Assembly (NCBI GenBank): GCA_031414595.1
Contig: JANNVX010000060.1
Span: 1 to 49,972 of the forward strand
Length of the DNA stretch: 49,972 nucleotides
Direction: 5' to 3'
From: Deinococcales bacterium
GTDB lineage: Bacteria; Deinococcota; Deinococci; Deinococcales; JAAFIG01
Position 1 is the stretch's first letter; each line of letters opens with the position of its first letter. The position numbers were made by a program, and so were the translations under genes. Below are positions 1 through 49,972 of this stretch, piece after piece. The notes under the pieces were generated by a model, which worked only from the letters and a program-made list of their open reading frames with translations, had not been told where the DNA came from and did no database searches.

Positions 1-186
1 GCGCTCGTCTGACGACTCGAGGTGGTGCTTTACCTTTTTTAGTCAGATGCAAAAGTTGAGAACGCTGTTTTTTACTTAATTTGACAAACAAAATTCTGGT
101 ATTCACAAGTATAGCTTATATCCTTATCCGACGATGCACTAAGTAAAGTTTTTAGTGTTTCATCAAGATGCTAAAATAGACATCAA

Positions 187-648
187 ATGAACAACTTTAC
201 TTTACGCCAAGCTGTACCTGCGGATGCAATTGCCATTACCGCTTTAACTCGGGAGGCTTATGAGACTTACATTCCTTTGATTGGGCGTGAGCCTCTACCA
301 ATGCGAGTTGATTATGCGCTGGCTCTGAAATCAAATGCCTTTTGGTTACTCGAGTCTGAACAGGAACTTGCGGCGCTGCTCGAGTTGCAATTACTCGAGC
401 AGCATTTATTGATTGTTAATGTGGCGGTAAAACCAGCTTTTCAGAGGCTAGGACTTGGTAAACGCTTGTTGCTTTTGGCTGAACAAGAAGCTCTTAGGCT
501 CGAGCGGTTCGAGTTGCAGTTGTACACCAATGAACGGTTTACCAAAAATTTGGCTATTTATCAGGGTTTAGGTTATGTGGAAACAAGACGGCAAAAACCA
601 CCTGAATCAGATACTGAAACGGTCTACATGAAAAAAGTTTTGCTTTAG
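187..648 (+). CDS. GNAT family N-acetyltransferase
   Basis: 153-aa ORF; acetyl-CoA motif VAVKPAFQRLGLGKRLL and NLAIYQGLGY. Confidence 0.85.
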   Translation: MNNFTLRQAVPADAIAITALTREAYETYIPLIGREPLPMRVDYALALKSNAFWLLESEQELAALLELQLLEQHLLIVNVAVKPAFQRLGLGKRLLLLAEQEALRLERFELQLYTNERFTKNLAIYQGLGYVETRRQKPPESDTETVYMKKVLL

Positions 649-1943
649 CGTTTTTCGGTAGATAACAAGGTCAGGGTCAGGGTTTTTCCGACTCCAATTT
701 CAGACTCGAGGGTGAACGCACCGAGTAGGCGTTTGAAGCCTTTGACTCCGCTTGCTTCAAGTTTGATGTTGTCGTCAAGGGTTTCAACCATTCGGATATT
801 GATGGCTCGAGTTTTGGTATTTTTGATGGTAAAGATTATTTTGGCGCGTTCGAGGCTGTCAGTGCGTTGTAAAATTTGGGCGCTGCGATTGATTTTAATA
901 TCGAAATCCTTGCCTAAATTAATTTTGACAATCGTGTCTTTAGCAGTGTTGGCAATTTCGGTTTGTCCAACCAGTTGATTGTTTTCGCGGACGGTAAAAA
1001 TTCCTGCGGGTAAGCCTTGTTGGGCAACAAAGCGGTAGGTGCGGAATAAAGCAGCTTTGAAGTTGGCAGTGGTATCAAATTGGTTATTGTACTCGAGAAT
1101 CCGGCGTGTTTCGAGATTGCTTCTTATAAATGGCAAACTGAGGTTGCTGCGTGCTTCTAAGCGCAGGGGTTGCAAGTAGTCAAAACGCTGTAAGCCGCCG
1201 ACTTCACCACTGGCAGCAACTCGAGATTGATTTGCACTACTGGTGACTGGTCGTTCTGCCACCAGTGCAATATTGCGGTTTTGGGATTGCTGATATTCCA
1301 ATTGATTATTTTGTGGTTGAATATCACCTGCAAAGAGTGTGGCTTTAGGCGCTTGGTAAACCACTCCGCTTTGGTTACTGATTTCTGCCCAAGCAGTTAA
1401 ACTCGAGGTTTTGCTGTCGGTGCTAACCGTATCTTGGCTATTTAGGGTATAGCGCGTGTTGTTCCAAGCCACCGCACTGGTAGCGTATTGCAGGGTGGCT
1501 TTGGTGGCTGCCCCAGTGCGTTGCCAAGTATAGGTTGGGGCGTAACGAATTCCGTCTATGTTGGGAAATAAGACTTCGGCATTGGGTAGGAAAATATATT
1601 CGCCTTCGATTTGAAATAAGTACAGTTCGGCTTTAATCACTTTGGCAACCACAAATGTTTCATGAAACCAAACTTTGACTTCTTTGCCTTCAAATAAAGT
1701 CAGTAAACTAGGCGATGCGGTTTGTAAACTGAGTGATGTGACGCTAGGGTCAATCAGTTCTAAACTGCCAGGGATTAAAAATTGGCTCAGGTCAACATTT
1801 GGAGACCAAGTGTATTGGCTACCTATTAAATCCACAGTTTCGCGGATTTCTGCAAATGAAGGATAAATACTCATTTCCGAAGCTCGAGCGGTCAAGATTG
1901 AACTCGAGAGGATTGCCGTGGCAGTCAAGACTATTTTTTTCAT
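645..1943 (-). CDS. Secreted DUF4139-like domain protein
   Basis: Signal peptide, IYPSFAEIRE N-terminus, L.Y...W...Y and LPAG...V segments typical of DUF4139/4140 proteins. Confidence 0.65.
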   Translation of the reverse strand: MKKIVLTATAILSSSILTARASEMSIYPSFAEIRETVDLIGSQYTWSPNVDLSQFLIPGSLELIDPSVTSLSLQTASPSLLTLFEGKEVKVWFHETFVVAKVIKAELYLFQIEGEYIFLPNAEVLFPNIDGIRYAPTYTWQRTGAATKATLQYATSAVAWNNTRYTLNSQDTVSTDSKTSSLTAWAEISNQSGVVYQAPKATLFAGDIQPQNNQLEYQQSQNRNIALVAERPVTSSANQSRVAASGEVGGLQRFDYLQPLRLEARSNLSLPFIRSNLETRRILEYNNQFDTTANFKAALFRTYRFVAQQGLPAGIFTVRENNQLVGQTEIANTAKDTIVKINLGKDFDIKINRSAQILQRTDSLERAKIIFTIKNTKTRAINIRMVETLDDNIKLEASGVKGFKRLLGAFTLESEIGVGKTLTLTLLSTEKR

Positions 1944-1988
1944 GGCTCATGTTACATCGTGACTTATTTCCCTGATGAGATAGAATTT

Positions 1989-3719
1989 TTAGGCTGTTTT
2001 GAACGGCAAATACCTTGGATACCAAAACCGTGTCTGGGCAAATTCCTCGAGTTCGCTCAGGCTCTTTTTGTAAAGACTGAATTCGGCTGCCACCCCGTCC
2101 TGCACGGCTCGCTGCATGACTCGAGCGGCAACGTGAATACTGGCTTGGCGTAGACCTTGGATTCGTGGGTAAACCCGCCCGATGGCAAGAGAATCTTCAG
2201 GCGTGTGTTCGCAAAGCGCATAAGCTGCCTCGAGTACCATCCCATCGGTAATTTCAGATGCCCTAGCCAGGATGCTGCCAAAACCAAGCCCGGGGAAAAT
2301 AAAAGCGTTGTTGCCTTGACCGATGGGGTAGGTTTTACCGTTGTATTCAACATCGGCAAAGGGGCTGCCTGTCGCAACAATGGCACGTCCATCTGTCCAA
2401 CGCAGGGCATCAGCAGGGAGGACTTCGGTATTGGCGGTCGGGTTAGAAAGTGGAAAAATAATTGGGCGCTCGGTATTTTGGGCAACTGCTCGGATAATAC
2501 TTTCGCTAAAACAACCACCTTGTCCAGACAATCCAAGCAACACTGTGGCTTTGGCATTCTGCACCGTCTCGAGTAAGTCTGGGGCGCGGCTGCGGTCATA
2601 GTTCCAAGTCTCGAGGGCGGCAGGGTCATGGGCAAACGGCATTTTGTATTCCTCGAGTTTACGGGTGTTTAAGAGTAAACCCTTGGAATCTAAGACCAAC
2701 ACTTTTTTGCGGGCTTCGGCATCGCTTAGCCCGTCGCGTTTCATGCCTTCTATCAATGCCCATGCAACGCCAGCCCCACCTGCCCCAGCCCCATGAATCA
2801 CAATCGTTTGGTCAGATAAACGCTCGTTTTTGATTTTACAAGCATTCAGCACCCCAGCCAGCGTAACTGCGCCAGTCCCTTGAATATCATCGTTGAAACT
2901 TGGCACGATTTTACGGTAGCGCTCGAGTACCTTAAAAGCCGTATCCTTAGAAAAATCTTCCCATTGAATAATCGCTTTTGGGTAACGCGCCGAAACATCA
3001 CGCACAAATTGGTCTATAAAAGCATCATAGGCTTCGCCCGTTAAACGCTTGTGGCGCACACCAAGGTACAACGGGTCATCAAGTAAACTCTGGCGGTCTG
3101 TACCTACATCTAAACCGACTGGCAAGGTTTTATCGGGGGCGACACCACCCGCACCTGTGTATAGACTGAGTTTACCAATACTGATTGCCATGCCGCCAAA
3201 GCCTTGGTCGCCAATTCCAAGTATGGCACTCGAGTCGGTCGCCACAATCATTCGCACATCCTCGAGTGGGACATTACCTAAACTGTCAGCACAACGGCTA
3301 ATTGTGTCGGTAGAAACACTATAACCGCGTGGAAAACGGTAAATATGACTAAAGAGCTTCACCGCGTCGCCGACTGTTGGGGTGTAGAGCAAAGGCAGCA
3401 TCTCTTCGATGTGATCCTCGAGCAGCGCGTAAAAAAGCACTTCGTTACGGTCTTGAAGATTACGCAAGTAGATGTGTTTTTCGATGGGTTCGCCGTAGGC
3501 TTTAACTCGCTCATACGCCCTTGTTTTTTGTTCTTCTATCGTGTTTACATGCGGTGGGAGCAAGCCTTCAATTCCCAAAAGCCGACGTTCCTCGAGCGTA
3601 AAAGCCGTACTCTTATTCATCAGTGGTAAGCGCAAAAGCGTAAAGCCAGTCACATTGACCTCGAGAAAGCGCTGACCAGCAGCGTCGCGTTTGACATCAT
3701 AGAAACGGGATATGGGCAT
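1989..3719 (-). CDS. maeA: NAD-dependent malic enzyme
   Basis: Motifs [52 protein letters not shown] favours ATG 3719 over TTG 3725. Confidence 0.95.
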
Positions 3720-3789
3720 GGGCAAATCTCCTTAAGCGAACGTTTGTTAGAGCATACCTGAGAGAAGCGGTATGGCGCTACTCGAGCAA

Positions 3790-4488
3790 TTAAATCGCGC
3801 CAGCAACTCGGGCAGTGGGTTGGAACGTAATTGGGTCAAAGCAATTGGCAGTACCAGGGAAAGCCTTGATAAAACGCTCAAGCATATCAGGGTCATCTTT
3901 GAAGACAGTCATCCAGACAGACCAAAAACCGCGTGATACGGCAATTTTGGCTGTTGCATTTCTACGCGAGGCTGTATTTTCCTGTACCAATTCTTGCCGT
4001 TCTTCTTGGGCAACCTCCCAGACATTTTTGCGGTTGAGCCAACGTAGGTCTCGCGCCTTTGGGTCTCGAGTCTCGAGGTCTTCAGGTGGGCAGAGGTCGA
4101 GCTTAAACATGGCAATGGTTCTAGCAGCTTTTTTCTTTTGAGTATCATCCAAATTTGGATTGATAGCCACTCGTCCACCAGAAAGATACTCCAAGACCAT
4201 AAACGTATTGTCTAAATGTACCCAAAAATACTCGTCCAGTACGGTTTTTGCAATACCTTTTTTATGGGAATTACAGTTGATACAAGAAAGTAAAAAGTTT
4301 CCCCAAACCAACTCAAGACTAAAATACTCTGCATCGCCTTTTGGTAAAATATGTTCAACTGCCAAACCACCAGACATTGGACGTTCACAGTAAGAACAAT
4401 ATGCTCCCAAACGGTCTATTAAGTCACGCTTTGCTTCTTGATACTCTGCAAAAACCTTTGTGTTTTCGCCGCGTTCCACAGGTCGCAT
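3790..4488 (-). CDS. HNH endonuclease, Septu PtuB-like
   Basis: CSYCE, VEHILPK, WGNFLLSCINCN HNH/Zn motifs; ATG directly follows the ATPase stop (TAG-ATG). Confidence 0.8.
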   Translation of the reverse strand: MRPVERGENTKVFAEYQEAKRDLIDRLGAYCSYCERPMSGGLAVEHILPKGDAEYFSLELVWGNFLLSCINCNSHKKGIAKTVLDEYFWVHLDNTFMVLEYLSGGRVAINPNLDDTQKKKAARTIAMFKLDLCPPEDLETRDPKARDLRWLNRKNVWEVAQEERQELVQENTASRRNATAKIAVSRGFWSVWMTVFKDDPDMLERFIKAFPGTANCFDPITFQPTARVAGAI

Positions 4489-5817
4489 CTAAGCTCGTTC
4501 CTTCAAAGCTGATAAGCGTTTAGCCTCAAGAAAAGCAATATAAGCAATGTCTTCAGCATAAGGTTCTGAGAGTGTGTCAAGACGTTCTTTGAGGGTTTTC
4601 AGTTCTAAATCTTTTGCGTCTTTTGTTTGCTCGAGAACTCGGTAATACTCTTTTGCGGCGGCTAACATCTCGAGTTCACGTTGCGAACGCTGCGGCATAT
4701 ATACACCCTGTACCTGCTCGGCAATATCTTCGATGCTTTTATCTTGGTATTCGGCTACACCAACATTTTCGTTGAGGTCAATTAACTCACCCAGACGCAC
4801 TGATTGAATAATAAAAGGTGAATGAGTTGTAGCAAAAAATTGCACTTTTGGGAAGGCTTTTCGCAAATTATCCACAACTTTACGCTGCCATTTTGGATGC
4901 AAATGCAAATCAAGTTCATCTATTAAGACCACACCTGGGGTCTCGAGGGTCACATTCTCGAGCAGATGCGGATTGAGTTGCGCCATGCGGTAAGCAATAT
5001 CGGCAACCATTGCTAACATACTGCGTTGCCCATCAGATAAAAGGCTAAACGGCATTGGATTACCATGAATTCTTGCAATAGGTTCGCCTCTTTGAACATC
5101 AAAATAAAGTAGATCGCAACCCTCGAGACAGGCTTGGAGTGCTTTTTTAACAGCTTCAAATACCTTCATTGGTTTTTTATTTTGTAATGAAATAAGTTCC
5201 ATTCGCATAAACCAACGCAACCAAGATTTATTACTAATAGCAACATCTAAAGCATTTTTGTAGCCGTCAAGTCTCGAGCTTAGTTTTATAACTTCGTCAT
5301 CAAAAAGTGAAACTTGATTTGATTCTTCTAAACCTTCTATTTTCTCGAGCCAAAGTCGCGCTGTACTATAAAAAGAGATAATTGGAAGTACGATAGAATC
5401 ACCGTTCCGTACATTGGCAGTTAGCTTGATAGCAAGAGCGCTTAAGCCACCACCATTAAATACCAATCCACTTTTTGGAGCGTCAACAGTCTGCTCTAAA
5501 TGATCATCGTTCCACTCGAGAGAACAATGAATCTTGCAAGGATACTGAAACTCAAGATTTAGTGTTTCACCTTGAAATACACTCTTTACTCGTATTGAAG
5601 AGTTTTTTGGAAGTATTGAAGGCATTTTTGGAAATATAATTTTTTCTTCGTTTTCAGAATTCAATAGAAAACCACTAAAAAGACAGCTTAAAGCCTCGAG
5701 CAGCGCCGTTTTACCCGTCCCATTATCACCAATAATTAAATTAAACCCTTCGCTGAACTCAAAAGTTTTATCTTCAAAGTTCTTAAAGTTTTGTACGCGC
5801 AGGGTTTTGATGTTCAT
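4489..5817 (-). CDS. ABC/AAA-type ATPase, Septu PtuA-like
   Basis: Walker A GDNGTGKT, signature LSDGQR, Walker B VLIDELDLHLHPKWQ, TTHSP; AT-richer than flanks. Confidence 0.8.
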   Translation of the reverse strand: MNIKTLRVQNFKNFEDKTFEFSEGFNLIIGDNGTGKTALLEALSCLFSGFLLNSENEEKIIFPKMPSILPKNSSIRVKSVFQGETLNLEFQYPCKIHCSLEWNDDHLEQTVDAPKSGLVFNGGGLSALAIKLTANVRNGDSIVLPIISFYSTARLWLEKIEGLEESNQVSLFDDEVIKLSSRLDGYKNALDVAISNKSWLRWFMRMELISLQNKKPMKVFEAVKKALQACLEGCDLLYFDVQRGEPIARIHGNPMPFSLLSDGQRSMLAMVADIAYRMAQLNPHLLENVTLETPGVVLIDELDLHLHPKWQRKVVDNLRKAFPKVQFFATTHSPFIIQSVRLGELIDLNENVGVAEYQDKSIEDIAEQVQGVYMPQRSQRELEMLAAAKEYYRVLEQTKDAKDLELKTLKERLDTLSEPYAEDIAYIAFLEAKRLSALKERA

Positions 5818-5879
5818 GGCAAAAGCATATCAAGTTTGGGGTTCTACCTCAAAGCTCGAGAACACGATAACATTGGCGG

Positions 5880-6500
5880 ATGTCTGCCCTCGAGATTGCT
5901 TCTTTAATTGGCACAATTGTTTTTGCAGCTTCTGGCGCAATGCTTGGGGTACGAAAAGGCTTTGACTTACTTGGGGTGATTGTGCTGGGGTGCGTCACGG
6001 CGGTGGGCGGTGGCGCTCTGCGTGACACTTTAACGGGTTTGCTGCCCGCTTCTTGGTTTCGTGATGAACGCTTGCTCTGGGCGGCAATCATTGGGGCATT
6101 ACTGGGTTTTGTGGGTTTTCGGCGGCTCGAGAAACGCGAAACTGAACTCGAGTTCTTGGATGCGCTGGGCTTAAGTTTATTTGCGGCAACGGCGGCGCAA
6201 CGTGGCATGGAACTGGGTTTTGGTCTGTTGGGCGTAATTTTTATTGGTACGGTTTCGGGGGTCGGCGGTGGGGTCATCCGCGACATTTTAGCGGGGGATG
6301 TACCAAGGATTTTCTTACCCGGCGAGTTATACGCCAGTACCGCCGCACTGGGTTGTGTGGTCGTATACTTTTTAACGCCAATTGCCCCGAGCGAATGGGT
6401 GCTAGGGTTTAGTGCGGCTGCCACGCTCTTCTCGAGATTAGCAGCACGGCGCTATCGTTTAACACTGCCTGTGCGTGACCCAAAAAAACCGTTGTTATAA
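5880..6500 (+). CDS. Trimeric intracellular cation channel (UPF0126) membrane protein
   Basis: Duplicated GGG..RD motifs (AVGGGALRD, GVGGGVIRD), DALGL, hydrophobic helices. Confidence 0.9.
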   Translation: MSALEIASLIGTIVFAASGAMLGVRKGFDLLGVIVLGCVTAVGGGALRDTLTGLLPASWFRDERLLWAAIIGALLGFVGFRRLEKRETELEFLDALGLSLFAATAAQRGMELGFGLLGVIFIGTVSGVGGGVIRDILAGDVPRIFLPGELYASTAALGCVVVYFLTPIAPSEWVLGFSAAATLFSRLAARRYRLTLPVRDPKKPLL

Positions 6501-6531
6501 AAGCCTGACATCGGCGTGTTAAACTCTACTC

Positions 6532-6993
6532 ATGAGTCTACTTGGACAAGCCGCGCCAACTTTTAACTTAAAAGCCCATACTGGTGAAGATATTTCTTTG
6601 GAGCAATTTAAGGATAAGCAAAATGTTCTGCTCATTTTTTATCCACTGGATTTTTCGCCAACTTGTAGTATGCAGCTTCCAGAGTTTAGCGCCATGAAAT
6701 CGGATTTTGCCGACCTCGAGACCACGATTCTTGGAGTCAACCGCGATAGTTTCTGGAGTCATAAAGCATGGGCAAAAGAATATGGTATCGAAGTGCCACT
6801 TTTAGCCGACATGACCTTAACGGCTGCCAAGGCTTACGGCGTGGCACTCGAGGAACGCGGTATCAGTAAACGGGCTACATTTTTAATTGATAAGGCTGGC
6901 ACTGTGGTCTTGGAGCATGTCGAAACCAACGCCGGGGACTTTACACTTCATGCTGATGATGTTCTCGAGAAAGTCAAATCCTTACATTCGTGA
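6532..6993 (+). CDS. Peroxiredoxin (AhpC/TSA, 1-Cys AhpE-like)
   Basis: FYPLDFSPTC peroxidatic motif, RATFLID. Confidence 0.9.
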   Translation: MSLLGQAAPTFNLKAHTGEDISLEQFKDKQNVLLIFYPLDFSPTCSMQLPEFSAMKSDFADLETTILGVNRDSFWSHKAWAKEYGIEVPLLADMTLTAAKAYGVALEERGISKRATFLIDKAGTVVLEHVETNAGDFTLHADDVLEKVKSLHS

Positions 6994-7075
6994 GTGTCAA
7001 ATTCTTACAATAATGAGAGTCATTCATCAAATGCTGGGTTTGCCACTCATGCGGGTTTGTCAGAGTACAGTTTAG

Positions 7076-8053
7076 ATGAAATCCTTATTTCTAACTTTGA
7101 GTGCCTTGGTTCTGTCGGGTGCAGTTCTGGCGCAGACCACTCAGCCTACCCAACCCGCCACACCAGTTGCCCAACCAGTCACGCCTAAACCAGTGGTCAG
7201 TCCGATTGGCTGGCCTCCCAAATTAGCCCTTGGTCAACGTTGGACACTGACCCTCGAGCCAGTCGGTCAATGGGATATTGCGCTTTCTGCTCGGGATAAA
7301 GACGGCGACCCGATAGGTACTGCCAAAGCCACCACCGAAAAAACCAGCAACTACCAAGTCTTTTTTTATTATGTGAAAAAAGATGATGTGACGAATCTGT
7401 ATTTGAGTGCCGCCAATGGCACAGGTTATTTGTGTCAGTTTTCGCAGAATTCCTTGAGCAACAATCCGCTTGACGTGACGATGATTGGGGCTGCTTATAA
7501 AAAAGACTTGAATAAACCATTTGAAAGACTCGAGTCGTTGTGTATTGCCACTTGGACAAACTCTCCTGTGTCACCGCTTTCGATTCAACCAACTGGAGTT
7601 ACACCCATTACCCCACCAGTCACACCAACCGTAGTCACGCCGCCAGTTGTCACCCCACCCGCCGTGGTTAGCCCAACCAATGGAACAGCCACCGATGTCA
7701 AACCTCCCGCAGCAGCTTTGGCACTGGTTTGGTCGCCCAAAATCGAAGTCGGGCAGACTTGGTTGGCTCGAGTTGGCAACCTCAGTTTTGATATTTCGCT
7801 ACAACGTCTAGCCGCAGGGGTAGCTCGAGGGACTGTCAAGCGTGGCACAGTCACAGGTGATGCCTTTATGTTCTATAACTCGGCGGAAAACCGCATGACC
7901 TTGGAACTGAGTCTTGGCACAGATTCGTTTATTTGCAGTTTTGACCTAAAAGGCGCATTGGATAAAGCCTACACAGGAACAGCAGTCTACCGTTCTGGCA
8001 GCAGCATTGCCCAGACCCTCAAAGAAAAATGTGCTTTGTTCCGAATAAAATAG
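7076..8053 (+). CDS. Secreted hypothetical protein with two repeated domains and Pro/Thr linkers
   Basis: Signal peptide; WPPKLALGQRW and WSPKIEVGQTW repeats, each domain with two Cys. Confidence 0.75.
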   Translation: MKSLFLTLSALVLSGAVLAQTTQPTQPATPVAQPVTPKPVVSPIGWPPKLALGQRWTLTLEPVGQWDIALSARDKDGDPIGTAKATTEKTSNYQVFFYYVKKDDVTNLYLSAANGTGYLCQFSQNSLSNNPLDVTMIGAAYKKDLNKPFERLESLCIATWTNSPVSPLSIQPTGVTPITPPVTPTVVTPPVVTPPAVVSPTNGTATDVKPPAAALALVWSPKIEVGQTWLARVGNLSFDISLQRLAAGVARGTVKRGTVTGDAFMFYNSAENRMTLELSLGTDSFICSFDLKGALDKAYTGTAVYRSGSSIAQTLKEKCALFRIK

Positions 8054-8060
8054 GGCTTTT

Positions 8061-8104
8061 GGATAAAAGAGGAAAGCAGCCAATACCCTATTCCTCTTTT
8101 ATCC
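8061..8104. terminator. 14-bp perfect inverted repeat, probable terminator or REP-like hairpin
   Basis: GGATAAAAGAGGAA (8061-8074) / TTCCTCTTTTATCC (8091-8104) just after a stop codon, followed by a pyrimidine-rich tract. Confidence 0.55.
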
Positions 8105-8159
8105 TTCCTCCTTGTCTTTTTCCCTTCCTCTTTTTTGCCTAAACCGATATGCTCAATCC

Positions 8160-9116
8160 ATGACACTCGATTCTTTTGAACAATACGATTTGGATTCGCT
8201 GAACTTAGCGCGAAGCCTTGAAAGTCTGCCCCACAGTTATGATGGTGCAACTCGGGCTTTACCTGCCCCGTTTGGCGTGATTGGTTTTGGCGAAGGGGCT
8301 TTAGCGGCTGAATTCTCGAGAATACTGATTGATGATGCCACAGCTTCTGGGGCTGGAACGCAATTTGTTCTGGCAGGTGGCTTTGATTTTGGGGCAGTGG
8401 ATGCGGCTTGTGTGATTGCAGAAGCGGCTGGTGCGACGGTCTTTCGTATGGGTCTACCGAGGGGCAGTAAAATCAATTTGTCGGAAGATGAACTGACCTA
8501 TGCTTTGGAAGAAAATCCAGACGAAGAACCAAGTGACGATTTTTTTCCTGTGCCAACAGATAGCTTTAGCACCTACACCTATGCCCAAGCCTTGGCGCAC
8601 TTAACCAATCATGCCGAGGCTGCCGAAAGTGCTGACCAAACACTGGCAACGCTGCGTGACCAATGTAAATCCGAAATCGAAACTTCGCAAAATCCAGCTA
8701 AGCAACTGGCATGGAGTTTATGGACGCGCACTGCAATTTTAATTCCCTCGAGTGGTTTTACTGCCCAAGCGTGGGCGTGGCAAGTGTCCTTATCCAGACT
8801 TGGTAAATCCTTAAGTATTCCCGTGGCTCACAATGTCCTCGAGATTGTTGCCAGTGGTTTTGAAGCACGTCACGAAAGCGGTGATGCACTGGTGGCACTG
8901 CTGCTTGGTGGTGCGGACGAAGGTTTAGCCATTGCCCGTGAAATTCTCGAGACTCGAGTAGATGAAGTGATTGAAGTTCCCGCTCCGACTGGCGAGGCGT
9001 ATGCCGCCAACCTTGGACTCTGGTACTTATCATGTTGGGTTGGCTTGTACTTGGCGCTGCTCTACAAAGCCGACCCTCGAGATTCTAAACCGCTCGAGGC
9101 ACTCAGGAAAAAATGA
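8160..9116 (+). CDS. SIS-domain protein (bifunctional PGI/PMI-like)
   Basis: NPAKQLAWSL and C-terminal LALLYKADP resemble PGI/PMI C-domain; TATGCT-6nt-ATG supports start 8160. Confidence 0.6.
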   Translation: MTLDSFEQYDLDSLNLARSLESLPHSYDGATRALPAPFGVIGFGEGALAAEFSRILIDDATASGAGTQFVLAGGFDFGAVDAACVIAEAAGATVFRMGLPRGSKINLSEDELTYALEENPDEEPSDDFFPVPTDSFSTYTYAQALAHLTNHAEAAESADQTLATLRDQCKSEIETSQNPAKQLAWSLWTRTAILIPSSGFTAQAWAWQVSLSRLGKSLSIPVAHNVLEIVASGFEARHESGDALVALLLGGADEGLAIAREILETRVDEVIEVPAPTGEAYAANLGLWYLSCWVGLYLALLYKADPRDSKPLEALRKK

Positions 9117-10072
9117 AATTCATTCCGTGGTTGGTGGCGATTATCTGTGCAGCAATAGCTGGGTATTTGTTTGGTTCAAAACCAATGGTAACAAACCCAA
9201 CTGAGTCACTCGAGATGGTGGTGGGTCGCACTGCAAGTGCTGTGGTTTCGGTACGGACGGATATTGCTGACCTGTCTGACCCTGAGATGCGTGGTTCTGG
9301 TTCGGCATTTCATATTGGCGATGGGGTTTATGTGACTGCCGCCCATGTGGTGGATGGTGGCACAAAAATCTTTTTGGACAACCGAAACCGAACCGTCAAA
9401 CACAAATCTGGAATCACCGAAGCCAAGTTAATTGGTAAGGTCAATGAATTTGATTTAGCGGTGCTGCGCGGCGAAAAAATTAGCAGCAAACTCGAATGGG
9501 CAACCGAAAATCCACTGCTTGGCTCGAGTTGCTTAGCCATTGGTAATCCGTTTGCTCGAGCGCCGCGCAGTGTTACGGCTGGGATTATCTCTGGACTCGA
9601 GCGCTTGCAACAAACCCCAAAAGGGGCTTTGGCGGGCTTGGTGCAATTTGATGCCCAAGTCAACCCCGGCAATAGCGGCGGGGCGCTGCTCAATGCCAAA
9701 GGCGAAGTGCTGGGGGTCGTCTCGAGTATTTTGTCTTTAACTGGCTCGAGTGCTGGGGTGGGCTTTGCGATTCCGACACGGTTAGTACGTGGCGCAGTCG
9801 AAACCCTGTTGCGTGGCGAAACGGTGCAACTGCCTGTTTTGGGAATCTCGAGCAAAGACGAATCGGCGGTGCTGCAAACGGTTCTGCCCAGTGGATTAGC
9901 GGATAGTGCGGGTTTACAAGCAGGGGATGAAATCCTTGAAATTGCCGGGCTGCCCGTGGAAACGATTAGTGAGGTCAGCGCGGTGGTGGCAGCCGCAAAA
10001 AGCGGCGAGCAATTGGCGGTAAAAGCCAAACGTGGTGCTGCAACAAGAGATTTTACAATCACCATTCCATAA
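9113..10072 (+). CDS. HtrA/DegP-like S1C serine protease with PDZ domain
   Basis: GSGSAF, TAAHVV, DLAVL, VNPGNSGG catalytic motifs; C-terminal PDZ. Confidence 0.92.
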   Translation: MKFIPWLVAIICAAIAGYLFGSKPMVTNPTESLEMVVGRTASAVVSVRTDIADLSDPEMRGSGSAFHIGDGVYVTAAHVVDGGTKIFLDNRNRTVKHKSGITEAKLIGKVNEFDLAVLRGEKISSKLEWATENPLLGSSCLAIGNPFARAPRSVTAGIISGLERLQQTPKGALAGLVQFDAQVNPGNSGGALLNAKGEVLGVVSSILSLTGSSAGVGFAIPTRLVRGAVETLLRGETVQLPVLGISSKDESAVLQTVLPSGLADSAGLQAGDEILEIAGLPVETISEVSAVVAAAKSGEQLAVKAKRGAATRDFTITIP

Positions 10073-10088
10073 GTCGTAAACTATTGGC

Positions 10089-10412
10089 ATGACCGAATCT
10101 GAAATCAGTGCCTTAATTGAAACTAAACTCGAGCCATTACGAGCCGAAATTCGTCTGTTGCAAGAAAAACTTGGTATAGAACAATCTCAAGAAACTGCTG
10201 TTGTCTCGAGTGTGCTTGAGAATACAGCAGTCCCGAGTACACCAGAGATTCTTGAAAATCTTGAGTCTCCCCTACCAGAAATTGCTCCTGACCGAGCCGA
10301 TTTTCAAAAGTTCTTACAACGTGGTTTGGAACAAGAACAACTCGAGTACACCGAAGAGAAACTAGAAGCCAAACCAGCCCCGAAAAAGGGTTGGAATCCG
10401 TTCAAACGATGA
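10089..10412 (+). CDS. Hypothetical protein (acidic, coiled-coil N-terminus)
   Basis: 107-aa ORF, TAAACT-6nt-ATG promoter, ATGA overlap with miaA. Confidence 0.7.
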   Translation: MTESEISALIETKLEPLRAEIRLLQEKLGIEQSQETAVVSSVLENTAVPSTPEILENLESPLPEIAPDRADFQKFLQRGLEQEQLEYTEEKLEAKPAPKKGWNPFKR

Positions 10413-11353
10413 ACACCACTCCAGTCAAACCGATGAACATTCCCATACTGTGTGGTGTCACTGCAAGTGGCAAAACGGCTTTGTCGCTTGAGTTAGCCCA
10501 GTCCTTTGCACTCGAGATTATTTCAGCCGATGCGATGATGGTTTATACGAGTCTGGACATTGGTACAGCTAAACCAAGTTTGCTCGAGCGCGAGGCAGTG
10601 CCGCATCATCTGATTGATATTTTGCCGCCCAACACCGATTTTTCTGTGGCAGCTTGGGTCAGAGCCGCCGAAACTGCCATCGGCGACATTCTGGCTCGAG
10701 GAAACATTCCTTTGGTGGTTGGCGGAACAGGTTTTTATATTCGGGCATTATCGCAGGGTTTACCTAGCACACCAATGTCTGACCCAATCGCCATGCAACG
10801 CTTAGAAGCCGAACTGAAAGCCCAAGGACTGGATGCAATGCTGTCCGAACTAGGGACGGTTAGCCCTGAAGATGCAAGCCGCAGCCAACGCAATCCTCGG
10901 CGGGTGCTACGAGCGCTTGAAATTCTGCGTGGGACTGGCAAAGCCCCATCGCAATTTGCACCAATTCCACCAAAGTTTAAGTTTGCAAAAATGGCACTGA
11001 TTCCACCAACGCCCCTGCTCGAGACGCGGATTGCAACGCGCACCAAATGGATGCTTGAAACTGGTTTACTCGAGGAAACACAAGATTTACTACCGATTTT
11101 TGCAAGAGATGGACGGCGAGCCACAAGTTTTCAAGCCATAGGTTATAAACAAGCACTGGATCATTTGTTAGGTGTAACCGATGAAGCTGGCAACACCGTA
11201 CAAATCTCACTCGAGGAAACCGAACGCCGCATTAACCTTGCCACACGGCAATATGCCAAACGCCAAGGCACTTGGTTTAAGGCTGAACCGAATATACAAA
11301 TATTTACCGAACTCGAGACGATACAAACTGCGCTCGAGACGATACTTTCTTAA
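10409..11353 (+). CDS. miaA: tRNA dimethylallyltransferase
   Basis: GVTASGKT, ISADAMMVY, DIGTAKP, VGGTGFY, TRQYAKRQ; alternative start 10433. Confidence 0.95.
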   Translation: MNTTPVKPMNIPILCGVTASGKTALSLELAQSFALEIISADAMMVYTSLDIGTAKPSLLEREAVPHHLIDILPPNTDFSVAAWVRAAETAIGDILARGNIPLVVGGTGFYIRALSQGLPSTPMSDPIAMQRLEAELKAQGLDAMLSELGTVSPEDASRSQRNPRRVLRALEILRGTGKAPSQFAPIPPKFKFAKMALIPPTPLLETRIATRTKWMLETGLLEETQDLLPIFARDGRRATSFQAIGYKQALDHLLGVTDEAGNTVQISLEETERRINLATRQYAKRQGTWFKAEPNIQIFTELETIQTALETILS

Positions 11354-12240
11354 ATATGTTCTTGGATGTTGCTTTCGACTTTGGCAGTTTCTGGGTTAAT
11401 TTGCGACACCAGCATCGCCATTAAAATACATCCAGCCCCGACCAAGCCTAAGTTGGTGAATGTGTCACCTAACCACCAAACCGAGAAAACGGCAGCAAAA
11501 ACTGGCTCGAGGGCGTAAATCACAGCCGTTTGAAAGGCTGGGACTAAGCGTTGGGCAAAAGATTGTGCCAATGTGGTTATGGCAGTGGCAACCACGCCTA
11601 AAAACACAATCGGTAGCCAATTCTCGAGAATTGCTGTGGTCGGTGGCTTATTTATCAATTCTGGGGCAGCCCAAATCATGCCAAGTATGGCAACAACAGT
11701 CACTTGAACCGCCGCCAGTGGCAGAGGTTGGTATTTGCTGACCACCCTGTCCATCATCACGATATAGAGCGCGTAAGAAACAGCGCAACCCAAAACCCAA
11801 AAATCCCCTGCCGAAAAAGTCAGGGTTAAACCTTGCACCGACATTAAACCAATCCCAAAAAGTGCGACTGCCCCAGCAATATAAGCCGTGTAAGGAACAC
11901 GTTGCTTCAAAAATGGCAGAAGTAGCGGCACAAGAATCACATTTAAGCCCGTGATAAAAGCCGCCCTTGAACTCGAGATGCTGGTTAGTCCAATAATTTG
12001 TGTGATGTAGGAAATAAACAGTACCAGAGCAATTAAACCGCCATCTATCCAGAGTTGACGGTTAGCCAGACGTAACCACGGCGAAAGTACCAAAGCCGCC
12101 ACCAAAAAACGAGTCGAGGTTAAGGCAGCCGGCGAAAGGCTTTCAACTGCATTTTTAACAATTGGAAAGGTCGTCCCCCAGACCACGGTCACAAAAACCA
12201 GTACCGCCACACCCAAATAACTTATTTTTGCTCGTGTCAC
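11350..12240 (-). CDS. EamA/DMT family transporter
   Basis: WGTTF, two EamA halves, LEPVFA. Confidence 0.9.
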   Translation of the reverse strand: MTRAKISYLGVAVLVFVTVVWGTTFPIVKNAVESLSPAALTSTRFLVAALVLSPWLRLANRQLWIDGGLIALVLFISYITQIIGLTSISSSRAAFITGLNVILVPLLLPFLKQRVPYTAYIAGAVALFGIGLMSVQGLTLTFSAGDFWVLGCAVSYALYIVMMDRVVSKYQPLPLAAVQVTVVAILGMIWAAPELINKPPTTAILENWLPIVFLGVVATAITTLAQSFAQRLVPAFQTAVIYALEPVFAAVFSVWWLGDTFTNLGLVGAGCILMAMLVSQINPETAKVESNIQEHI

Positions 12241-12869
12241 GTGGTCAGCTTAACATTCTCGAGAATACTTCGAGCGGCGGTGATTTCGTCGCTGTTGATG
12301 CTGTGACCCAAACCTTTGTAAATTCGGGTATCCACATTTGCGCCTAGGCTTGTGAGAATTTTAGAGCTTTGTTGGACTCGAGCCAAGTCAATATGAAAAT
12401 CTGCCTCATCACAACCAATCAACACAGGGGTCTCGAGTAAAGGCTTAGCCAGTTTGCCAACTTCTGTGTTCGAGCCAATTAACCCACCTGAAAAAGCAAT
12501 TACCCCACCAAAGCGCCCACCGTGCCTTGCGGCATACTCGAGGGCAAGACAAGCGCCTTGCGAAAAACCAAGCAAGACGATTTTTTCAAGTGGTAAACCC
12601 GTTTGTTGGATGGCTTGCGAAACCGTCTCGAGGGCGGAAGTCAGCCAAGGTTCATTTTCGGACACAGGGCGAATAAAACGCTGCGGATACCAAGTGTTAT
12701 TTCTGGCTCGAGGGGCAATAAAAAGAGTGTCAGGAAAATCAAAGTGTGGGCGCAAACCTAAAATATCTTCAGGACTCGAGCCGCGCCCGTGCAGCATAAT
12801 CACAGAGCGATGAGTGGGGTCTCGAGATTTGACGATAAGAGGTGTAATCCCTTGGTGAAGTTCATTCAT
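12237..12869 (-). CDS. Phospholipase/carboxylesterase (alpha/beta hydrolase)
   Basis: LHGRG, GFSQGA nucleophile motif, GH..E. Confidence 0.9.
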   Translation of the reverse strand: MNELHQGITPLIVKSRDPTHRSVIMLHGRGSSPEDILGLRPHFDFPDTLFIAPRARNNTWYPQRFIRPVSENEPWLTSALETVSQAIQQTGLPLEKIVLLGFSQGACLALEYAARHGGRFGGVIAFSGGLIGSNTEVGKLAKPLLETPVLIGCDEADFHIDLARVQQSSKILTSLGANVDTRIYKGLGHSINSDEITAARSILENVKLTT

Positions 12870-12884
12870 GGGTTCATCCTATTA

Positions 12885-12915
12885 AAAATGACGAAGCGAA
12901 TTGCCTCGTCATTTT
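12885..12915. terminator. Hairpin / intrinsic terminator
   Basis: AAAATGACGA ... TCGTCATTTT inverted repeat just downstream of the VOC gene. Confidence 0.55.
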
Positions 12916-12926
12916 GGTCTTATGGC

Positions 12927-13403
12927 TTAAGCCTCGGCAAGAAGCGCCTGTAAATCGAGGGCTTGAGTGACCATCGCTAAGTTTCCCGCTTGGTCTCGAG
13001 GGTAATCGGCTGGGTCGCGGTCTCGGTAGAGTTCCACGCCATTACCATCTGGGTCACGCAGGTAAAGCGCTTCAGAAACGCCGTGGTCAGATGCTCCCTC
13101 GAGTGGGTAGTGATGCTCGATCAACTTCTTTAAGGCTTTTGCCAATTCTTGGCGATTCGGGTACAAAATTGCGGTGTGGTAAAGCCCTGTGCTGCGCCGA
13201 GGCGGTGGCGGAGCGCCAAGGCTCTCCCAAGTATTTAAGCCAATATGGTGATGGTAGCCACCCGCCGACAAAAAGGCAGCGCTATCACCGAGGCGTTGGG
13301 TCACATCAAAACCAAGGATGTCGCGGTAGAATTTTAGGCTGCGGTCTAAGTCAGCCACTTTAAGGTGAACATGCCCGATGCGAGTTTCTGGGTGAATACT
13401 CAT
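12927..13403 (-). CDS. VOC family protein (CatE/catechol 2,3-dioxygenase-like)
   Basis: IGHVHLKV, GGYHHHIGLNTW, DHGVSEALYLRDPDGNGVELY. Confidence 0.9.
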   Translation of the reverse strand: MSIHPETRIGHVHLKVADLDRSLKFYRDILGFDVTQRLGDSAAFLSAGGYHHHIGLNTWESLGAPPPPRRSTGLYHTAILYPNRQELAKALKKLIEHHYPLEGASDHGVSEALYLRDPDGNGVELYRDRDPADYPRDQAGNLAMVTQALDLQALLAEA

Positions 13404-13415
13404 AAGTTAAAATAA

Positions 13416-13447
13416 CAGATGGCTCGAGAACTCGCCCAAGCCATCTG
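13416..13447. terminator. Intergenic hairpin
   Basis: CAGATGGCT (13416-13424) / AGCCATCTG (13439-13447) after the yceI stop. Confidence 0.45.
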
Positions 13448-13456
13448 GTTTATTGT

Positions 13457-13987
13457 TTAGGCGGCTGGTGCGGCGGCTTGGACATCCAAGGTAATTTTCA
13501 CTTCGTCACCGACCAAGACCCCGCCAGTCTCGAGGGCAGTGTTCCAAACCAAACCCCATTCTTTGCGGCTGATTTTGGTTGTGCCAGAGGCAGCAATTTT
13601 GGTATTGCCCCACGGGTCTTTGGCTTGCTGGCTGGTTTCGACATCTAAAGTCACAGCTTTGGTTTCGCCGCGAATTGTTAAGTGTCCTTCAACTTTATAG
13701 TTGTTGTCACCCAAGGTCGTAATATTGGTGCTTTTGAAGGTGATATTAGGGTGGTTGGCGCTGTCAAAAAAGTCTGGAGAATTCAGGTGCCCGTCACGTT
13801 GGGCATCTTTGGTATTGACCGAAGCGGTTTCGATGGTGGCTTCTACGCCAAGCAATTTACCTTGTTCGTCCAGTTCTACCCCGCCACCACTGACCTTAAA
13901 ACTACCGCGCATGGTGCTAATCATCATATGGCGAACGGCGAACTCGAGACTGGTGTGGGATGGGTCTATATTCCAAGTTTGGCTCAT
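13457..13987 (-). CDS. yceI: YceI family protein
   Basis: WNIDPSHTS, RDGHLNSPDFFD, DPWG, GGVLVGDEV. Confidence 0.92.
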   Translation of the reverse strand: MSQTWNIDPSHTSLEFAVRHMMISTMRGSFKVSGGGVELDEQGKLLGVEATIETASVNTKDAQRDGHLNSPDFFDSANHPNITFKSTNITTLGDNNYKVEGHLTIRGETKAVTLDVETSQQAKDPWGNTKIAASGTTKISRKEWGLVWNTALETGGVLVGDEVKITLDVQAAAPAA

Positions 13988-14104
13988 GATTGTTTCTCCT
14001 TAATGCTCGGATTTTTCGTAGCGCTCCGAACTTGGGAGCAGTATATAAAATATATTGGTACATTGTGTAAACTAAAATACATCCAAAGGTGCTATGATAT
14101 TCTC

Positions 14105-14455
14105 ATGACAGAACTTGCTGTCCTCGAGAACCTTCAAAATGAACACAGCACAGGGTTATGTCCCGCCGTGCAAGCCATTGGTATTTTGCAAGAAAAATGG
14201 GTGCTGTACATTGTGCGTTCCTTGCTCGAGAACCCCAAAGGCTTTAATGAACTGCGCCGAGCGATTGGCAACTGCAACCCAAGCACCTTATCAGAGCGCC
14301 TAGAAATGCTCGAGAAAAATGGGATTGTCCTAAAAACCATCGAAAGTTACATGCCACCGCGCACCAGTTACGAACTGACCGAAGCAGGATTTGCCATGCA
14401 GCAAGTGATAGCTGAGATTGACTGTTGGGCAAGACGGTACTTGGCAATAACTTAA
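14105..14455 (+). CDS. HxlR-family winged-helix regulator
   Basis: CP...ILQEKW, GFNELRR, TLSERL, PPRTSYELTEAG; TATGAT-6nt-ATG start; divergent from yceI. Confidence 0.9.
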   Translation: MTELAVLENLQNEHSTGLCPAVQAIGILQEKWVLYIVRSLLENPKGFNELRRAIGNCNPSTLSERLEMLEKNGIVLKTIESYMPPRTSYELTEAGFAMQQVIAEIDCWARRYLAIT

Positions 14456-14640
14456 GCCACTTCAGCTTCGGTATCTAATAATTCAATCAAACTATCGGCT
14501 TTTGCACGAAGCATCTGCGTCTGGGCGTATAAACTCGCTTCGGTATCATCATCATTCACCAAACGCAACTCGAAAATTCGTTTTTGGGTCACTTGTAAAG
14601 CATCTTCTAAGGACTCAATCAATCTTTCTTTGGTACTCAT
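14452..14640 (-). CDS. Small hypothetical helical protein
   Basis: 62-aa ORF co-oriented downstream of the hydrolase, AAGGG RBS. Confidence 0.55.
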   Translation of the reverse strand: MSTKERLIESLEDALQVTQKRIFELRLVNDDDTEASLYAQTQMLRAKADSLIELLDTEAEVA

Positions 14641-14651
14641 AACATATCCCT

Positions 14652-15575
14652 TTAGAGAGATTCATCAAAGAACGTTTTGACTCGAGCTTGAAAGAGTATG
14701 TCAGGTCTCGAGCCACGCCCAAACAAATGTGGTGCGCCATTGTAGCCGTAACACGAAATATTTTTACCCAAACGTTTCATGGTTTGGCAATAACTGATGC
14801 TCCACGCATATGGAACGGATTCGTCGGCGCTGCCGTGATGCAGACTGATTTTAGCGGTCACTCGAGTCAAGAAAAAATGCGGTGAAATCAGGCGTAACCA
14901 CTTTTCGGGGGTGTTGTACTCAAACTCACCACGGGTGCGTTTGCTATAAAAAGTGTAGACCCGCTCGGCATTTTCGCGCTCATTGCTGCTCATTGCGCCA
15001 TACAGCACGGCTGCTTTTGCCCAATTTGGACGAACCACCAAAATACGGTGCGTAACTCCACCACCCATGCTATGACCCCACAACCCAACTCGAGTCGCAT
15101 CGGCAGTGACAAAAATGCCTTTTTGCCCAGCTTGACGGCGTAAACTAGCCATCAGGTACAGCACGTCAAGCGCGTAGCCCACCCGAAAAAGCCCATCGGC
15201 GCTACCCTGACTTGGCGGATGCCCACGGTAATTGGGGTGCAGCACCACATAACCAGCTCGAGCCAGCGCATCGGCATAGCGCGTAGTATAGGTAGTGACA
15301 TTGTAATTGGCTGGATTGACATAGCCATGCAGCACCATCACCACGGCTCGTTTTTGTTTGCCTGTCGGGATGTTGGCAAAGCCGTATTGTTTTATGCCAT
15401 CCGAATCCCAAGAAATCAGATGCCGCGTGAATGCGTTGGTTCTTGCCATGATTCGCTCGGATTTTATTGTGCCACCATCAAAGCTGCGGCTCGAGAGGGC
15501 TTCAACCGTCAGGTTTTGGCGCACATCAGCAAAGGCTACGCCAGAAAGAAAGACTAGTAACCAAAAAAGCCTCAT
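14652..15575 (-). CDS. Secreted alpha/beta hydrolase (peptidase S9-like)
   Basis: Signal peptide from M15575, LHGY, NYRGH, GHSMGG; ATGA overlap with upstream gene. Confidence 0.85.
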   Translation of the reverse strand: MRLFWLLVFLSGVAFADVRQNLTVEALSSRSFDGGTIKSERIMARTNAFTRHLISWDSDGIKQYGFANIPTGKQKRAVVMVLHGYVNPANYNVTTYTTRYADALARAGYVVLHPNYRGHPPSQGSADGLFRVGYALDVLYLMASLRRQAGQKGIFVTADATRVGLWGHSMGGGVTHRILVVRPNWAKAAVLYGAMSSNERENAERVYTFYSKRTRGEFEYNTPEKWLRLISPHFFLTRVTAKISLHHGSADESVPYAWSISYCQTMKRLGKNISCYGYNGAPHLFGRGSRPDILFQARVKTFFDESL

Positions 15576-16531
15576 ACAGTTGCCTCGAAATCTGCGGCAA
15601 AATCGCGCCAAACGCTGTGAATGTGTGTTCCGCCATTGCGTGAATTATCAAACTCGAGCAGAAAATGCTGGGCTTGAACGCGGTAATACTGCGGGTTGCG
15701 CGGTTCTAAACTGCCCGCCCAAGCAAAACGCAAACTGGTGCGGTTAGCAACAATTTTTTGCCAATGTGCCTCGTAAATACCTTGTGGCAGGGGTTTGAGG
15801 TAGGTTTGCAGAATCTCCTCGAGCAGTTTTTGCTGTGCAGCACTCAATGCTTCCCACGTAATCCCAATCGGCGCAAGGGCTGAAACCTTAACTGCGTTTT
15901 GAGTAACGTGCTGAGTCAAGCTATTGCTTTGAAAAATCGCTTGGCTGCGTTGTTGGCTACTCAGTGAGCGAACCAATTCTCGAGCCGCGTCTTCTTCCCT
16001 TGGCATGGCTCGGAAATTCTTCTCGGTTTGGGTGGGGTACGAACCCAAAAAGAATGGAGTGACACCAACCACATCGCCGCGAAGAGTAAAATGCCTCGAG
16101 AGATGATGCCCTTCGATACGCCAGCCCCAAAGACCCGTACCGATTGTGCCAAAGACCGAAAAGTAATACATCAAATCATCTGCGCCCAACTCGAGTTGCA
16201 ACGCCATAATCGCCACAGCTTGCTTGTAACCAATTTCTGAAAGGCTCGAGCGCAGCAGTGCCAGTGCCAAACTGCGGCTTTCAGAAGACATTTCGGCTAG
16301 TGCCAAACCGTTTCGTGGCACGGCATCAGGGGTTGTCCAATGCCAGCGTGTGCGCTCGCTACTCGAGAAGGTAAAAACTGCTGATTGGCGCTGCTGATTG
16401 GGTAACGATGCCAAAAAGCGGTTGGCAGCTTGGGCGATGTTATTTGCCAGTCCGCTTTGAGCGTAAGCTGGTAACACTACCGCCAAGCCAGCCGCTAAAG
16501 CCGCAACTTCGAGAAATTCACGACGATTCAT
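15572..16531 (-). CDS. DUF3500 domain protein with Tat signal
   Basis: MNRREFL twin-arginine signal; WGWRIEGHHLS, FAWAG, YYRVQ, HIHSVWRD. Confidence 0.85.
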   Translation of the reverse strand: MNRREFLEVAALAAGLAVVLPAYAQSGLANNIAQAANRFLASLPNQQRQSAVFTFSSSERTRWHWTTPDAVPRNGLALAEMSSESRSLALALLRSSLSEIGYKQAVAIMALQLELGADDLMYYFSVFGTIGTGLWGWRIEGHHLSRHFTLRGDVVGVTPFFLGSYPTQTEKNFRAMPREEDAARELVRSLSSQQRSQAIFQSNSLTQHVTQNAVKVSALAPIGITWEALSAAQQKLLEEILQTYLKPLPQGIYEAHWQKIVANRTSLRFAWAGSLEPRNPQYYRVQAQHFLLEFDNSRNGGTHIHSVWRDFAADFEATV

Positions 16532-16905
16532 GGTGTGTAATGTACTCAATGGTGATGAATTTTCGGTGCATCAACAATTGGTAGACCATAGACTCGGCGG
16601 CACATTTTTGAGTAGTTGTGCCAGCCAACCAAGTTAGCACAGAGTGATTTACTCGAGAATGCCTAAGGGCAGTTTTGTGGGTGGGCAGTTTCCTACCTAC
16701 GCGCCACTTGAATTCCCCTTCCAGAAACGTTAAATTAGGGTCATGACCATTCTGTAAGGTTATCGAGCTAACCAATCAGGCTCGAGCATCGCATCGGTTT
16801 CACAAACTGCGATGTCTTTTTCCTTGCGAATAACCATGCGGCAAACCCCGTTAATGTATTTGCCGCTTTGTACTTACTGTTTGGCGGTAAGTCTGACAAA
16901 GGATT

Positions 16906-17370
16906 ATGGTCATGATTAGAACAACTATTGCTGAAGATGCCCCCGCTTTATTCAACATGCTCGAACAAAGCGGTCAATTTGATGCTGCTGGACTCGAACA
17001 CGTTAAAACAACCTTGGAAACTCATCTCGCTCAAAACAGCCAAGCCCTCTGGTTTACCGCCTTCGAGGAACAACCCGTAGGAGTGGCTTACTGCGCTCCT
17101 GAACCAGTATCGAGTGGTACTTGGAACTTGCTGATGCTTTGGACGCGCCAAGACCAACACCGTAAAGGCTATGGTTCGGCACTTGTGAAACAAGTTGAAG
17201 CAGCCCTCCATGAGCGCATGGCGCGGTTATTGATTGTTGAAACTTCCGGGCTGGATGACTTTGCTCCAGCCCGAAATTTCTATGAACGCTGTGGTTTTCG
17301 GCAAGAGGCAACGGTGAAAAACTTTTTTGCCGAAGGAGACGACAAGTTGATTTATACGAAGCCTTTATAA
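16906..17370 (+). CDS. GNAT family N-acetyltransferase
   Basis: HRKGYGSALV, LIVETS, ARNFYERCGF. Confidence 0.88.
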   Translation: MVMIRTTIAEDAPALFNMLEQSGQFDAAGLEHVKTTLETHLAQNSQALWFTAFEEQPVGVAYCAPEPVSSGTWNLLMLWTRQDQHRKGYGSALVKQVEAALHERMARLLIVETSGLDDFAPARNFYERCGFRQEATVKNFFAEGDDKLIYTKPL

Positions 17371-17388
17371 AAATCGCATAAAAGGTGC

Positions 17389-17416
17389 GTAGGCTGGGTG
17401 AAAGCCCAGCTTTTTT
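17389..17416 (+). terminator. GTAG-REP-like hairpin with U-tract (terminator of GNAT gene)
   Basis: GTAG GCTGGG tgaaag CCCAGC TTTTTT. Confidence 0.65.
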
Positions 17417-17483
17417 CTACTCAAGAATGGGTGTAAATGTGGTCTTTGATCTCGAGCGGTAGTAATTGATGGGTAGTAAAGCG

Positions 17484-17504
17484 GTAGGGCGAGCTTTGCT
17501 CACC
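17484..17504 (+). repeat. GTAG-type REP-like hairpin
   Basis: GTAG GGCGAGC ttt GCTCACC, same architecture as REPs at 24279 and 43242. Confidence 0.45.
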
Positions 17505-17689
17505 TCCATAAAAACCCTGTCTACCACGCCTCTTTTCCCGCTCGAGTTACTTGCTTTAAGCTCAGGTTTGCTTGTAGCTTGCTGAAGGCAGTCAAAAGCT
17601 GTTCGCTTTTTGCTGCGGCTCGAGGCAGTTTTCTCGAGCTAAGAATAAATCCCACCATTTTTAGCAAGGTGTGGATTCTCTCAAACTGC

Positions 17690-17724
17690 TTGACTCAAAA
17701 TTTTGTTTCGTCTAAGCTAAACAA
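17690..17724 (+). promoter_or_regulatory. Sigma70 promoter with overlapping operator, leaderless TA transcript
   Basis: TTGACT-17bp-TAAGCT-6nt-GTG; TTGTTT/AAACAA inverted repeat (17703-17724) straddles the -10. Confidence 0.7.
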
Positions 17725-18105
17725 GTGAAGCCATTTCGTACTTTTCTCACCCAGCACCCGCTCAAAACACCAAGAAACCATCCCGCTTTACTCGAGGATT
17801 TACTGGAAACGGCTTTGGTAGGTAAGCAAGATTGTGTGGATAAAGCCATTGTCATGATAGAAGACTTACAACTTCACGGCACAAATTGCAGATTTATTAA
17901 ACCCCTTGAGGGTGCGGTTATGGAATTAAAATCTCGAACTGATGATGGCGGTTCTCGAGTTTACTTCTTTCGGGTTGCCGAAGACGCTTTTGCACTGGGT
18001 CGCTTTGAATGCAAAAAAGAGGATGCTGCAAGTCGGCAATTGGTGTACTGGACAGCCCAAGTCGCTATGTTTTACGCAAAAGGTCAAACCGAGGTGATTT
18101 TATGA
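17725..18105 (+). CDS. Type II TA toxin, RelE/HigB (Gp49-like)
   Basis: IKPLEGAVMELK..GGSRVYFF...FECKKE; precedes an HTH gene with ATGA overlap. Confidence 0.7.
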   Translation: MKPFRTFLTQHPLKTPRNHPALLEDLLETALVGKQDCVDKAIVMIEDLQLHGTNCRFIKPLEGAVMELKSRTDDGGSRVYFFRVAEDAFALGRFECKKEDAASRQLVYWTAQVAMFYAKGQTEVIL

Positions 18106-18485
18106 CAAACCAAGAACTGGAGGCTCAAACCAAAGCCTTTCTCGAAGAAACAACCCATATGCAAATTATTGGGAATCCAGAAAACCTAAAAACCAAGACT
18201 GCCTTACAAACTGATTCAGTCCGCAGTCAACTAAGTAAAGCGGTTTTGGTTTCTCGAGTTGGCGATTTATTACGACAAGCAAGGTTAGAACGAGGTTTAA
18301 CTGGAGAACAAGCAGGGGCTTTAGCTGGTGTGAAACGCGCTCGGGTTTCACAAATGGAAACCGATGGAGATGTCTTGCAACTACAGACCCTTGTGGAATA
18401 CGCGCATTCACTGGACTTTGAGGTGCAGTTATCTCTGATTCCAAAAAATGGTGGGACTGTGCTGACTCGAGAATTGAAGCAGTAG
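18102..18485 (+). CDS. XRE/HTH antitoxin (HigA-like)
   Basis: LRQARLERGLTGEQAGALAGVKRARVSQME HTH_3 pattern; GAGGTG RBS. Confidence 0.8.
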   Translation: MTNQELEAQTKAFLEETTHMQIIGNPENLKTKTALQTDSVRSQLSKAVLVSRVGDLLRQARLERGLTGEQAGALAGVKRARVSQMETDGDVLQLQTLVEYAHSLDFEVQLSLIPKNGGTVLTRELKQ

Positions 18486-18593
18486 GCAACATCACCATCC
18501 TCGGCTCGAGCCACCTGCTTTTGCTACTGCTCACTTGCCCGCCAAAATGCAAAAATCACTGGTCTGGCACTCGAGAATCTGAGATAATCGCGT

Positions 18594-19925
18594 ATGACCA
18601 CCCGCTTAATTCCGCCGATGCCTAAAGGTCTGCCCTTGGTTGGGCATGTTCTCGAGTTTGCCAAAGACCCGCCGGGTTACTTAATGCGGGTCAGTCAGTC
18701 GCATGGTGAAATTGTCAATCTGAACTTTGGTAATCGGCAAATGACGATTGTCACCCGCCCCGATTTGGTGGCGTTGGTGCTGCGTGATTACAATAAAAAA
18801 TTCAAGAAGCCTTACCGTGGTTTCCCCGCCTTAAAAGCCCTGATTGGTAACGGTTTACTCTCGAGCGATGGTGATTTTTGGTTGCGTCAGCGCCGATTGG
18901 CACAACCCGCCTTTCATAAAGAAAAAATTCGGGCTTATGGCGAAACCATGCGGCTTTATACCCTTCGCGCCCTCGAGAAAGTTCCAACCGAACTGGATGC
19001 TTTTGAATTCTGGAATTCTTTAACCTTAGAAATTGTCGCAAAAACCCTCTTTAACGCCGAGATTTCTGGACAAGGTAGCCGTGTCGGTCATGCGCTCGAG
19101 GAGGCACTGCAAGCCAACCGAGCGCAAATGGGACAACCGATTCCCTTACCGCTCAGTATTCCATTGCCCGGACATAAACGCTTAAAAGCCGCGATTGCCG
19201 AACTGGACAGCATTACCCTCGAGATGATTGCCAAGGAACGCGCTAACCCTTCTGAGTACAGTTTATTAGCCATGTTGGTGGCGGCAAGGGACGAAGATGG
19301 CAGCCAAATGAACGACGAACAACTGCGTGACGAAGCCCTGACGCTGCTTTTGGCTGGACATGAAACAACCGCCAATGCACTTTCTTGGGCGGTGCATTTG
19401 TTACTCGAGCATCCGACGGTTCTAAAAGCGGCTTGTGCAGAAGCCCGTTCGGTTTTAGGGGCAGAAGGTTGCCGACTCGAGGACATTGCCAAGTTGCCAC
19501 TGATTAAACAAATCTGGCAAGAAACCCTACGGCTCTACCCGACGGCATGGAGCATTGGACGTACTGCCCTTGAGGATGTGCAATTGGGCGAGTATTTTAT
19601 CCCCAAGGGGCAGAACATTATTTTGTCGCAGTACGTGACCCAACGCAGCCCCAAATATTTTGACGACCCCGATAGTTTTAAGCCCGAACGCTGGGTTGAA
19701 GGGTATGAAAAAAGTTTGCCTGACTATGCGTACTTTCCGTTTAGCGCGGGACCAAGGGTCTGTATTGGCAATATGTTTGCCGAGATGGAAGGCATGATTT
19801 TACTCTCCACCGTACTCTCGAGAATTGATTTTCAAAAAGCCAAAAATTACAAGGTCGAAATTTATGCCAGCTTGACCATGCGCCCAAAAAATGGTGTGCC
19901 AGTAATTGCATCACGGTTTAGTTAA
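18594..19925 (+). CDS. Cytochrome P450
   Basis: AGHETT, ETLRLYP, PERW, FSAGPRVCIG heme motif. Confidence 0.96.
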   Translation: MTTRLIPPMPKGLPLVGHVLEFAKDPPGYLMRVSQSHGEIVNLNFGNRQMTIVTRPDLVALVLRDYNKKFKKPYRGFPALKALIGNGLLSSDGDFWLRQRRLAQPAFHKEKIRAYGETMRLYTLRALEKVPTELDAFEFWNSLTLEIVAKTLFNAEISGQGSRVGHALEEALQANRAQMGQPIPLPLSIPLPGHKRLKAAIAELDSITLEMIAKERANPSEYSLLAMLVAARDEDGSQMNDEQLRDEALTLLLAGHETTANALSWAVHLLLEHPTVLKAACAEARSVLGAEGCRLEDIAKLPLIKQIWQETLRLYPTAWSIGRTALEDVQLGEYFIPKGQNIILSQYVTQRSPKYFDDPDSFKPERWVEGYEKSLPDYAYFPFSAGPRVCIGNMFAEMEGMILLSTVLSRIDFQKAKNYKVEIYASLTMRPKNGVPVIASRFS

Positions 19926-21074
19926 TCGCCCAGCAATCACGGCTCGAGACGCACCTGTGGTCTGCGGCAGGGTGTTCTGCCAACCGTGAAAGGCGTAGTA
20001 CCCCAAGAGTGCAAAGGCGGCAGCTTCCCTCGTAACACTGGTAAAACCATACTTCCCAAATTTAGAATCCTCGAGTTTTAAGACTGGTACGTTTAAGCTC
20101 GAGGTGATTTGCTCCATCAAAACAGTGTTGGCAGTTCCGCCACCTGCCACTAAAATCTCGTCTAAGCCGTGTGGAATCACAAAGCGTTGGTATTGGTCGG
20201 CGATTATAAAAGCGGTTAAAGTGGTCACATTCGCCACAATATCCTTTGGGGAAAGTTCAAAAACACTCGGCAGTTTCTCGAGTGTCCAGTATTCGCGCCC
20301 AGTGCTTTTGGGCGGGGTTAATTCTAAGTACGGGTCTTGTTGCCAGAGTTCCAGTAAGCGCGGCTCAAGTTTGCCCGAAGCCGCAATTTTTCCACCTTCA
20401 TCAAAGCGTTGCCCGAGACGGTTCATGGTTTCGTCTATCAGGCAATTGGCGGGTCCAGTGTCAAATGCCAGCACACCATTGGCATCTAGTCCCGGCAGAT
20501 AGGTCAAATTAGAAATCCCACCCAGATTATGAACCGCCCGATTTACGCCAGCTTCGGCAAAAAAAATGCGATCTGCAAATGGCACAAGCGGTGCGCCTTG
20601 CCCTCCAGCCACAAGGTCGGCACTACGAAAATCTGAAATTACTGGTTTGCCAGTCTCAAGTGCCATAAAAGCAGGGTCGCCAATTTGTAAGGTACTGCGA
20701 ACCGTCCAATTCCGTGCTGAATCCAAACGTGGGATATGATAAACAGTCTGTCCGTGACTGGCAATCAGGTCAGCATCTCGAGCAAGGTCTTTGGCTGCGT
20801 GGGCATAAAATTCGCCCAGCGCAAAAGATAATTGCGTTAAACTCGAGACTCCGATTTTATCCTGCATGGCTTCAAGTACCCACAGGCGCAAATCATCTGG
20901 ATACGGAGTGTATTGGTGTTCACTGACCTTAGCCCGAGGCAAAGACGACTCGAGACTTGGGGCTTGACCACCCAAGCCTAGGGCTGGGAATTTAGGAAGC
21001 TCGAGCAGGACGCAATCCACACCATCGGCGCTCGTGCCGCTCATCATGCCTAAAATTCGAGGGGCGCGTTTCAT
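19911..21074 (-). CDS. anmK: Anhydro-N-acetylmuramic acid kinase
   Basis: GMMSGTSADGVD, SHGQT, GGQGAPLVP, NLGGISN, FDTGPAN, PPKSTGRE. Confidence 0.95.
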   Translation of the reverse strand: MKRAPRILGMMSGTSADGVDCVLLELPKFPALGLGGQAPSLESSLPRAKVSEHQYTPYPDDLRLWVLEAMQDKIGVSSLTQLSFALGEFYAHAAKDLARDADLIASHGQTVYHIPRLDSARNWTVRSTLQIGDPAFMALETGKPVISDFRSADLVAGGQGAPLVPFADRIFFAEAGVNRAVHNLGGISNLTYLPGLDANGVLAFDTGPANCLIDETMNRLGQRFDEGGKIAASGKLEPRLLELWQQDPYLELTPPKSTGREYWTLEKLPSVFELSPKDIVANVTTLTAFIIADQYQRFVIPHGLDEILVAGGGTANTVLMEQITSSLNVPVLKLEDSKFGKYGFTSVTREAAAFALLGYYAFHGWQNTLPQTTGASRAVIAGRLTKP

Positions 21075-21133
21075 GGTTGTCCTTGATAATCAGGAGACAT
21101 ATTCACTTAGTTTATAGGGTAAACTAGCCAGTT

Positions 21134-22693
21134 ATGAAAGCCTTGATTGCAATCTTGCTTGTCGTGGTGTTGGCGGTAGCGGCTGCCCAAGTCGCCCCAA
21201 CCGACCCGCCCGTGCCTCCCGCCCCAACGCAACCCGTCCCAGACCCTGTTGTGCCACCAGAACCACCCACACCAGAACCAAGTTTACCAGCCCCAGTTCC
21301 AGCCCCAGCCAACCCAACCCAACCCGCCCCACCGACCCAACAACCAACTGCCCCAGCCCAACCGCTTAAGCCTGTTCCAACCCCTAAGCCAGTGACTAAA
21401 CCACCAGCCAAGCCCGTGGCAGTTAAACCCGCGCCTAAACCAGTGGCAGTCTTGCCGCTCGAGTTGCGTTTAGAGACCACCGAAGCCGAAATTCGGGGTG
21501 GCGAGCTTCGTAATGTCTTAATTATGCGCTCCTTTAAGTTGCCCAATAAAAGCGTGACCTTAAGCCGTAAAAACCAAAAGCCATCGGTTGGACTCGAGAC
21601 AGCCATCCAAAACATTTGGCGTGGCTTAGCTAGAAATTCTGCCGATGCCATCTGGTTCTTTGAAAAAAGCAGCAAGACTTGGATTGCCAGCCAACAAAGC
21701 GCTTGGACAGTGGATACAAAACAAAGCCGTGCCTTTGTCCTCGAGGCGCTTAAGTACAACAAACCAAGCGCTCGGATTGTGGTGCAACGCAGCAACCCTA
21801 AACGCAATCTGGCAGATTGGCACAAAGCGGGCATTCGTTATCATTTTGGTGGCGGCGAAAGTTATTTTCGCGGTAGCTCGAGTTTTCGCATGACCAACAT
21901 TGTGGCTGGGGCAAAACAAATAGATAACATCACGATTGCTTCTGGTGCAAATTTTAATTTTAACCGTGATGTTGGTATTTCCAGAGAACTCGGTTTTGTG
22001 GATGGATACATCATCAAAGGCGGAATTCTCGAGAAAGACATCGGCGGCGGAATTTGTCAGGTCAGCACCACCGTCTGGCGAGCCGCTTATAATGCTGGTT
22101 TACCAATTGTGCAACGCAATTTTCATTCGTACCGCGTCTCGTATTATGACCCTCCGGGTTTTGAAGCCACGGTCTTTTCGCCGTACAAGAACCTGATTTT
22201 TAAGAACGATACTGGCGCACCACTTTTTGTCCAAGTAACTTGGTATCTACGCAGCCAAAAACTCGAGATGCACTTTTTCGGACGCAAGCCAGACCGTAAA
22301 GTCAGTATTTCAGATGGCTATATTTACAATGTCCGCCAACCACCCGCGCCGCGCTTTGTGGCAGACCCAGAAATTAAATTTGGACGTGCCAAACGCTTAT
22401 CGGGTGCAGAACGAGGCATGAATGTCCGCATTAACCGCGTGGTGAGTTACAACAGTGGCACAGTGGCAAGGGACACGACTTTTAGTTCTTATGTGCCTTG
22501 GGGTGAACTCTGGGCGGTTAATCCCAACGATGCTCGAGTCCGCAAGAATATTACTGTTCCCAATGCCATGAGCCTACCAAGCATACCCAATGCAACTGCC
22601 TCGAGTACCCCAAGCCCATTGACTTTAATAACAGCCGCACAATTACCGACCTTGAGTAAACCCGCCGTTGGTGGCGCATCAGAACAACGGTGA
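21134..22693 (+). CDS. VanW family secreted protein with Pro-rich N-terminus and G5-like C-terminus
   Basis: Signal peptide, GGGICQVSTT, HSYRVSYY, LIFKNDT. Confidence 0.88.
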   Translation: MKALIAILLVVVLAVAAAQVAPTDPPVPPAPTQPVPDPVVPPEPPTPEPSLPAPVPAPANPTQPAPPTQQPTAPAQPLKPVPTPKPVTKPPAKPVAVKPAPKPVAVLPLELRLETTEAEIRGGELRNVLIMRSFKLPNKSVTLSRKNQKPSVGLETAIQNIWRGLARNSADAIWFFEKSSKTWIASQQSAWTVDTKQSRAFVLEALKYNKPSARIVVQRSNPKRNLADWHKAGIRYHFGGGESYFRGSSSFRMTNIVAGAKQIDNITIASGANFNFNRDVGISRELGFVDGYIIKGGILEKDIGGGICQVSTTVWRAAYNAGLPIVQRNFHSYRVSYYDPPGFEATVFSPYKNLIFKNDTGAPLFVQVTWYLRSQKLEMHFFGRKPDRKVSISDGYIYNVRQPPAPRFVADPEIKFGRAKRLSGAERGMNVRINRVVSYNSGTVARDTTFSSYVPWGELWAVNPNDARVRKNITVPNAMSLPSIPNATASSTPSPLTLITAAQLPTLSKPAVGGASEQR

Positions 22694-22721
22694 GACTAGG
22701 GGCTATGAGCCACAAACTAAC

Positions 22722-23297
22722 TCATAGCTCAAATACTCGCTCGAGCCGCACCGCTTGGGCGAGTATTTTTTTGAATTCTCGTTCCGGCACAAGGTATGCC
22801 CCAAATCGCTCGAGATGCGGATTTTGAATTTGGGCATCAAAGAGCAAAAAGTTTTTTGCTGCCAAGTGTTGAGCTAAGCGCACCAAGGCAACTTTGCCGC
22901 ATTCTGGAACAATCGTAAACATACTCTCGCCAATAAAAGCCGCACCGATGGCTAAACCCAGCACGCCCCCAGCCAGTTGGTTATCCACCCATGTTTCAAA
23001 ACTATGGGCAATCCCAGCGCGGTGTAACTCGAGATAAACCGCCAATAATTCTGGAGTAATCCAAGTCTCGGGTCGGTTGGCGCAACCGCGTACCACGGCT
23101 GCAAAGTCCGAGTTAATCCGAGTCTCAAAATGGCTCGAGTTTAGTTTTCGTTTCAGGCTTGTTGGAATATGCAGCCGTTCGTCGAGTGGAATCAGGGCGT
23201 GAACTCGGCTCGAGTACCAATTTAAGCCTTCGCCATTGTCCATGAGAAAGTATCCTTCTCGGTAGGCGGCAACGACACTGGCAGGTGTAAAGTTCAT
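22722..23297 (-). CDS. aat: Leucyl/phenylalanyl-tRNA--protein transferase
   Basis: AYREGYF, TWIT, AHSFETW, FIGESMF, NPHLERFGA. Confidence 0.93.
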   Translation of the reverse strand: MNFTPASVVAAYREGYFLMDNGEGLNWYSSRVHALIPLDERLHIPTSLKRKLNSSHFETRINSDFAAVVRGCANRPETWITPELLAVYLELHRAGIAHSFETWVDNQLAGGVLGLAIGAAFIGESMFTIVPECGKVALVRLAQHLAAKNFLLFDAQIQNPHLERFGAYLVPEREFKKILAQAVRLERVFEL

Positions 23298-23310
23298 GCC
23301 CTGATTTTTT

Positions 23311-23586
23311 TTAGGCTTGTGGGTCTGGGGCTTGTGGCTGCATCACCAATGGTGGGGCGCTGTCATCGGTGCGATACAAACTAAATCCTTCGATTTCTGA
23401 TGGCACAACCCAGTAGACCGCGCCTTCAAAATTCATAATTAAGGCATGGTGCTGCTCGGTGGCAACTTTAATCCCGGCGTACATTCTCGAGACACCCTCG
23501 GCGAGTTGTTGGGCTTCTTCTTGTGTGGCTGCCCGTCCAACCACGACTTCACGACCACTTTTTAGGAGTAATAATAATTCGTACAT
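23311..23586 (-). CDS. Hypothetical protein
   Basis: ORF between aat and def with protein-like composition; start could be 23604. Confidence 0.6.
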   Translation of the reverse strand: MYELLLLLKSGREVVVGRAATQEEAQQLAEGVSRMYAGIKVATEQHHALIMNFEGAVYWVVPSEIEGFSLYRTDDSAPPLVMQPQAPDPQA

Positions 23587-23626
23587 AGGCGCAGAATCTA
23601 ACATAGATTTTTGGTAAACTCGAGTT

Positions 23627-24193
23627 ATGGTTTTACCGATTCGACTTTATGGCGACCCTATTTTACGTGCCAAAGCCCGTCCCGTAACTGATTTTAAGCC
23701 ATTGCCGCAACTGATGGCGGACATGCTCGAGACGATGCACGAAGCAAAAGGCGTTGGTTTAGCCGCGCCGCAAATTGGACTTTCACAACAAATTTTTGTT
23801 TGGGCAGAGTACGACGACGAAGAGGAGGAGGGTGAAGAAAGCACCTCTAAAATTTTATCCGAACACATCATGGTCAATCCTCAACTCGAGATGCTTGAAC
23901 AAACCGCCGTTCTTGGAATCGAAGGCTGCCTGAGTATCCCAGGGATTTTTGAAGATGGGGTGGCTCGAGCCAGAGCGGTACGGGTGCATTACCAAAACGA
24001 ATATGGAGAAGCCAAAATTCTTGAGTTAGAAGATTACAATGCTCGGGTGGTGCAACACGAATCTGATCATTTGATTGGGCGCTTGTATTTTGATTTACTG
24101 CCCAAGTCGGTTCTCGAGACACACCGCAGTGACTTAGCGCAAATGCAAAAAGATGCCAAGGCGTTCTTGAGGGAATTGAAGCAAAAGGGGTAG
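23627..24193 (+). CDS. def: Peptide deformylase
   Basis: GVGLAAPQIG, EGCLSIPG, QHESDHL. Confidence 0.97.
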   Translation: MVLPIRLYGDPILRAKARPVTDFKPLPQLMADMLETMHEAKGVGLAAPQIGLSQQIFVWAEYDDEEEEGEESTSKILSEHIMVNPQLEMLEQTAVLGIEGCLSIPGIFEDGVARARAVRVHYQNEYGEAKILELEDYNARVVQHESDHLIGRLYFDLLPKSVLETHRSDLAQMQKDAKAFLRELKQKG

Positions 24194-24202
24194 AAGTGGC
24201 AG

Positions 24203-24303
24203 GGAGACCACAAGCGACCATGCCCGTGAAGTGCGTGTTTATGGTCAAGAAGGGTCTCCTCTACAAAAACAATATCTTGTAGGGGAGGGTCTTGTACCCT
24301 CCC
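24203..24303. repeat. Pair of inverted GTAG-REP hairpins (REPIN/BIME-like); the first carries a 38-bp insert
   Basis: GGAGACC acaag [38bp] GGTCTCC T CTAC, then GTAG GGGAGGGT cttgt ACCCTCCC. Confidence 0.7.
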
Positions 24304-24333
24304 TGTAAGAGAAATGGTACTTAGGTGAAAATA

Positions 24334-25254
24334 ATGAAACCCCGTGTTGCTTTTTTTGGTTCTCCAGCTTTTGCCCTGCCTGTTCTCGAGGCGATTCGGG
24401 CGCAATTTGAAGTTGTCTTGGTTGTGACTCAACCCAGTAAACCCGCCGGACGAGGCTTAAAACTTACGCCTCCAGCCGTGGCAGCTAGGGCGTTGGAATT
24501 GGGCTTAAAACTCGAGCAACCCAACAAACTGCGTAAGAACGAGGCTTTTGCAGATGTCTTGCGCTCGAGTGGTGCAGATGTTGCTGTGACTTGTGCTTAC
24601 GGCAAAATTTTACCTGCTTCTATTCTCGAGATTCCAAAGTACGGGTTTTTGAATGTCCATACCAGTTTATTGCCCAAGTACCGAGGCGCAGCCCCGATTC
24701 AATGGGCAATTCTGAATGGGGAAACCCAAACAGGTGTCACCATCATGAAAACCGATGTTGGCATGGACACGGGCGATATTGCGCTTTTTGGGTCACTCGA
24801 GATTGGCGCATTGGAGACCAGCCTTGAACTCGCACCGCGCTTATCGGCTTTGGGAGCGGATTTAATTGTACAGGCGTTGAATAATCTCGAGCGGCTAACT
24901 TTTACGCCGCAAAATCACGACTTAGCAACCCATGCACGAATGCTCGAGAAAGAAGATGGGCGGATTGATTATCAAAAAAATACAGTCTCGAGTTTTAATC
25001 AATTCAGGGCGTTGGCGGGTTGGCCCGGTTCATTTACTTATCTCAACGGCAAACTCTTAAAAGTCTATTCAATGCGCCTCTCGAGTGGGTCTGGAAAAGC
25101 TGGCGAGATTCTGCGTTTTGAGTCTGGTGTGGTGGTGGCGACTTTGGACGGCGCACTGGAATTCCTAGAAGTTCAACCCGAAGGTAAGCCAAAAATAAAT
25201 GCCCTCGAGTGGGCAAGGGGTTATCAAATTAAAATCGGTACAATGTTTTCGTGA
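24334..25254 (+). CDS. fmt: Methionyl-tRNA formyltransferase
   Basis: FFGSPAFA, VTQPSKPAGRG, NVHTSLLPKYRGAAPI, MDTGD. Confidence 0.97.
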   Translation: MKPRVAFFGSPAFALPVLEAIRAQFEVVLVVTQPSKPAGRGLKLTPPAVAARALELGLKLEQPNKLRKNEAFADVLRSSGADVAVTCAYGKILPASILEIPKYGFLNVHTSLLPKYRGAAPIQWAILNGETQTGVTIMKTDVGMDTGDIALFGSLEIGALETSLELAPRLSALGADLIVQALNNLERLTFTPQNHDLATHARMLEKEDGRIDYQKNTVSSFNQFRALAGWPGSFTYLNGKLLKVYSMRLSSGSGKAGEILRFESGVVVATLDGALEFLEVQPEGKPKINALEWARGYQIKIGTMFS

Positions 25255-26366
25255 AACCCGAAGAATTGAAAAAAGCCGCCCTTGACCTTGGGTTTGATGC
25301 TGCCGCGTGGGTCAGTGCAGTCACTCCGTCTCGAGACATTCAAGGGTTTGAGGCGTGGCTGGGGGCTGGGCAACAGGCGGGTATGGATTATTTGGAGCGC
25401 AGTGTCGCTAGACGCGCCGATATCCGCACAACCTTTGCACCTGCCAGAAGTGCTTTGGTGTTATTGGTCTCGCACAACCATACCGCGCCAGAAAAACCAA
25501 GCAGCGGTACTCGAGTTGGCAGGGTGGCACGGTACGCTTGGAGTGAAGATTATCACACCACCTTAAAACCAGTTTTGCAAAAACTCGAGCAGATTGCAGC
25601 AAGCATGGGAATCGCTGCCAAAGCCTGTATTGACCATGCGCCAATTTTAGAACGTGGTTTTGCCGCTAGAGCCGGACTGGGTTGGCAAGGACGCTCTAGT
25701 CAACTGATTAGCACTCAGCTAGGCGCATTGACCACACTGGCGGTGCTGCTGACCGACCTCGAGCCACTACCAGCAGCCCTCCCCTTTCCAGACCGTTGTG
25801 GAACTTGTACGGCTTGTGTGGCTACATGCCCAACCGAGGCGATTATGCACAACCGCACAGTTGACTCGAGACGCTGCATTGCCTATTACACCGTCGAGCA
25901 TCGCGGGGCAGTGCCTACCGAACTGCGGCATCGTTTTGGCGACCATCTGTTTGGCTGCGACGACTGCTTGGACATCTGCCCGTGGACAAATCATGCTGGG
26001 TATTTTTCAAATCTGCTCGAGCCAATCCCAGAATTTGCCTATCCAAATATCGAACCCTTTTTTCTCGAGTCCGGCACATGGTTTCTTAAACATTTTGCCC
26101 AGACTGCCTTCTCGAGGGCGAGACGTAAAGGCATGGCTCGCAATGCGGCAATGGTACTGGGAAATCTGCGTGACCAGCAGCACCTTTGGTTACTCGAGCA
26201 AGGCTTAACCGATATTGGTTGGGAGGTGCGTGAAGCCAGCGCTTGGAGCATAGGTTGCTTTGCCCCAAACAATCAAAAACTTGAAGCCCATACCGACCCC
26301 GACCCTCGAGTAACACAAACGGCTATTCGGGCTTTACGGGGAGATTTTCTGGTTGTGGGGTCATAA
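25251..26366 (+). CDS. queG: tRNA epoxyqueuosine reductase
   Basis: VARYAW..DYH, ER.FAARAGLGW.G, CGTCTACVATCPT, FGCDDCLDICPW. Confidence 0.93.
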   Translation: MKPEELKKAALDLGFDAAAWVSAVTPSRDIQGFEAWLGAGQQAGMDYLERSVARRADIRTTFAPARSALVLLVSHNHTAPEKPSSGTRVGRVARYAWSEDYHTTLKPVLQKLEQIAASMGIAAKACIDHAPILERGFAARAGLGWQGRSSQLISTQLGALTTLAVLLTDLEPLPAALPFPDRCGTCTACVATCPTEAIMHNRTVDSRRCIAYYTVEHRGAVPTELRHRFGDHLFGCDDCLDICPWTNHAGYFSNLLEPIPEFAYPNIEPFFLESGTWFLKHFAQTAFSRARRKGMARNAAMVLGNLRDQQHLWLLEQGLTDIGWEVREASAWSIGCFAPNNQKLEAHTDPDPRVTQTAIRALRGDFLVVGS

Positions 26367-26835
26367 AAGAAGGGCTGGGGTTGTTGGTACGCCGTCTTGC
26401 CTGATGCGCCAGAATTCGTTCACCTTTCGCCGAATGCGTCACCAAAGGCAAAAGTTTTTTAGCGGCTTGTACCCATGCACTGACTTCTTCTAGGGTTGGG
26501 TCGCGTCGCGCTAGGTTTTTAGCCGCATTGACCTCAAGCAGTTTTTGATGCAGATTTTGCGGGATTCGGTTTCGCAGTTCTTTTACGGTGTCCACCCCTG
26601 CCGCCTCAAGCAAATCCGAAAATTGTGTCCCGACCCGAGGCACGCGCATTAAATCGGCGCGATTCACCCAAGCCAGTAAGCGCTTCTCGGAGATTTTAAG
26701 TTCAAGCGCTAAATCTTTACGTCCACGCAAATGGGCGGCTTTTTTGAGTAATGCCGTAGTGGTCTTTAACCCTAGTGTCTCGAGTCTTAGTGCGTAATTC
26801 TTACCGATACCTTCAATGTCAATCAGTTTTGCCAT
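26323..26835 (-). CDS. DUF4332 domain protein
   Basis: MAKLIDIEGIG, WVNRADLMRV..VG.QFSDLLEAAGVDTVKEL. Confidence 0.85.
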   Translation of the reverse strand: MAKLIDIEGIGKNYALRLETLGLKTTTALLKKAAHLRGRKDLALELKISEKRLLAWVNRADLMRVPRVGTQFSDLLEAAGVDTVKELRNRIPQNLHQKLLEVNAAKNLARRDPTLEEVSAWVQAAKKLLPLVTHSAKGERILAHQARRRTNNPSPSFMTPQPENLPVKPE

Positions 26836-26919
26836 GTTTACCTTCAATCAGTCCTGCCATGTTTACCTTCAATCAGTCCCGCCATGTTTACCTTCAATCA
26901 GTCCTGCCATGTTTACCTT
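26831..26919. repeat. 25-bp tandem repeat, about 3.5 copies
   Basis: GCCATGTTTACCTTCAATCAGTCCY at 26831, 26856, 26881 and partial at 26906. Confidence 0.95.
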
Positions 26920-27701
26920 AAGAAATTTCTAATCCACGTTGCTACACCGTTTTCTTCGGGCGGAGCGATGGTTTCATTGGCAATTCCGCTTTGGTGGGCT
27001 TCGGTTTCTCCAACTGCCACGCCATGCCCAGCCCATTCAAGCATGGTTAAATCGTTGTTGCCATCGCCAAAGGCAATTGTGTCTTTTTGGGCAATGCCAA
27101 GATGTGCCGCAATCATCTCCAAGGCTGCGCCTTTATGCGCCCCGGGTGGGGCAACCTCAAGGTAATACTCTCCCCACGGGTAGAAGGTATGGTTTGGGTA
27201 ATCTTGGCGCAGGGTGGCTAAGTGCTGGTGTACCCCAGACCCATGTAGGGTCAGTTTGGCGGGTTCGGCTATCGGAAATCGATCAAAAAAAGGTTGTACC
27301 AAACGGGCTTCTTTACGAACCCAATCCCAGTAAGGTTTGCCGTCAGAACGCATAGACTCTGGGTTTTTGACAAAGACATCCATTTCAACTGGTACAAAAA
27401 ACTCTTCAACCAGTGGTGCATACCTTTCAATGATGTTGCGGGTCTCGAGATGACTTAACCGTAAATCGCGCATCAAATCGCCATTTGGGTAGGTCACACA
27501 ACCACCTTGGGCAGTTCCGACTGGGGTCTCGAGGTTTAATTGCTCGAGAAAGGGTTTAGCACTGGCATGGACTCGTCCTGTAATCACGGTGACAATATGC
27601 CCAGCAGTCCGTGCCAATTGAATCGCTTCTAGGATAGATTCGGGAATCTGATAATCATGGGTAACGATTGTTCCATCGAGGTCAAAAGCAAGCAATTTCA
27701 C
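26913..27701 (-). CDS. Cof-type HAD-IIB hydrolase
   Basis: AFDLDGT, ITGR, KGAAL, AFGDGNNDLTML. Confidence 0.93.
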   Translation of the reverse strand: MKLLAFDLDGTIVTHDYQIPESILEAIQLARTAGHIVTVITGRVHASAKPFLEQLNLETPVGTAQGGCVTYPNGDLMRDLRLSHLETRNIIERYAPLVEEFFVPVEMDVFVKNPESMRSDGKPYWDWVRKEARLVQPFFDRFPIAEPAKLTLHGSGVHQHLATLRQDYPNHTFYPWGEYYLEVAPPGAHKGAALEMIAAHLGIAQKDTIAFGDGNNDLTMLEWAGHGVAVGETEAHQSGIANETIAPPEENGVATWIRNFLR

Positions 27702-27801
27702 GCACCTAGCCTAACACAGCTCTGGATTTAGCTAAAACAAACCCTCAATGTGAAAAATCGTTTGCGATTAACATAAAGATTTGTTAATCTGTGGCTACCT
27801 T

Positions 27802-28758
27802 ATGTCTCCAGAAGTCAACGATGAAATCAGTTTGCGTGATGTTTACCTCATCATCAAAAAACACCTTCGCTTAATCCTTGGAATAACTGCTTTTGTAACT
27901 GCCGTTGCCCTGATTTTAGTCTTGGTTTTACCCAAAACCTTCTCGAGTCAGGTGGTGATGAATTTATCGGTCAATGCTGAGCGTCCCGAATTCAAAGCCG
28001 CGCCAAATGCCGTTGGCTTATCTCAGGGATTTATTCAATTGGTAAATAACGAATCCCTAGCCACAACCTTACAAGAAGAGCGCTTGGAAAGCATTTTTAA
28101 GGCAAAGTATGACGACAAAAAATCACTATTGACCTTAAATGCTTATGCCGATAATCCAGAATTAGCCTTGTCTCGAGCCGAACGGTTTCAAATGGCGGCA
28201 ATCAATTACTTTAATAAGCAAATCAGTGATACCGTCCGTACAAACTTAAAGTCAACCTTAGCCCAATTAGAAATTGACCTGTCCAGCAGCCAAGATAACT
28301 TAAAACGCTTAGAGCCGTTGCTGAATTCAACCAAAGGAATAACCAACAACACCCAAGACACGGCAGCGCTCGAATCTAAGGGAATAGACCCGCAATTGGC
28401 TCGAGCCAGCAATCCAGCCTTGGTCAATTTGGCATTGCAGATTTCACAAATTAAGGTGGGTTTAGCTGCCCTACAAGCCAGACAAAATTCTTTAGGGTCC
28501 ATCCTTCAAAACCAAAAAGCCTTTGATTCGCTGTTAGGTCAAGGTTTTCAGGTGCAAGTTTTGGCAGTGCCTGCCAAAGCTATTGTTGCTGAAGCCCCAA
28601 AACCGGGAATGATTACCGCCTTAGCTGCTGTGGCTGGTTTACTAATTGGACTGGTTGGTGCTTTTGTTCTCGAGGCACTTCGTCCAGCCGCTTATGAATA
28701 TGGTTTTAAGGAAAATAACCGCCGTATTATTGTGCCTCAAGCCAGCCCCGGCGACTAA
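27802..28758 (+). CDS. Wzz/FepE-like chain-length determinant
   Basis: DEISLRD N-terminus, two TM helices flanking a coiled coil, P..PK before the C-terminal TM. Confidence 0.75.
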   Translation: MSPEVNDEISLRDVYLIIKKHLRLILGITAFVTAVALILVLVLPKTFSSQVVMNLSVNAERPEFKAAPNAVGLSQGFIQLVNNESLATTLQEERLESIFKAKYDDKKSLLTLNAYADNPELALSRAERFQMAAINYFNKQISDTVRTNLKSTLAQLEIDLSSSQDNLKRLEPLLNSTKGITNNTQDTAALESKGIDPQLARASNPALVNLALQISQIKVGLAALQARQNSLGSILQNQKAFDSLLGQGFQVQVLAVPAKAIVAEAPKPGMITALAAVAGLLIGLVGAFVLEALRPAAYEYGFKENNRRIIVPQASPGD

Positions 28759-28763
28759 TGAGC

Positions 28764-28798
28764 GTTCAGCGACTAGCTTCTAGTCGTTAGCTACTAGC
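28764..28798. repeat. Heptameric short tandem repeat (5 units), copy A
   Basis: gttcagc gactagc ttctagt cgttagc tactagc. Confidence 0.65.
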
Positions 28799-28878
28799 CA
28801 TCACGGACTACACGCGATTGTATTTCTAAAAATGCTTTACAGAATAGCGCCACTAATCGCGCATTGAAGATAGTGCAA

Positions 28879-29802
28879 CTAATCGCGCATTAAATGGTAC
28901 AGCAGGGCTTTTTGGGCATGTAGCCGATTTTCGGCTTGGTCAAAAACCCTAGATTTTTGGTGCATTGTGGCTTCTTCAACCACTTCCTCGCCGTAATGGG
29001 CTGGTAAGCAATGCAGAAAAATCGCGTCTGAGGTGGTTTTCTCGAGCAGTTCGGGATTGACTTGAAAACCAGCAAAATCACGAATTTTACGCCGCTCAGA
29101 AGCCTCTTGTTCTTGTCCCATGCTGACCCAAACATCGGTGTACAGAACCTTGGCATTCTGGGCTGCGCTTTGTGGGTCATTGGTCAATTTGACTTTCGCA
29201 CCTTGCTCGAGGGTATGAAGAATTACGGCAGCATTGGGTTCATAACCGCGTGGTGTGGCTATGGTGAGGTTAATACCCGTCAAAAGCGCCATTTCAATAA
29301 AACTATTTGCCATGTTGTTGCCGTCACCAATATAAGTAACCGCTAAATCCTTAACTTGACCAAAATTCTCTTCGATGGTCTGAAAATCTGCCAGCAACTG
29401 GACAGGATGTAAATAATCCGATAAACCGTTGATGACTGGTTTTTGGGAGTGCTTAGACAATTCTTCTAAGGTCGAATGCAAAAAAACCCGTGCCATGATG
29501 CCGTCTACCCAGCGCTCGAGATTGAGGGCAATATCACGCACGGGTTCTCGTGTGCCAAGTCCAATTTCAGCATTGGTCAGGTTGACACTATGCCCACCAA
29601 GTTGAAACATCGCCACATCAAAAGTGGTACGGGTACGAAGACTGGGTTTTTCAAAAATCATCGCTAGGGTCTTGCCCTCGAGTGGTTTTTGTCCACGCAT
29701 CTCACCACGTTTTAGCGCATGAGCCGTGTCCATCAAACCTCGGTATTCGGGCGGGGTCAGGTCAAGGTTTCTTAAAAAGTCGCGTCCGCGTAAATCAGTC
29801 AT
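28879..29802 (-). CDS. argF: Ornithine carbamoyltransferase
   Basis: FEKPSLRTR, HPVQLLAD, GDGNNM, DVWVSMG, FLHCLP, QAENRLH. Confidence 0.96.
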   Translation of the reverse strand: MTDLRGRDFLRNLDLTPPEYRGLMDTAHALKRGEMRGQKPLEGKTLAMIFEKPSLRTRTTFDVAMFQLGGHSVNLTNAEIGLGTREPVRDIALNLERWVDGIMARVFLHSTLEELSKHSQKPVINGLSDYLHPVQLLADFQTIEENFGQVKDLAVTYIGDGNNMANSFIEMALLTGINLTIATPRGYEPNAAVILHTLEQGAKVKLTNDPQSAAQNAKVLYTDVWVSMGQEQEASERRKIRDFAGFQVNPELLEKTTSDAIFLHCLPAHYGEEVVEEATMHQKSRVFDQAENRLHAQKALLYHLMRD

Positions 29803-29819
29803 GGCTCGAGTCTACAGGT

Positions 29820-29854
29820 GTTCAGCTACTAGCTGCTAGTGATTAGCGCCTAGC
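29820..29854. repeat. Heptameric short tandem repeat (5 units), copy B
   Basis: gttcagc tactagc tgctagt gattagc gcctagc. Confidence 0.65.
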
Positions 29855-29876
29855 TCTTTGTTCTAAACGCATAGAT

Positions 29877-30488
29877 TTACAAGTCGCCACGCAACCAGTT
29901 TTCAATCATGGCGAGGGGTTCACGCAAGGCAAATCTCGAGCGCATCCCAAACCGAGACCAACAAGGACTTTTGGGCGCACCGATTAAGGTTGGTTCAAAA
30001 CCGATTTTCGTTGCCAATGCGCCCGCCCGAGCCAAATGAAATGGGTCTGAAACAATCAGCACTCGAGAACTGCTGAGTAGAGATTTTGAAAAACGCAGAT
30101 TCTCGGCAGTGCTGGTACTGCGTGGCTCGAGTATGGTTTGTTCTTTTTGCAGTCCAAAAGAAACCGCGATGTCCTGCATCACTTCGGCTTCGACTGCTCC
30201 ATCTTCTTTGTCTACCCCGCCACTTAAAACGAGGCGCGGCGCAAACCCAGCCTGAACCAATTCCACACCGCGTTTGACTCGAGCCACTAAACAGGGATTC
30301 CAGCGCCCAGCAGGGTAATAGGCTTGAGCGCCTAGCACAATAACGGCATCGGCTTTAATTGGAGTGCTGCGGCTCGAGACTGCCCCAACCCAAGTCAGCA
30401 AACCCAAGTACAGCAAAATACCAAAAGTTAAAACCCCGAAAGCAATTTTTTGATAGGTCTTCACAAGTCTATTTTGATAGGTTCTCAC
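29877..30488 (-). CDS. YdcF/DUF218 family protein
   Basis: DAVIVLG, LSGG, EAEVM, EPRSTSTAEN, VSDPFHLARA; GTG start at 30488 or 30464. Confidence 0.88.
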   Translation of the reverse strand: MRTYQNRLVKTYQKIAFGVLTFGILLYLGLLTWVGAVSSRSTPIKADAVIVLGAQAYYPAGRWNPCLVARVKRGVELVQAGFAPRLVLSGGVDKEDGAVEAEVMQDIAVSFGLQKEQTILEPRSTSTAENLRFSKSLLSSSRVLIVSDPFHLARAGALATKIGFEPTLIGAPKSPCWSRFGMRSRFALREPLAMIENWLRGDL

Positions 30489-30492
30489 GACC

Positions 30493-31596
30493 TTATTTAA
30501 GGACAAGCGGGATGAGAACAATGATTTCAAAGGCTTCGTACCACGCCGCTAAAACCAAAAAACTAACCGCCAAAGGTAAACATCGGGTGTACTCGAGAAA
30601 TGCAAAGCTCCAAGGGGTTTTTTTAACAATGCGAAAAAGCAGCACCCCACTTGAAGCGACAATAAAAATATATGAACCGAGTTCTATTAAAATTGTTGGA
30701 ATATGCAGCAACCATGCCGCCAAGGGCAATGTTCCCACAGGAGCAAGTGCTAAGCCATAGAATGGATACTGAAACAAACCAATTAAATAAGCTGGAACAG
30801 CAAAAAAACTACCAGGAACATAACTGGTTAAGAAAATTCCCGAGCGCAAATTATTCCAAGTGATACCAAAAGCAGCACTGGCAACATTGGTTTGGGTTAA
30901 TTCTGCCACGCCATTTGCCGAAAGCACCGTGCGTAGAAATTCGCCAATTGCTTTGGTGATGCTTGGATTCGCTAAGCCGACCAGTGTTCCAATGGCAAAC
31001 AAACCAAAAAAGACCACAAATGTACCAATATAGATACCCTTATAGGCTTTAACCGTCTGGATACTCTGCTCGAGAAGTGTGCGCCAAGGTGTTTTGGCGA
31101 TACTCGCCCAGAGCAGCAATGCCGAAAGTGCCGCGAATAACCAAGCACCCCAAATGGTTTTGACAAATTCTGGGATTAAATCTGCATTTGTACCAATTCG
31201 CACTGATTCAGCTTGCCATATCTGACCATTTTGAACCAAGGTAATTGTCAGTAATTCATCGCCCAACGAATTAGAAGTAACTGGGTAAGTATAAACTCGA
31301 GCCGAACCGTCCTCGGTGACACGGCGCAAATCAAAACTGACTCGGGCATTCTTGGGGGCCGGGGCAAATTGGACTTGTTGGGTTAAAGCCCGCAATTGTT
31401 TTTGCAGTAACACCGTTGGGTCAGTCTCACCCTCGAGTGCTTTAGGGTCAAGCGGGGCTGGCTTGAATTTACCCAAGAGCCAATCGCGCACCGTTTGGTC
31501 GGCAATTACATCGGCTTGAGGATTGGGCTTAGCGGCAGCACTTTGGGCTAAACTGCTCGAGAACAAAAGAAAAACAAGACAAATCAACCATTTCAT
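30493..31596 (-). CDS. Membrane protein with SpoIIM/DUF95-like C-terminal domain
   Basis: Signal peptide, ITWNNL, LLH...IEL, LAAWYEAF. Confidence 0.7.
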   Translation of the reverse strand: MKWLICLVFLLFSSSLAQSAAAKPNPQADVIADQTVRDWLLGKFKPAPLDPKALEGETDPTVLLQKQLRALTQQVQFAPAPKNARVSFDLRRVTEDGSARVYTYPVTSNSLGDELLTITLVQNGQIWQAESVRIGTNADLIPEFVKTIWGAWLFAALSALLLWASIAKTPWRTLLEQSIQTVKAYKGIYIGTFVVFFGLFAIGTLVGLANPSITKAIGEFLRTVLSANGVAELTQTNVASAAFGITWNNLRSGIFLTSYVPGSFFAVPAYLIGLFQYPFYGLALAPVGTLPLAAWLLHIPTILIELGSYIFIVASSGVLLFRIVKKTPWSFAFLEYTRCLPLAVSFLVLAAWYEAFEIIVLIPLVLK

Positions 31597-31631
31597 AAGC
31601 GGATTCTAGCCTGATTATCAAAAAGCAATTG

Positions 31632-31886
31632 TCACTCGAGTAAACCAGATTCTTCAAAGTAATTAAGCAGTCTGCTTGCATCGGCTCGAGCCGTAGCTTC
31701 TGTGACAGCATATTTTTTAATCACGGCTTGTACACCCTGTTCAAAATCTGGTTTGCGTTTCCAAGTGTTCCATAAAAGTACCGCCGCCCCAGTGATTTGA
31801 TGCCTGGCATGGGTGTTGGGCAGACGCAACTCGAGGATTGTATCGGTGATGTCGGTTTCGATGGTTTGGCGGTTTGGGCGTTTCAT
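31632..31886 (-). CDS. PqqD-like (RiPP recognition element) small protein
   Basis: 84 aa; GAAVLLW...YAVTEATARADASRLLNYFEESGLL fits the PqqD pattern; ATGA-coupled to argB. Confidence 0.6.
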   Translation of the reverse strand: MKRPNRQTIETDITDTILELRLPNTHARHQITGAAVLLWNTWKRKPDFEQGVQAVIKKYAVTEATARADASRLLNYFEESGLLE

Positions 31887-32659
31887 TTGTCCAGTCTATC
31901 AGGGTTAAAGGTTGTGCCAGCCTTTCCAGCCACAGCCAACTCGAGGACACCAGCCTTCATACCACTGGCAATCGTGGCTTTGGGTGCGCCCATGCTGAGG
32001 GCATTTAAGGCAGCTTCGACTTTGGGAATCATGCCACCAGAAATAATGCCTTGGTCAATCCAAGTTTTGGCTTGCTGCTCGAGCAGCACAGCTTGCAGAC
32101 TGCTTGGGTCTTGGGAGTCTTGCATCACCCCAGACACATCAGTTAAAAAAATAATTTCGCTGCCAAGTTTACCCGCCACTGCCCCAGCCGCCCAATCCGC
32201 ATTGACGTTAAGCGGCTCGCCGTCTTCATCGGTGGCGATACAACCAATCACGGGGGTGATGTCTTGGGCTAAAAGGGTTTGAATCAGGGCGGTATTGACG
32301 CGATGCACCCGTCCAACCCGTCCCAATTCTGGCTCGAGAAGATTGGCTTCTAAAAGCTGCATGTCACGTCCTGTTAAGCCAATGGCAAGTCCGATGTCCT
32401 GCGCCAATTCTTTACTTAGGGCAGTGATGGCTTTTTCGATTACCTCGAGAGCTTCGGGGGTTGTGACCCGTAAACCACGTACAAAATTAGATTCAATGCC
32501 CAGCCGCCCAAGGTCGCGTTCAATCACTGGTCCGCCGCCATGCACCACAACCACCCGATGGGCTTGGCGCAAACCAGCGATTTCTTGGGCAATGGCTCGG
32601 CGTAACTCGAGGTTTTTCATGGCATTGCCACCGTATTTGACCACTACAATTGGTTTCAT
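31883..32659 (-). CDS. argB: Acetylglutamate kinase
   Basis: VVKYGGNAM, VHGGGP, GLRVT, NVNADWAAG, LTDVSG, GGMIPKV. Confidence 0.96.
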   Translation of the reverse strand: MKPIVVVKYGGNAMKNLELRRAIAQEIAGLRQAHRVVVVHGGGPVIERDLGRLGIESNFVRGLRVTTPEALEVIEKAITALSKELAQDIGLAIGLTGRDMQLLEANLLEPELGRVGRVHRVNTALIQTLLAQDITPVIGCIATDEDGEPLNVNADWAAGAVAGKLGSEIIFLTDVSGVMQDSQDPSSLQAVLLEQQAKTWIDQGIISGGMIPKVEAALNALSMGAPKATIASGMKAGVLELAVAGKAGTTFNPDRLDK

Positions 32660-32770
32660 TACGGCTAAGCATACCTTGTTTTGAGTTTTCTATCAAACTA
32701 TAGCAGATAAAATTTAATTTTCTAAATTTTATTTTTAGTATAAGTAAGCAATATCAATTATAAACGAGAC

Positions 32771-32812
32771 TTGACAAAATATAAGATTTTGTTTTATATT
32801 TAACTTAGGAGG
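32771..32812 (+). promoter_or_regulatory. Near-consensus sigma70 promoter with operator palindrome and RBS
   Basis: TTGACA-18bp-TATATT; ACAAAAT/ATTTTGT inverted repeat 32774-32792; AGGAGG 32807-32812. Confidence 0.7.
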
Positions 32813-32818
32813 TTGCAA

Positions 32819-32995
32819 ATGAACCCTTACCCTGAAATCCTCGAGATTGGTCAAGAACACCTGAAGTTTCTACGTCAAGAAGCCCACCTGCTTAGCCTTC
32901 AACCAAAACAACCATCAATTCGTCGTCGCTTAGCAAAAATCCTCAAGAATCTGGCGGCACAACTCGAACAAGAACCTCAACTTGCCCACTCCTAA
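32819..32995 (+). CDS. Small hypothetical protein (58 aa)
   Basis: AGGAGG RBS, own promoter, amphipathic basic helix. Confidence 0.7.
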   Translation: MNPYPEILEIGQEHLKFLRQEAHLLSLQPKQPSIRRRLAKILKNLAAQLEQEPQLAHS

Positions 32996-33054
32996 ATTGC
33001 TCCATCCATCCCCTAAAGACCAATGCTGCCCATTGGTCTTTTATACTGCTTACC

Positions 33055-33957
33055 ATGTTCAGAGGTCGCTTTGCTCCTAGCCCAACTGGTGAAATGCACC
33101 TTGGCAATGCCCGTACCGCCTTGCTTTGTTGGTTACAAGCTCGAGCTAACAATGGTAAATTTATTTTGCGACTCGAGGACTTAGACACCAGCCGAATTCG
33201 CTTTAGCGCAGCCGACCAAATCCTGCGCGACCTCGAATGGCTTGGCTTAGATTGGGATGAAGGCTGGGACATCGGCGGCGAATTTGCACCATATATTCAG
33301 TCAAAACGCACCGACTTGTATGCCCAATACGCCACTCGGCTCGAGACCTATGCCTGTTCGTGCAGCCGCAAAGACATTCAAGATTCGGTCAGTGCGCCTC
33401 ATGATGAACCACGTTACGCTGGGAACTCCGAACCACGTTACGCTGGCACATGCCGCAACCGCACCACCACCCATGCTCGCGCCACGGCTTTGCGTTACCG
33501 AGTCCCAGATACAGAAATTTCGTTTTTAGACGGGATTTGCGGCAGGGTACTCGAGAATGTCCAAAATACAATTGGCGATTTTGTCATACGTCGCAATGAT
33601 GGCGCATGGGCATACCAACTGGCTTGTGTGGTAGATGACCTTGAAATGCAAATCACCGATGTGCTGCGTGGACAAGATTTACTGGGCAGTACCGCAAGGC
33701 AAATTTTACTTTACAAAGCATTTAACGCCAAACCACCACGTTTTTATCATGTCCCGCTCTTAACCGATTTCCAAGGTAAACGCTTAGCCAAACGCGACCA
33801 TGCCCTGAGCTTAAAAACCCTGCGTCAATCTGGAATTTCCCCAAGCGAACTGACTCGAGACCTTGCCCAGAGCCTCGGCTGGAAAATCAACGCAGCTTGT
33901 CACCCTAAAGATTTACTCGAGTGCTTCAAGATATGGATTCAAGCGTCATCAGGATAA
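33055..33957 (+). CDS. gluQ: Glutamyl-Q tRNA(Asp) synthetase
   Basis: GRFAPSPTG.MHLGN, CSCSR, YQLACVVDD, RLAKR; 300 aa, no anticodon domain. Confidence 0.92.
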   Translation: MFRGRFAPSPTGEMHLGNARTALLCWLQARANNGKFILRLEDLDTSRIRFSAADQILRDLEWLGLDWDEGWDIGGEFAPYIQSKRTDLYAQYATRLETYACSCSRKDIQDSVSAPHDEPRYAGNSEPRYAGTCRNRTTTHARATALRYRVPDTEISFLDGICGRVLENVQNTIGDFVIRRNDGAWAYQLACVVDDLEMQITDVLRGQDLLGSTARQILLYKAFNAKPPRFYHVPLLTDFQGKRLAKRDHALSLKTLRQSGISPSELTRDLAQSLGWKINAACHPKDLLECFKIWIQASSG

Positions 33958-34601
33958 GCCAGACTTTGCAAATACGCCAGCAGCGCGGCTTTTTCGGTAT
34001 TGTCAGGCTTTGGGGTTTGGGCATCTTCCCCAATATCATCTAAATCTAATTCGATAACCGCCTGCGAAACCATTGGCGGCGGCGCAAGCATGGTTGGAAC
34101 AAAATTTGATACGACGACAGCAGGGGCTTGAACCGGCTGAGCTTTAGGAACTGGTTGATGCGAAGCATAAAAAGCACTCTCTTCGATGGTACTGGCACTT
34201 GGGCGAGTCAATTCTTCCACAGGTAAACGGGTTAGTTGTGCATCGGTTGGCACAAATAAAGCTCTAAACGCCCAACGCATCGAACCCTTAGCCGCCAATT
34301 CAAGCGGAGTCAAAGAGACCACATACATTAAAAGCTCAGTGACGACCAGACGCATGGTTACGCCCTTGGCATGACGCTTGGCATCTGACTCGAGAATCTC
34401 AAATTCACCACGAGCCACCCATAAGCGCCCCGTACCGACCAAATCAGCCACTTCGTTGGGTGGTTTACGTCGCCGAGCCGAATCTCCGACCCGCACCTCA
34501 CCTTTAGATTTGCGCCTATCGCGATGCACCCCAATAATCCAACCCGCCGTCACTGAAATGCGATTCTCACCAGAAACAATCGCCGCTCCTTCTAAGCGCA
34601 T
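33939..34601 (-). CDS. Hypothetical protein
   Basis: 220-aa ORF, GAGG RBS, co-oriented with neighbours. Confidence 0.7.
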   Translation of the reverse strand: MRLEGAAIVSGENRISVTAGWIIGVHRDRRKSKGEVRVGDSARRRKPPNEVADLVGTGRLWVARGEFEILESDAKRHAKGVTMRLVVTELLMYVVSLTPLELAAKGSMRWAFRALFVPTDAQLTRLPVEELTRPSASTIEESAFYASHQPVPKAQPVQAPAVVVSNFVPTMLAPPPMVSQAVIELDLDDIGEDAQTPKPDNTEKAALLAYLQSLAYPDDA

Positions 34602-34658
34602 ACTGCACCCACCTCAAAAGGCAGTGCTTGGAAAATTGCCCCCAATACAAACATAGCC

Positions 34659-35279
34659 CTAGTCTACCTCTTTCCGCCCTATAAATGTAAGTTGTTCGGG
34701 AGTCGCAAAGCCCTGCACCCAAGAATCGGCTGCCACCTCGAGCCTCAAAAACACCATCCGCGAATGAACAATGGTTAAAGTAGGCACATCAATTGGCGCT
34801 CCTTTTGCCCCAAAACCAAAGCCCTTAGACAACCGTGCGCCGTTCTTCGCCACGGCAACACTGGCAAGCGCCGCCAGTTCAACTGTATCTAAATTACACG
34901 CCACACCAAAAACATGAAAATTCTCAATTCGAGCTGCCGATTTATCTACCTGCTCGAGCCGCCAAAATGCGCCAGACTTGGTTCGGTGCGGCACAACCAA
35001 GGTTTTACCCGCCTCGAGCAACAAACCGCGAAGTGGCAACAGCGCCGCTTCCATACCAACCAGCACCACCTTGGCAGACATTAAAAGTGGCTGCTTTAAC
35101 AACTGCTTGGCGGCGGCTCGAGCGCCCTTAAAATTGGGATTATGACCATGCGGCGGCAGAGGAAAAGCTGCCGCGTTGTGCTGTACCAAATCTGACCAAA
35201 TGCGTTCACGCAAAACACCGACTTTGATTGGCTCAGGGTTTACTGGCTCGGTCATCGAGTTGGAGAGCGGCTCGGTCAT
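34659..35279 (-). CDS. 5-formyltetrahydrofolate cyclo-ligase family protein
   Basis: FPLPPHGHNPNFKGA, SVAV..NGARLSKGFGF, TIVH. Confidence 0.75.
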   Translation of the reverse strand: MTEPLSNSMTEPVNPEPIKVGVLRERIWSDLVQHNAAAFPLPPHGHNPNFKGARAAAKQLLKQPLLMSAKVVLVGMEAALLPLRGLLLEAGKTLVVPHRTKSGAFWRLEQVDKSAARIENFHVFGVACNLDTVELAALASVAVAKNGARLSKGFGFGAKGAPIDVPTLTIVHSRMVFLRLEVAADSWVQGFATPEQLTFIGRKEVD

Positions 35280-35746
35280 CGAGTTGGACGAACAAATTCC
35301 ACAACCACAGGCACATCCCTACCCGCACCGACCCGAATCTCGAGCAAACCTGTAGCCCGGTCAATAAAACAGACCTTGATAACGTTATCGCACAAAAAAA
35401 CCTCGGAAGTCAGCTTGACCAGATAAATACCCGCTTTTGTACCAACTGGCACACGCACCGCCGCCACAACAGGCTCGAGCGAAACATGGTACTCATCGGG
35501 TAAATCCTTATATGGCAGACCCTTTTCAAGCACCAATTCAACTGGTTTTTTAGACCAAGGAGTCTCGAGCAGAAGTGTACTCGAGCCAGCCCGATTAAAA
35601 AGCAGTTCTGCACCAAACTTAAATTCAAAACGCACTTTGGCATCTGTGCCAGCCGCCGCAAAGAACACACCAGATTTGAGCGTGGTACTGCTTGGGGCTG
35701 CCAATGCAAAACCAAGCAAAATAATCAAAGCAAAAAAATGTTTCAT
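35276..35746 (-). CDS. Secreted hypothetical protein (CxxxxxxC pair)
   Basis: Signal peptide MKHFFALIILLGFALA; FLCDNVIKVCF. Confidence 0.7.
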   Translation of the reverse strand: MKHFFALIILLGFALAAPSSTTLKSGVFFAAAGTDAKVRFEFKFGAELLFNRAGSSTLLLETPWSKKPVELVLEKGLPYKDLPDEYHVSLEPVVAAVRVPVGTKAGIYLVKLTSEVFLCDNVIKVCFIDRATGLLEIRVGAGRDVPVVVEFVRPTR

Positions 35747-35809
35747 GGACTTGAGCGTACAAGGCAAGACCTTAAAATAGATGAGGGGTTTTATGTTATT
35801 TTTTGCCAA

Positions 35810-36406
35810 ATGAACCCACTACCCCTACTCGAGAAACTACAGTCAATCGCCAAACTTGGGCTGTATTACACCAAGGATATTTATGACCGTCAGCGTTACC
35901 AGCAACTGCTCGAGCTAACGGCTGAGTATTATGGTCATGCCCTCGAGATGCCGATTGCCAAGGCTCGAGACAACCTCAAAAAAGACCTTGGCAAACTTGG
36001 AGTCTGCCCTATTCTGGGTTCAGATGCAGCTATTTTTGACCTGAGTGGTAAAATTCTACTGATGAAACGAACCGATAACCACAAATGGTGCTTGCCGTGT
36101 GGTTTGGTCGAAGCTGGCGAATCGCCCGAGCAGGGCGCAATTCGGGAAGCCAAAGAAGAAACAGGTTTAGAAGTGCAAATCCTCGAGCTAGTCAAGGTTT
36201 ACACACGGTTTCCAAGTCCTGAATACGGGTTGTATACACTGGTGAGTACGGTTTATTTGTGCGAAGCTGTTGGCGGTGTCCTGACCCGTTCGCATGAAGA
36301 TTTAGGTTTGCAATACTGGGAAATTTCAGATGTACCTGTTTGGCATTGTGAAATGCAGCAACACGCCAAAGATGCTCAGGTTGCTTGGCTTAAGCGGCAG
36401 TTTTAG
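35810..36406 (+). CDS. NUDIX hydrolase with Nudix_N domain
   Basis: LQSIAKLGLYYTKDIYDRQRY and Nudix box GLVEAGESPEQGAIREAKEETG. Confidence 0.9.
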   Translation: MNPLPLLEKLQSIAKLGLYYTKDIYDRQRYQQLLELTAEYYGHALEMPIAKARDNLKKDLGKLGVCPILGSDAAIFDLSGKILLMKRTDNHKWCLPCGLVEAGESPEQGAIREAKEETGLEVQILELVKVYTRFPSPEYGLYTLVSTVYLCEAVGGVLTRSHEDLGLQYWEISDVPVWHCEMQQHAKDAQVAWLKRQF

Positions 36407-36908
36407 GACGTTTAGGGTTAATCAGATTATTTAACACCGCAAAAATTCCAATCAGTAAACCCAAAATAAGCGGCAGACCAATCAAAACCCCAATTATCCA
36501 ACTTAAACGCCCAACTTCTGGATTCGGTGGCACAAGCCCAAAACGCCCTTCGGTCACAGATTTCCCAACCCCAAGCGTGTACTGACCATCGAGAACCAAT
36601 TCACCTGCTTTGACTCGAGCAATTAGGTTGTGTTCGCCTTCTGATAAATCTAGGGTTGCCTTAAAAACACTTTTCTCGAGTTTTTGGGCTAGAACTCGCA
36701 GGGTTTTACCATCAATATCAATCACATCAAGTTCCAAGGAATCCACGGTTAAGGGCTTCGTCCCATTTGCATCAGAAATTCGCGCTATAAAAACACCTTC
36801 GTCGGGGTCAAATTCAAACTCGAGGATGCCTTGGCGTTGGCTTTGTGGTGTAGCTGTTTGCGCTAGGCTTAGGCTCGAGAAGAAAAGTAAAAAATAGATC
36901 AACCACAT
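36390..36908 (-). CDS. Exported/membrane-anchored hypothetical protein
   Basis: Signal peptide, beta-rich domain, C-terminal TM helix; TAAACT-6nt-ATG. Confidence 0.7.
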   Translation of the reverse strand: MWLIYFLLFFSSLSLAQTATPQSQRQGILEFEFDPDEGVFIARISDANGTKPLTVDSLELDVIDIDGKTLRVLAQKLEKSVFKATLDLSEGEHNLIARVKAGELVLDGQYTLGVGKSVTEGRFGLVPPNPEVGRLSWIIGVLIGLPLILGLLIGIFAVLNNLINPKRPKTAA

Positions 36909-36946
36909 GGCTTAAGTTTAGGACTTTTACTCAAGGTGTTTGCCCT

Positions 36947-36985
36947 ATTGCATAATTTCTCAAAATCAATGTATAATTATGCAAT
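36947..36985 (+). promoter_or_regulatory. Tandem ARG boxes (ArgR operator) overlapping the argG promoter
   Basis: ATTGCATAATTTCTCAAA-3bp-AATGTATAATTATGCAAT; -35 TTGCAT 36948, -10 TATAAT 36972. Confidence 0.85.
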
Positions 36986-37016
36986 GATTTTTGATTCCAC
37001 CCGACAACGCAGCTAA
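36984..37016 (+). CDS. Putative arg leader peptide MIFDSTRQRS (leaderless)
   Basis: ATG 6 nt after TATAAT; Arg codons CGA and CGC lie in a segment complementary to 37039-37052. Confidence 0.6.
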   Translation: MIFDSTRQRS

Positions 37017-37164
37017 GACTTCTCTCGAGGTATACCTGTGCGCTTTGGGTGGTTTATGCTGGGAAACGGTACTCCCCCTCTCTTGCCCCTAAAGCAGCAC
37101 CTTCGGGCTTTGGGCGCTCGCTACGTCGATGGGTACTCAAAAAATCAAATCAGGAGAAATTAAA

Positions 37165-38364
37165 ATGGCTAAGAAAAAAGTGGTACTTGCATACAGTGGT
37201 GGACTCGACACCAGCATGATTCTCAAATGGCTACAACTCGAGCGCGATTACGAAGTGGTCTGTTTTACTGCCGACATTGGGCAAGGCGAAGAAGTCGAGG
37301 AGGCTCGAGTTAAAGCGCTGAATACTGGCGCGATTGCCGCCTATGCGCTGGACTTGCGCGAAGAATTTGTTAAAGATTTTGTTTTCCCAATGCAGCGCTC
37401 CAGTGCGCTTTACGAAGGCTATTATTTACTTGGCACGAGCATTGCCCGTCCGCTCATCGCTAAGCACCTTGTCGAGATTGCCTTCACGGAGAAAGCCGAA
37501 GCCATTTCGCACGGTGCAACCGGCAAAGGCAACGACCAAGTGCGCTTTGAAATCAGCGCGTATGCCCTGAACCCAGAAATTAAAGTTATTGCCCCGTGGC
37601 GCGAATGGGGACCAAGCGGACGCAAAGAACTGATGGAATTTGCCGCCAAGCACAACATCCCCGTGCCAGTCAGTGCTGCCAAGCCATACAGTGTGGATTC
37701 TAATTTACTGCACAACAGCTTTGAAGGCGGGATTCTCGAAGACCCTTGGGCAGAACCACCGAGTGGCATGTTCAAACTGACCAAACCAGTCGAAGAAACC
37801 CCAGACACACCAGAATATGTCGAAATTGAATTCTTAGGCGGCGACCCAATTGCCATCAACGGCGAGAAATTCAGTCCAGCCGCATTGCTCGAGAAAGCCA
37901 ATCAGATAGCAGGGAATCACGGCATTGGCGTGGTGGATTTGGTTGAGAACCGCTTTGTTGGCATGAAATCTCGCGGGGTTTACGAAACACCGGGCGGCAC
38001 ACTTTTGTACCACGCTCGTCGGGCAGTCGAAAGCATTACGCTAGACCGTGAAGTGTTGCACACGCGGGACTCCATGCAACCCAAATACGCCGAACTGGTT
38101 TACAACGGTTTTTGGTTTACTGCCGAACGCGAAGCCATGCAAGTTTACTTTGACCATGTGGCAAAAAGCACCACTGGTATTGCTCGCATGAAACTATTTA
38201 AGGGACAAGCACTGGTGGTCGGGCGGAAATCCCCCATTAGCTTATATGACCCAACGCTCGTGACCTTTGAAAAAGAAACCGTTTACGACCAAGCCGACGC
38301 TGGCGGATTTATCAAGCTCAATGCCCTACGCGCTCGAGTCCGCGCTCGGTTGCAACGGGATTAG
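37165..38364 (+). CDS. argG: Argininosuccinate synthase
   Basis: [49 protein letters not shown]. Confidence 0.98.
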
Positions 38365-38386
38365 ATTCGACTGTGAGGTGATTTTT

Positions 38387-38872
38387 ATGGCGCTCGAGAA
38401 AAAATCGGATTTTAGCCAATTTGCTGGCGGTTGGACTGATGAAGAAGCTGAGGAATTTGAGCGAAACACAGCCGAATTCAGAATGGTCATTCCACCATTT
38501 TTTCTAAATCTCGAGCGCCCAATCATCGTATGTTTGTGTGGTTCGACACGATTTTTCGATATGTTCTCAAAATTAAATCTCGAGGAAACCTTAGCTGGGA
38601 AAATCGTGCTTTCAATTGCGAGTGACCGCCAAACTGAGCAGCATATTTTTGATTCCATGAACGAAACTCAACTCGAGCAAGTCAAACTTAAACTCGATTT
38701 CCTGCATTTACGAAAAATTGACCTAGCGGATGAAATTCTAGTTGTGAATGTGAATGGCTACGTTGGTGAAAGCACCACTCGAGAAATTTTATACGCTCGA
38801 GAAACTAAAAAAATTGTTCGTTGGCTCGAGCCTGAAAGTATTCCTGAACATCTAAAAAATGACCCAAACTAA
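38387..38872 (+). CDS. Nucleoside 2-deoxyribosyltransferase-like protein with antitoxin-like N-terminal extension
   Basis: IVCLCGSTRF...HLRKIDLADEILVVNVNGYVGESTTREILYA; GAGGTG RBS. Confidence 0.6.
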   Translation: MALEKKSDFSQFAGGWTDEEAEEFERNTAEFRMVIPPFFLNLERPIIVCLCGSTRFFDMFSKLNLEETLAGKIVLSIASDRQTEQHIFDSMNETQLEQVKLKLDFLHLRKIDLADEILVVNVNGYVGESTTREILYARETKKIVRWLEPESIPEHLKNDPN

Positions 38873-38919
38873 CCTTAATTCTGGCTTAATCTCGAGCATT
38901 TCCACAAAGGCAAACGCAT

Positions 38920-39318
38920 ATGCCAAACCTAACCACAAAAATCCGAATTGCTCGCCCCACCAACAATCTCGAGAACGTTATACGTTTTTATCGTAATGGA
39001 CTTGGCTTTTCTATCATTGCAGACTTTCAAAATCACGACGGGTTTGATGGTGTAATGCTTGGCTTAGAAGGTGCAATCTACCATCTCGAGTTCACGCACC
39101 ACCTAGGTCATGTTGTGCCAGACGCGCCAACCCAAGATAATTTACTTATTTTTTACTTACCAGACAAACAAATCTGGCTCGAGGCAGTGGGGCAAATGCA
39201 GCAAGCTGGGTTTGAGTCAGTCAAGTCTTACAATCCGTATTGGGATGTTCACGGAAAAACCTTTCAAGACCCTGATGGTTACAGGGTTGTTTTACAAAAT
39301 GCTGAGTGGTCTCTATGA
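38920..39318 (+). CDS. VOC family protein (YycE-like)
   Basis: RIARPT, FQNHDGFDGVMLG, YHLEFT, NPYW..GKTFQDPDGYRVVL. Confidence 0.88.
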   Translation: MPNLTTKIRIARPTNNLENVIRFYRNGLGFSIIADFQNHDGFDGVMLGLEGAIYHLEFTHHLGHVVPDAPTQDNLLIFYLPDKQIWLEAVGQMQQAGFESVKSYNPYWDVHGKTFQDPDGYRVVLQNAEWSL

Positions 39319-39677
39319 ATCAGCACTCGAACCCCCAATTCTGGCTAGACCTCGAGCAGCTTGTCTCCTCGAGTCGGTTGCATATTGACCGTCCAAAAGG
39401 CTCGAGTCATCCACGTTATAGCAATTTAATTTACCCTTTTGATTACGGCGAACTTCTTGGCACAAGCGGCGGCGATGGTAAGGGAATAGATGTCTGGGTT
39501 GGGTCACTCGAGAAAACCATCACGGGCATTCTTGCCACAGTAAACACCGAAAAACGAGATTCAGAAACGAAAATTTTGCTGGGTTGCTCGAGTCTTGAGA
39601 TGCAGCAAATCCAAAGTTGGTATAACAACATAGCAAAGGTGCAGTGCTTACTGTTCATCAGGGGGATTCATGATTGA
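39315..39677 (+). CDS. Inorganic pyrophosphatase-like protein
   Basis: IDRPKGSSHP..IYPFDYG...GDGKGIDVW. Confidence 0.75.
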   Translation: MNQHSNPQFWLDLEQLVSSSRLHIDRPKGSSHPRYSNLIYPFDYGELLGTSGGDGKGIDVWVGSLEKTITGILATVNTEKRDSETKILLGCSSLEMQQIQSWYNNIAKVQCLLFIRGIHD

Positions 39678-40185
39678 TTCTTTTGCGTTTTGTGGTTTTT
39701 GCGGCACGGCGTACCCCGAAAATCAACCGATTTTTGCCCGTACTTGCCAAAGCTGTAGGCGCACAGCCTATAAAAATCCCTTGCCTGTGGCGGTGGTGCT
39801 TGTGCCTGTGCGTCTCGAATCCGAGGACTTGGGTGTATTGGTGATTCGCCGCAATATTCCGCCCCGCCAAGGGCAACTGGCATTACCTGGTGGGTTTATC
39901 AACTTTGGAGAATCTTGGCAAACTGGGGCGGCTCGTGAAGTTCTCGAGGAAACTGGTTTGGTCTTAAACCCAGATTACATTCGTCTGGCTCGAGTTCATA
40001 GCGCTCCAGACAGCACCATCCTAATTTTTGGAATTGCGCCAATCCAGCCAGTTAATGTTCTCGAGGGGTTGACACTATCCTCCGAAACTTCAGAAATTAC
40101 GGTTCTCGAGAAGTTTAATGAGCTTGCCTTTCCACTGCATACAATGGTGGCAGAAGAATTCTTTGAAGGCGTGTTTTTCTCGTGA
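39670..40185 (+). CDS. NUDIX hydrolase with N-terminal Zn ribbon
   Basis: FCGFCG, CQSC, YKNP, LPGGFINFGESWQTGAAREVLEETG. Confidence 0.9.
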   Translation: MIDSFAFCGFCGTAYPENQPIFARTCQSCRRTAYKNPLPVAVVLVPVRLESEDLGVLVIRRNIPPRQGQLALPGGFINFGESWQTGAAREVLEETGLVLNPDYIRLARVHSAPDSTILIFGIAPIQPVNVLEGLTLSSETSEITVLEKFNELAFPLHTMVAEEFFEGVFFS

Positions 40186-40691
40186 TTCCAACCCTTCGAG
40201 ACGCAACTTCCCAAGATGCCGAGTTAATAGCCGCCTTGACTCGAGCCGCTTGGGTGGGTAAACCAGCCAATTCAAGCGCTCACCAAGAAACTGCCGAGGT
40301 TGTCCTAAAAAGTCTCAAAGATGGCGAAATTATCATCATGGAATTAGGCGGTAAACCCATTGGCGCAGTGCGAATTTATCCTGTTTTTGATCATGGTTTC
40401 CCCGTTGCCCTCGAGATGGCGCGGTTGGCGGTGCTACCCGAATACCGAGGTCGTGGGCTTAGCACATGGCTGACCAACGAAGTGATGATTCGAGCAACGC
40501 AGCGCGGTATTGAAGAATTACGCTTGGCAGTACGAACCGACGAGCCGGGTCTGGTCAAGTTTTACGAGCGCATTGGGTTTTTTACTGACTCAAGCATAAC
40601 ATACAGTCATGCCAATCCAAACAGTCCTAAACCGATTACGATGCGAAAGTATTTATTTAATCAGATTCCAGCAAAAGGGGATTTTGTATGA
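40182..40691 (+). CDS. GNAT family N-acetyltransferase
   Basis: RLAVLPEYRGRGLS, FYERIGF. Confidence 0.88.
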   Translation: MIPTLRDATSQDAELIAALTRAAWVGKPANSSAHQETAEVVLKSLKDGEIIIMELGGKPIGAVRIYPVFDHGFPVALEMARLAVLPEYRGRGLSTWLTNEVMIRATQRGIEELRLAVRTDEPGLVKFYERIGFFTDSSITYSHANPNSPKPITMRKYLFNQIPAKGDFV

Positions 40692-40939
40692 AAAAAGAAT
40701 CACCGCAAACCCTTGGTATCGCACTGGTGATTGGTGGTGTGATGACGACTTATTTTGCAATTGATTTTTTTAGGGTATTTCAAGCCTTTCAATTACAACA
40801 AATGATTTCATTGGGCAGACGTGGACGGCTTGGGATTCCCACAACTTTTGACGTGGCTTTCAGAGGAGTTTTTGTGCTTGTAGGGATTGCACTGGTGTCT
40901 TACATTGTTTTCCGGCTCATAAAAGGGAGTTCCAAATGA
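40688..40939 (+). CDS. Small two-TM membrane protein
   Basis: 83 aa, two hydrophobic helices, overlaps both neighbours. Confidence 0.65.
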   Translation: MKKESPQTLGIALVIGGVMTTYFAIDFFRVFQAFQLQQMISLGRRGRLGIPTTFDVAFRGVFVLVGIALVSYIVFRLIKGSSK

Positions 40940-41163
40940 ATGACACCCATCCAAAAATAGCGGCGATTCATCTCGAGATGCTGCGCTCATTAACCCCCGA
41001 GGCACGATTCAAAATGGCTTTGCGATTCTCGAGAAATATCATTGATTTATCGAGAAAACAATTTGTGGCACGACATGGTGAACTTGGAATGCAGCGTTGG
41101 CTCGAGGCACATTATGGTGAAAAATTAGCTCGAGGTGCATTGGGTAAGGCTTACCATGAATGA
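40936..41163 (+). CDS. Small helical protein, putative antitoxin partner of the nucleotidyltransferase
   Basis: MNDT.P.......LRSLTPEARFKMA pattern; coupled to the downstream NTase. Confidence 0.6.
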   Translation: MNDTHPKIAAIHLEMLRSLTPEARFKMALRFSRNIIDLSRKQFVARHGELGMQRWLEAHYGEKLARGALGKAYHE

Positions 41164-41734
41164 ATCTCTTGAGGCTTTGCGCTTACTGATTGTTGTGTTT
41201 GAACAACTTGGAATTTCGTACCGTGTTGGTGGTTCGCTTGCCAGCAGTGTGCATGGTATTGCTCGAGCCACAATGGATGCGGATTTAGTTACAAATATCG
41301 AAGAAAGACATATCACAGCTTTTACAAACGCCTTAAAAGCAACTTATTATGTGGATGCCGAATTGATAGCCGATGCCTTAAAAGCAAGTCAGTCTTTTAA
41401 CTTAATACATTTAGATACATTCATTAAAATAGATATATTTCCTCTGACGCTTAGAACCTATGACCAAAAGAGTTTTGAGCGTCGTTTTGTGACTGAAGAA
41501 ACAAACTTTATCACCGCCGAAGACAGCATTCTCAGAAAACTCGAGTGGTTTAGGTTATCTGATGGTTCAGAACGTCAATGGCGGGATGTTCTGGGTGTAT
41601 TGCGGATGCAGCAACCAGCAAATCTGGATTTTCAATATTTAAATTATTGGGCAAAAGAATTAGCCATTCTTGATTTACTCGAGAAAGCCATAGCAGAAGC
41701 TCAGTCAGGAGAAAACAATGTCGGCAACCAATAA
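41156..41734 (+). CDS. Nucleotidyltransferase-fold protein (MenT/AbiEii/DUF6036-like)
   Basis: VGGSLASSVHG..RATMDADLV, EDSILRKLEW, RQWRDV. Confidence 0.7.
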   Translation: MNESLEALRLLIVVFEQLGISYRVGGSLASSVHGIARATMDADLVTNIEERHITAFTNALKATYYVDAELIADALKASQSFNLIHLDTFIKIDIFPLTLRTYDQKSFERRFVTEETNFITAEDSILRKLEWFRLSDGSERQWRDVLGVLRMQQPANLDFQYLNYWAKELAILDLLEKAIAEAQSGENNVGNQ

Positions 41735-43106
41735 AAAACCGTGGGGTGGGCGTTTTGAATCGGCTACCAGCCAACTCGTCGAGGCATTTAACGCCAGTGT
41801 GGATTTTGATAAACGCCTGGTTCTCGAGGACATCGCAGGGTCAAAAGCCCATGTCAAAATGCTCGGCACAGTCGGAATTCTCGAAGATGGCGAAGTACAG
41901 CAAATTCTCGAGGGACTAAAAAAAGTGCTGCTCGAAGTCGAAGCTGGGACTTTTCCGTGGCGTGTCGAACTCGAGGATGTGCATATGAACGTCGAGACGC
42001 GCCTCAAAGAACTGATTGGCGCAACGGCTGGCAAACTGCACACCGCCCGCTCGAGAAATGACCAAGTGGCATTGGATTTTAGGCTTTGGGTCAAGAAGAC
42101 TTGTCTGAGGGCTGCCCAGAAACTCGAGACTTTACGAGCCGTGATGCTTTCAGAAGCTGAACGCAATATGGGCGTAATCATGCCGGGTTACACGCATTTG
42201 CAAGTGGCACAACCTATTTTGGTTTCGCATTGGTTTATGGCGTACTTTGAAATGTTTTCCCGTGACATCAGCCGTTTTCACGATGCCGCCAAACGCATGA
42301 ACGAGTCGCCGCTTGGGGCTGGGGCTTTGGCAGGTACGCCGTGGCAAATAGACCGTTTCCAGACCGCCACAGAACTTGGTTTTGCTGCCCCAACCCGCAA
42401 TAGTTTAGATTCTGTTGGCAGTCGTGACTTTGCCCTCGAGTACCTGAGTGCTTGTGCAATCTGCATGGCGACCTTATCCCGATTGAGCGAAGAACTGATT
42501 CTCTACTCGAGTTTTGAATTTGGCTTTATCACCTTGCCCGATTCGCACACCACTGGCAGCAGCATCATGCCTCAAAAGAAAAACCCTGATGTTGCAGAAT
42601 TAGCAAGGGGCAAGGCAGGACGGGTTTTTGGTGATTTAATGGCGCTTTTGACTGTGGTCAAAGGCACACCGCTTGCCTACAACAAAGATTTCCAAGAGGA
42701 CAAAGAACCAGTATTCGATGCCGCCGACACTTTAGAAGTGATTCTCGAGTTGTACGCCGATATGCTGCCGCTCTGCACTTGGAATGCTGCCACCACTGAA
42801 ATGGCTGCGGCTCGAGGTTACAGCACGGCTACAGACCTCGCTGATTACCTTGCCCGCCAAGGCGTACCGTTCCGCGAAGCCCATGAAGTGGTTGGCAAAC
42901 TGGTTGGCTTGTGCGTCAAGACAAACAGGCAGCTCTGGCAACTCGAGGAAAGCGAACTACAAGCCGCACATGAAAAACTAGATTCTCGAGCGCTCGAGGT
43001 TGTGACTGTGCAATCCAGTGTGGCTGCCCGAACCAGTTACGGTGGCACAGCCCCAAAACGCGTCCAAGAAGCGATTCTCGAGGCAAGAAAACAAATCCAA
43101 CCGTAG
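41718..43106 (+). CDS. argH: Argininosuccinate lyase
   Basis: WGGRF, HTARSRNDQ, PGYTHLQ, GSSIMPQKKNPD, YNKDFQEDK. Confidence 0.98.
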   Translation: MSATNKKPWGGRFESATSQLVEAFNASVDFDKRLVLEDIAGSKAHVKMLGTVGILEDGEVQQILEGLKKVLLEVEAGTFPWRVELEDVHMNVETRLKELIGATAGKLHTARSRNDQVALDFRLWVKKTCLRAAQKLETLRAVMLSEAERNMGVIMPGYTHLQVAQPILVSHWFMAYFEMFSRDISRFHDAAKRMNESPLGAGALAGTPWQIDRFQTATELGFAAPTRNSLDSVGSRDFALEYLSACAICMATLSRLSEELILYSSFEFGFITLPDSHTTGSSIMPQKKNPDVAELARGKAGRVFGDLMALLTVVKGTPLAYNKDFQEDKEPVFDAADTLEVILELYADMLPLCTWNAATTEMAAARGYSTATDLADYLARQGVPFREAHEVVGKLVGLCVKTNRQLWQLEESELQAAHEKLDSRALEVVTVQSSVAARTSYGGTAPKRVQEAILEARKQIQP

Positions 43107-43265
43107 GGGTCAGGCACGCGACCATGCCCGCCAGGTGCGTGTTTATGGTCAAGAAGCCTGACCCGCTACCAAACGAAAATACAAATAAATTTCCCAAAAT
43201 CAAAACTATATCGAAAATGTAAAACCAATCATCTCTCACGAGGGCGAGGCATACCTCGCCCCTAC
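43103..43265. repeat. Pair of inverted GTAG-REP hairpins (REPIN-like); the first carries a 38-bp insert
   Basis: GTAG GGGTCAGG cacg [38bp] CCTGACCC ... GGGCGAGG cata CCTCGCCC CTAC. Confidence 0.7.
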
Positions 43266-43277
43266 GGTTAAAATAAA

Positions 43278-43829
43278 ATGGAGGTCAATGTGTTGCAACT
43301 TAGTCCAATGGTTCATTTGCCAAACATCAATCCAAATCTCCCGCTTGACCTTCGTCATGCCACCCTTGATGATGTCCCCAAAATTTACGAGTTGGTCAAA
43401 TACTGGGCAGACAAAGGGCGAATGCTCGAGCGCAGCCATGAACTGCTCGAGTCTACCATCCAAGAATTCTTGATACTCGAGAACAATGCGGGCGAGTTAG
43501 CGGGTTGTGTTGGTTTACACCGCATGGCAGAAGACCTTGCCGAGGTGCGTGGTTTGGCAATTCATCCAAGTTTTCAGGGCAAGGGCTTAGGGCGTTGGCT
43601 GGTACTTGGCACAGAACGATTTGCCAGAGATTTGGGTTTGAAGCGCTTATTTGCTTGGACTTACGAGCAACGTTTTTTTGAGAAATGTGGGTTTGCAAGA
43701 ATTCCAAGGGAAGTCGAAACCCTACCTTCCGAGATTCATGCCGAATGCACACGTTGTCAGTTTCAGACCAATTGCCAAGAGATTCCAATGCTAAAAATTC
43801 TCGAGCGTCCGAAGTTAGCGGTGGCATGA
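43278..43829 (+). CDS. Amino-acid N-acetyltransferase (short ArgA-like GNAT)
   Basis: MLERS, DLAEVRGLAI.P.FQGKGLG, FFEKCGF, EC..C....NC.E; follows argH; GTG 43290 is a possible start. Confidence 0.8.
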   Translation: MEVNVLQLSPMVHLPNINPNLPLDLRHATLDDVPKIYELVKYWADKGRMLERSHELLESTIQEFLILENNAGELAGCVGLHRMAEDLAEVRGLAIHPSFQGKGLGRWLVLGTERFARDLGLKRLFAWTYEQRFFEKCGFARIPREVETLPSEIHAECTRCQFQTNCQEIPMLKILERPKLAVA

Positions 43830-43927
43830 CCGACGAAATTCTTGATTTGGTGAAGGCTGCCAATCAAATCATTGGGCAAGTCTCGAGGGGGCGTATTTTT
43901 GCCAGAATCAGTTCGTCTTGGCTTTAA
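43826..43927 (+). pseudogene. Truncated NUDIX/IDI-type hydrolase remnant
   Basis: ATGA-coupled MTDEILDLV...QIIGQVSRG resembles IDI-like Nudix N-termini; stops after 33 codons. Confidence 0.5.
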
Positions 43928-43967
43928 TCATTTGGGGAAATCTTGTGACCTCTGTTAAACTCGGGGT

Positions 43968-44915
43968 ATGTCCGATATTCCTTTTGATCGTAGACGCGGT
44001 GAACGCGGGCGAGAACTGCGCGATTTAATGATTGCCTATTTGTTTATGCTGCCAATGCTGGCAGTCAAAGTCTTATTTACTTTTTGGCCAATTATCTTTG
44101 GCACAGCACTGGCTTTTGCGACCGTCAACATCGGCAAGGGCTTTTCGCTCGAGTGGGTGGGGCTTAAGAACTTCGAGGAGCTTTTTGGCTTTGGCAGTTT
44201 TGCTGGGCGCGGACCAGACCGAGACTTCTGGTACGGTTTGACCAACAGCCTTAAATACATTTTGGTCGTGCCTTTTATTCAGTTTTTAAGTATTGGACTC
44301 GCCATGTTGGTCAACCGCACGATTCCTTTGATTGGTTTATTTCGCACCGCTTTTTATGTGCCAGTCGTGACCAGTTTTTCGGTGGTCGGTTTAATGTGGC
44401 AGTGGATGTACAATCAGTACGGTCCGATTAACTTTATGCTTGCAAGCCTTGGTTTAATGGACTCCAAAAATCCTAGTAACTTACTCAATAACCCAGCCCT
44501 CGCACTCTGGGCAATTATGATTGTGACGCTTTGGAAAGGCTTGGGCTATTACATGGTTTTGTACTTGGCGGGCTTACAAAGTATTGACCGTAGCCTCGAG
44601 GAGGCAGCCGTGATAGACGGGGCAAATCGTTGGCAGGTCTTTTGGAATATCACCATTCCGGGTTTGCGTCCGACCATTCTGGTTTGCAGTTTACTCAGTA
44701 CAATTAGCGCCATAAAGGTCTTTGAAGAGATTTTTACGATGACGGCTGGCGGACCGGCGGGCAGCACCTACACCGCCATGTACTTTATTTACTCTAAATC
44801 CTTTGGTGATTACCGCTTTGGCTACGCTGCTGCCGCCGGTTTGGTTGTGGCTGTGGTCAGCATGTTCTTTGCTTTTATCAATTTTAGACTGACCAGAGGA
44901 AACGACAATGCTTAA
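43968..44915 (+). CDS. Carbohydrate ABC transporter permease 1
   Basis: YLAGLQSI...LEEAAVIDGA EAA motif, multiple TMs. Confidence 0.93.
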   Translation: MSDIPFDRRRGERGRELRDLMIAYLFMLPMLAVKVLFTFWPIIFGTALAFATVNIGKGFSLEWVGLKNFEELFGFGSFAGRGPDRDFWYGLTNSLKYILVVPFIQFLSIGLAMLVNRTIPLIGLFRTAFYVPVVTSFSVVGLMWQWMYNQYGPINFMLASLGLMDSKNPSNLLNNPALALWAIMIVTLWKGLGYYMVLYLAGLQSIDRSLEEAAVIDGANRWQVFWNITIPGLRPTILVCSLLSTISAIKVFEEIFTMTAGGPAGSTYTAMYFIYSKSFGDYRFGYAAAAGLVVAVVSMFFAFINFRLTRGNDNA

Positions 44916-45786
44916 TACCACCCCAGAAGCCCAAACCTTAAAACGCAAGCGCCAATTTCAAAAGCGGCTCGAGAATTTAGCCGTTTACATGGTTTTAATT
45001 ATCGTTGGGTTCATTAGCGTCTACCCTTTTTTATGGACGCTCCGCACCAGTTTAAGCACTTCTGGAGGGATTTTTGAATTCCCGCCAAGTTTAATCCCGA
45101 CCGAAGCCAGCTTAAAGAACTTTATTACCGTCACCGAAATCGTGCCGATTTTGCGCCAAGCCTTAAACAGCTTAATTATTTGTTTTTTTGGTGTGCTGGG
45201 TGCAATTATTGTGGCGGCGCTGGGCGCGTACCCTTTGGCAAAAATGAAATTCTGGGGCAGAGATGCTGTGTTTTATGCCCTGATTGCTACACTGGTACTG
45301 CCCAACGAAGCAGGTTTAATCGTTAATTTTATCACCGTCTCGAGACTGGGGTTACTGGCTACCGATGTCGGACAATTCGCCGCCGTGATTCTGCCAGCCT
45401 TTGGCAGTGTCGCCAATGTTTTTTTGATGCGCCAAGCCTACCTTGGCATTCCAGCCGAATTGCTCGAGGCTGCCCGAATAGACGGAGCGTCTGAACTGAG
45501 GATTTGGTGGAGTATCATGCTGCCGCTAACCATGCCGACCATAGCCGCTGTTAGCATTTTACAATTTGTGGCATTCTGGAACAGTTTTCTATGGGCATTT
45601 ATTGTCATGCGTGACCGCAATTTATACCCTTTAAGTGCAGGTATGCTCGATTTATCAGGTGCGTTTTCCACCAATACACGAGCCATCAGTGCGGGTGCGG
45701 TACTGATGATGATACCAATTTTACTGGTGTTCTTGTTCTTCCAACGTTACTTTATGCGCGGACTCGAGGGCGCAGTCAAGGGCTAA
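44908..45786 (+). CDS. Carbohydrate ABC transporter permease 2
   Basis: IPAELLEAARIDGA, WNSFLW, FQRYFMRG. Confidence 0.93.
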   Translation: MLNTTPEAQTLKRKRQFQKRLENLAVYMVLIIVGFISVYPFLWTLRTSLSTSGGIFEFPPSLIPTEASLKNFITVTEIVPILRQALNSLIICFFGVLGAIIVAALGAYPLAKMKFWGRDAVFYALIATLVLPNEAGLIVNFITVSRLGLLATDVGQFAAVILPAFGSVANVFLMRQAYLGIPAELLEAARIDGASELRIWWSIMLPLTMPTIAAVSILQFVAFWNSFLWAFIVMRDRNLYPLSAGMLDLSGAFSTNTRAISAGAVLMMIPILLVFLFFQRYFMRGLEGAVKG

Positions 45787-45793
45787 ACAAAAA

Positions 45794-45821
45794 TCCCCTC
45801 GAGCCGACCGACTCGAGGGGA
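45794..45821. terminator. Hairpin between convergent genes, likely terminator
   Basis: TCCCCTCGAG / CTCGAGGGGA 10-bp stem with A-tract on the left. Confidence 0.7.
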
Positions 45822-45839
45822 CATCTCCCGATAAAAGAT

Positions 45840-47414
45840 TTACGGGCAAATAAAGGCTGGTGTGCTGCTGTTGCGAGCGCTGGTGTTGGTGATAATTTCT
45901 TCAGCAAAGTCAGTTTTGTTGTTATTTGCATCAATGCAGCCTTTGCCAGCTCGGGAGAACACATTATCACCAGTAATTGTTGTGTAGTCAAAAGGTAAAC
46001 CTTCAGCTATTGAAGTTGTACATGAAGTATTGCCTCGTTGATAACAAATTAAATCAATAAACTTTGCACTTTGGGTTGAATCACAAGCAACGCCTGGGCT
46101 GATTGCTGGATTACCCCCACAGTCTAGCGAAGCTGTTTGGTTGACAATGGCAATTTTTCCTCCAGTCGCAAAATTGAAAGCTGCAATCCAAGCAGCAGTT
46201 GTCTCGGTTGCTGGTGTGGCTGGTTGAGCAGCGTTAGCTTGATTTGGGGTGCTGACTAATTTATATGTCCCCGGAGAAACAATTCCAAGACTACTGACAT
46301 TAATCGTATTCACATTCAAAGCAGAAGTCGTTGTGCCAAAGTTTCCATTAAGAGACCCATATTGGAATGATTTACCATTGAAGGTTGCTGAGAATTCACC
46401 AGCATTAAAAACTTCAACAAAATCACTAACGTACACCGAACCTGCTGTACTTCCCCCAGCCGAAACTCGAGCAATGACCAATTTGGCTGGATTTTTCAAA
46501 AGTGTTTGGCTTGCACTTGTGCCAATCTTGACGTTGTTCTGGACGGTATAACCTGCGGTTGTATTAACTATCGAGTCATCAATCAGCACTTTATCGGTTG
46601 CATTTGCAATAGCGGTAGCTCGAGTGTTGGCATTAGCAGTGCTTTCCTCTGGGCTTCGGGTCACACGGTTGGCGGGCATGGTTGCGACTACAAAGGTCAT
46701 CACAAAGTTGTATGTTCCAGCCCCTGTGCCTTTAGGAAAACGCATCGCAACGTTAAACTTACCCGTTGCGCCATTGGCAATACTGCGGCTTGTTTGGGCG
46801 TTATCCGTGGCAACAAAACCATACTCGAGAACTGTGCCACTGGTCACTTGGCTCACAAAATTAGAATCGTTTTTGATGGTTGTGGCTTCCGTAGACGTAA
46901 TCGCTTGAAAGCTGGCTCGAGATTTATTAGTGGCATCATCTACGACAATGTTGCCGCTACTGCTGGTCATGGCATGGGTCGGACGAGCAAGTGCGGCTGT
47001 GGCATTTGAGGTGGCTGTTCCATTAAACAATGTGGCGGATTTAATGGCAGTTTCTGTACCAACTCCACCAAGGTTGCCTGTTTTTGCCAAAGCAACCAAG
47101 GTCAGGTTATTCAGGGCTGCACCTGTGTTATTGGTGATTGTAAAGTCCCTCGAGACGTAATCAAAATTACGTGGTGCATTGGATTCCACCAGCACTGTGG
47201 CAATACCGGTTGGGGCAATCACAATTTGGCTTTCGGTAATCACAGCTTGGCTGGTCAATTTAGCCATTGGATGAAACTTGGCAACCCCAAGTGTTTCGCC
47301 CATGTTTAGCTCGAGTGTACCAAGAACTTGTGGTCTAGTAGCTTGTAGACTGGTTTGGTTACAGGCTACAGCCAACGATACTGCACCTAAAATAAGCACA
47401 AAACGGTAATTCAT
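45840..47414 (-). CDS. Surface lipoprotein with C-terminal lamin-tail-domain-like module
   Basis: Lipobox LAVAC; LVIARVSAGGSTAGSVYVSDFVEVFN and DANNNKTDF resemble LTD modules; GGAGG RBS. Confidence 0.7.
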   Translation of the reverse strand: MNYRFVLILGAVSLAVACNQTSLQATRPQVLGTLELNMGETLGVAKFHPMAKLTSQAVITESQIVIAPTGIATVLVESNAPRNFDYVSRDFTITNNTGAALNNLTLVALAKTGNLGGVGTETAIKSATLFNGTATSNATAALARPTHAMTSSSGNIVVDDATNKSRASFQAITSTEATTIKNDSNFVSQVTSGTVLEYGFVATDNAQTSRSIANGATGKFNVAMRFPKGTGAGTYNFVMTFVVATMPANRVTRSPEESTANANTRATAIANATDKVLIDDSIVNTTAGYTVQNNVKIGTSASQTLLKNPAKLVIARVSAGGSTAGSVYVSDFVEVFNAGEFSATFNGKSFQYGSLNGNFGTTTSALNVNTINVSSLGIVSPGTYKLVSTPNQANAAQPATPATETTAAWIAAFNFATGGKIAIVNQTASLDCGGNPAISPGVACDSTQSAKFIDLICYQRGNTSCTTSIAEGLPFDYTTITGDNVFSRAGKGCIDANNNKTDFAEEIITNTSARNSSTPAFICP

Positions 47415-47632
47415 TGTTCACCCTCCATAAAATCATTCATCTCGAGTGGATTATCCATGCCAGTTGTGCCAATTGGAAGCGAAACCCCTGTTGTTAGGGT
47501 GTACAACTTTTGCTGCTCGAGATACGGGGCTTGGTATGGAAGGCGCTGAATTATGATACTGGTTTCCATTGGTATCCTTATGGTTTTTGAATAGAAGATT
47601 TACCAGCATAATTTATTTGGTAGTCTGGTCAA

Positions 47633-48283
47633 ATGCTACCTACTATTTTGAACTGGGAAAAGACTTTCATAGTCTCAGACGAAAAAACAGCCAGCTTGTT
47701 ATCGCATGGTACACACACCATCAATGTTCTTGCCCCATTTTTAGGACAAGAAAACAACACCAGAAACGCCTCTGAGGAATCTGGAATAAAACTGAATGTA
47801 CTGGCTTACTGGGTGCATAAATTCTGCGCGGCTGGCATACTGATTCACACCAAAACCGAAAAACGACGCGGTAGCCCAGTGCAGTATTACCGAGCCATTG
47901 CCGATGAAATTCTTGTACCTACCAGCCTGATTGCCAGTGCTTCGGATACAGAATTGCTGACTCGAGTACAACAACAAGAATACGAAATGTTCACTGCGAA
48001 TGCTGTCCGAGCAGGGCGCAAATTTTCCCCTGAATGGTATTTGCATTATTTCCGTTCTGAGCTTGGGCAGCACTGGACAATGCGCCCAATCGAAAATAAC
48101 GACCCAGTTAAAATTCTCGAGCGTCCCTTACACGATTGGTCGCATTTGGATTTAGCGCCAACTGCCCTAAAAGAATTACGGCGTGAACTCTGGGCATTAG
48201 AAGCCAAGTACAATGCCTTGAGCGGACAAGGTACAAAACGCAAACGGGTAACGCTGCATTTGGGCTTAGCTGAAATTAGCTAA
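47633..48283 (+). CDS. Winged-helix (ArsR-like) putative regulator
   Basis: LAPFLG, LAYWVHKFCAAGIL, RRGSPVQYYRA; divergent from the lipoprotein. Confidence 0.65.
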   Translation: MLPTILNWEKTFIVSDEKTASLLSHGTHTINVLAPFLGQENNTRNASEESGIKLNVLAYWVHKFCAAGILIHTKTEKRRGSPVQYYRAIADEILVPTSLIASASDTELLTRVQQQEYEMFTANAVRAGRKFSPEWYLHYFRSELGQHWTMRPIENNDPVKILERPLHDWSHLDLAPTALKELRRELWALEAKYNALSGQGTKRKRVTLHLGLAEIS

Positions 48284-49761
48284 CTTTTAGACTGGGGCAA
48301 GAGGCTTTGCAAACGCCTAAAAGTGTCTTTGGGCAATACACTTAAAACCACCACCAATGCCAGCAGCAACAGCCACAAGCCAGCATTTCCGCCCGACAAA
48401 AATGACAATGGCGAAAGACTCGAGAGGACAACAGGTAGCGCATAAGGTCTGCCAAGTGCCAGTACCCCTAGAACCGCCGCCAGAATTGCACCAAGCCAGA
48501 TGGCAAGTGTCGGAGACAGATAACCCATCAAAACTGCGCTTGCACCTAAACCTAAGCCAATACCAAATAGGGCGATTGTCAACCTATAAGGCTCGAGCTT
48601 TATCTTTTGAGACAACCCATACAGACTTAGCCAAACCAAAGCCAAAACAATGCTAAACTGCATAAAGACATAGGTTTTACTCAAGGTCTCACGCAGCGAA
48701 GTCTCGGGAAAACTTAACACCACGCTTTGTGAAGTGACAATTTTTGGAAATTGCCAGACTAAACTCGAGCCAATCTGACTTGGATAGAGACTACCACGCA
48801 AAAATTTAATCGGTTTAGGCGAATTGACCTCGAGCTTAAAGTTATTGACAATCGTGCGTCCAGAAAAAGCATAATTCCAAGTGTCCGAGCCTTGATTTTT
48901 GTATTTAATTTGGGCAGTCACTTTTTCCTTGGGTTTAAGCGTTCCATACCAAGTAAAGCTGTTGTTGCTTGGGGCGATTTCTTTAGCCACTTCACCTCGA
49001 GCCAAAAATTCAAAATCGGATAATGTTCCCGAATTATCTGGAAAGGGAAATTCAAAAGTCACCTCGAGTGGCGTATCATTGGGGTTACTAAAGCTGTACT
49101 GTCCTTGAAAACTGGCACGGTAAAACGAGCGCCCCAAACCTGTATCGCCAAATTCAAATTGGGTCTTGAGGTTACTGGCTTCAATCGGTAAGCGCTGGTA
49201 CTCAACAATCTGGGCTTCGCGTACAAAAAAGAGGCTTTTGCCATTTTGAAGAATACTATCTACCACGCGGCGCACATTCTTACTTTGTGGTTCTGCCAAG
49301 TATTCTTTGACATACGGCAAAATTGCTTCGCGCCCTTCGGATTCAAGACGCTTTAAGACTTCTGGCGGCACACGAATACTGCGAATATAGGTCTTGGTTT
49401 CGGTGTAGCCAAGGCTTGGTTCACGCTGCACAGTATCGCGTCCGGGTGGGTCTTCGAGCTTTGAATACCGCGCATTGTTCTGACTGACATAGCGTAAACC
49501 AACGGCATACTGGGCAATTTTAAGACCAAACAACACCAACACAAGCACCACAGCAATCGGCAACCACGGCAATAAACGACTTGCTTTGAGGCTAACCCAA
49601 GTTCTGAGCAAGACAAAACCTTCACGGTGCAGACTGTAAAGCAGTAGCATCAACACCAATGCAAGTCCGACAACCAGCAGTGCAAACGGTATCGCCGCCA
49701 CCAGAATTGATAACCAAGCCTCAAGTCTCGAGAAAAAACCACCTATCGTATTTTGTACCAT
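48280..49761 (-). CDS. Membrane protein with extracytoplasmic VIT/CreD-like domain
   Basis: N-terminal TMs, F.GQYSFSNP...F.FPFP..SGTL domain, C-terminal TM bundle. Confidence 0.65.
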   Translation of the reverse strand: MVQNTIGGFFSRLEAWLSILVAAIPFALLVVGLALVLMLLLYSLHREGFVLLRTWVSLKASRLLPWLPIAVVLVLVLFGLKIAQYAVGLRYVSQNNARYSKLEDPPGRDTVQREPSLGYTETKTYIRSIRVPPEVLKRLESEGREAILPYVKEYLAEPQSKNVRRVVDSILQNGKSLFFVREAQIVEYQRLPIEASNLKTQFEFGDTGLGRSFYRASFQGQYSFSNPNDTPLEVTFEFPFPDNSGTLSDFEFLARGEVAKEIAPSNNSFTWYGTLKPKEKVTAQIKYKNQGSDTWNYAFSGRTIVNNFKLEVNSPKPIKFLRGSLYPSQIGSSLVWQFPKIVTSQSVVLSFPETSLRETLSKTYVFMQFSIVLALVWLSLYGLSQKIKLEPYRLTIALFGIGLGLGASAVLMGYLSPTLAIWLGAILAAVLGVLALGRPYALPVVLSSLSPLSFLSGGNAGLWLLLLALVVVLSVLPKDTFRRLQSLLPQSKS

Positions 49762-49835
49762 ACCTCGAGTCTAGCCCCTTGTATGAGTTTAGATGAATGG
49801 CTTGATGTTTGAATTCCAGCATGAATGTACTCATT

Positions 49836-49972
49836 AGACGTTATCGGAAATAAGAAACTAGCTCGATTTCCGCAAAGCCCGTTTGCGAAAAGCACAGCGA
49901 AGGTTATGCAAACCACAAGCAATCTCCATAAACCAATCAGAGCAATACCACTTCGTATTCCGCAACACGTCC
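49836..49972 (-). mobile_element. End of an IS5-family (ISL2-like, DDE_Tnp_4) element, truncated by the window edge
   Basis: Minus frame 49971-49858 reads DVLRNTKWYCSDWFMEIACGLHNLR...stop; putative terminal IR AGACGTTATCGGAAATAAG 49836-49854. Confidence 0.7.

Follow-up and report, generated by a model that had tools for sequence, protein, structure and literature searches.

CTCGAG in the window and across the genome

The window, a stretch of 49,972 nucleotides from an uncultured Deinococcus relative of the order Deinococcales, carries a dispersed array of the palindrome CTCGAG (Table 1). An exact search returned 306 copies, or 62/64/60/65/55 per successive 10 kb; a hand count in the sequence-only reading had given about 306 and the same five values. 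Dinucleotide-preserving shuffles of the window had a mean of 5.91 copies (sd 2.80, maximum 13), and none of 100 reached 306. Two tandem pairs had also been claimed. The pair at 4065-4077 is real (CTCGAGTCTCGAG); 42965-42978 is empty, and the pair meant sits at 42985-42998.

Table 1. CTCGAG sites and related features of the window
Feature	Position	Strand	Details
Dispersed CTCGAG array, 306 sites	16..49769		First site at 16-21, last ends at 49769; mean spacing 163 bp, median 127 bp, longest gap 670 bp
Double site CTCGAGTCTCGAG	4065..4077		Spacing 7, 13-bp perfect palindrome; exact search
Second spacing-7 double site CTCGAGACTCGAG	8946..8958		Sites at 8946/8953
Longest site-free stretch	16787..17450		670 bp, sites at 16781 and 17451
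Decayed site	20364..20369		CTCAAG in source genome, CTCGAG in both relatives; three-genome comparison
Site private to source genome	22028..22033		Both close relatives TTAGAA (synonymous Leu-Glu); 3 differences in 6 bp; G000/G005/G001 comparison
Decayed site	23894..23899		CTTGAA in source genome, CTCGAG in both relatives; three-genome comparison
Four CTCGAG within argG	37237..38338	+	Sites at 37237, 37304, 37888 and 38333; orthologue comparison
Close pair CTCGAGCGCTCGAG	42985..42998		Spacing 8, sites at 42985/42993

Gene calls throughout were ORF proxies, in the window ORFs of at least 100 aa. Within the window, 163 sites were read as CTC-GAG, 52 as xCT-CGA-G and 49 as xxC-TCG-AGx, with sites on both gene strands, and 42 were fully non-coding, as the earlier claim of all three frames, both coding strands and intergenic DNA had it. 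Density was 7.0/kb in non-coding DNA (5,961 bases) compared to 6.0/kb in coding DNA. The 53 window ORFs hold 264 copies, compared to 27.4 +/- 4.8 (maximum 41) in 200 synonymous-codon shuffles.

The genome assembly (120 contigs) contains 23,235 copies in 4.49 Mb, approximately 1 per 190 bases or 5,176 sites per Mb. Markov models of orders 0/1/2/3 predicted 972/534/1,281/6,135 copies, and the genome-wide excess over the composition expectation was approximately 24-fold. CTCGAG is the top hexamer of the genome, threefold ahead. The exact hexamer is the unit. Its flanks hold almost no information genome-wide, and CTCGA was followed by G in 23,235 of 25,876 occurrences. The observed/expected ratio (O/E) was only 1.16 under a maximal-order Markov null, which is uninformative because CTCGA and TCGAG occur almost solely within the hexamer; a dicodon-preserving null would swallow the signal likewise.

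Genome-wide, coding DNA held 5.16 and non-coding DNA 5.37 sites per kb, coding sites were split 12,067/3,977/4,281 among the frames, and the profile was flat over gene starts, bodies and ends. Codon shuffles predicted 1,990 copies in coding DNA where 20,325 were observed, so that codon usage cannot account for the word, as had been suspected from the window alone; the enrichment lies far above shuffled sequence (306 compared to 5.9 in the window) and extends beyond the Leu-Glu frame. CTCGAG occupied 50.3% of 40,411 synonymous opportunities. The Leu-Glu dipeptide was itself 2.2-fold over-represented (20,151 compared to 9,070 expected), with Glu-Leu at 0.98.

Spacing of the sites was more regular than random at 50-300 bp. 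Short gaps were depleted, and one CTCGAG suppressed another within approximately 25-50 bp: the odds ratio for neighbouring opportunities rose from 0.32 at 6-12 nt through 0.64 (13-24 nt) and 0.81 (25-48 nt) to about 1 further out. A spacing of 7 occurred 101 times genome-wide, always in unique contexts, compared to 17-20 times for spacings of 8 and 9. Helical phasing of 10-11 bp was not found, the sole short period being 3 bp. Low-GC, foreign-looking islands carried 1.0-1.6 sites per kb.

Conservation, loss and gain of sites

The relatives compared were incomplete MAGs (84-89% complete, 4% contamination), and the main comparison was to a relative at 93.6% identity over 361,201 aligned columns. 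CTCGAG was retained at 1,781 of 1,980 positions (89.9%), compared to 72.2% for all hexamers, and was the best conserved of the 1,310 hexamers with at least 100 occurrences (rank 1,310/1,310). Third-position mismatch was 5.5% within sites and 14.4% outside, and non-coding mismatch was 2.26% within and 5.95% outside. Existing sites were lost at approximately 0.4 times the background rate with all six positions alike (0.34, 0.38, 0.41, 0.42, 0.47 and 0.44), and CTCGAG showed none of the position-specific surplus of C-to-T decay expected from 5-methylcytosine. In the deeper comparison (74-81% identity), 197 of 288 sites were kept, compared to 19-32% of all hexamers.

Words one mismatch away had become CTCGAG in the relative in 104 of 697 cases (27.6 expected, approximately 3.8 times background), and only 10 had turned to some other base (29.7 expected). 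Transversions accounted for 11 of the near-miss changes to a site, compared to 3.6 expected, and new sites arose by transitions, transversions and multi-base changes such as TTAGAA versus CTCGAG. Gains and losses were about equal, with 199 sites private to the source genome and 177 to the relative. Non-coding DNA showed loss at 0.32 times and gain at 7.7 times background, the gain resting on 14 events. These data uphold the earlier proposal of a process that maintains existing sites and makes new ones. CTCGAG is actively retained and re-created, even where proteins change as the cost.

Individual loci in the window showed both directions. The CTCAAG at 20364..20369 is a loss on the source lineage, since both relatives read CTCGAG. 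For argG, two to four of the 4 sites were kept in each of six family MAG loci (80-86% nucleotide identity), and none of the four was present in the orthologues of Deinococcus and Thermaceae.

The word and its possible readers in the Deinococcota

The status of CTCGAG differed among lineages in 251 Deinococcota genomes, from hyper-abundance through moderate enrichment and neutrality to strong avoidance. Hyper-abundance was shared by the 18 other family genomes, without exception, and by six separately deposited, named MAG records. The sequence-only reading had pointed to CTCGAG enrichment in Meiothermus methylome work. In two sister-family genomes (GC 64%), CTCGAG was the top hexamer with an O/E of 9-10; G197, a relative with a genome of 2.3 Mb, had an O/E of 0.9, and a sister group strongly avoided the word. 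We found no published report of hyper-abundance in this lineage or of the sister-family enrichment.

An orphan XhoI-type methyltransferase had been proposed as the agent; the family searches do not support this candidate. Neither an XhoI-family endonuclease (PF04555) nor Vsr was found in any of the 19 family genomes searched. Within the order a single XhoI homologue was detected, in G021, adjoining a beta-class methylase, and the enriched family held no close relative of that methylase, with best matches of 33-47% identity over a motif stretch. The XhoI-linked methylase family was detected in 32 of the 251 phylum genomes, mostly of one genus with approximately 1 CTCGAG/kb, and in 0 of 5 enriched-family genomes sampled and 0 of 103 from family f3. 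Not one DNA methylase family could be traced through all the family genomes (gaps in G010, G013, G006 and G002), and the genome searches identified neither a CTCGAG reader protein nor a cognate methylase.

DNA methylase genes number at least 19 in the source genome, their specificity unassigned; the genome also encodes systems of type I and type IIG, and some methylase matches are BREX- or MADS-like. Restriction pressure on it is very heavy: GGCC occurred 152 times compared to 13,951 expected, GATC was at 0.14 times expectation, and many hexamer palindromes were nearly absent. ComEC, DprA and a ComEA-like gene were present; the competence-gene searches also matched E. coli and other control genomes and are not discriminating, and ComEC was found in the unenriched G197 as well.

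What may maintain the word

The likeness to cyanobacterial HIP1 (GCGATCGC) drawn in the sequence-only reading holds, in that CTCGAG is over-represented, lies in all frames and intergenically, and is conserved above control words. HIP1 and the alternative cyanobacterial palindromes described in PMC4390886 and PMC5861425 are likewise short palindromes with tens-fold over-representation. In the HIP1 test given by Xu et al. (PMC5861425) the word surpassed its controls and codons were more conserved inside it, with the same outcome here. Among small genomes, Elhai (PMC4390886) describes low HIP1 in obligate symbionts, and G197 is the counterpart here. The density of CTCGAG, 5,176 sites per Mb, exceeds the 300-2,700 HIP1 sites per Mb in Table 2 of PMC4390886. 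Both words are found whatever the reading frame, and in intergenic DNA too, to a degree that varies by lineage within one phylum. CTCGAG is, however, another word, of 6 rather than 8 bases, in another phylum, and sister lineages of the source organism actively avoid it. Two orphan methylases with wide conservation have their sites within HIP1, whereas no conserved cognate methylase was found here. HIP1 is reported with a 10-90 kb periodicity. CTCGAG shows short-range interference.

The DUS of Neisseriaceae and USS of Pasteurellaceae are genome-wide over-represented words of naturally competent lineages that lie inside genes and affect peptide content. Their spacing is more even than random, they are scarcer in foreign DNA, and they are explained by transmission bias rather than per-site benefit. 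CTCGAG shares the genome-wide excess, intragenic sites, peptide effects, even spacing and scarcity in foreign DNA. DUS and USS, for which preferential uptake has been demonstrated, are nonetheless non-palindromic words of 9-12 nt at approximately 1 per kb, often as inverted pairs in terminators, whereas CTCGAG is a 6-base palindrome at approximately 1 per 190 bases. Dcm/Vsr very-short-patch repair in E. coli is a further case of biased repair that shifts how often a methylase-site word occurs: it raises CCWGG and lowers CTWGG, modestly, and acts only on T:G at the methylated cytosine. Repair of that type is disfavoured because all six positions are equally protected; the approximately 24-fold excess, the transversions and the failure to find Vsr in the 19 family genomes also set CTCGAG apart from it. 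XhoI-type restriction-modification, as in G021, has the same six-base word. Its nuclease and any close methylase relative were not found in the enriched family, and restriction should lead to avoidance; a sister group shows this, whereas the source organism is enriched.

We conclude that CTCGAG very probably belongs with the highly iterated palindromes (HIPs), as a fixation-biased word independent of coding. The target of the bias would be the double-stranded hexamer as a whole, at the stage of fixation or transmission; the bias would not come from base-specific mutation or patch repair, and some protein recognising CTCGAG would have to read the word. The likeliest agent may be a system that recognises DNA of its own lineage in natural transformation or homologous recombination, either on uptake or when the DNA is processed ahead of recombination, perhaps with a requirement for site methylation; word-bearing fragments or alleles would then be preferentially transmitted, a molecular drive of the uptake-sequence type such as is now proposed for HIP1. 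Natural competence is established for Thermus and Deinococcus. The paucity of CTCGAG in low-GC islands counts for the fixation-bias reading. Methylated HIP1 sites reportedly increase transformation by a factor of more than 100 (10.1101/2024.09.10.611283), and HIP1 has been proposed as an uptake sequence (PMC13756078). The extra uptake benefit of one more site is doubtful, however, because at this density every fragment is already multi-site. The length, lack of symmetry and roughly five times lower density of uptake sequences also speak against transformation. Transformation or recombination is a tentative choice of agent, and the full statement, a HIP-like fixation-biased word together with self-DNA recognition in transformation or recombination, is about as tentative with its inferred part included. 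By rough calculation, non-coding turnover exceeds the prediction of a pure fixation-bias model at that strength.

Conservation and gain bias are equally expected from weak organism-level selection or whole-site biased repair. In such repair, a methylase paired with a nickase or restriction-enzyme relative would recognise a half-intact site in heteroduplexes or freshly replicated DNA and correct the deviant strand toward CTCGAG, a generalization of Elhai's methyl-directed repair model for HIP1 (PMC4390886). Equal protection of six positions, at non-coding sites too, is what any-mismatch repair predicts, the non-coding gain excess over the loss deficit fits conversion-like input, and methylase genes of unassigned specificity are plentiful; enrichment or strong avoidance of one word across the phylum might also suggest an old family of CTCGAG-recognising proteins. 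We nevertheless regard it as unlikely, given that neither Vsr nor the XhoI-family nuclease was found in the 19 family genomes, that no methylase family was found in all of the family's genomes, that C-to-T decay shows no positional excess, and that multi-base replacements such as TTAGAA to CTCGAG are not simple corrections. Interference between sites is not predicted by it either, and positional conservation, also seen here, speaks against continual replenishment by repair according to Xu et al. (PMC5861425). Selection could instead maintain a dense binding-site array for an abundant protein that structures the chromosome or protects DNA and covers a few tens of bp, at a per-site strength comparable to codon usage. 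The even coating whatever the gene structure, the exclusion of a second site nearby, the over-regular spacing and the long-lived positions agree with an array, as does the nucleoid-structure reading of HIP1 by Xu et al. (PMC5861425), and calculated scaled coefficients of approximately 2-3.5 per site are inside the range accepted for codon bias. With a 3-bp period in place of helical phasing and no candidate protein identified, we judge the array improbable to a like degree; its function would moreover be dispensable, because G197 and the avoiding lineages do without the word.

As a defence-related self mark, CTCGAG would, with or without modification, identify resident DNA to a restriction-like or exclusion system, and high density would be favoured since every short stretch is protected or identified. 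The heavy restriction pressure, the type I, type IIG and BREX- or MADS-like matches and the CTCGAG-poor, apparently recently acquired islands are in keeping with it, and in a 2026 preprint CTCGAG is among the methylated motifs common to hosts and phages in one hot-spring subnetwork, whose phylum is not named in the part available. We know of no system that needs one mark per 190 bp, however; phages easily copy marks useful against invaders, restriction normally yields avoidance, and no cognate gene set was identified. The self mark seems quite improbable. A by-product of composition, codon or amino-acid usage, a repeat family or an assembly artefact is effectively refuted by the tests run: 59% of coding sites lie in the Leu-Glu frame and CTC-GAG comes naturally as a codon pair to GC-rich relatives, yet the word is tenfold above codon shuffles in every frame and equally dense in non-coding DNA, CTC supplies 65% of Leu codons ahead of Glu compared to 8% elsewhere, flanking sequences are unique, the separate genomes and MAG records agree, and identical positions are kept across species. 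CTCGAG in this lineage is a denser counterpart, in another phylum, of cyanobacterial HIP1.

CTCGAG in the genome and its genes

An exact search of the window found 306 copies of CTCGAG, spanning positions 16 to 49769, which is the number that the sequence-only reading had reached by hand; its distribution over successive 10-kb segments (62, 64, 60, 65, and 55) was also reproduced. Dinucleotide-preserving shuffles of the window (n = 100), in which GC content is 46-50% along its length, gave a mean of 5.9 copies and a maximum of 13. One of the tandem arrangements described in that reading, at 42965-42978, does not exist, and the close pairs that are present are listed in the table of features. 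The assembly of the genome studied (G000; 4,488,778 bases in 120 contigs) contains 23,235 copies, threefold more than any other hexamer. The ranks that follow are held by six one-base shifts of the same word and then by AAAAAA (5,616 copies). Markov models of orders 0 to 3 predicted 972, 534, 1,281, and 6,135 copies, respectively.

The unit is the exact hexamer. CTCGA was followed by G in 23,235 of 25,876 occurrences, 69% of all TCGA lay inside CTCGAG with TCGA elsewhere below expectation, and no base exceeded a frequency of 0.30 at any flanking position. A maximal-order Markov null (observed/expected, or O/E, 1.16) was discarded because the pentamers are themselves products of the hexamer. 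Neither this null nor a dicodon-preserving one is a valid refutation test, since each describes the hexamer again by its own pentamers.

The longest non-overlapping open reading frames (ORFs) of at least 100 aa were used as gene proxies (3,832 ORFs, 88% of the genome). Density was 5.16 sites/kb within ORFs and 5.37 sites/kb outside, and the three reading frames held 12,067, 3,977, and 4,281 sites. Synonymous-codon shuffles (n = 20) yielded 1,313, 409, and 268 sites by frame, or approximately 1,990 in total and 2,048 at most, compared to 20,325 observed. The proposal that codon usage is an unlikely cause was borne out in the window itself, where 264 sites were observed in ORFs and 27.4 +/- 4.8 were expected (maximum 41, n = 200). 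CTC accounted for 65% of Leu codons ahead of Glu and 8% otherwise, and GAG for 70% of Glu codons following Leu and 20% otherwise. Half of all positions at which the protein sequence permits CTCGAG were occupied, the shares being 59.9% for Leu-Glu pairs (n = 20,151), 46.5% for [PAST]-Arg-[VADEG] triplets (n = 8,545), and 36.5% for x-Ser-[Ser/Arg] triplets (n = 11,715). The proteome is shifted along with the word. Leu-Glu was the most over-represented dipeptide (20,151 compared to 9,070 expected; Glu-Leu had an O/E of 0.98), and the two triplet classes occurred at 1.30 and 1.40 times expectation, respectively.

The profile of sites along genes was flat over starts, bodies, and ends, except for the first 30 nt (3.8/kb) and the vicinity of stops (5.9-7.1/kb); some sites lie in terminator-like stems. 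The 68 predicted tRNA genes held 7 sites compared to 27.5 at genome density. On one contig, 5 tRNA genes within 3 kb each contain a site, and this cluster may be a mobile-element tRNA array. Site-poor DNA (1.0-2.6 sites/kb) was seen in three low-GC stretches and one short contig; the three stretches are probably DNA of recent acquisition. Gene content of the window was ordinary housekeeping (argB, argF, argG, argH, def, fmt, queG, miaA, malic enzyme, and others). It also carries an ATPase gene directly followed by an ORF for which no family match was found, a layout typical of two-gene defence or abortive-infection modules. A dispersed intergenic repeat of approximately 40-60 nt has about 28 local matches in the genome and many in relatives of the same genus.

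Coordinates of features in the window and in other contigs of the genome studied
Feature	Location	Remarks
Close pairs of CTCGAG	window 4065/4072, 8946/8953, 42985/42993	
AAA_15/AAA_21 ATPase gene	window 4489-5817 (-)	first gene of the pair spanning 3790-5817
232-aa ORF	window 3790-4488 (-)	follows the ATPase gene
Intergenic dispersed repeat	window 24200-24310, 37081-37118, 43118-43156	
Multi-base site difference	window 22028	TTAGAA vs CTCGAG, clean flanks
tRNA gene cluster	C56:144-2945	Ser, Ser, Cys, Thr, Glu
CTCGAG-poor stretches	C46:27500-42500, C14:22500-40000, C8:37500-42500	1.0-1.6 sites/kb, GC down to 35%

Conservation, turnover, and spacing of sites

The genome was compared to a relative of the same genus (G005) at 107 loci of the latter totalling 454,447 bases (10 contigs orthologous to the window and 97 taken in numerical order). 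BLAST segments were kept if they reached 500 bp and 80% identity, and overlapping ones were removed, giving 132 alignments, 361,201 columns, and 6.4% mismatch. The relatives are incomplete metagenome-assembled genomes (MAGs), with 4% contamination in G005 and in a second close relative, G001, and background substitution rates are averages per codon position. CTCGAG was intact in G005 at 1,781 of 1,980 sites (89.9%, compared to 72.2% for all hexamers), the best conservation among 1,310 hexamers occurring at least 100 times. Mismatch inside sites was lower than outside at first (1.83 vs 3.49%), second (0.97 vs 1.92%), and third codon positions (5.5 vs 14.4%) and in non-coding DNA (2.26 vs 5.95%). 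Loss ratios against a class-matched background were 0.34, 0.38, 0.41, 0.42, 0.47, and 0.44 for positions 1 to 6; none is outlying, and there is therefore no sign of a hypermutable methylated cytosine.

Creation of sites was biased as well. Of 697 near-misses (one-mismatch hexamers) whose other five bases were conserved, 104 were CTCGAG in G005 compared to 27.6 expected. Non-coding transitions into the word numbered 14 (1.8 expected), transversions into it 11 (3.6 expected), and near-misses changed to a third base 10 (29.7 expected). The scarcity of third-base changes indicates that surviving near-misses are mostly under other constraints and that the genome is close to saturation. Lineage-specific sites were balanced (199 in G000 and 177 in G005). 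Only 9 sites lay opposite gaps compared to 376 opposite substitutions, and we therefore rejected insertion as the mechanism. With G001 as outgroup, 18,282 bases of the window gave 94 sites common to all three genomes. The two terminal branches had 4 gains and 6 losses between them, and another 19 sites were ambiguous, numbers that suffice for consistency only. Against loci from six MAGs of the family at 74-81% identity, 197 of 288 sites (68%) were in place compared to 19-32% of all hexamers; four sites in argG serve as a worked example.

In the first 224 kb of the G005 alignments, at least three of the six bases were changed at 41 of 225 differing sites, some as three- or four-base swaps with clean flanks. 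A dedicated process that writes the word was rejected, because multi-base clusters were common throughout and those involving CTCGAG showed no greater enrichment than roughly that of the word: 714 clusters of at least 3 adjacent differences were present in the same DNA, and 54 of them make or break a site. These clusters, often swaps of whole codons, are an observation in their own right, being far above the level for independent substitutions at 6% divergence; 221 of the 714 had no more than 2 mismatches in the adjoining 20 bp on each side. Multi-nucleotide mutation and fine-scale recombination are possible causes, as are consensus effects in the MAGs. Flank divergence was weakly higher at changed sites (0.102 vs 0.087, p = 0.027), and a link of site changes with more diverged segments was set aside because it is expected under any model.

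Sites avoided close neighbors. Compared to a geometric expectation, short gaps were rare (0.16 times as often up to 10 bp and 0.53 times at 10-20 bp), those of 50-300 bp were in excess (1.08-1.24 times), and those of 400-1,000 bp were in deficit (0.67-0.86 times). For joint occupancy of neighboring synonymous opportunities, the odds ratio was 0.32 at distances of 6-12 nt and rose to 0.64 (13-24 nt), 0.81 (25-48 nt), and approximately 1 at longer distances. No helical or nucleosome-like periodicity was found in the genome, the sole short period being 3 bp. Counter to the general exclusion of close pairs, spacing 7, which forms the 13-bp palindrome CTCGAGNCTCGAG, exceeded spacings 8 and 9 fivefold (101 copies vs 17-20). 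These doubles (81 in ORFs and 20 outside) have unique contexts and any central base.

Distribution across the phylum and the search for a responsible protein

All 18 other genomes of the GTDB family (f1, five genera) had 4.3-7 sites/kb. In an ArgG search of named records (80 loci), the only enriched loci were six labelled "MAG: Deinococcales bacterium", with ArgG identity of 91-94%, GC of 47-52%, 5.1-8.0 sites/kb, and O/E of 20-35. Thermaceae loci had an O/E of 3-4, five Deinococcus loci had 1 site altogether compared to 26 expected, and other taxa had a median O/E of 0.9. A survey of 251 Deinococcota genomes, together with samples of their DNA, showed abundance to be graded across the phylum, from an O/E of about 29 down to 0.9 and below 0.1; genomes within a family or genus are related, and these samples are hence not independent. 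By our inference, genus g7 is Deinococcus and the moderately enriched genera g13-g15 are Meiothermus-like.

CTCGAG density in lineages of Deinococcota
Lineage or genome	CTCGAG per kb	Remarks
Family f1	5.2-6.5	
G253 (f3, g36, GC 51%)	7.4	O/E 28.9, Leu-Glu ratio 2.28
G196 (f3, g35, GC 67%)	3.5	O/E 10
G198 and G086 (f5, GC 64%)		top hexamer, O/E 9-10
Family f2	1-2.6	
Genus g9	about 1	
G197 (2.3 Mb, g36)	0.23	O/E 0.9
Genus g7 (92 genomes)	0.01-0.2	

Within one genus and at like GC content (51%), G253 and G197 differed 30-fold in density, the poorer genome being the smaller (2.3 vs 3.5 Mb). Over 2.8 kb of synteny at approximately 70% identity, G253 and G196 had 10 of 19 site positions in common, and G197 had 0 of 14; this small sample hints that G197 lost the word. 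Loss of competence was rejected as the reason for its lack of sites, as ComEC is present there. Site positions in argG common to the family and G253 were dropped as a sign of common origin because parallel filling of the same synonymous opportunities also fits. The strong avoidance of the same word by a sister genus suggests that a putative protein family recognizing CTCGAG is old in Deinococcota.

An orphan XhoI-type methyltransferase had been proposed from the sequence, and the searches gave it no support. The XhoI-family endonuclease PF04555 was found in 0 of 19 family genomes, its only match being in a genome outside the family (G021). The methylase adjoining that XhoI homologue, the only one found in the order, served as a natural probe for a CTCGAG methylase; no close relative of it was found in the family among the 31 relatives searched, family matches being weak and at motif level only. 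Across the 251 genomes, this methylase family did not correlate with enrichment and was concentrated in the weakly enriched g9 (22 of 30 genomes, compared to none of 5 sampled in the family, none of the 103 f3 genomes, and 1 of the 29 from g13-g15). The repair endonuclease Vsr (PF03852) was found in 0 of 19 family genomes and in 1 of the 31 genomes searched.

Other DNA methylases are encoded by at least 19 genes of this genome, among them type I and type IIG enzymes, five of the C5 class, several of the beta class, and one resembling Dam, and we found no methylase family present in every family genome and none with an assignable CTCGAG specificity. A C5 methylase was not found in G010, PF01555 was not found in the single-contig genome G013, and Dam-family matches were weak in G006 and G010. 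The 19 candidates were as rich in CTCGAG as the genome, except for a few small ones, so site density as a measure of residence time did not discriminate among them. For a genus-conserved C5 methylase on contig C22, a 64% homologue was found in G253, a genome independently hyper-enriched, and none was found in G197, G198, or G086; this methylase was dropped because the contexts differ, the G253 copy has a likely nuclease partner, and G010 lacks a C5 methylase. The Dam-family methylase was present in 18 of 19 family genomes at E <= 0.001 (strong in about 15). In the genome studied, its gene belongs to an operon of three overlapping genes, and GATC occurs at 0.14 times expectation; we read the methylase as part of a GATC restriction system rather than as the agent acting on CTCGAG.

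The restriction-modification load of this genome is unusually heavy. Methylase matches include type I, type IIG, and BREX/MADS-like systems, and other palindromes besides GATC are strongly avoided, with 152 copies of GGCC compared to 13,951 expected and 0 of GGGCCC, 2 of TGCGCA, 3 of GGCGCC, 6 of GAGCTC, and 6 of GTGCAC. The 8-bp palindrome CCTCGAGG occurs in 178 copies, and each of the 15 alternative flank combinations in 1,108-1,905, which suggests a separate 8-base restriction specificity on top of the abundant hexamer.

Competence genes (ComEC, DprA, and a ComEA-like HHH_3 protein) are present in the genome; these searches were undiscriminating, as control genomes matched too, and ComEC is also found in the non-enriched G197. 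A gene for an HK97 capsid was not found in the genome. Among the matches listed when a viral collection was scanned for three CTCGAG within 78 bp, most contigs had 53-71% GC and none had the composition of the family. Two IMG/VR contigs (L298 and L259, 66% and 71% GC) had 5.7-6.0 sites/kb and an O/E of 17-18; strong enrichment may also occur in other GC-rich hosts or their phages.

Mechanism and relation to known iterated words

The bias targets the whole double-stranded word, acts on both retention and creation through all kinds of mutation, and ignores coding. It is a bias of fixation or transmission, or a correction of whole sites, rather than mutation directed at particular bases. The ratios of gain and loss yield an estimated scaled strength of about 2-2.5 overall; the value for non-coding DNA, from 14 gain events, is about 3. 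Patch repair of the Dcm/Vsr type, which needs Vsr and favors only T:G to C:G changes at the methylated cytosine, was excluded as the main cause because all six positions are equally protected (loss ratios 0.34-0.47), transversions are among the gains, and Vsr is absent from 19 of 19 family genomes. An XhoI system consists of an endonuclease and a methylase, and the family yielded neither PF04555 (0 of 19) nor that methylase (0 of 5 sampled). Positional conservation and gain bias alone fit weak organism-level selection, transmission drive, and whole-site repair bias alike. Natural competence is well known in Deinococcota. We propose, and favor among these, recognition of the organism's own DNA during natural transformation or recombination, because this is the only established class of process known to load bacterial genomes, coding sequence and peptides included, with a short word; because short-range interference and word-poor, foreign-looking DNA fit a benefit per stretch and not per site; because the phylum is known for competence and ComEC, DprA, and ComEA-like genes are present; and because the closest analogue, HIP1 (the highly iterated palindrome of cyanobacteria), is reported to raise transformation when methylated (10.1101/2024.09.10.611283) and has been proposed as an uptake sequence (PMC13756078), according to excerpts of these sources. 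Counter to recognition during transformation, the competence genes are undiscriminating, CTCGAG is a palindrome and is both shorter and more densely spread than the uptake sequences known so far, and no reader protein was found in our searches.

CTCGAG resembles the highly iterated palindromes in being a short palindrome many-fold above composition and low-order Markov models, in occurring in three frames and in non-coding DNA beyond codon usage, and in the conservation of its positions beyond control words, a criterion found in an excerpt of Xu et al. 2018 (PMC5861425). That class also features a quasi-periodic large-scale distribution of 10-90 kb; our spacing analysis of a 120-contig assembly covers short range only. 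It differs from HIP1 proper (GCGATCGC, cyanobacterial) in that CGATCG occurs only 3 times in the genome and the nearest named records are Deinococcales MAGs. HIP1 contains sites of the conserved orphan methylases DmtA and DmtC, whereas no CTCGAG methylase could be assigned in this genome. As in hosts of DNA uptake sequences (DUS/USS), competence machinery is encoded, although it is undiscriminating. Those sequences are defined by preferential uptake of word-bearing DNA and are oriented, non-palindromic, and 9-12 nt long with flanking preferences, whereas CTCGAG is a six-base palindrome with no flanking base above 0.30.

We offer only tentatively, and consider somewhat doubtful, the broader reading that Deinococcota as a phylum use CTCGAG as a "self" word, recognized by a single conserved, putative system for DNA uptake or recombination. 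Where such a system drove transmission, the word would saturate at one site per 150-190 bp, fill half of the synonymous opportunities, and rewrite proteins. Where the system was lost, the word would decay to chance level, as might be the case in G197, and where a cutting activity was dominant, it would be purged, as might be the case in the Deinococcus-like genus.

A search of full-text literature outside subscription journals and supplements found no report of CTCGAG hyper-abundance in bacteria. Other literature on the word concerned the honey-bee genome and a haloarchaeal methylase table, Elhai 2015 (PMC4390886) does not contain the terms CTCGAG, Deinococcus, or Thermus, and excerpts on hot-spring communities include the word in lists of methylated motifs. 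Highly iterated palindromes have until now been a puzzle limited to cyanobacteria. A second case, with another word, in an unrelated phylum, denser, and measurably overriding protein sequence, makes the phenomenon general and gives comparative leverage. New here are the rates of gain and loss, the equal protection of six positions, the saturated synonymous opportunities, the short-range interference, the negative outcomes of the searches for XhoI, for Vsr, and for the methylase linked to XhoI, and a range within one phylum from hyper-abundance to avoidance. The contrasts between lineages, including the 30-fold one within a single GTDB genus, are what phyletic profiling needs to find the responsible genes.

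For the family itself, the word distorts codon and dipeptide statistics and is a strong binning signature for its MAGs, and, unless its sites carry a modification, such DNA would be cut by XhoI into fragments of approximately 190 bp. Lineages with moderate enrichment (O/E 9-10) appear, from size and GC content, to be like cultivable Thermaceae; if they can be cultivated, transformation and methylation tests of the kind done for HIP1 would be feasible. If the self-word reading is true, CTCGAG would be the first palindrome of six bases to act as a signal for uptake or recombination. The 30-year-old problem of HIP1 could then also be approached through a second and independent case, one open to experiment because the moderately enriched relatives appear to include cultivable thermophiles.

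Follow-up and report, generated by a model that had tools for sequence, protein, structure and literature searches.

The nearest described relatives of the repeat reported here are intragenic REPs, the Rickettsia palindromic elements (RPEs) and the nested small dispersed repeats (SDRs) of Nostoc. SDRs, the subject of work by Elhai et al. in 2008, are reportedly shorter than 40 nt, show signs of mobility and occur nested and inside MITEs. Insertion sequences that target REPs, namely IS1397 and members of the IS110 and IS3 families, are said to have been described by Tobes and Pareja in 2006. The way in which REP-like repeats move is itself largely unproven. REPs that lie in frame within genes are documented in passages of PMC3733652, and parts of PMC8266576 report that RAYTs cleave single-stranded DNA at CT or CA beside hairpins, reading bulges and loops, and that the GTAG tag is crucial for the E. 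coli TnpA-REP. A full-text literature search gave no description of the unit studied here, and a full-text search for mobile elements inserted into REP loops gave no paper.

The window, by which we mean the whole stretch of 49,972 nucleotides that was analysed, is contig C60 of assembly G000 (4.49 Mb in 120 contigs, 47% G+C). It contains two copies of a 38-mer that very probably belongs to a family of non-autonomous mobile insertion elements acting at the DNA level.

A structured 38-nt unit and its hosts in the window

An earlier note on this DNA had described two 38-bp copies that agree at 35 of 38 positions while the surrounding REP stems differ, and both coordinates and sequence were confirmed. 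Copy 1, CGACCATGCCCG-tgaa-GTGCGTGTTTATGGTCAAGAAG, lies at 24215-24252 (+) and copy 2, a ccag variant, at 43119-43156 (+), and every difference between them falls inside the 4-nt apical loop. With these four positions masked (N4), the 38-mer pattern matched twice in the window and not once in 100 dinucleotide shuffles. Both copies sit at the tip of a REP tagged with GTAG/CTAC, and the arms of the two REPs are unrelated (GGAGACC/GGTCTCC for copy 1 versus GGGTCAGGC/GCCTGACCC for copy 2). Removing the 38 nt leaves GGAGACC-ACAAG-GGTCTCC at copy 1, the clean hairpin that had been described, and GGGTCAGGC-AC-GCCTGACCC at copy 2. The loop ACAAG has its reverse complement, as already noted, in the loop CTTGT of the neighbouring REP (24283-24303), and the copy-1 host and this empty neighbour form a REPIN-like doublet. 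The GACCAT/ATGGTC inverted repeat attributed to the 38-mer is also present. Because the junctions are ambiguous by 1-2 nt (G or GC), frames beginning with GCG and ending with AAGAA, at 24214-24251 and 43118-43155, are equally valid. The DNA fold of the copy-2 host REP reached -16.7 kcal/mol (z -3.4), and 0 of 200 shuffles folded as well.

A third, divergent unit of the window is part of a composite structure at 37060-37140 (-), in which a short CCCCTC/GAGGGG hairpin is followed by a second stem capped by the unit and then by GGGGAGTGCGTGRGAG. The same composite occurs in G000 at C109:82880-82990, C105:20890-20990, C64:73330-73430 and C26:51620-51700, in one case with a T run after it. No Rfam family matched this composite. 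It may represent a further repeat family or an RNA, and perhaps housed the unit at an early stage. Two other tracts of the window, both unrelated to the unit, are shorter in related-strain contigs from other metagenomes, namely a 25-nt tandem repeat at 26829-26905 (gccatgtttaccttcaatcagtcct) and a 39-nt direct duplication at 35228-35268 (ggctcggtcatcgagttgga...).

When five substitutions were allowed, 37 copies were found in G000, and a profile search (nhmmer) gave 122 rows at E<=10, 78 of them at E<1e-3. A structural pattern (GC, 5-8 nt, GCCCG, 3-4 nt, GTGC, 10-14 nt, AAGA, with at least 4 paired outer bases) identified 82 strict units in G000 and none in a reversed-genome control. The units share one plan of 36-40 nt, consisting of GC, a variable and covarying stem P1 of 6-7 bp, the inner helix P2 (GCCC-GNNA-GG(T)GC), the returning strand P1', and AAGA with 1-2 further nucleotides. 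P2 is invariant, has one bulged T and carries an apical loop GNNA or GAA; between it and P1' is a one-sided, T-rich internal loop of 5-7 nt. The outer stems distinguish subfamilies (GACCAT/ATGGTC, GACCAC/GTGGTC, GACCCT/AGGGTC, GAACCC/GGGTTC, GATTCT/AGAATC, GGCC.. and GGAGCT/AGCTCC), and the stem of one subfamily contains tandem G.A/A.G.

When 38 diverse units taken from several genomes were aligned, compensatory double changes were observed at five of the six P1 pairs, and sliding the partner strand collapsed the pairing. Double changes occupied 41 cells of P1 as against 14.3 in shuffles, and 0 of 500 shuffles reached 41. The four P2 pairs showed no compensatory change across genera, with 95% of cells paired. 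Neither the initial GCG nor the final AAGA varied among the 38 units, GC and AAGA being required by the strict pattern. Sequence and structure of the unit both appear to be under selection. The 3' half of a unit is present three times at C1:38609-38691, and the unit at C105:26636 has lost an internal segment between short repeats. Arrays in which two or three units follow each other head to tail, mostly with a period of 38-39 nt, were seen at G009:C10:6624-6728, G014:C52:4498-4604 and G006:C56:38143-38218, and an array at G003:C1:26158-26291 has gaps of 39 and 66 nt (pattern coordinates throughout).

Table 1. Units, host hairpins and insertion sites (^, insertion point; aa, amino acid positions in the protein)
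Feature	Position or site	Strand	Remarks
Copy 1 of mini-hairpin unit (GCG...AAGA+A, 38 nt)	24214..24251	+	P1 GACCAT/ATGGTC and inner stem in fold
Host REP of copy 1: arms GGGAGACC (24202-24209) and GGTCTCC (24253-24259), loop ACAA^G, CTAC (24261-24264)	24202..24264	+	outer stem 7 bp
Empty neighbouring GTAG REP, GGGAGGGT-CTTGT-ACCCTCCC	24279..24306	+	inverted relative to copy-1 host REP
Third, divergent unit GCGCCCAAAGCCCGAAGGTGCTGCTTTAGGGGCAAGA	37081..37117	-	about 50 nt upstream of argG; context ...GTAGCGA(unit)GAGGGGGAGTACCG
GTAG REP hosting copy 2: GTAG (43103-43106), GGGTCAGGC (43107-43115), GCCTGACCC (43156-43164), loop AC	43103..43169	+	
Copy 2 of unit (38 nt)	43118..43155	+	GC junction ambiguity; filled/empty alleles in relatives
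Insertion sites, REP loops	GATGCTT^GTCATC, GAACACA^AGGTTC		filled/empty pairs
Insertion sites, REP stems (not loops)	GTAGGGG^CGAAC, GGGGCGAG^GCATGCC		filled/empty pairs
Insertion site, REP foot inside metH	GTCA^GGACAGAC		filled/empty pair
Insertion site, non-REP	CGGC^AGCTT		filled/empty pair
Insertion site, GAA loop of another unit	GCCCGA^AGGTGC		newly inserted in G005 (L085) versus G000
Insertion site, another hairpin	CAGC^GAAGCGTGT		filled/empty pair
Two insertion sites, probable gene	C29:49190-49210		filled/empty pairs
MetH unit	~aa 335-347		between S-methyl_trans 15-320 and Pterin_bind 410-647
AMP-binding enzyme unit	aa 158-170		inside domain 7-397
6-phosphogluconolactonase-type protein unit		antisense	between two domain stretches
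Carboxyltransferase unit	aa 76-88 of CT_C_D	antisense	

Insertion sites and orthologous empty alleles

The 82 strict units were sorted by their surroundings. Not all copies sit in REP loops, a point that the earlier note had wanted checked: 23 cap a tagged hairpin (GTAG/CTAC) whose outer stem has 6 or more perfect pairs, 9 have a weaker stem and a tag no more than 30 nt away, 13 lie in a REP-like hairpin of a 215-nt MITE, 15 are nested in or abut other units, 3 are atop other hairpins and 19 are elsewhere. Of the 82, 28 topped a perfect outer stem of 6 bp or more, compared with 2.1% of 5000 random positions. Among GTAG hairpins 32 hold a unit and about 527 have short loops. REP hairpins are the commonest host, and there are other hosts too.

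The MITE of about 215 nt has the terminal inverted repeat TAGAGCCTCCGAAAGGTCT, target duplications of 8-9 bp and two REP-like hairpins, with the unit in the 5' arm of one of them. It is polymorphic, being present in G001 where G000 has an empty site. Its loci in G000 include C104:14650-14870, C41:95270-95480 and about 11 more (for example on C75, C88, C97 and C112), with none in the window, and it breaks contigs at the ends of C39, C40, C50 and C106. Since units ride in REP doublets and in this MITE, part of their copy number reflects hitch-hiking.

On a crude ORF map, in which several apparently intragenic cases are over-extensions of start codons, 61 of the 82 units lie outside long ORFs. 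In four genes, Pfam matches run in one frame across the unit, usually together with its REP (Table 1). The inter-domain linker of MetH is a hot spot for such insertions, with a unit at C72:45658-45694 (locus L065, C72:44654-48475), and in G000, G001 and G003 the linker accommodates, in frame, one unit together with two or three REPs. An insert of 39 nt (13 codons) occurs at this linker in G000, G001 and G003 and is missing from G007, where the REPs are retained; G005 and G006 have a different REP there, with a unit in or beside it.

Mobility of the unit is documented by 11 clean orthologous pairs of filled and empty sites between close relatives, all of them precise insertions of 36-40 nt (one of 36, three of 38, six of 39 and one of 40 nt). 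Nine of these came from a systematic comparison with G000 of 90 units at loci of G001, G003-G008, G011 and G012, two more having short flanks; the other two are copy 2 and metH. For 39 of the 90 there was no syntenic flank pair in G000, and the remainder gave 47 distinct comparisons. In 7 of these both sites were filled, in 10 the site in G000 was precisely empty, in 15 a larger segment (a REP cluster or the MITE) was absent, 14 had diverged and 1 was unalignable. One of the precise empties, L119:700, was dropped on account of its poor alignment.

At the copy-2 locus G006 has the bare REP GGTTAGGC-AC-GCCTAACC (GTAGAGGTTAGGC-AC-GCCTAACCC), and G000, G001 and G004 carry the 38 nt. This bare host, together with the ten further clean pairs, bears out the view of the element as a minimal insertion without genes. 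In G005 (L025, C672; window 43116-43157) the same loop holds a 28-nt unit in opposite orientation that lacks the inner helix, GCGACCATGCCTAGTATATGGTCAAGAA, which is either an independent insertion or the product of an inversion between the REP arms followed by deletion. Empty alleles were thus found for copy 2 and not for copy 1, where the relatives searched include none with the REP but no insert. The allele of G005 at copy 1 (97% identical) is the same as that of G000, and both REPs are absent from G001, G003, G006 and G007; since the REP pair and the unit are present or absent together, copy 1 may have arrived with the REP doublet. Related-strain metagenome contigs have the G001-type allele there (joint 24192>24323, with 47 other letters). 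Three other related-strain joints (26829>26905, 29815>29875 and 35228>35268) involve no unit, and two of them lie in tandem repeats.

The sites entered (Table 1) include REP loops, REP stems, a REP foot, a non-REP site and coding DNA. REP loops are therefore favoured and not obligatory sites, and they may, as the earlier note proposed, be targeted by structure.

Across the 11 pairs the unit junctions showed no terminal inverted repeats and no constant target duplication, any duplication being nil to very short, as had been noted. The position of the junction was ambiguous by 0, 0, 1, 1, 2, 2, 2, 2, 3, 3 and 6 nt, giving a mean microhomology of 2.0 nt against 0.69 in 20000 simulated random insertions; microhomology of at least 2 nt was present in 7 of the 11, compared with 17.6% of the simulations. 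One event of zero ambiguity (L099:641) has an imperfect 5/6 match. The letters shared at the junctions always match the unit's own end joint, ...AAGA(A/CA/TA)^GCG, and in the GCG-first frame the right flank begins with G in 9 of the 11. Targets that resemble the end joint include GAAGCG at C104:18918, AGAAGC at C29:49190, CA^GC and AA^G. In 72 non-redundant flanks, the three bases 5' of the unit are biased towards C-A-A (43, 48 and 40 of 72, respectively), and the bases after AAGA towards A/C and then G/A. The 5' flanks of the documented insertions vary (CAC, GGG, GGC(A), CGA(A), GAG, CTT, ACA(A) and TCA).

The strict type-A/B/C pattern was found in 14 of 18 other genomes of the family of G000, spread over three genera, and in none of 22 genomes from four other families of the order. 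A looser core (GCCCG-NNAG-GTGC-N11-CAAGA), whose reversed control gave one match in all genomes sampled, was present in all nine sampled members of G000's family (1-102 copies each), in both members of genus g36, which belongs to another family (11 and 39 copies), and in 3 of 103 genomes of a third family (1-2 copies each, the single match in G244 looking like chance). It had no match in 100 genomes of genus g7 or in 76 genomes of the other two families sampled. From these pattern searches, the units appear to be confined to one MAG-only family, probably of the Deinococcales, and one other genus. A scan of a contig collection with a pattern missing the main subfamily returned 12 matches, 4 of them true units (from two Deinococcales MAGs) and 8 due to chance. 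Three matches in viral contigs were rejected as chance, since they represent one shared coding sequence without stem pairing.

Both copies of an IS630-like transposase gene in G246, at L056 (C5:235221) and L057 (C9:1440695), contain two nested units that span 75 nt, or 25 codons free of stops (...WLNM, 25 amino acids, AEIEL...), and in G280 (L058, C48) units lie inside an IS1-like transposase gene, both families being assigned by reading translated motifs. The units of G197 that were examined are beside or inside IS sequence. Because of these positions the units of G246, G280 and G197 look like imported passengers, which suggests that units travel between lineages with insertion sequences.

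Candidate enzymes and modes of movement

RAYT genes, which the earlier note had connected with the spread of GTAG REPs, are represented in G000 by two RAYT-like Y1 genes. One, at C98:106767-107468 (L043 1417-2121, minus strand), lies between type I hsdM and hsdS and contains an in-frame REP and a low-complexity insert; the other is at C109:4189-4776. G000 also has one TnpB locus (C25) and two reverse transcriptases. None of the RAYT-like, TnpB or reverse-transcriptase genes of G000 is flanked by units, and no IS200-type TnpA was found there beyond the two RAYT-like genes. The TnpB locus was rejected as a source of the unit, its 3' end sharing only a 14-nt chance word with it. The suggestion that the two halves of the 38-mer are the ends of a full-length IS did not hold: 14 half-unit pairs with matching stems no more than 6 kb apart were nested or were two complete units, and no pair enclosed an ORF as one split unit. 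Nor were the hairpin arms found as ends of a small nuclease gene.

The orthologues of the C109 gene in G003 and G006 have the same REP about 42 nt away with a unit inside it, and the unit subfamilies differ while the flanks are nearly identical, so that the unit has been replaced at one site. The ORFs of RAYT orthologues in G003, G006 and G007 (L145-L147) contain REP pairs, and for two of these orthologues the matched frame includes a TGA. A RAYT homologue was detected in 47 of 301 sampled Deinococcota genomes, a tally that includes the unpublished G265, and in every one of the 10 sampled genomes that carry 24 or more core copies, a correlation drawn from few, related genomes and confounded with REP abundance. 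With either query no RAYT was found in G197 (11 copies), G246 (2), G280 (1) or G002 (1); 35 sampled genomes have a RAYT and no unit, and G013 has three RAYT matches and only 7 copies.

The reading that we tentatively put first is that the unit may be moved by a sequence- and structure-specific enzyme acting on a folded single strand. Such an enzyme would recognise the folded unit, cut both of its ends next to G (N^G, often A^G) and rejoin them at exposed single-stranded DNA, and the targets chosen would resemble the end joint AAGA(N)A^GCG. On this view the loops of hairpins, REPs included, would be favoured landing sites. The candidate would be a Y1 HUH enzyme of the RAYT or IS200/IS605 kind, of which G000 has two; among the enzyme classes covered (RAYT and IS200-type TnpA, TnpB and reverse transcriptases), the RAYT-like genes are the sole such genes found in G000. 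Against a RAYT, the unit lacks a GTAG tag and a fixed 5' tetranucleotide, and shows no lagging-strand bias, unlike IS608 and ISDra2. A simple peel-and-paste model does not predict the right-side microhomology (GC, GCG), and slippage during replication would account equally well for the tandem arrays, the repeated half units and the internal deletions. A more specific form of this reading, which we regard as possible but doubtful, is that of a self-nesting mobile unit of less than 40 nt whose signal would be the bulged hairpin and a 7-nt end joint, the folded strand being placed into exposed loops that resemble the joint, either by an undescribed enzyme activity or by a RAYT acting on a non-GTAG substrate.

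Movement might instead need no enzyme of its own, the main rival explanation, which has some chance of being correct although we think it unlikely. A nascent strand stalled at a hairpin would switch template through 1-6 nt of microhomology, copy one unit from another, tandem or folded copy, the short direct repeats (A)A^G marking its limits, and return; as hairpins stall replication, units would spread there. Junction microhomology above chance on both sides is in line with this, as are the arrays of 38-39 nt period, the tripled 3' half, the internal deletion, the lack of strand bias and the lack of a dedicated gene. It is harder to reconcile with the constancy of the unit ends (GCG...AAGA plus 1-2 nt) in all 11 events and with two clean events that have no exact microhomology. 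Moreover, GC, GCCCG, GGTGC and AAGA are fixed across genera and two families while P1 covaries, which argues for selection for a recognised sequence and not merely for a hairpin.

A recombination of the integron-attC or IS607 type, in which a tyrosine or serine recombinase would act on a folded strand or small circle and exchange strands between the end joint AAGAA^GCG and sites that look like it, is improbable; the unit would then amount to an attC that has no cassette. The targets do resemble the end joint, the units form cassette-like tandem arrays, and their hairpin is like that of attC sites in its extrahelical bases, its unpaired spacer and a tip that varies and can expand. The unit consensus, however, contains by eye no GTTRRRY/RYYYAAC boxes, 2 of the 11 events have no shared core, and a double-stranded circle of 38 bp is physically implausible.

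The covarying stem, the invariant inner helix, the GNNA-type loop and the many copies located just 3' of genes would all suit a functional structured RNA, such as a protein-binding module or an intron-like RNA, that only seems to have been inserted. This is very unlikely in view of the orientation of the units and of their variable presence between close relatives. Outside long ORFs, 21 units were co-directional with the flanking ORFs, 17 opposite, 9 in convergent-type and 9 in divergent-type positions and 5 at contig ends, and inside long ORFs 13 had the same and 8 the opposite orientation. There was no strand bias either, 41 of the 82 units being on the locally G-rich strand and 40 following the local gene majority. 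P1 contains 15 G.T pairs versus 12 A.C pairs, which is no excess. With Rfam 15, nothing in the window reached the gathering score, and the 50.5 kb of eight unit-rich loci had no match even at E<=1. The absence of strand and gene-orientation bias and of Rfam matches indicates that the unit acts at the DNA level. Units in genes also keep the frame, for which there would be no need if they were removed from RNA, for example by splicing.

Lastly, the unit might not move by itself and be a built-in part of a single REP family, carried along only when REPs or REPINs transpose or when gene conversion between REPs proceeds through their arms. The lack of a REP-only allele at copy 1 and the 13 of 82 copies in the MITE fit this, but it is scarcely credible given the unrelated host stems, the gains in REP stems, at a non-REP site, in a unit loop and in coding DNA, and the filled/empty pairs, each with the bare host kept in a relative.

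Relation to known elements

The unit, which has half the length of a REPIN, offers 11 clean before/after sites, among them a case of self-nesting and the in-frame gain in metH, with exact junctions at which enzymatic and replicative models can be tested. An enzyme behind these insertions would be one that recognises a 38-nt hairpin and pastes it into loops, and would as such be relevant to tools for inserting single-stranded DNA; without one, the family illustrates the extent to which template switching driven by hairpins can populate a genome unaided. Should the self-nesting reading be true, these would be among the smallest sequence-defined transposable units known, a natural case of insertion into hairpin loops that is tolerated in essential genes. 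Annotation is affected as well, since in this Deinococcales lineage the units add length to proteins, join ORFs together and interrupt assemblies.

The unit itself is not a MITE, since its ends, GCG and AAGA(N), are not inverted repeats and there is no fixed duplication, whereas the 215-nt element that carries it has both a terminal inverted repeat and a duplication of 8-9 bp. Like the insertion sequences reported to target REPs, it lands in REP hairpins; those, unlike the unit, are full IS elements with transposase genes. From the SDRs of Nostoc it differs in phylum and in sequence, and it has a covarying hairpin and an invariant inner helix.

Sections of PMC8266576 and PMC6006769 describe the ends of IS200/IS605 elements, with which the unit shares the lack of a duplication, an imperfect hairpin with an extrahelical T, and single-stranded targets. 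In contrast to these elements it has one hairpin and not two, no specific 5' target of 4-5 nt and no strand bias, and the single TnpB locus of G000 has no related ends.

REPs and REPINs with their RAYTs, as presented in parts of PMC3733652 (Di Nocera et al. 2013), PMC8266576 (Corneloup et al. 2021) and PMC3116915 (Bertels and Rainey 2011), resemble the unit in being hairpins of 20-40 nt without genes, mostly intergenic, present in high copy number and lacking terminal inverted repeats and target duplications. Portions of the first two of these sources add that REPs, again like the unit, sometimes lie in frame within ORFs, and that the substrate is presumed to be single-stranded, with recognition of bulges and loops. 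The unit differs from REPs in having no GTAG/CGTC tag and in departing from a near-perfect palindrome through its asymmetric internal loop and bulged T; it also lands inside REPs and inside itself, and does not flank the RAYT genes of G000. With the RPEs and intragenic REPs covered in parts of PMC3733652 it shares the character of a selfish palindrome that is in frame and tolerated in linkers and loops. RPE-1 is about 150 bp according to the same passages, as against 36-40 nt for the unit, which in addition nests within itself and has clean empty alleles in sister genomes.
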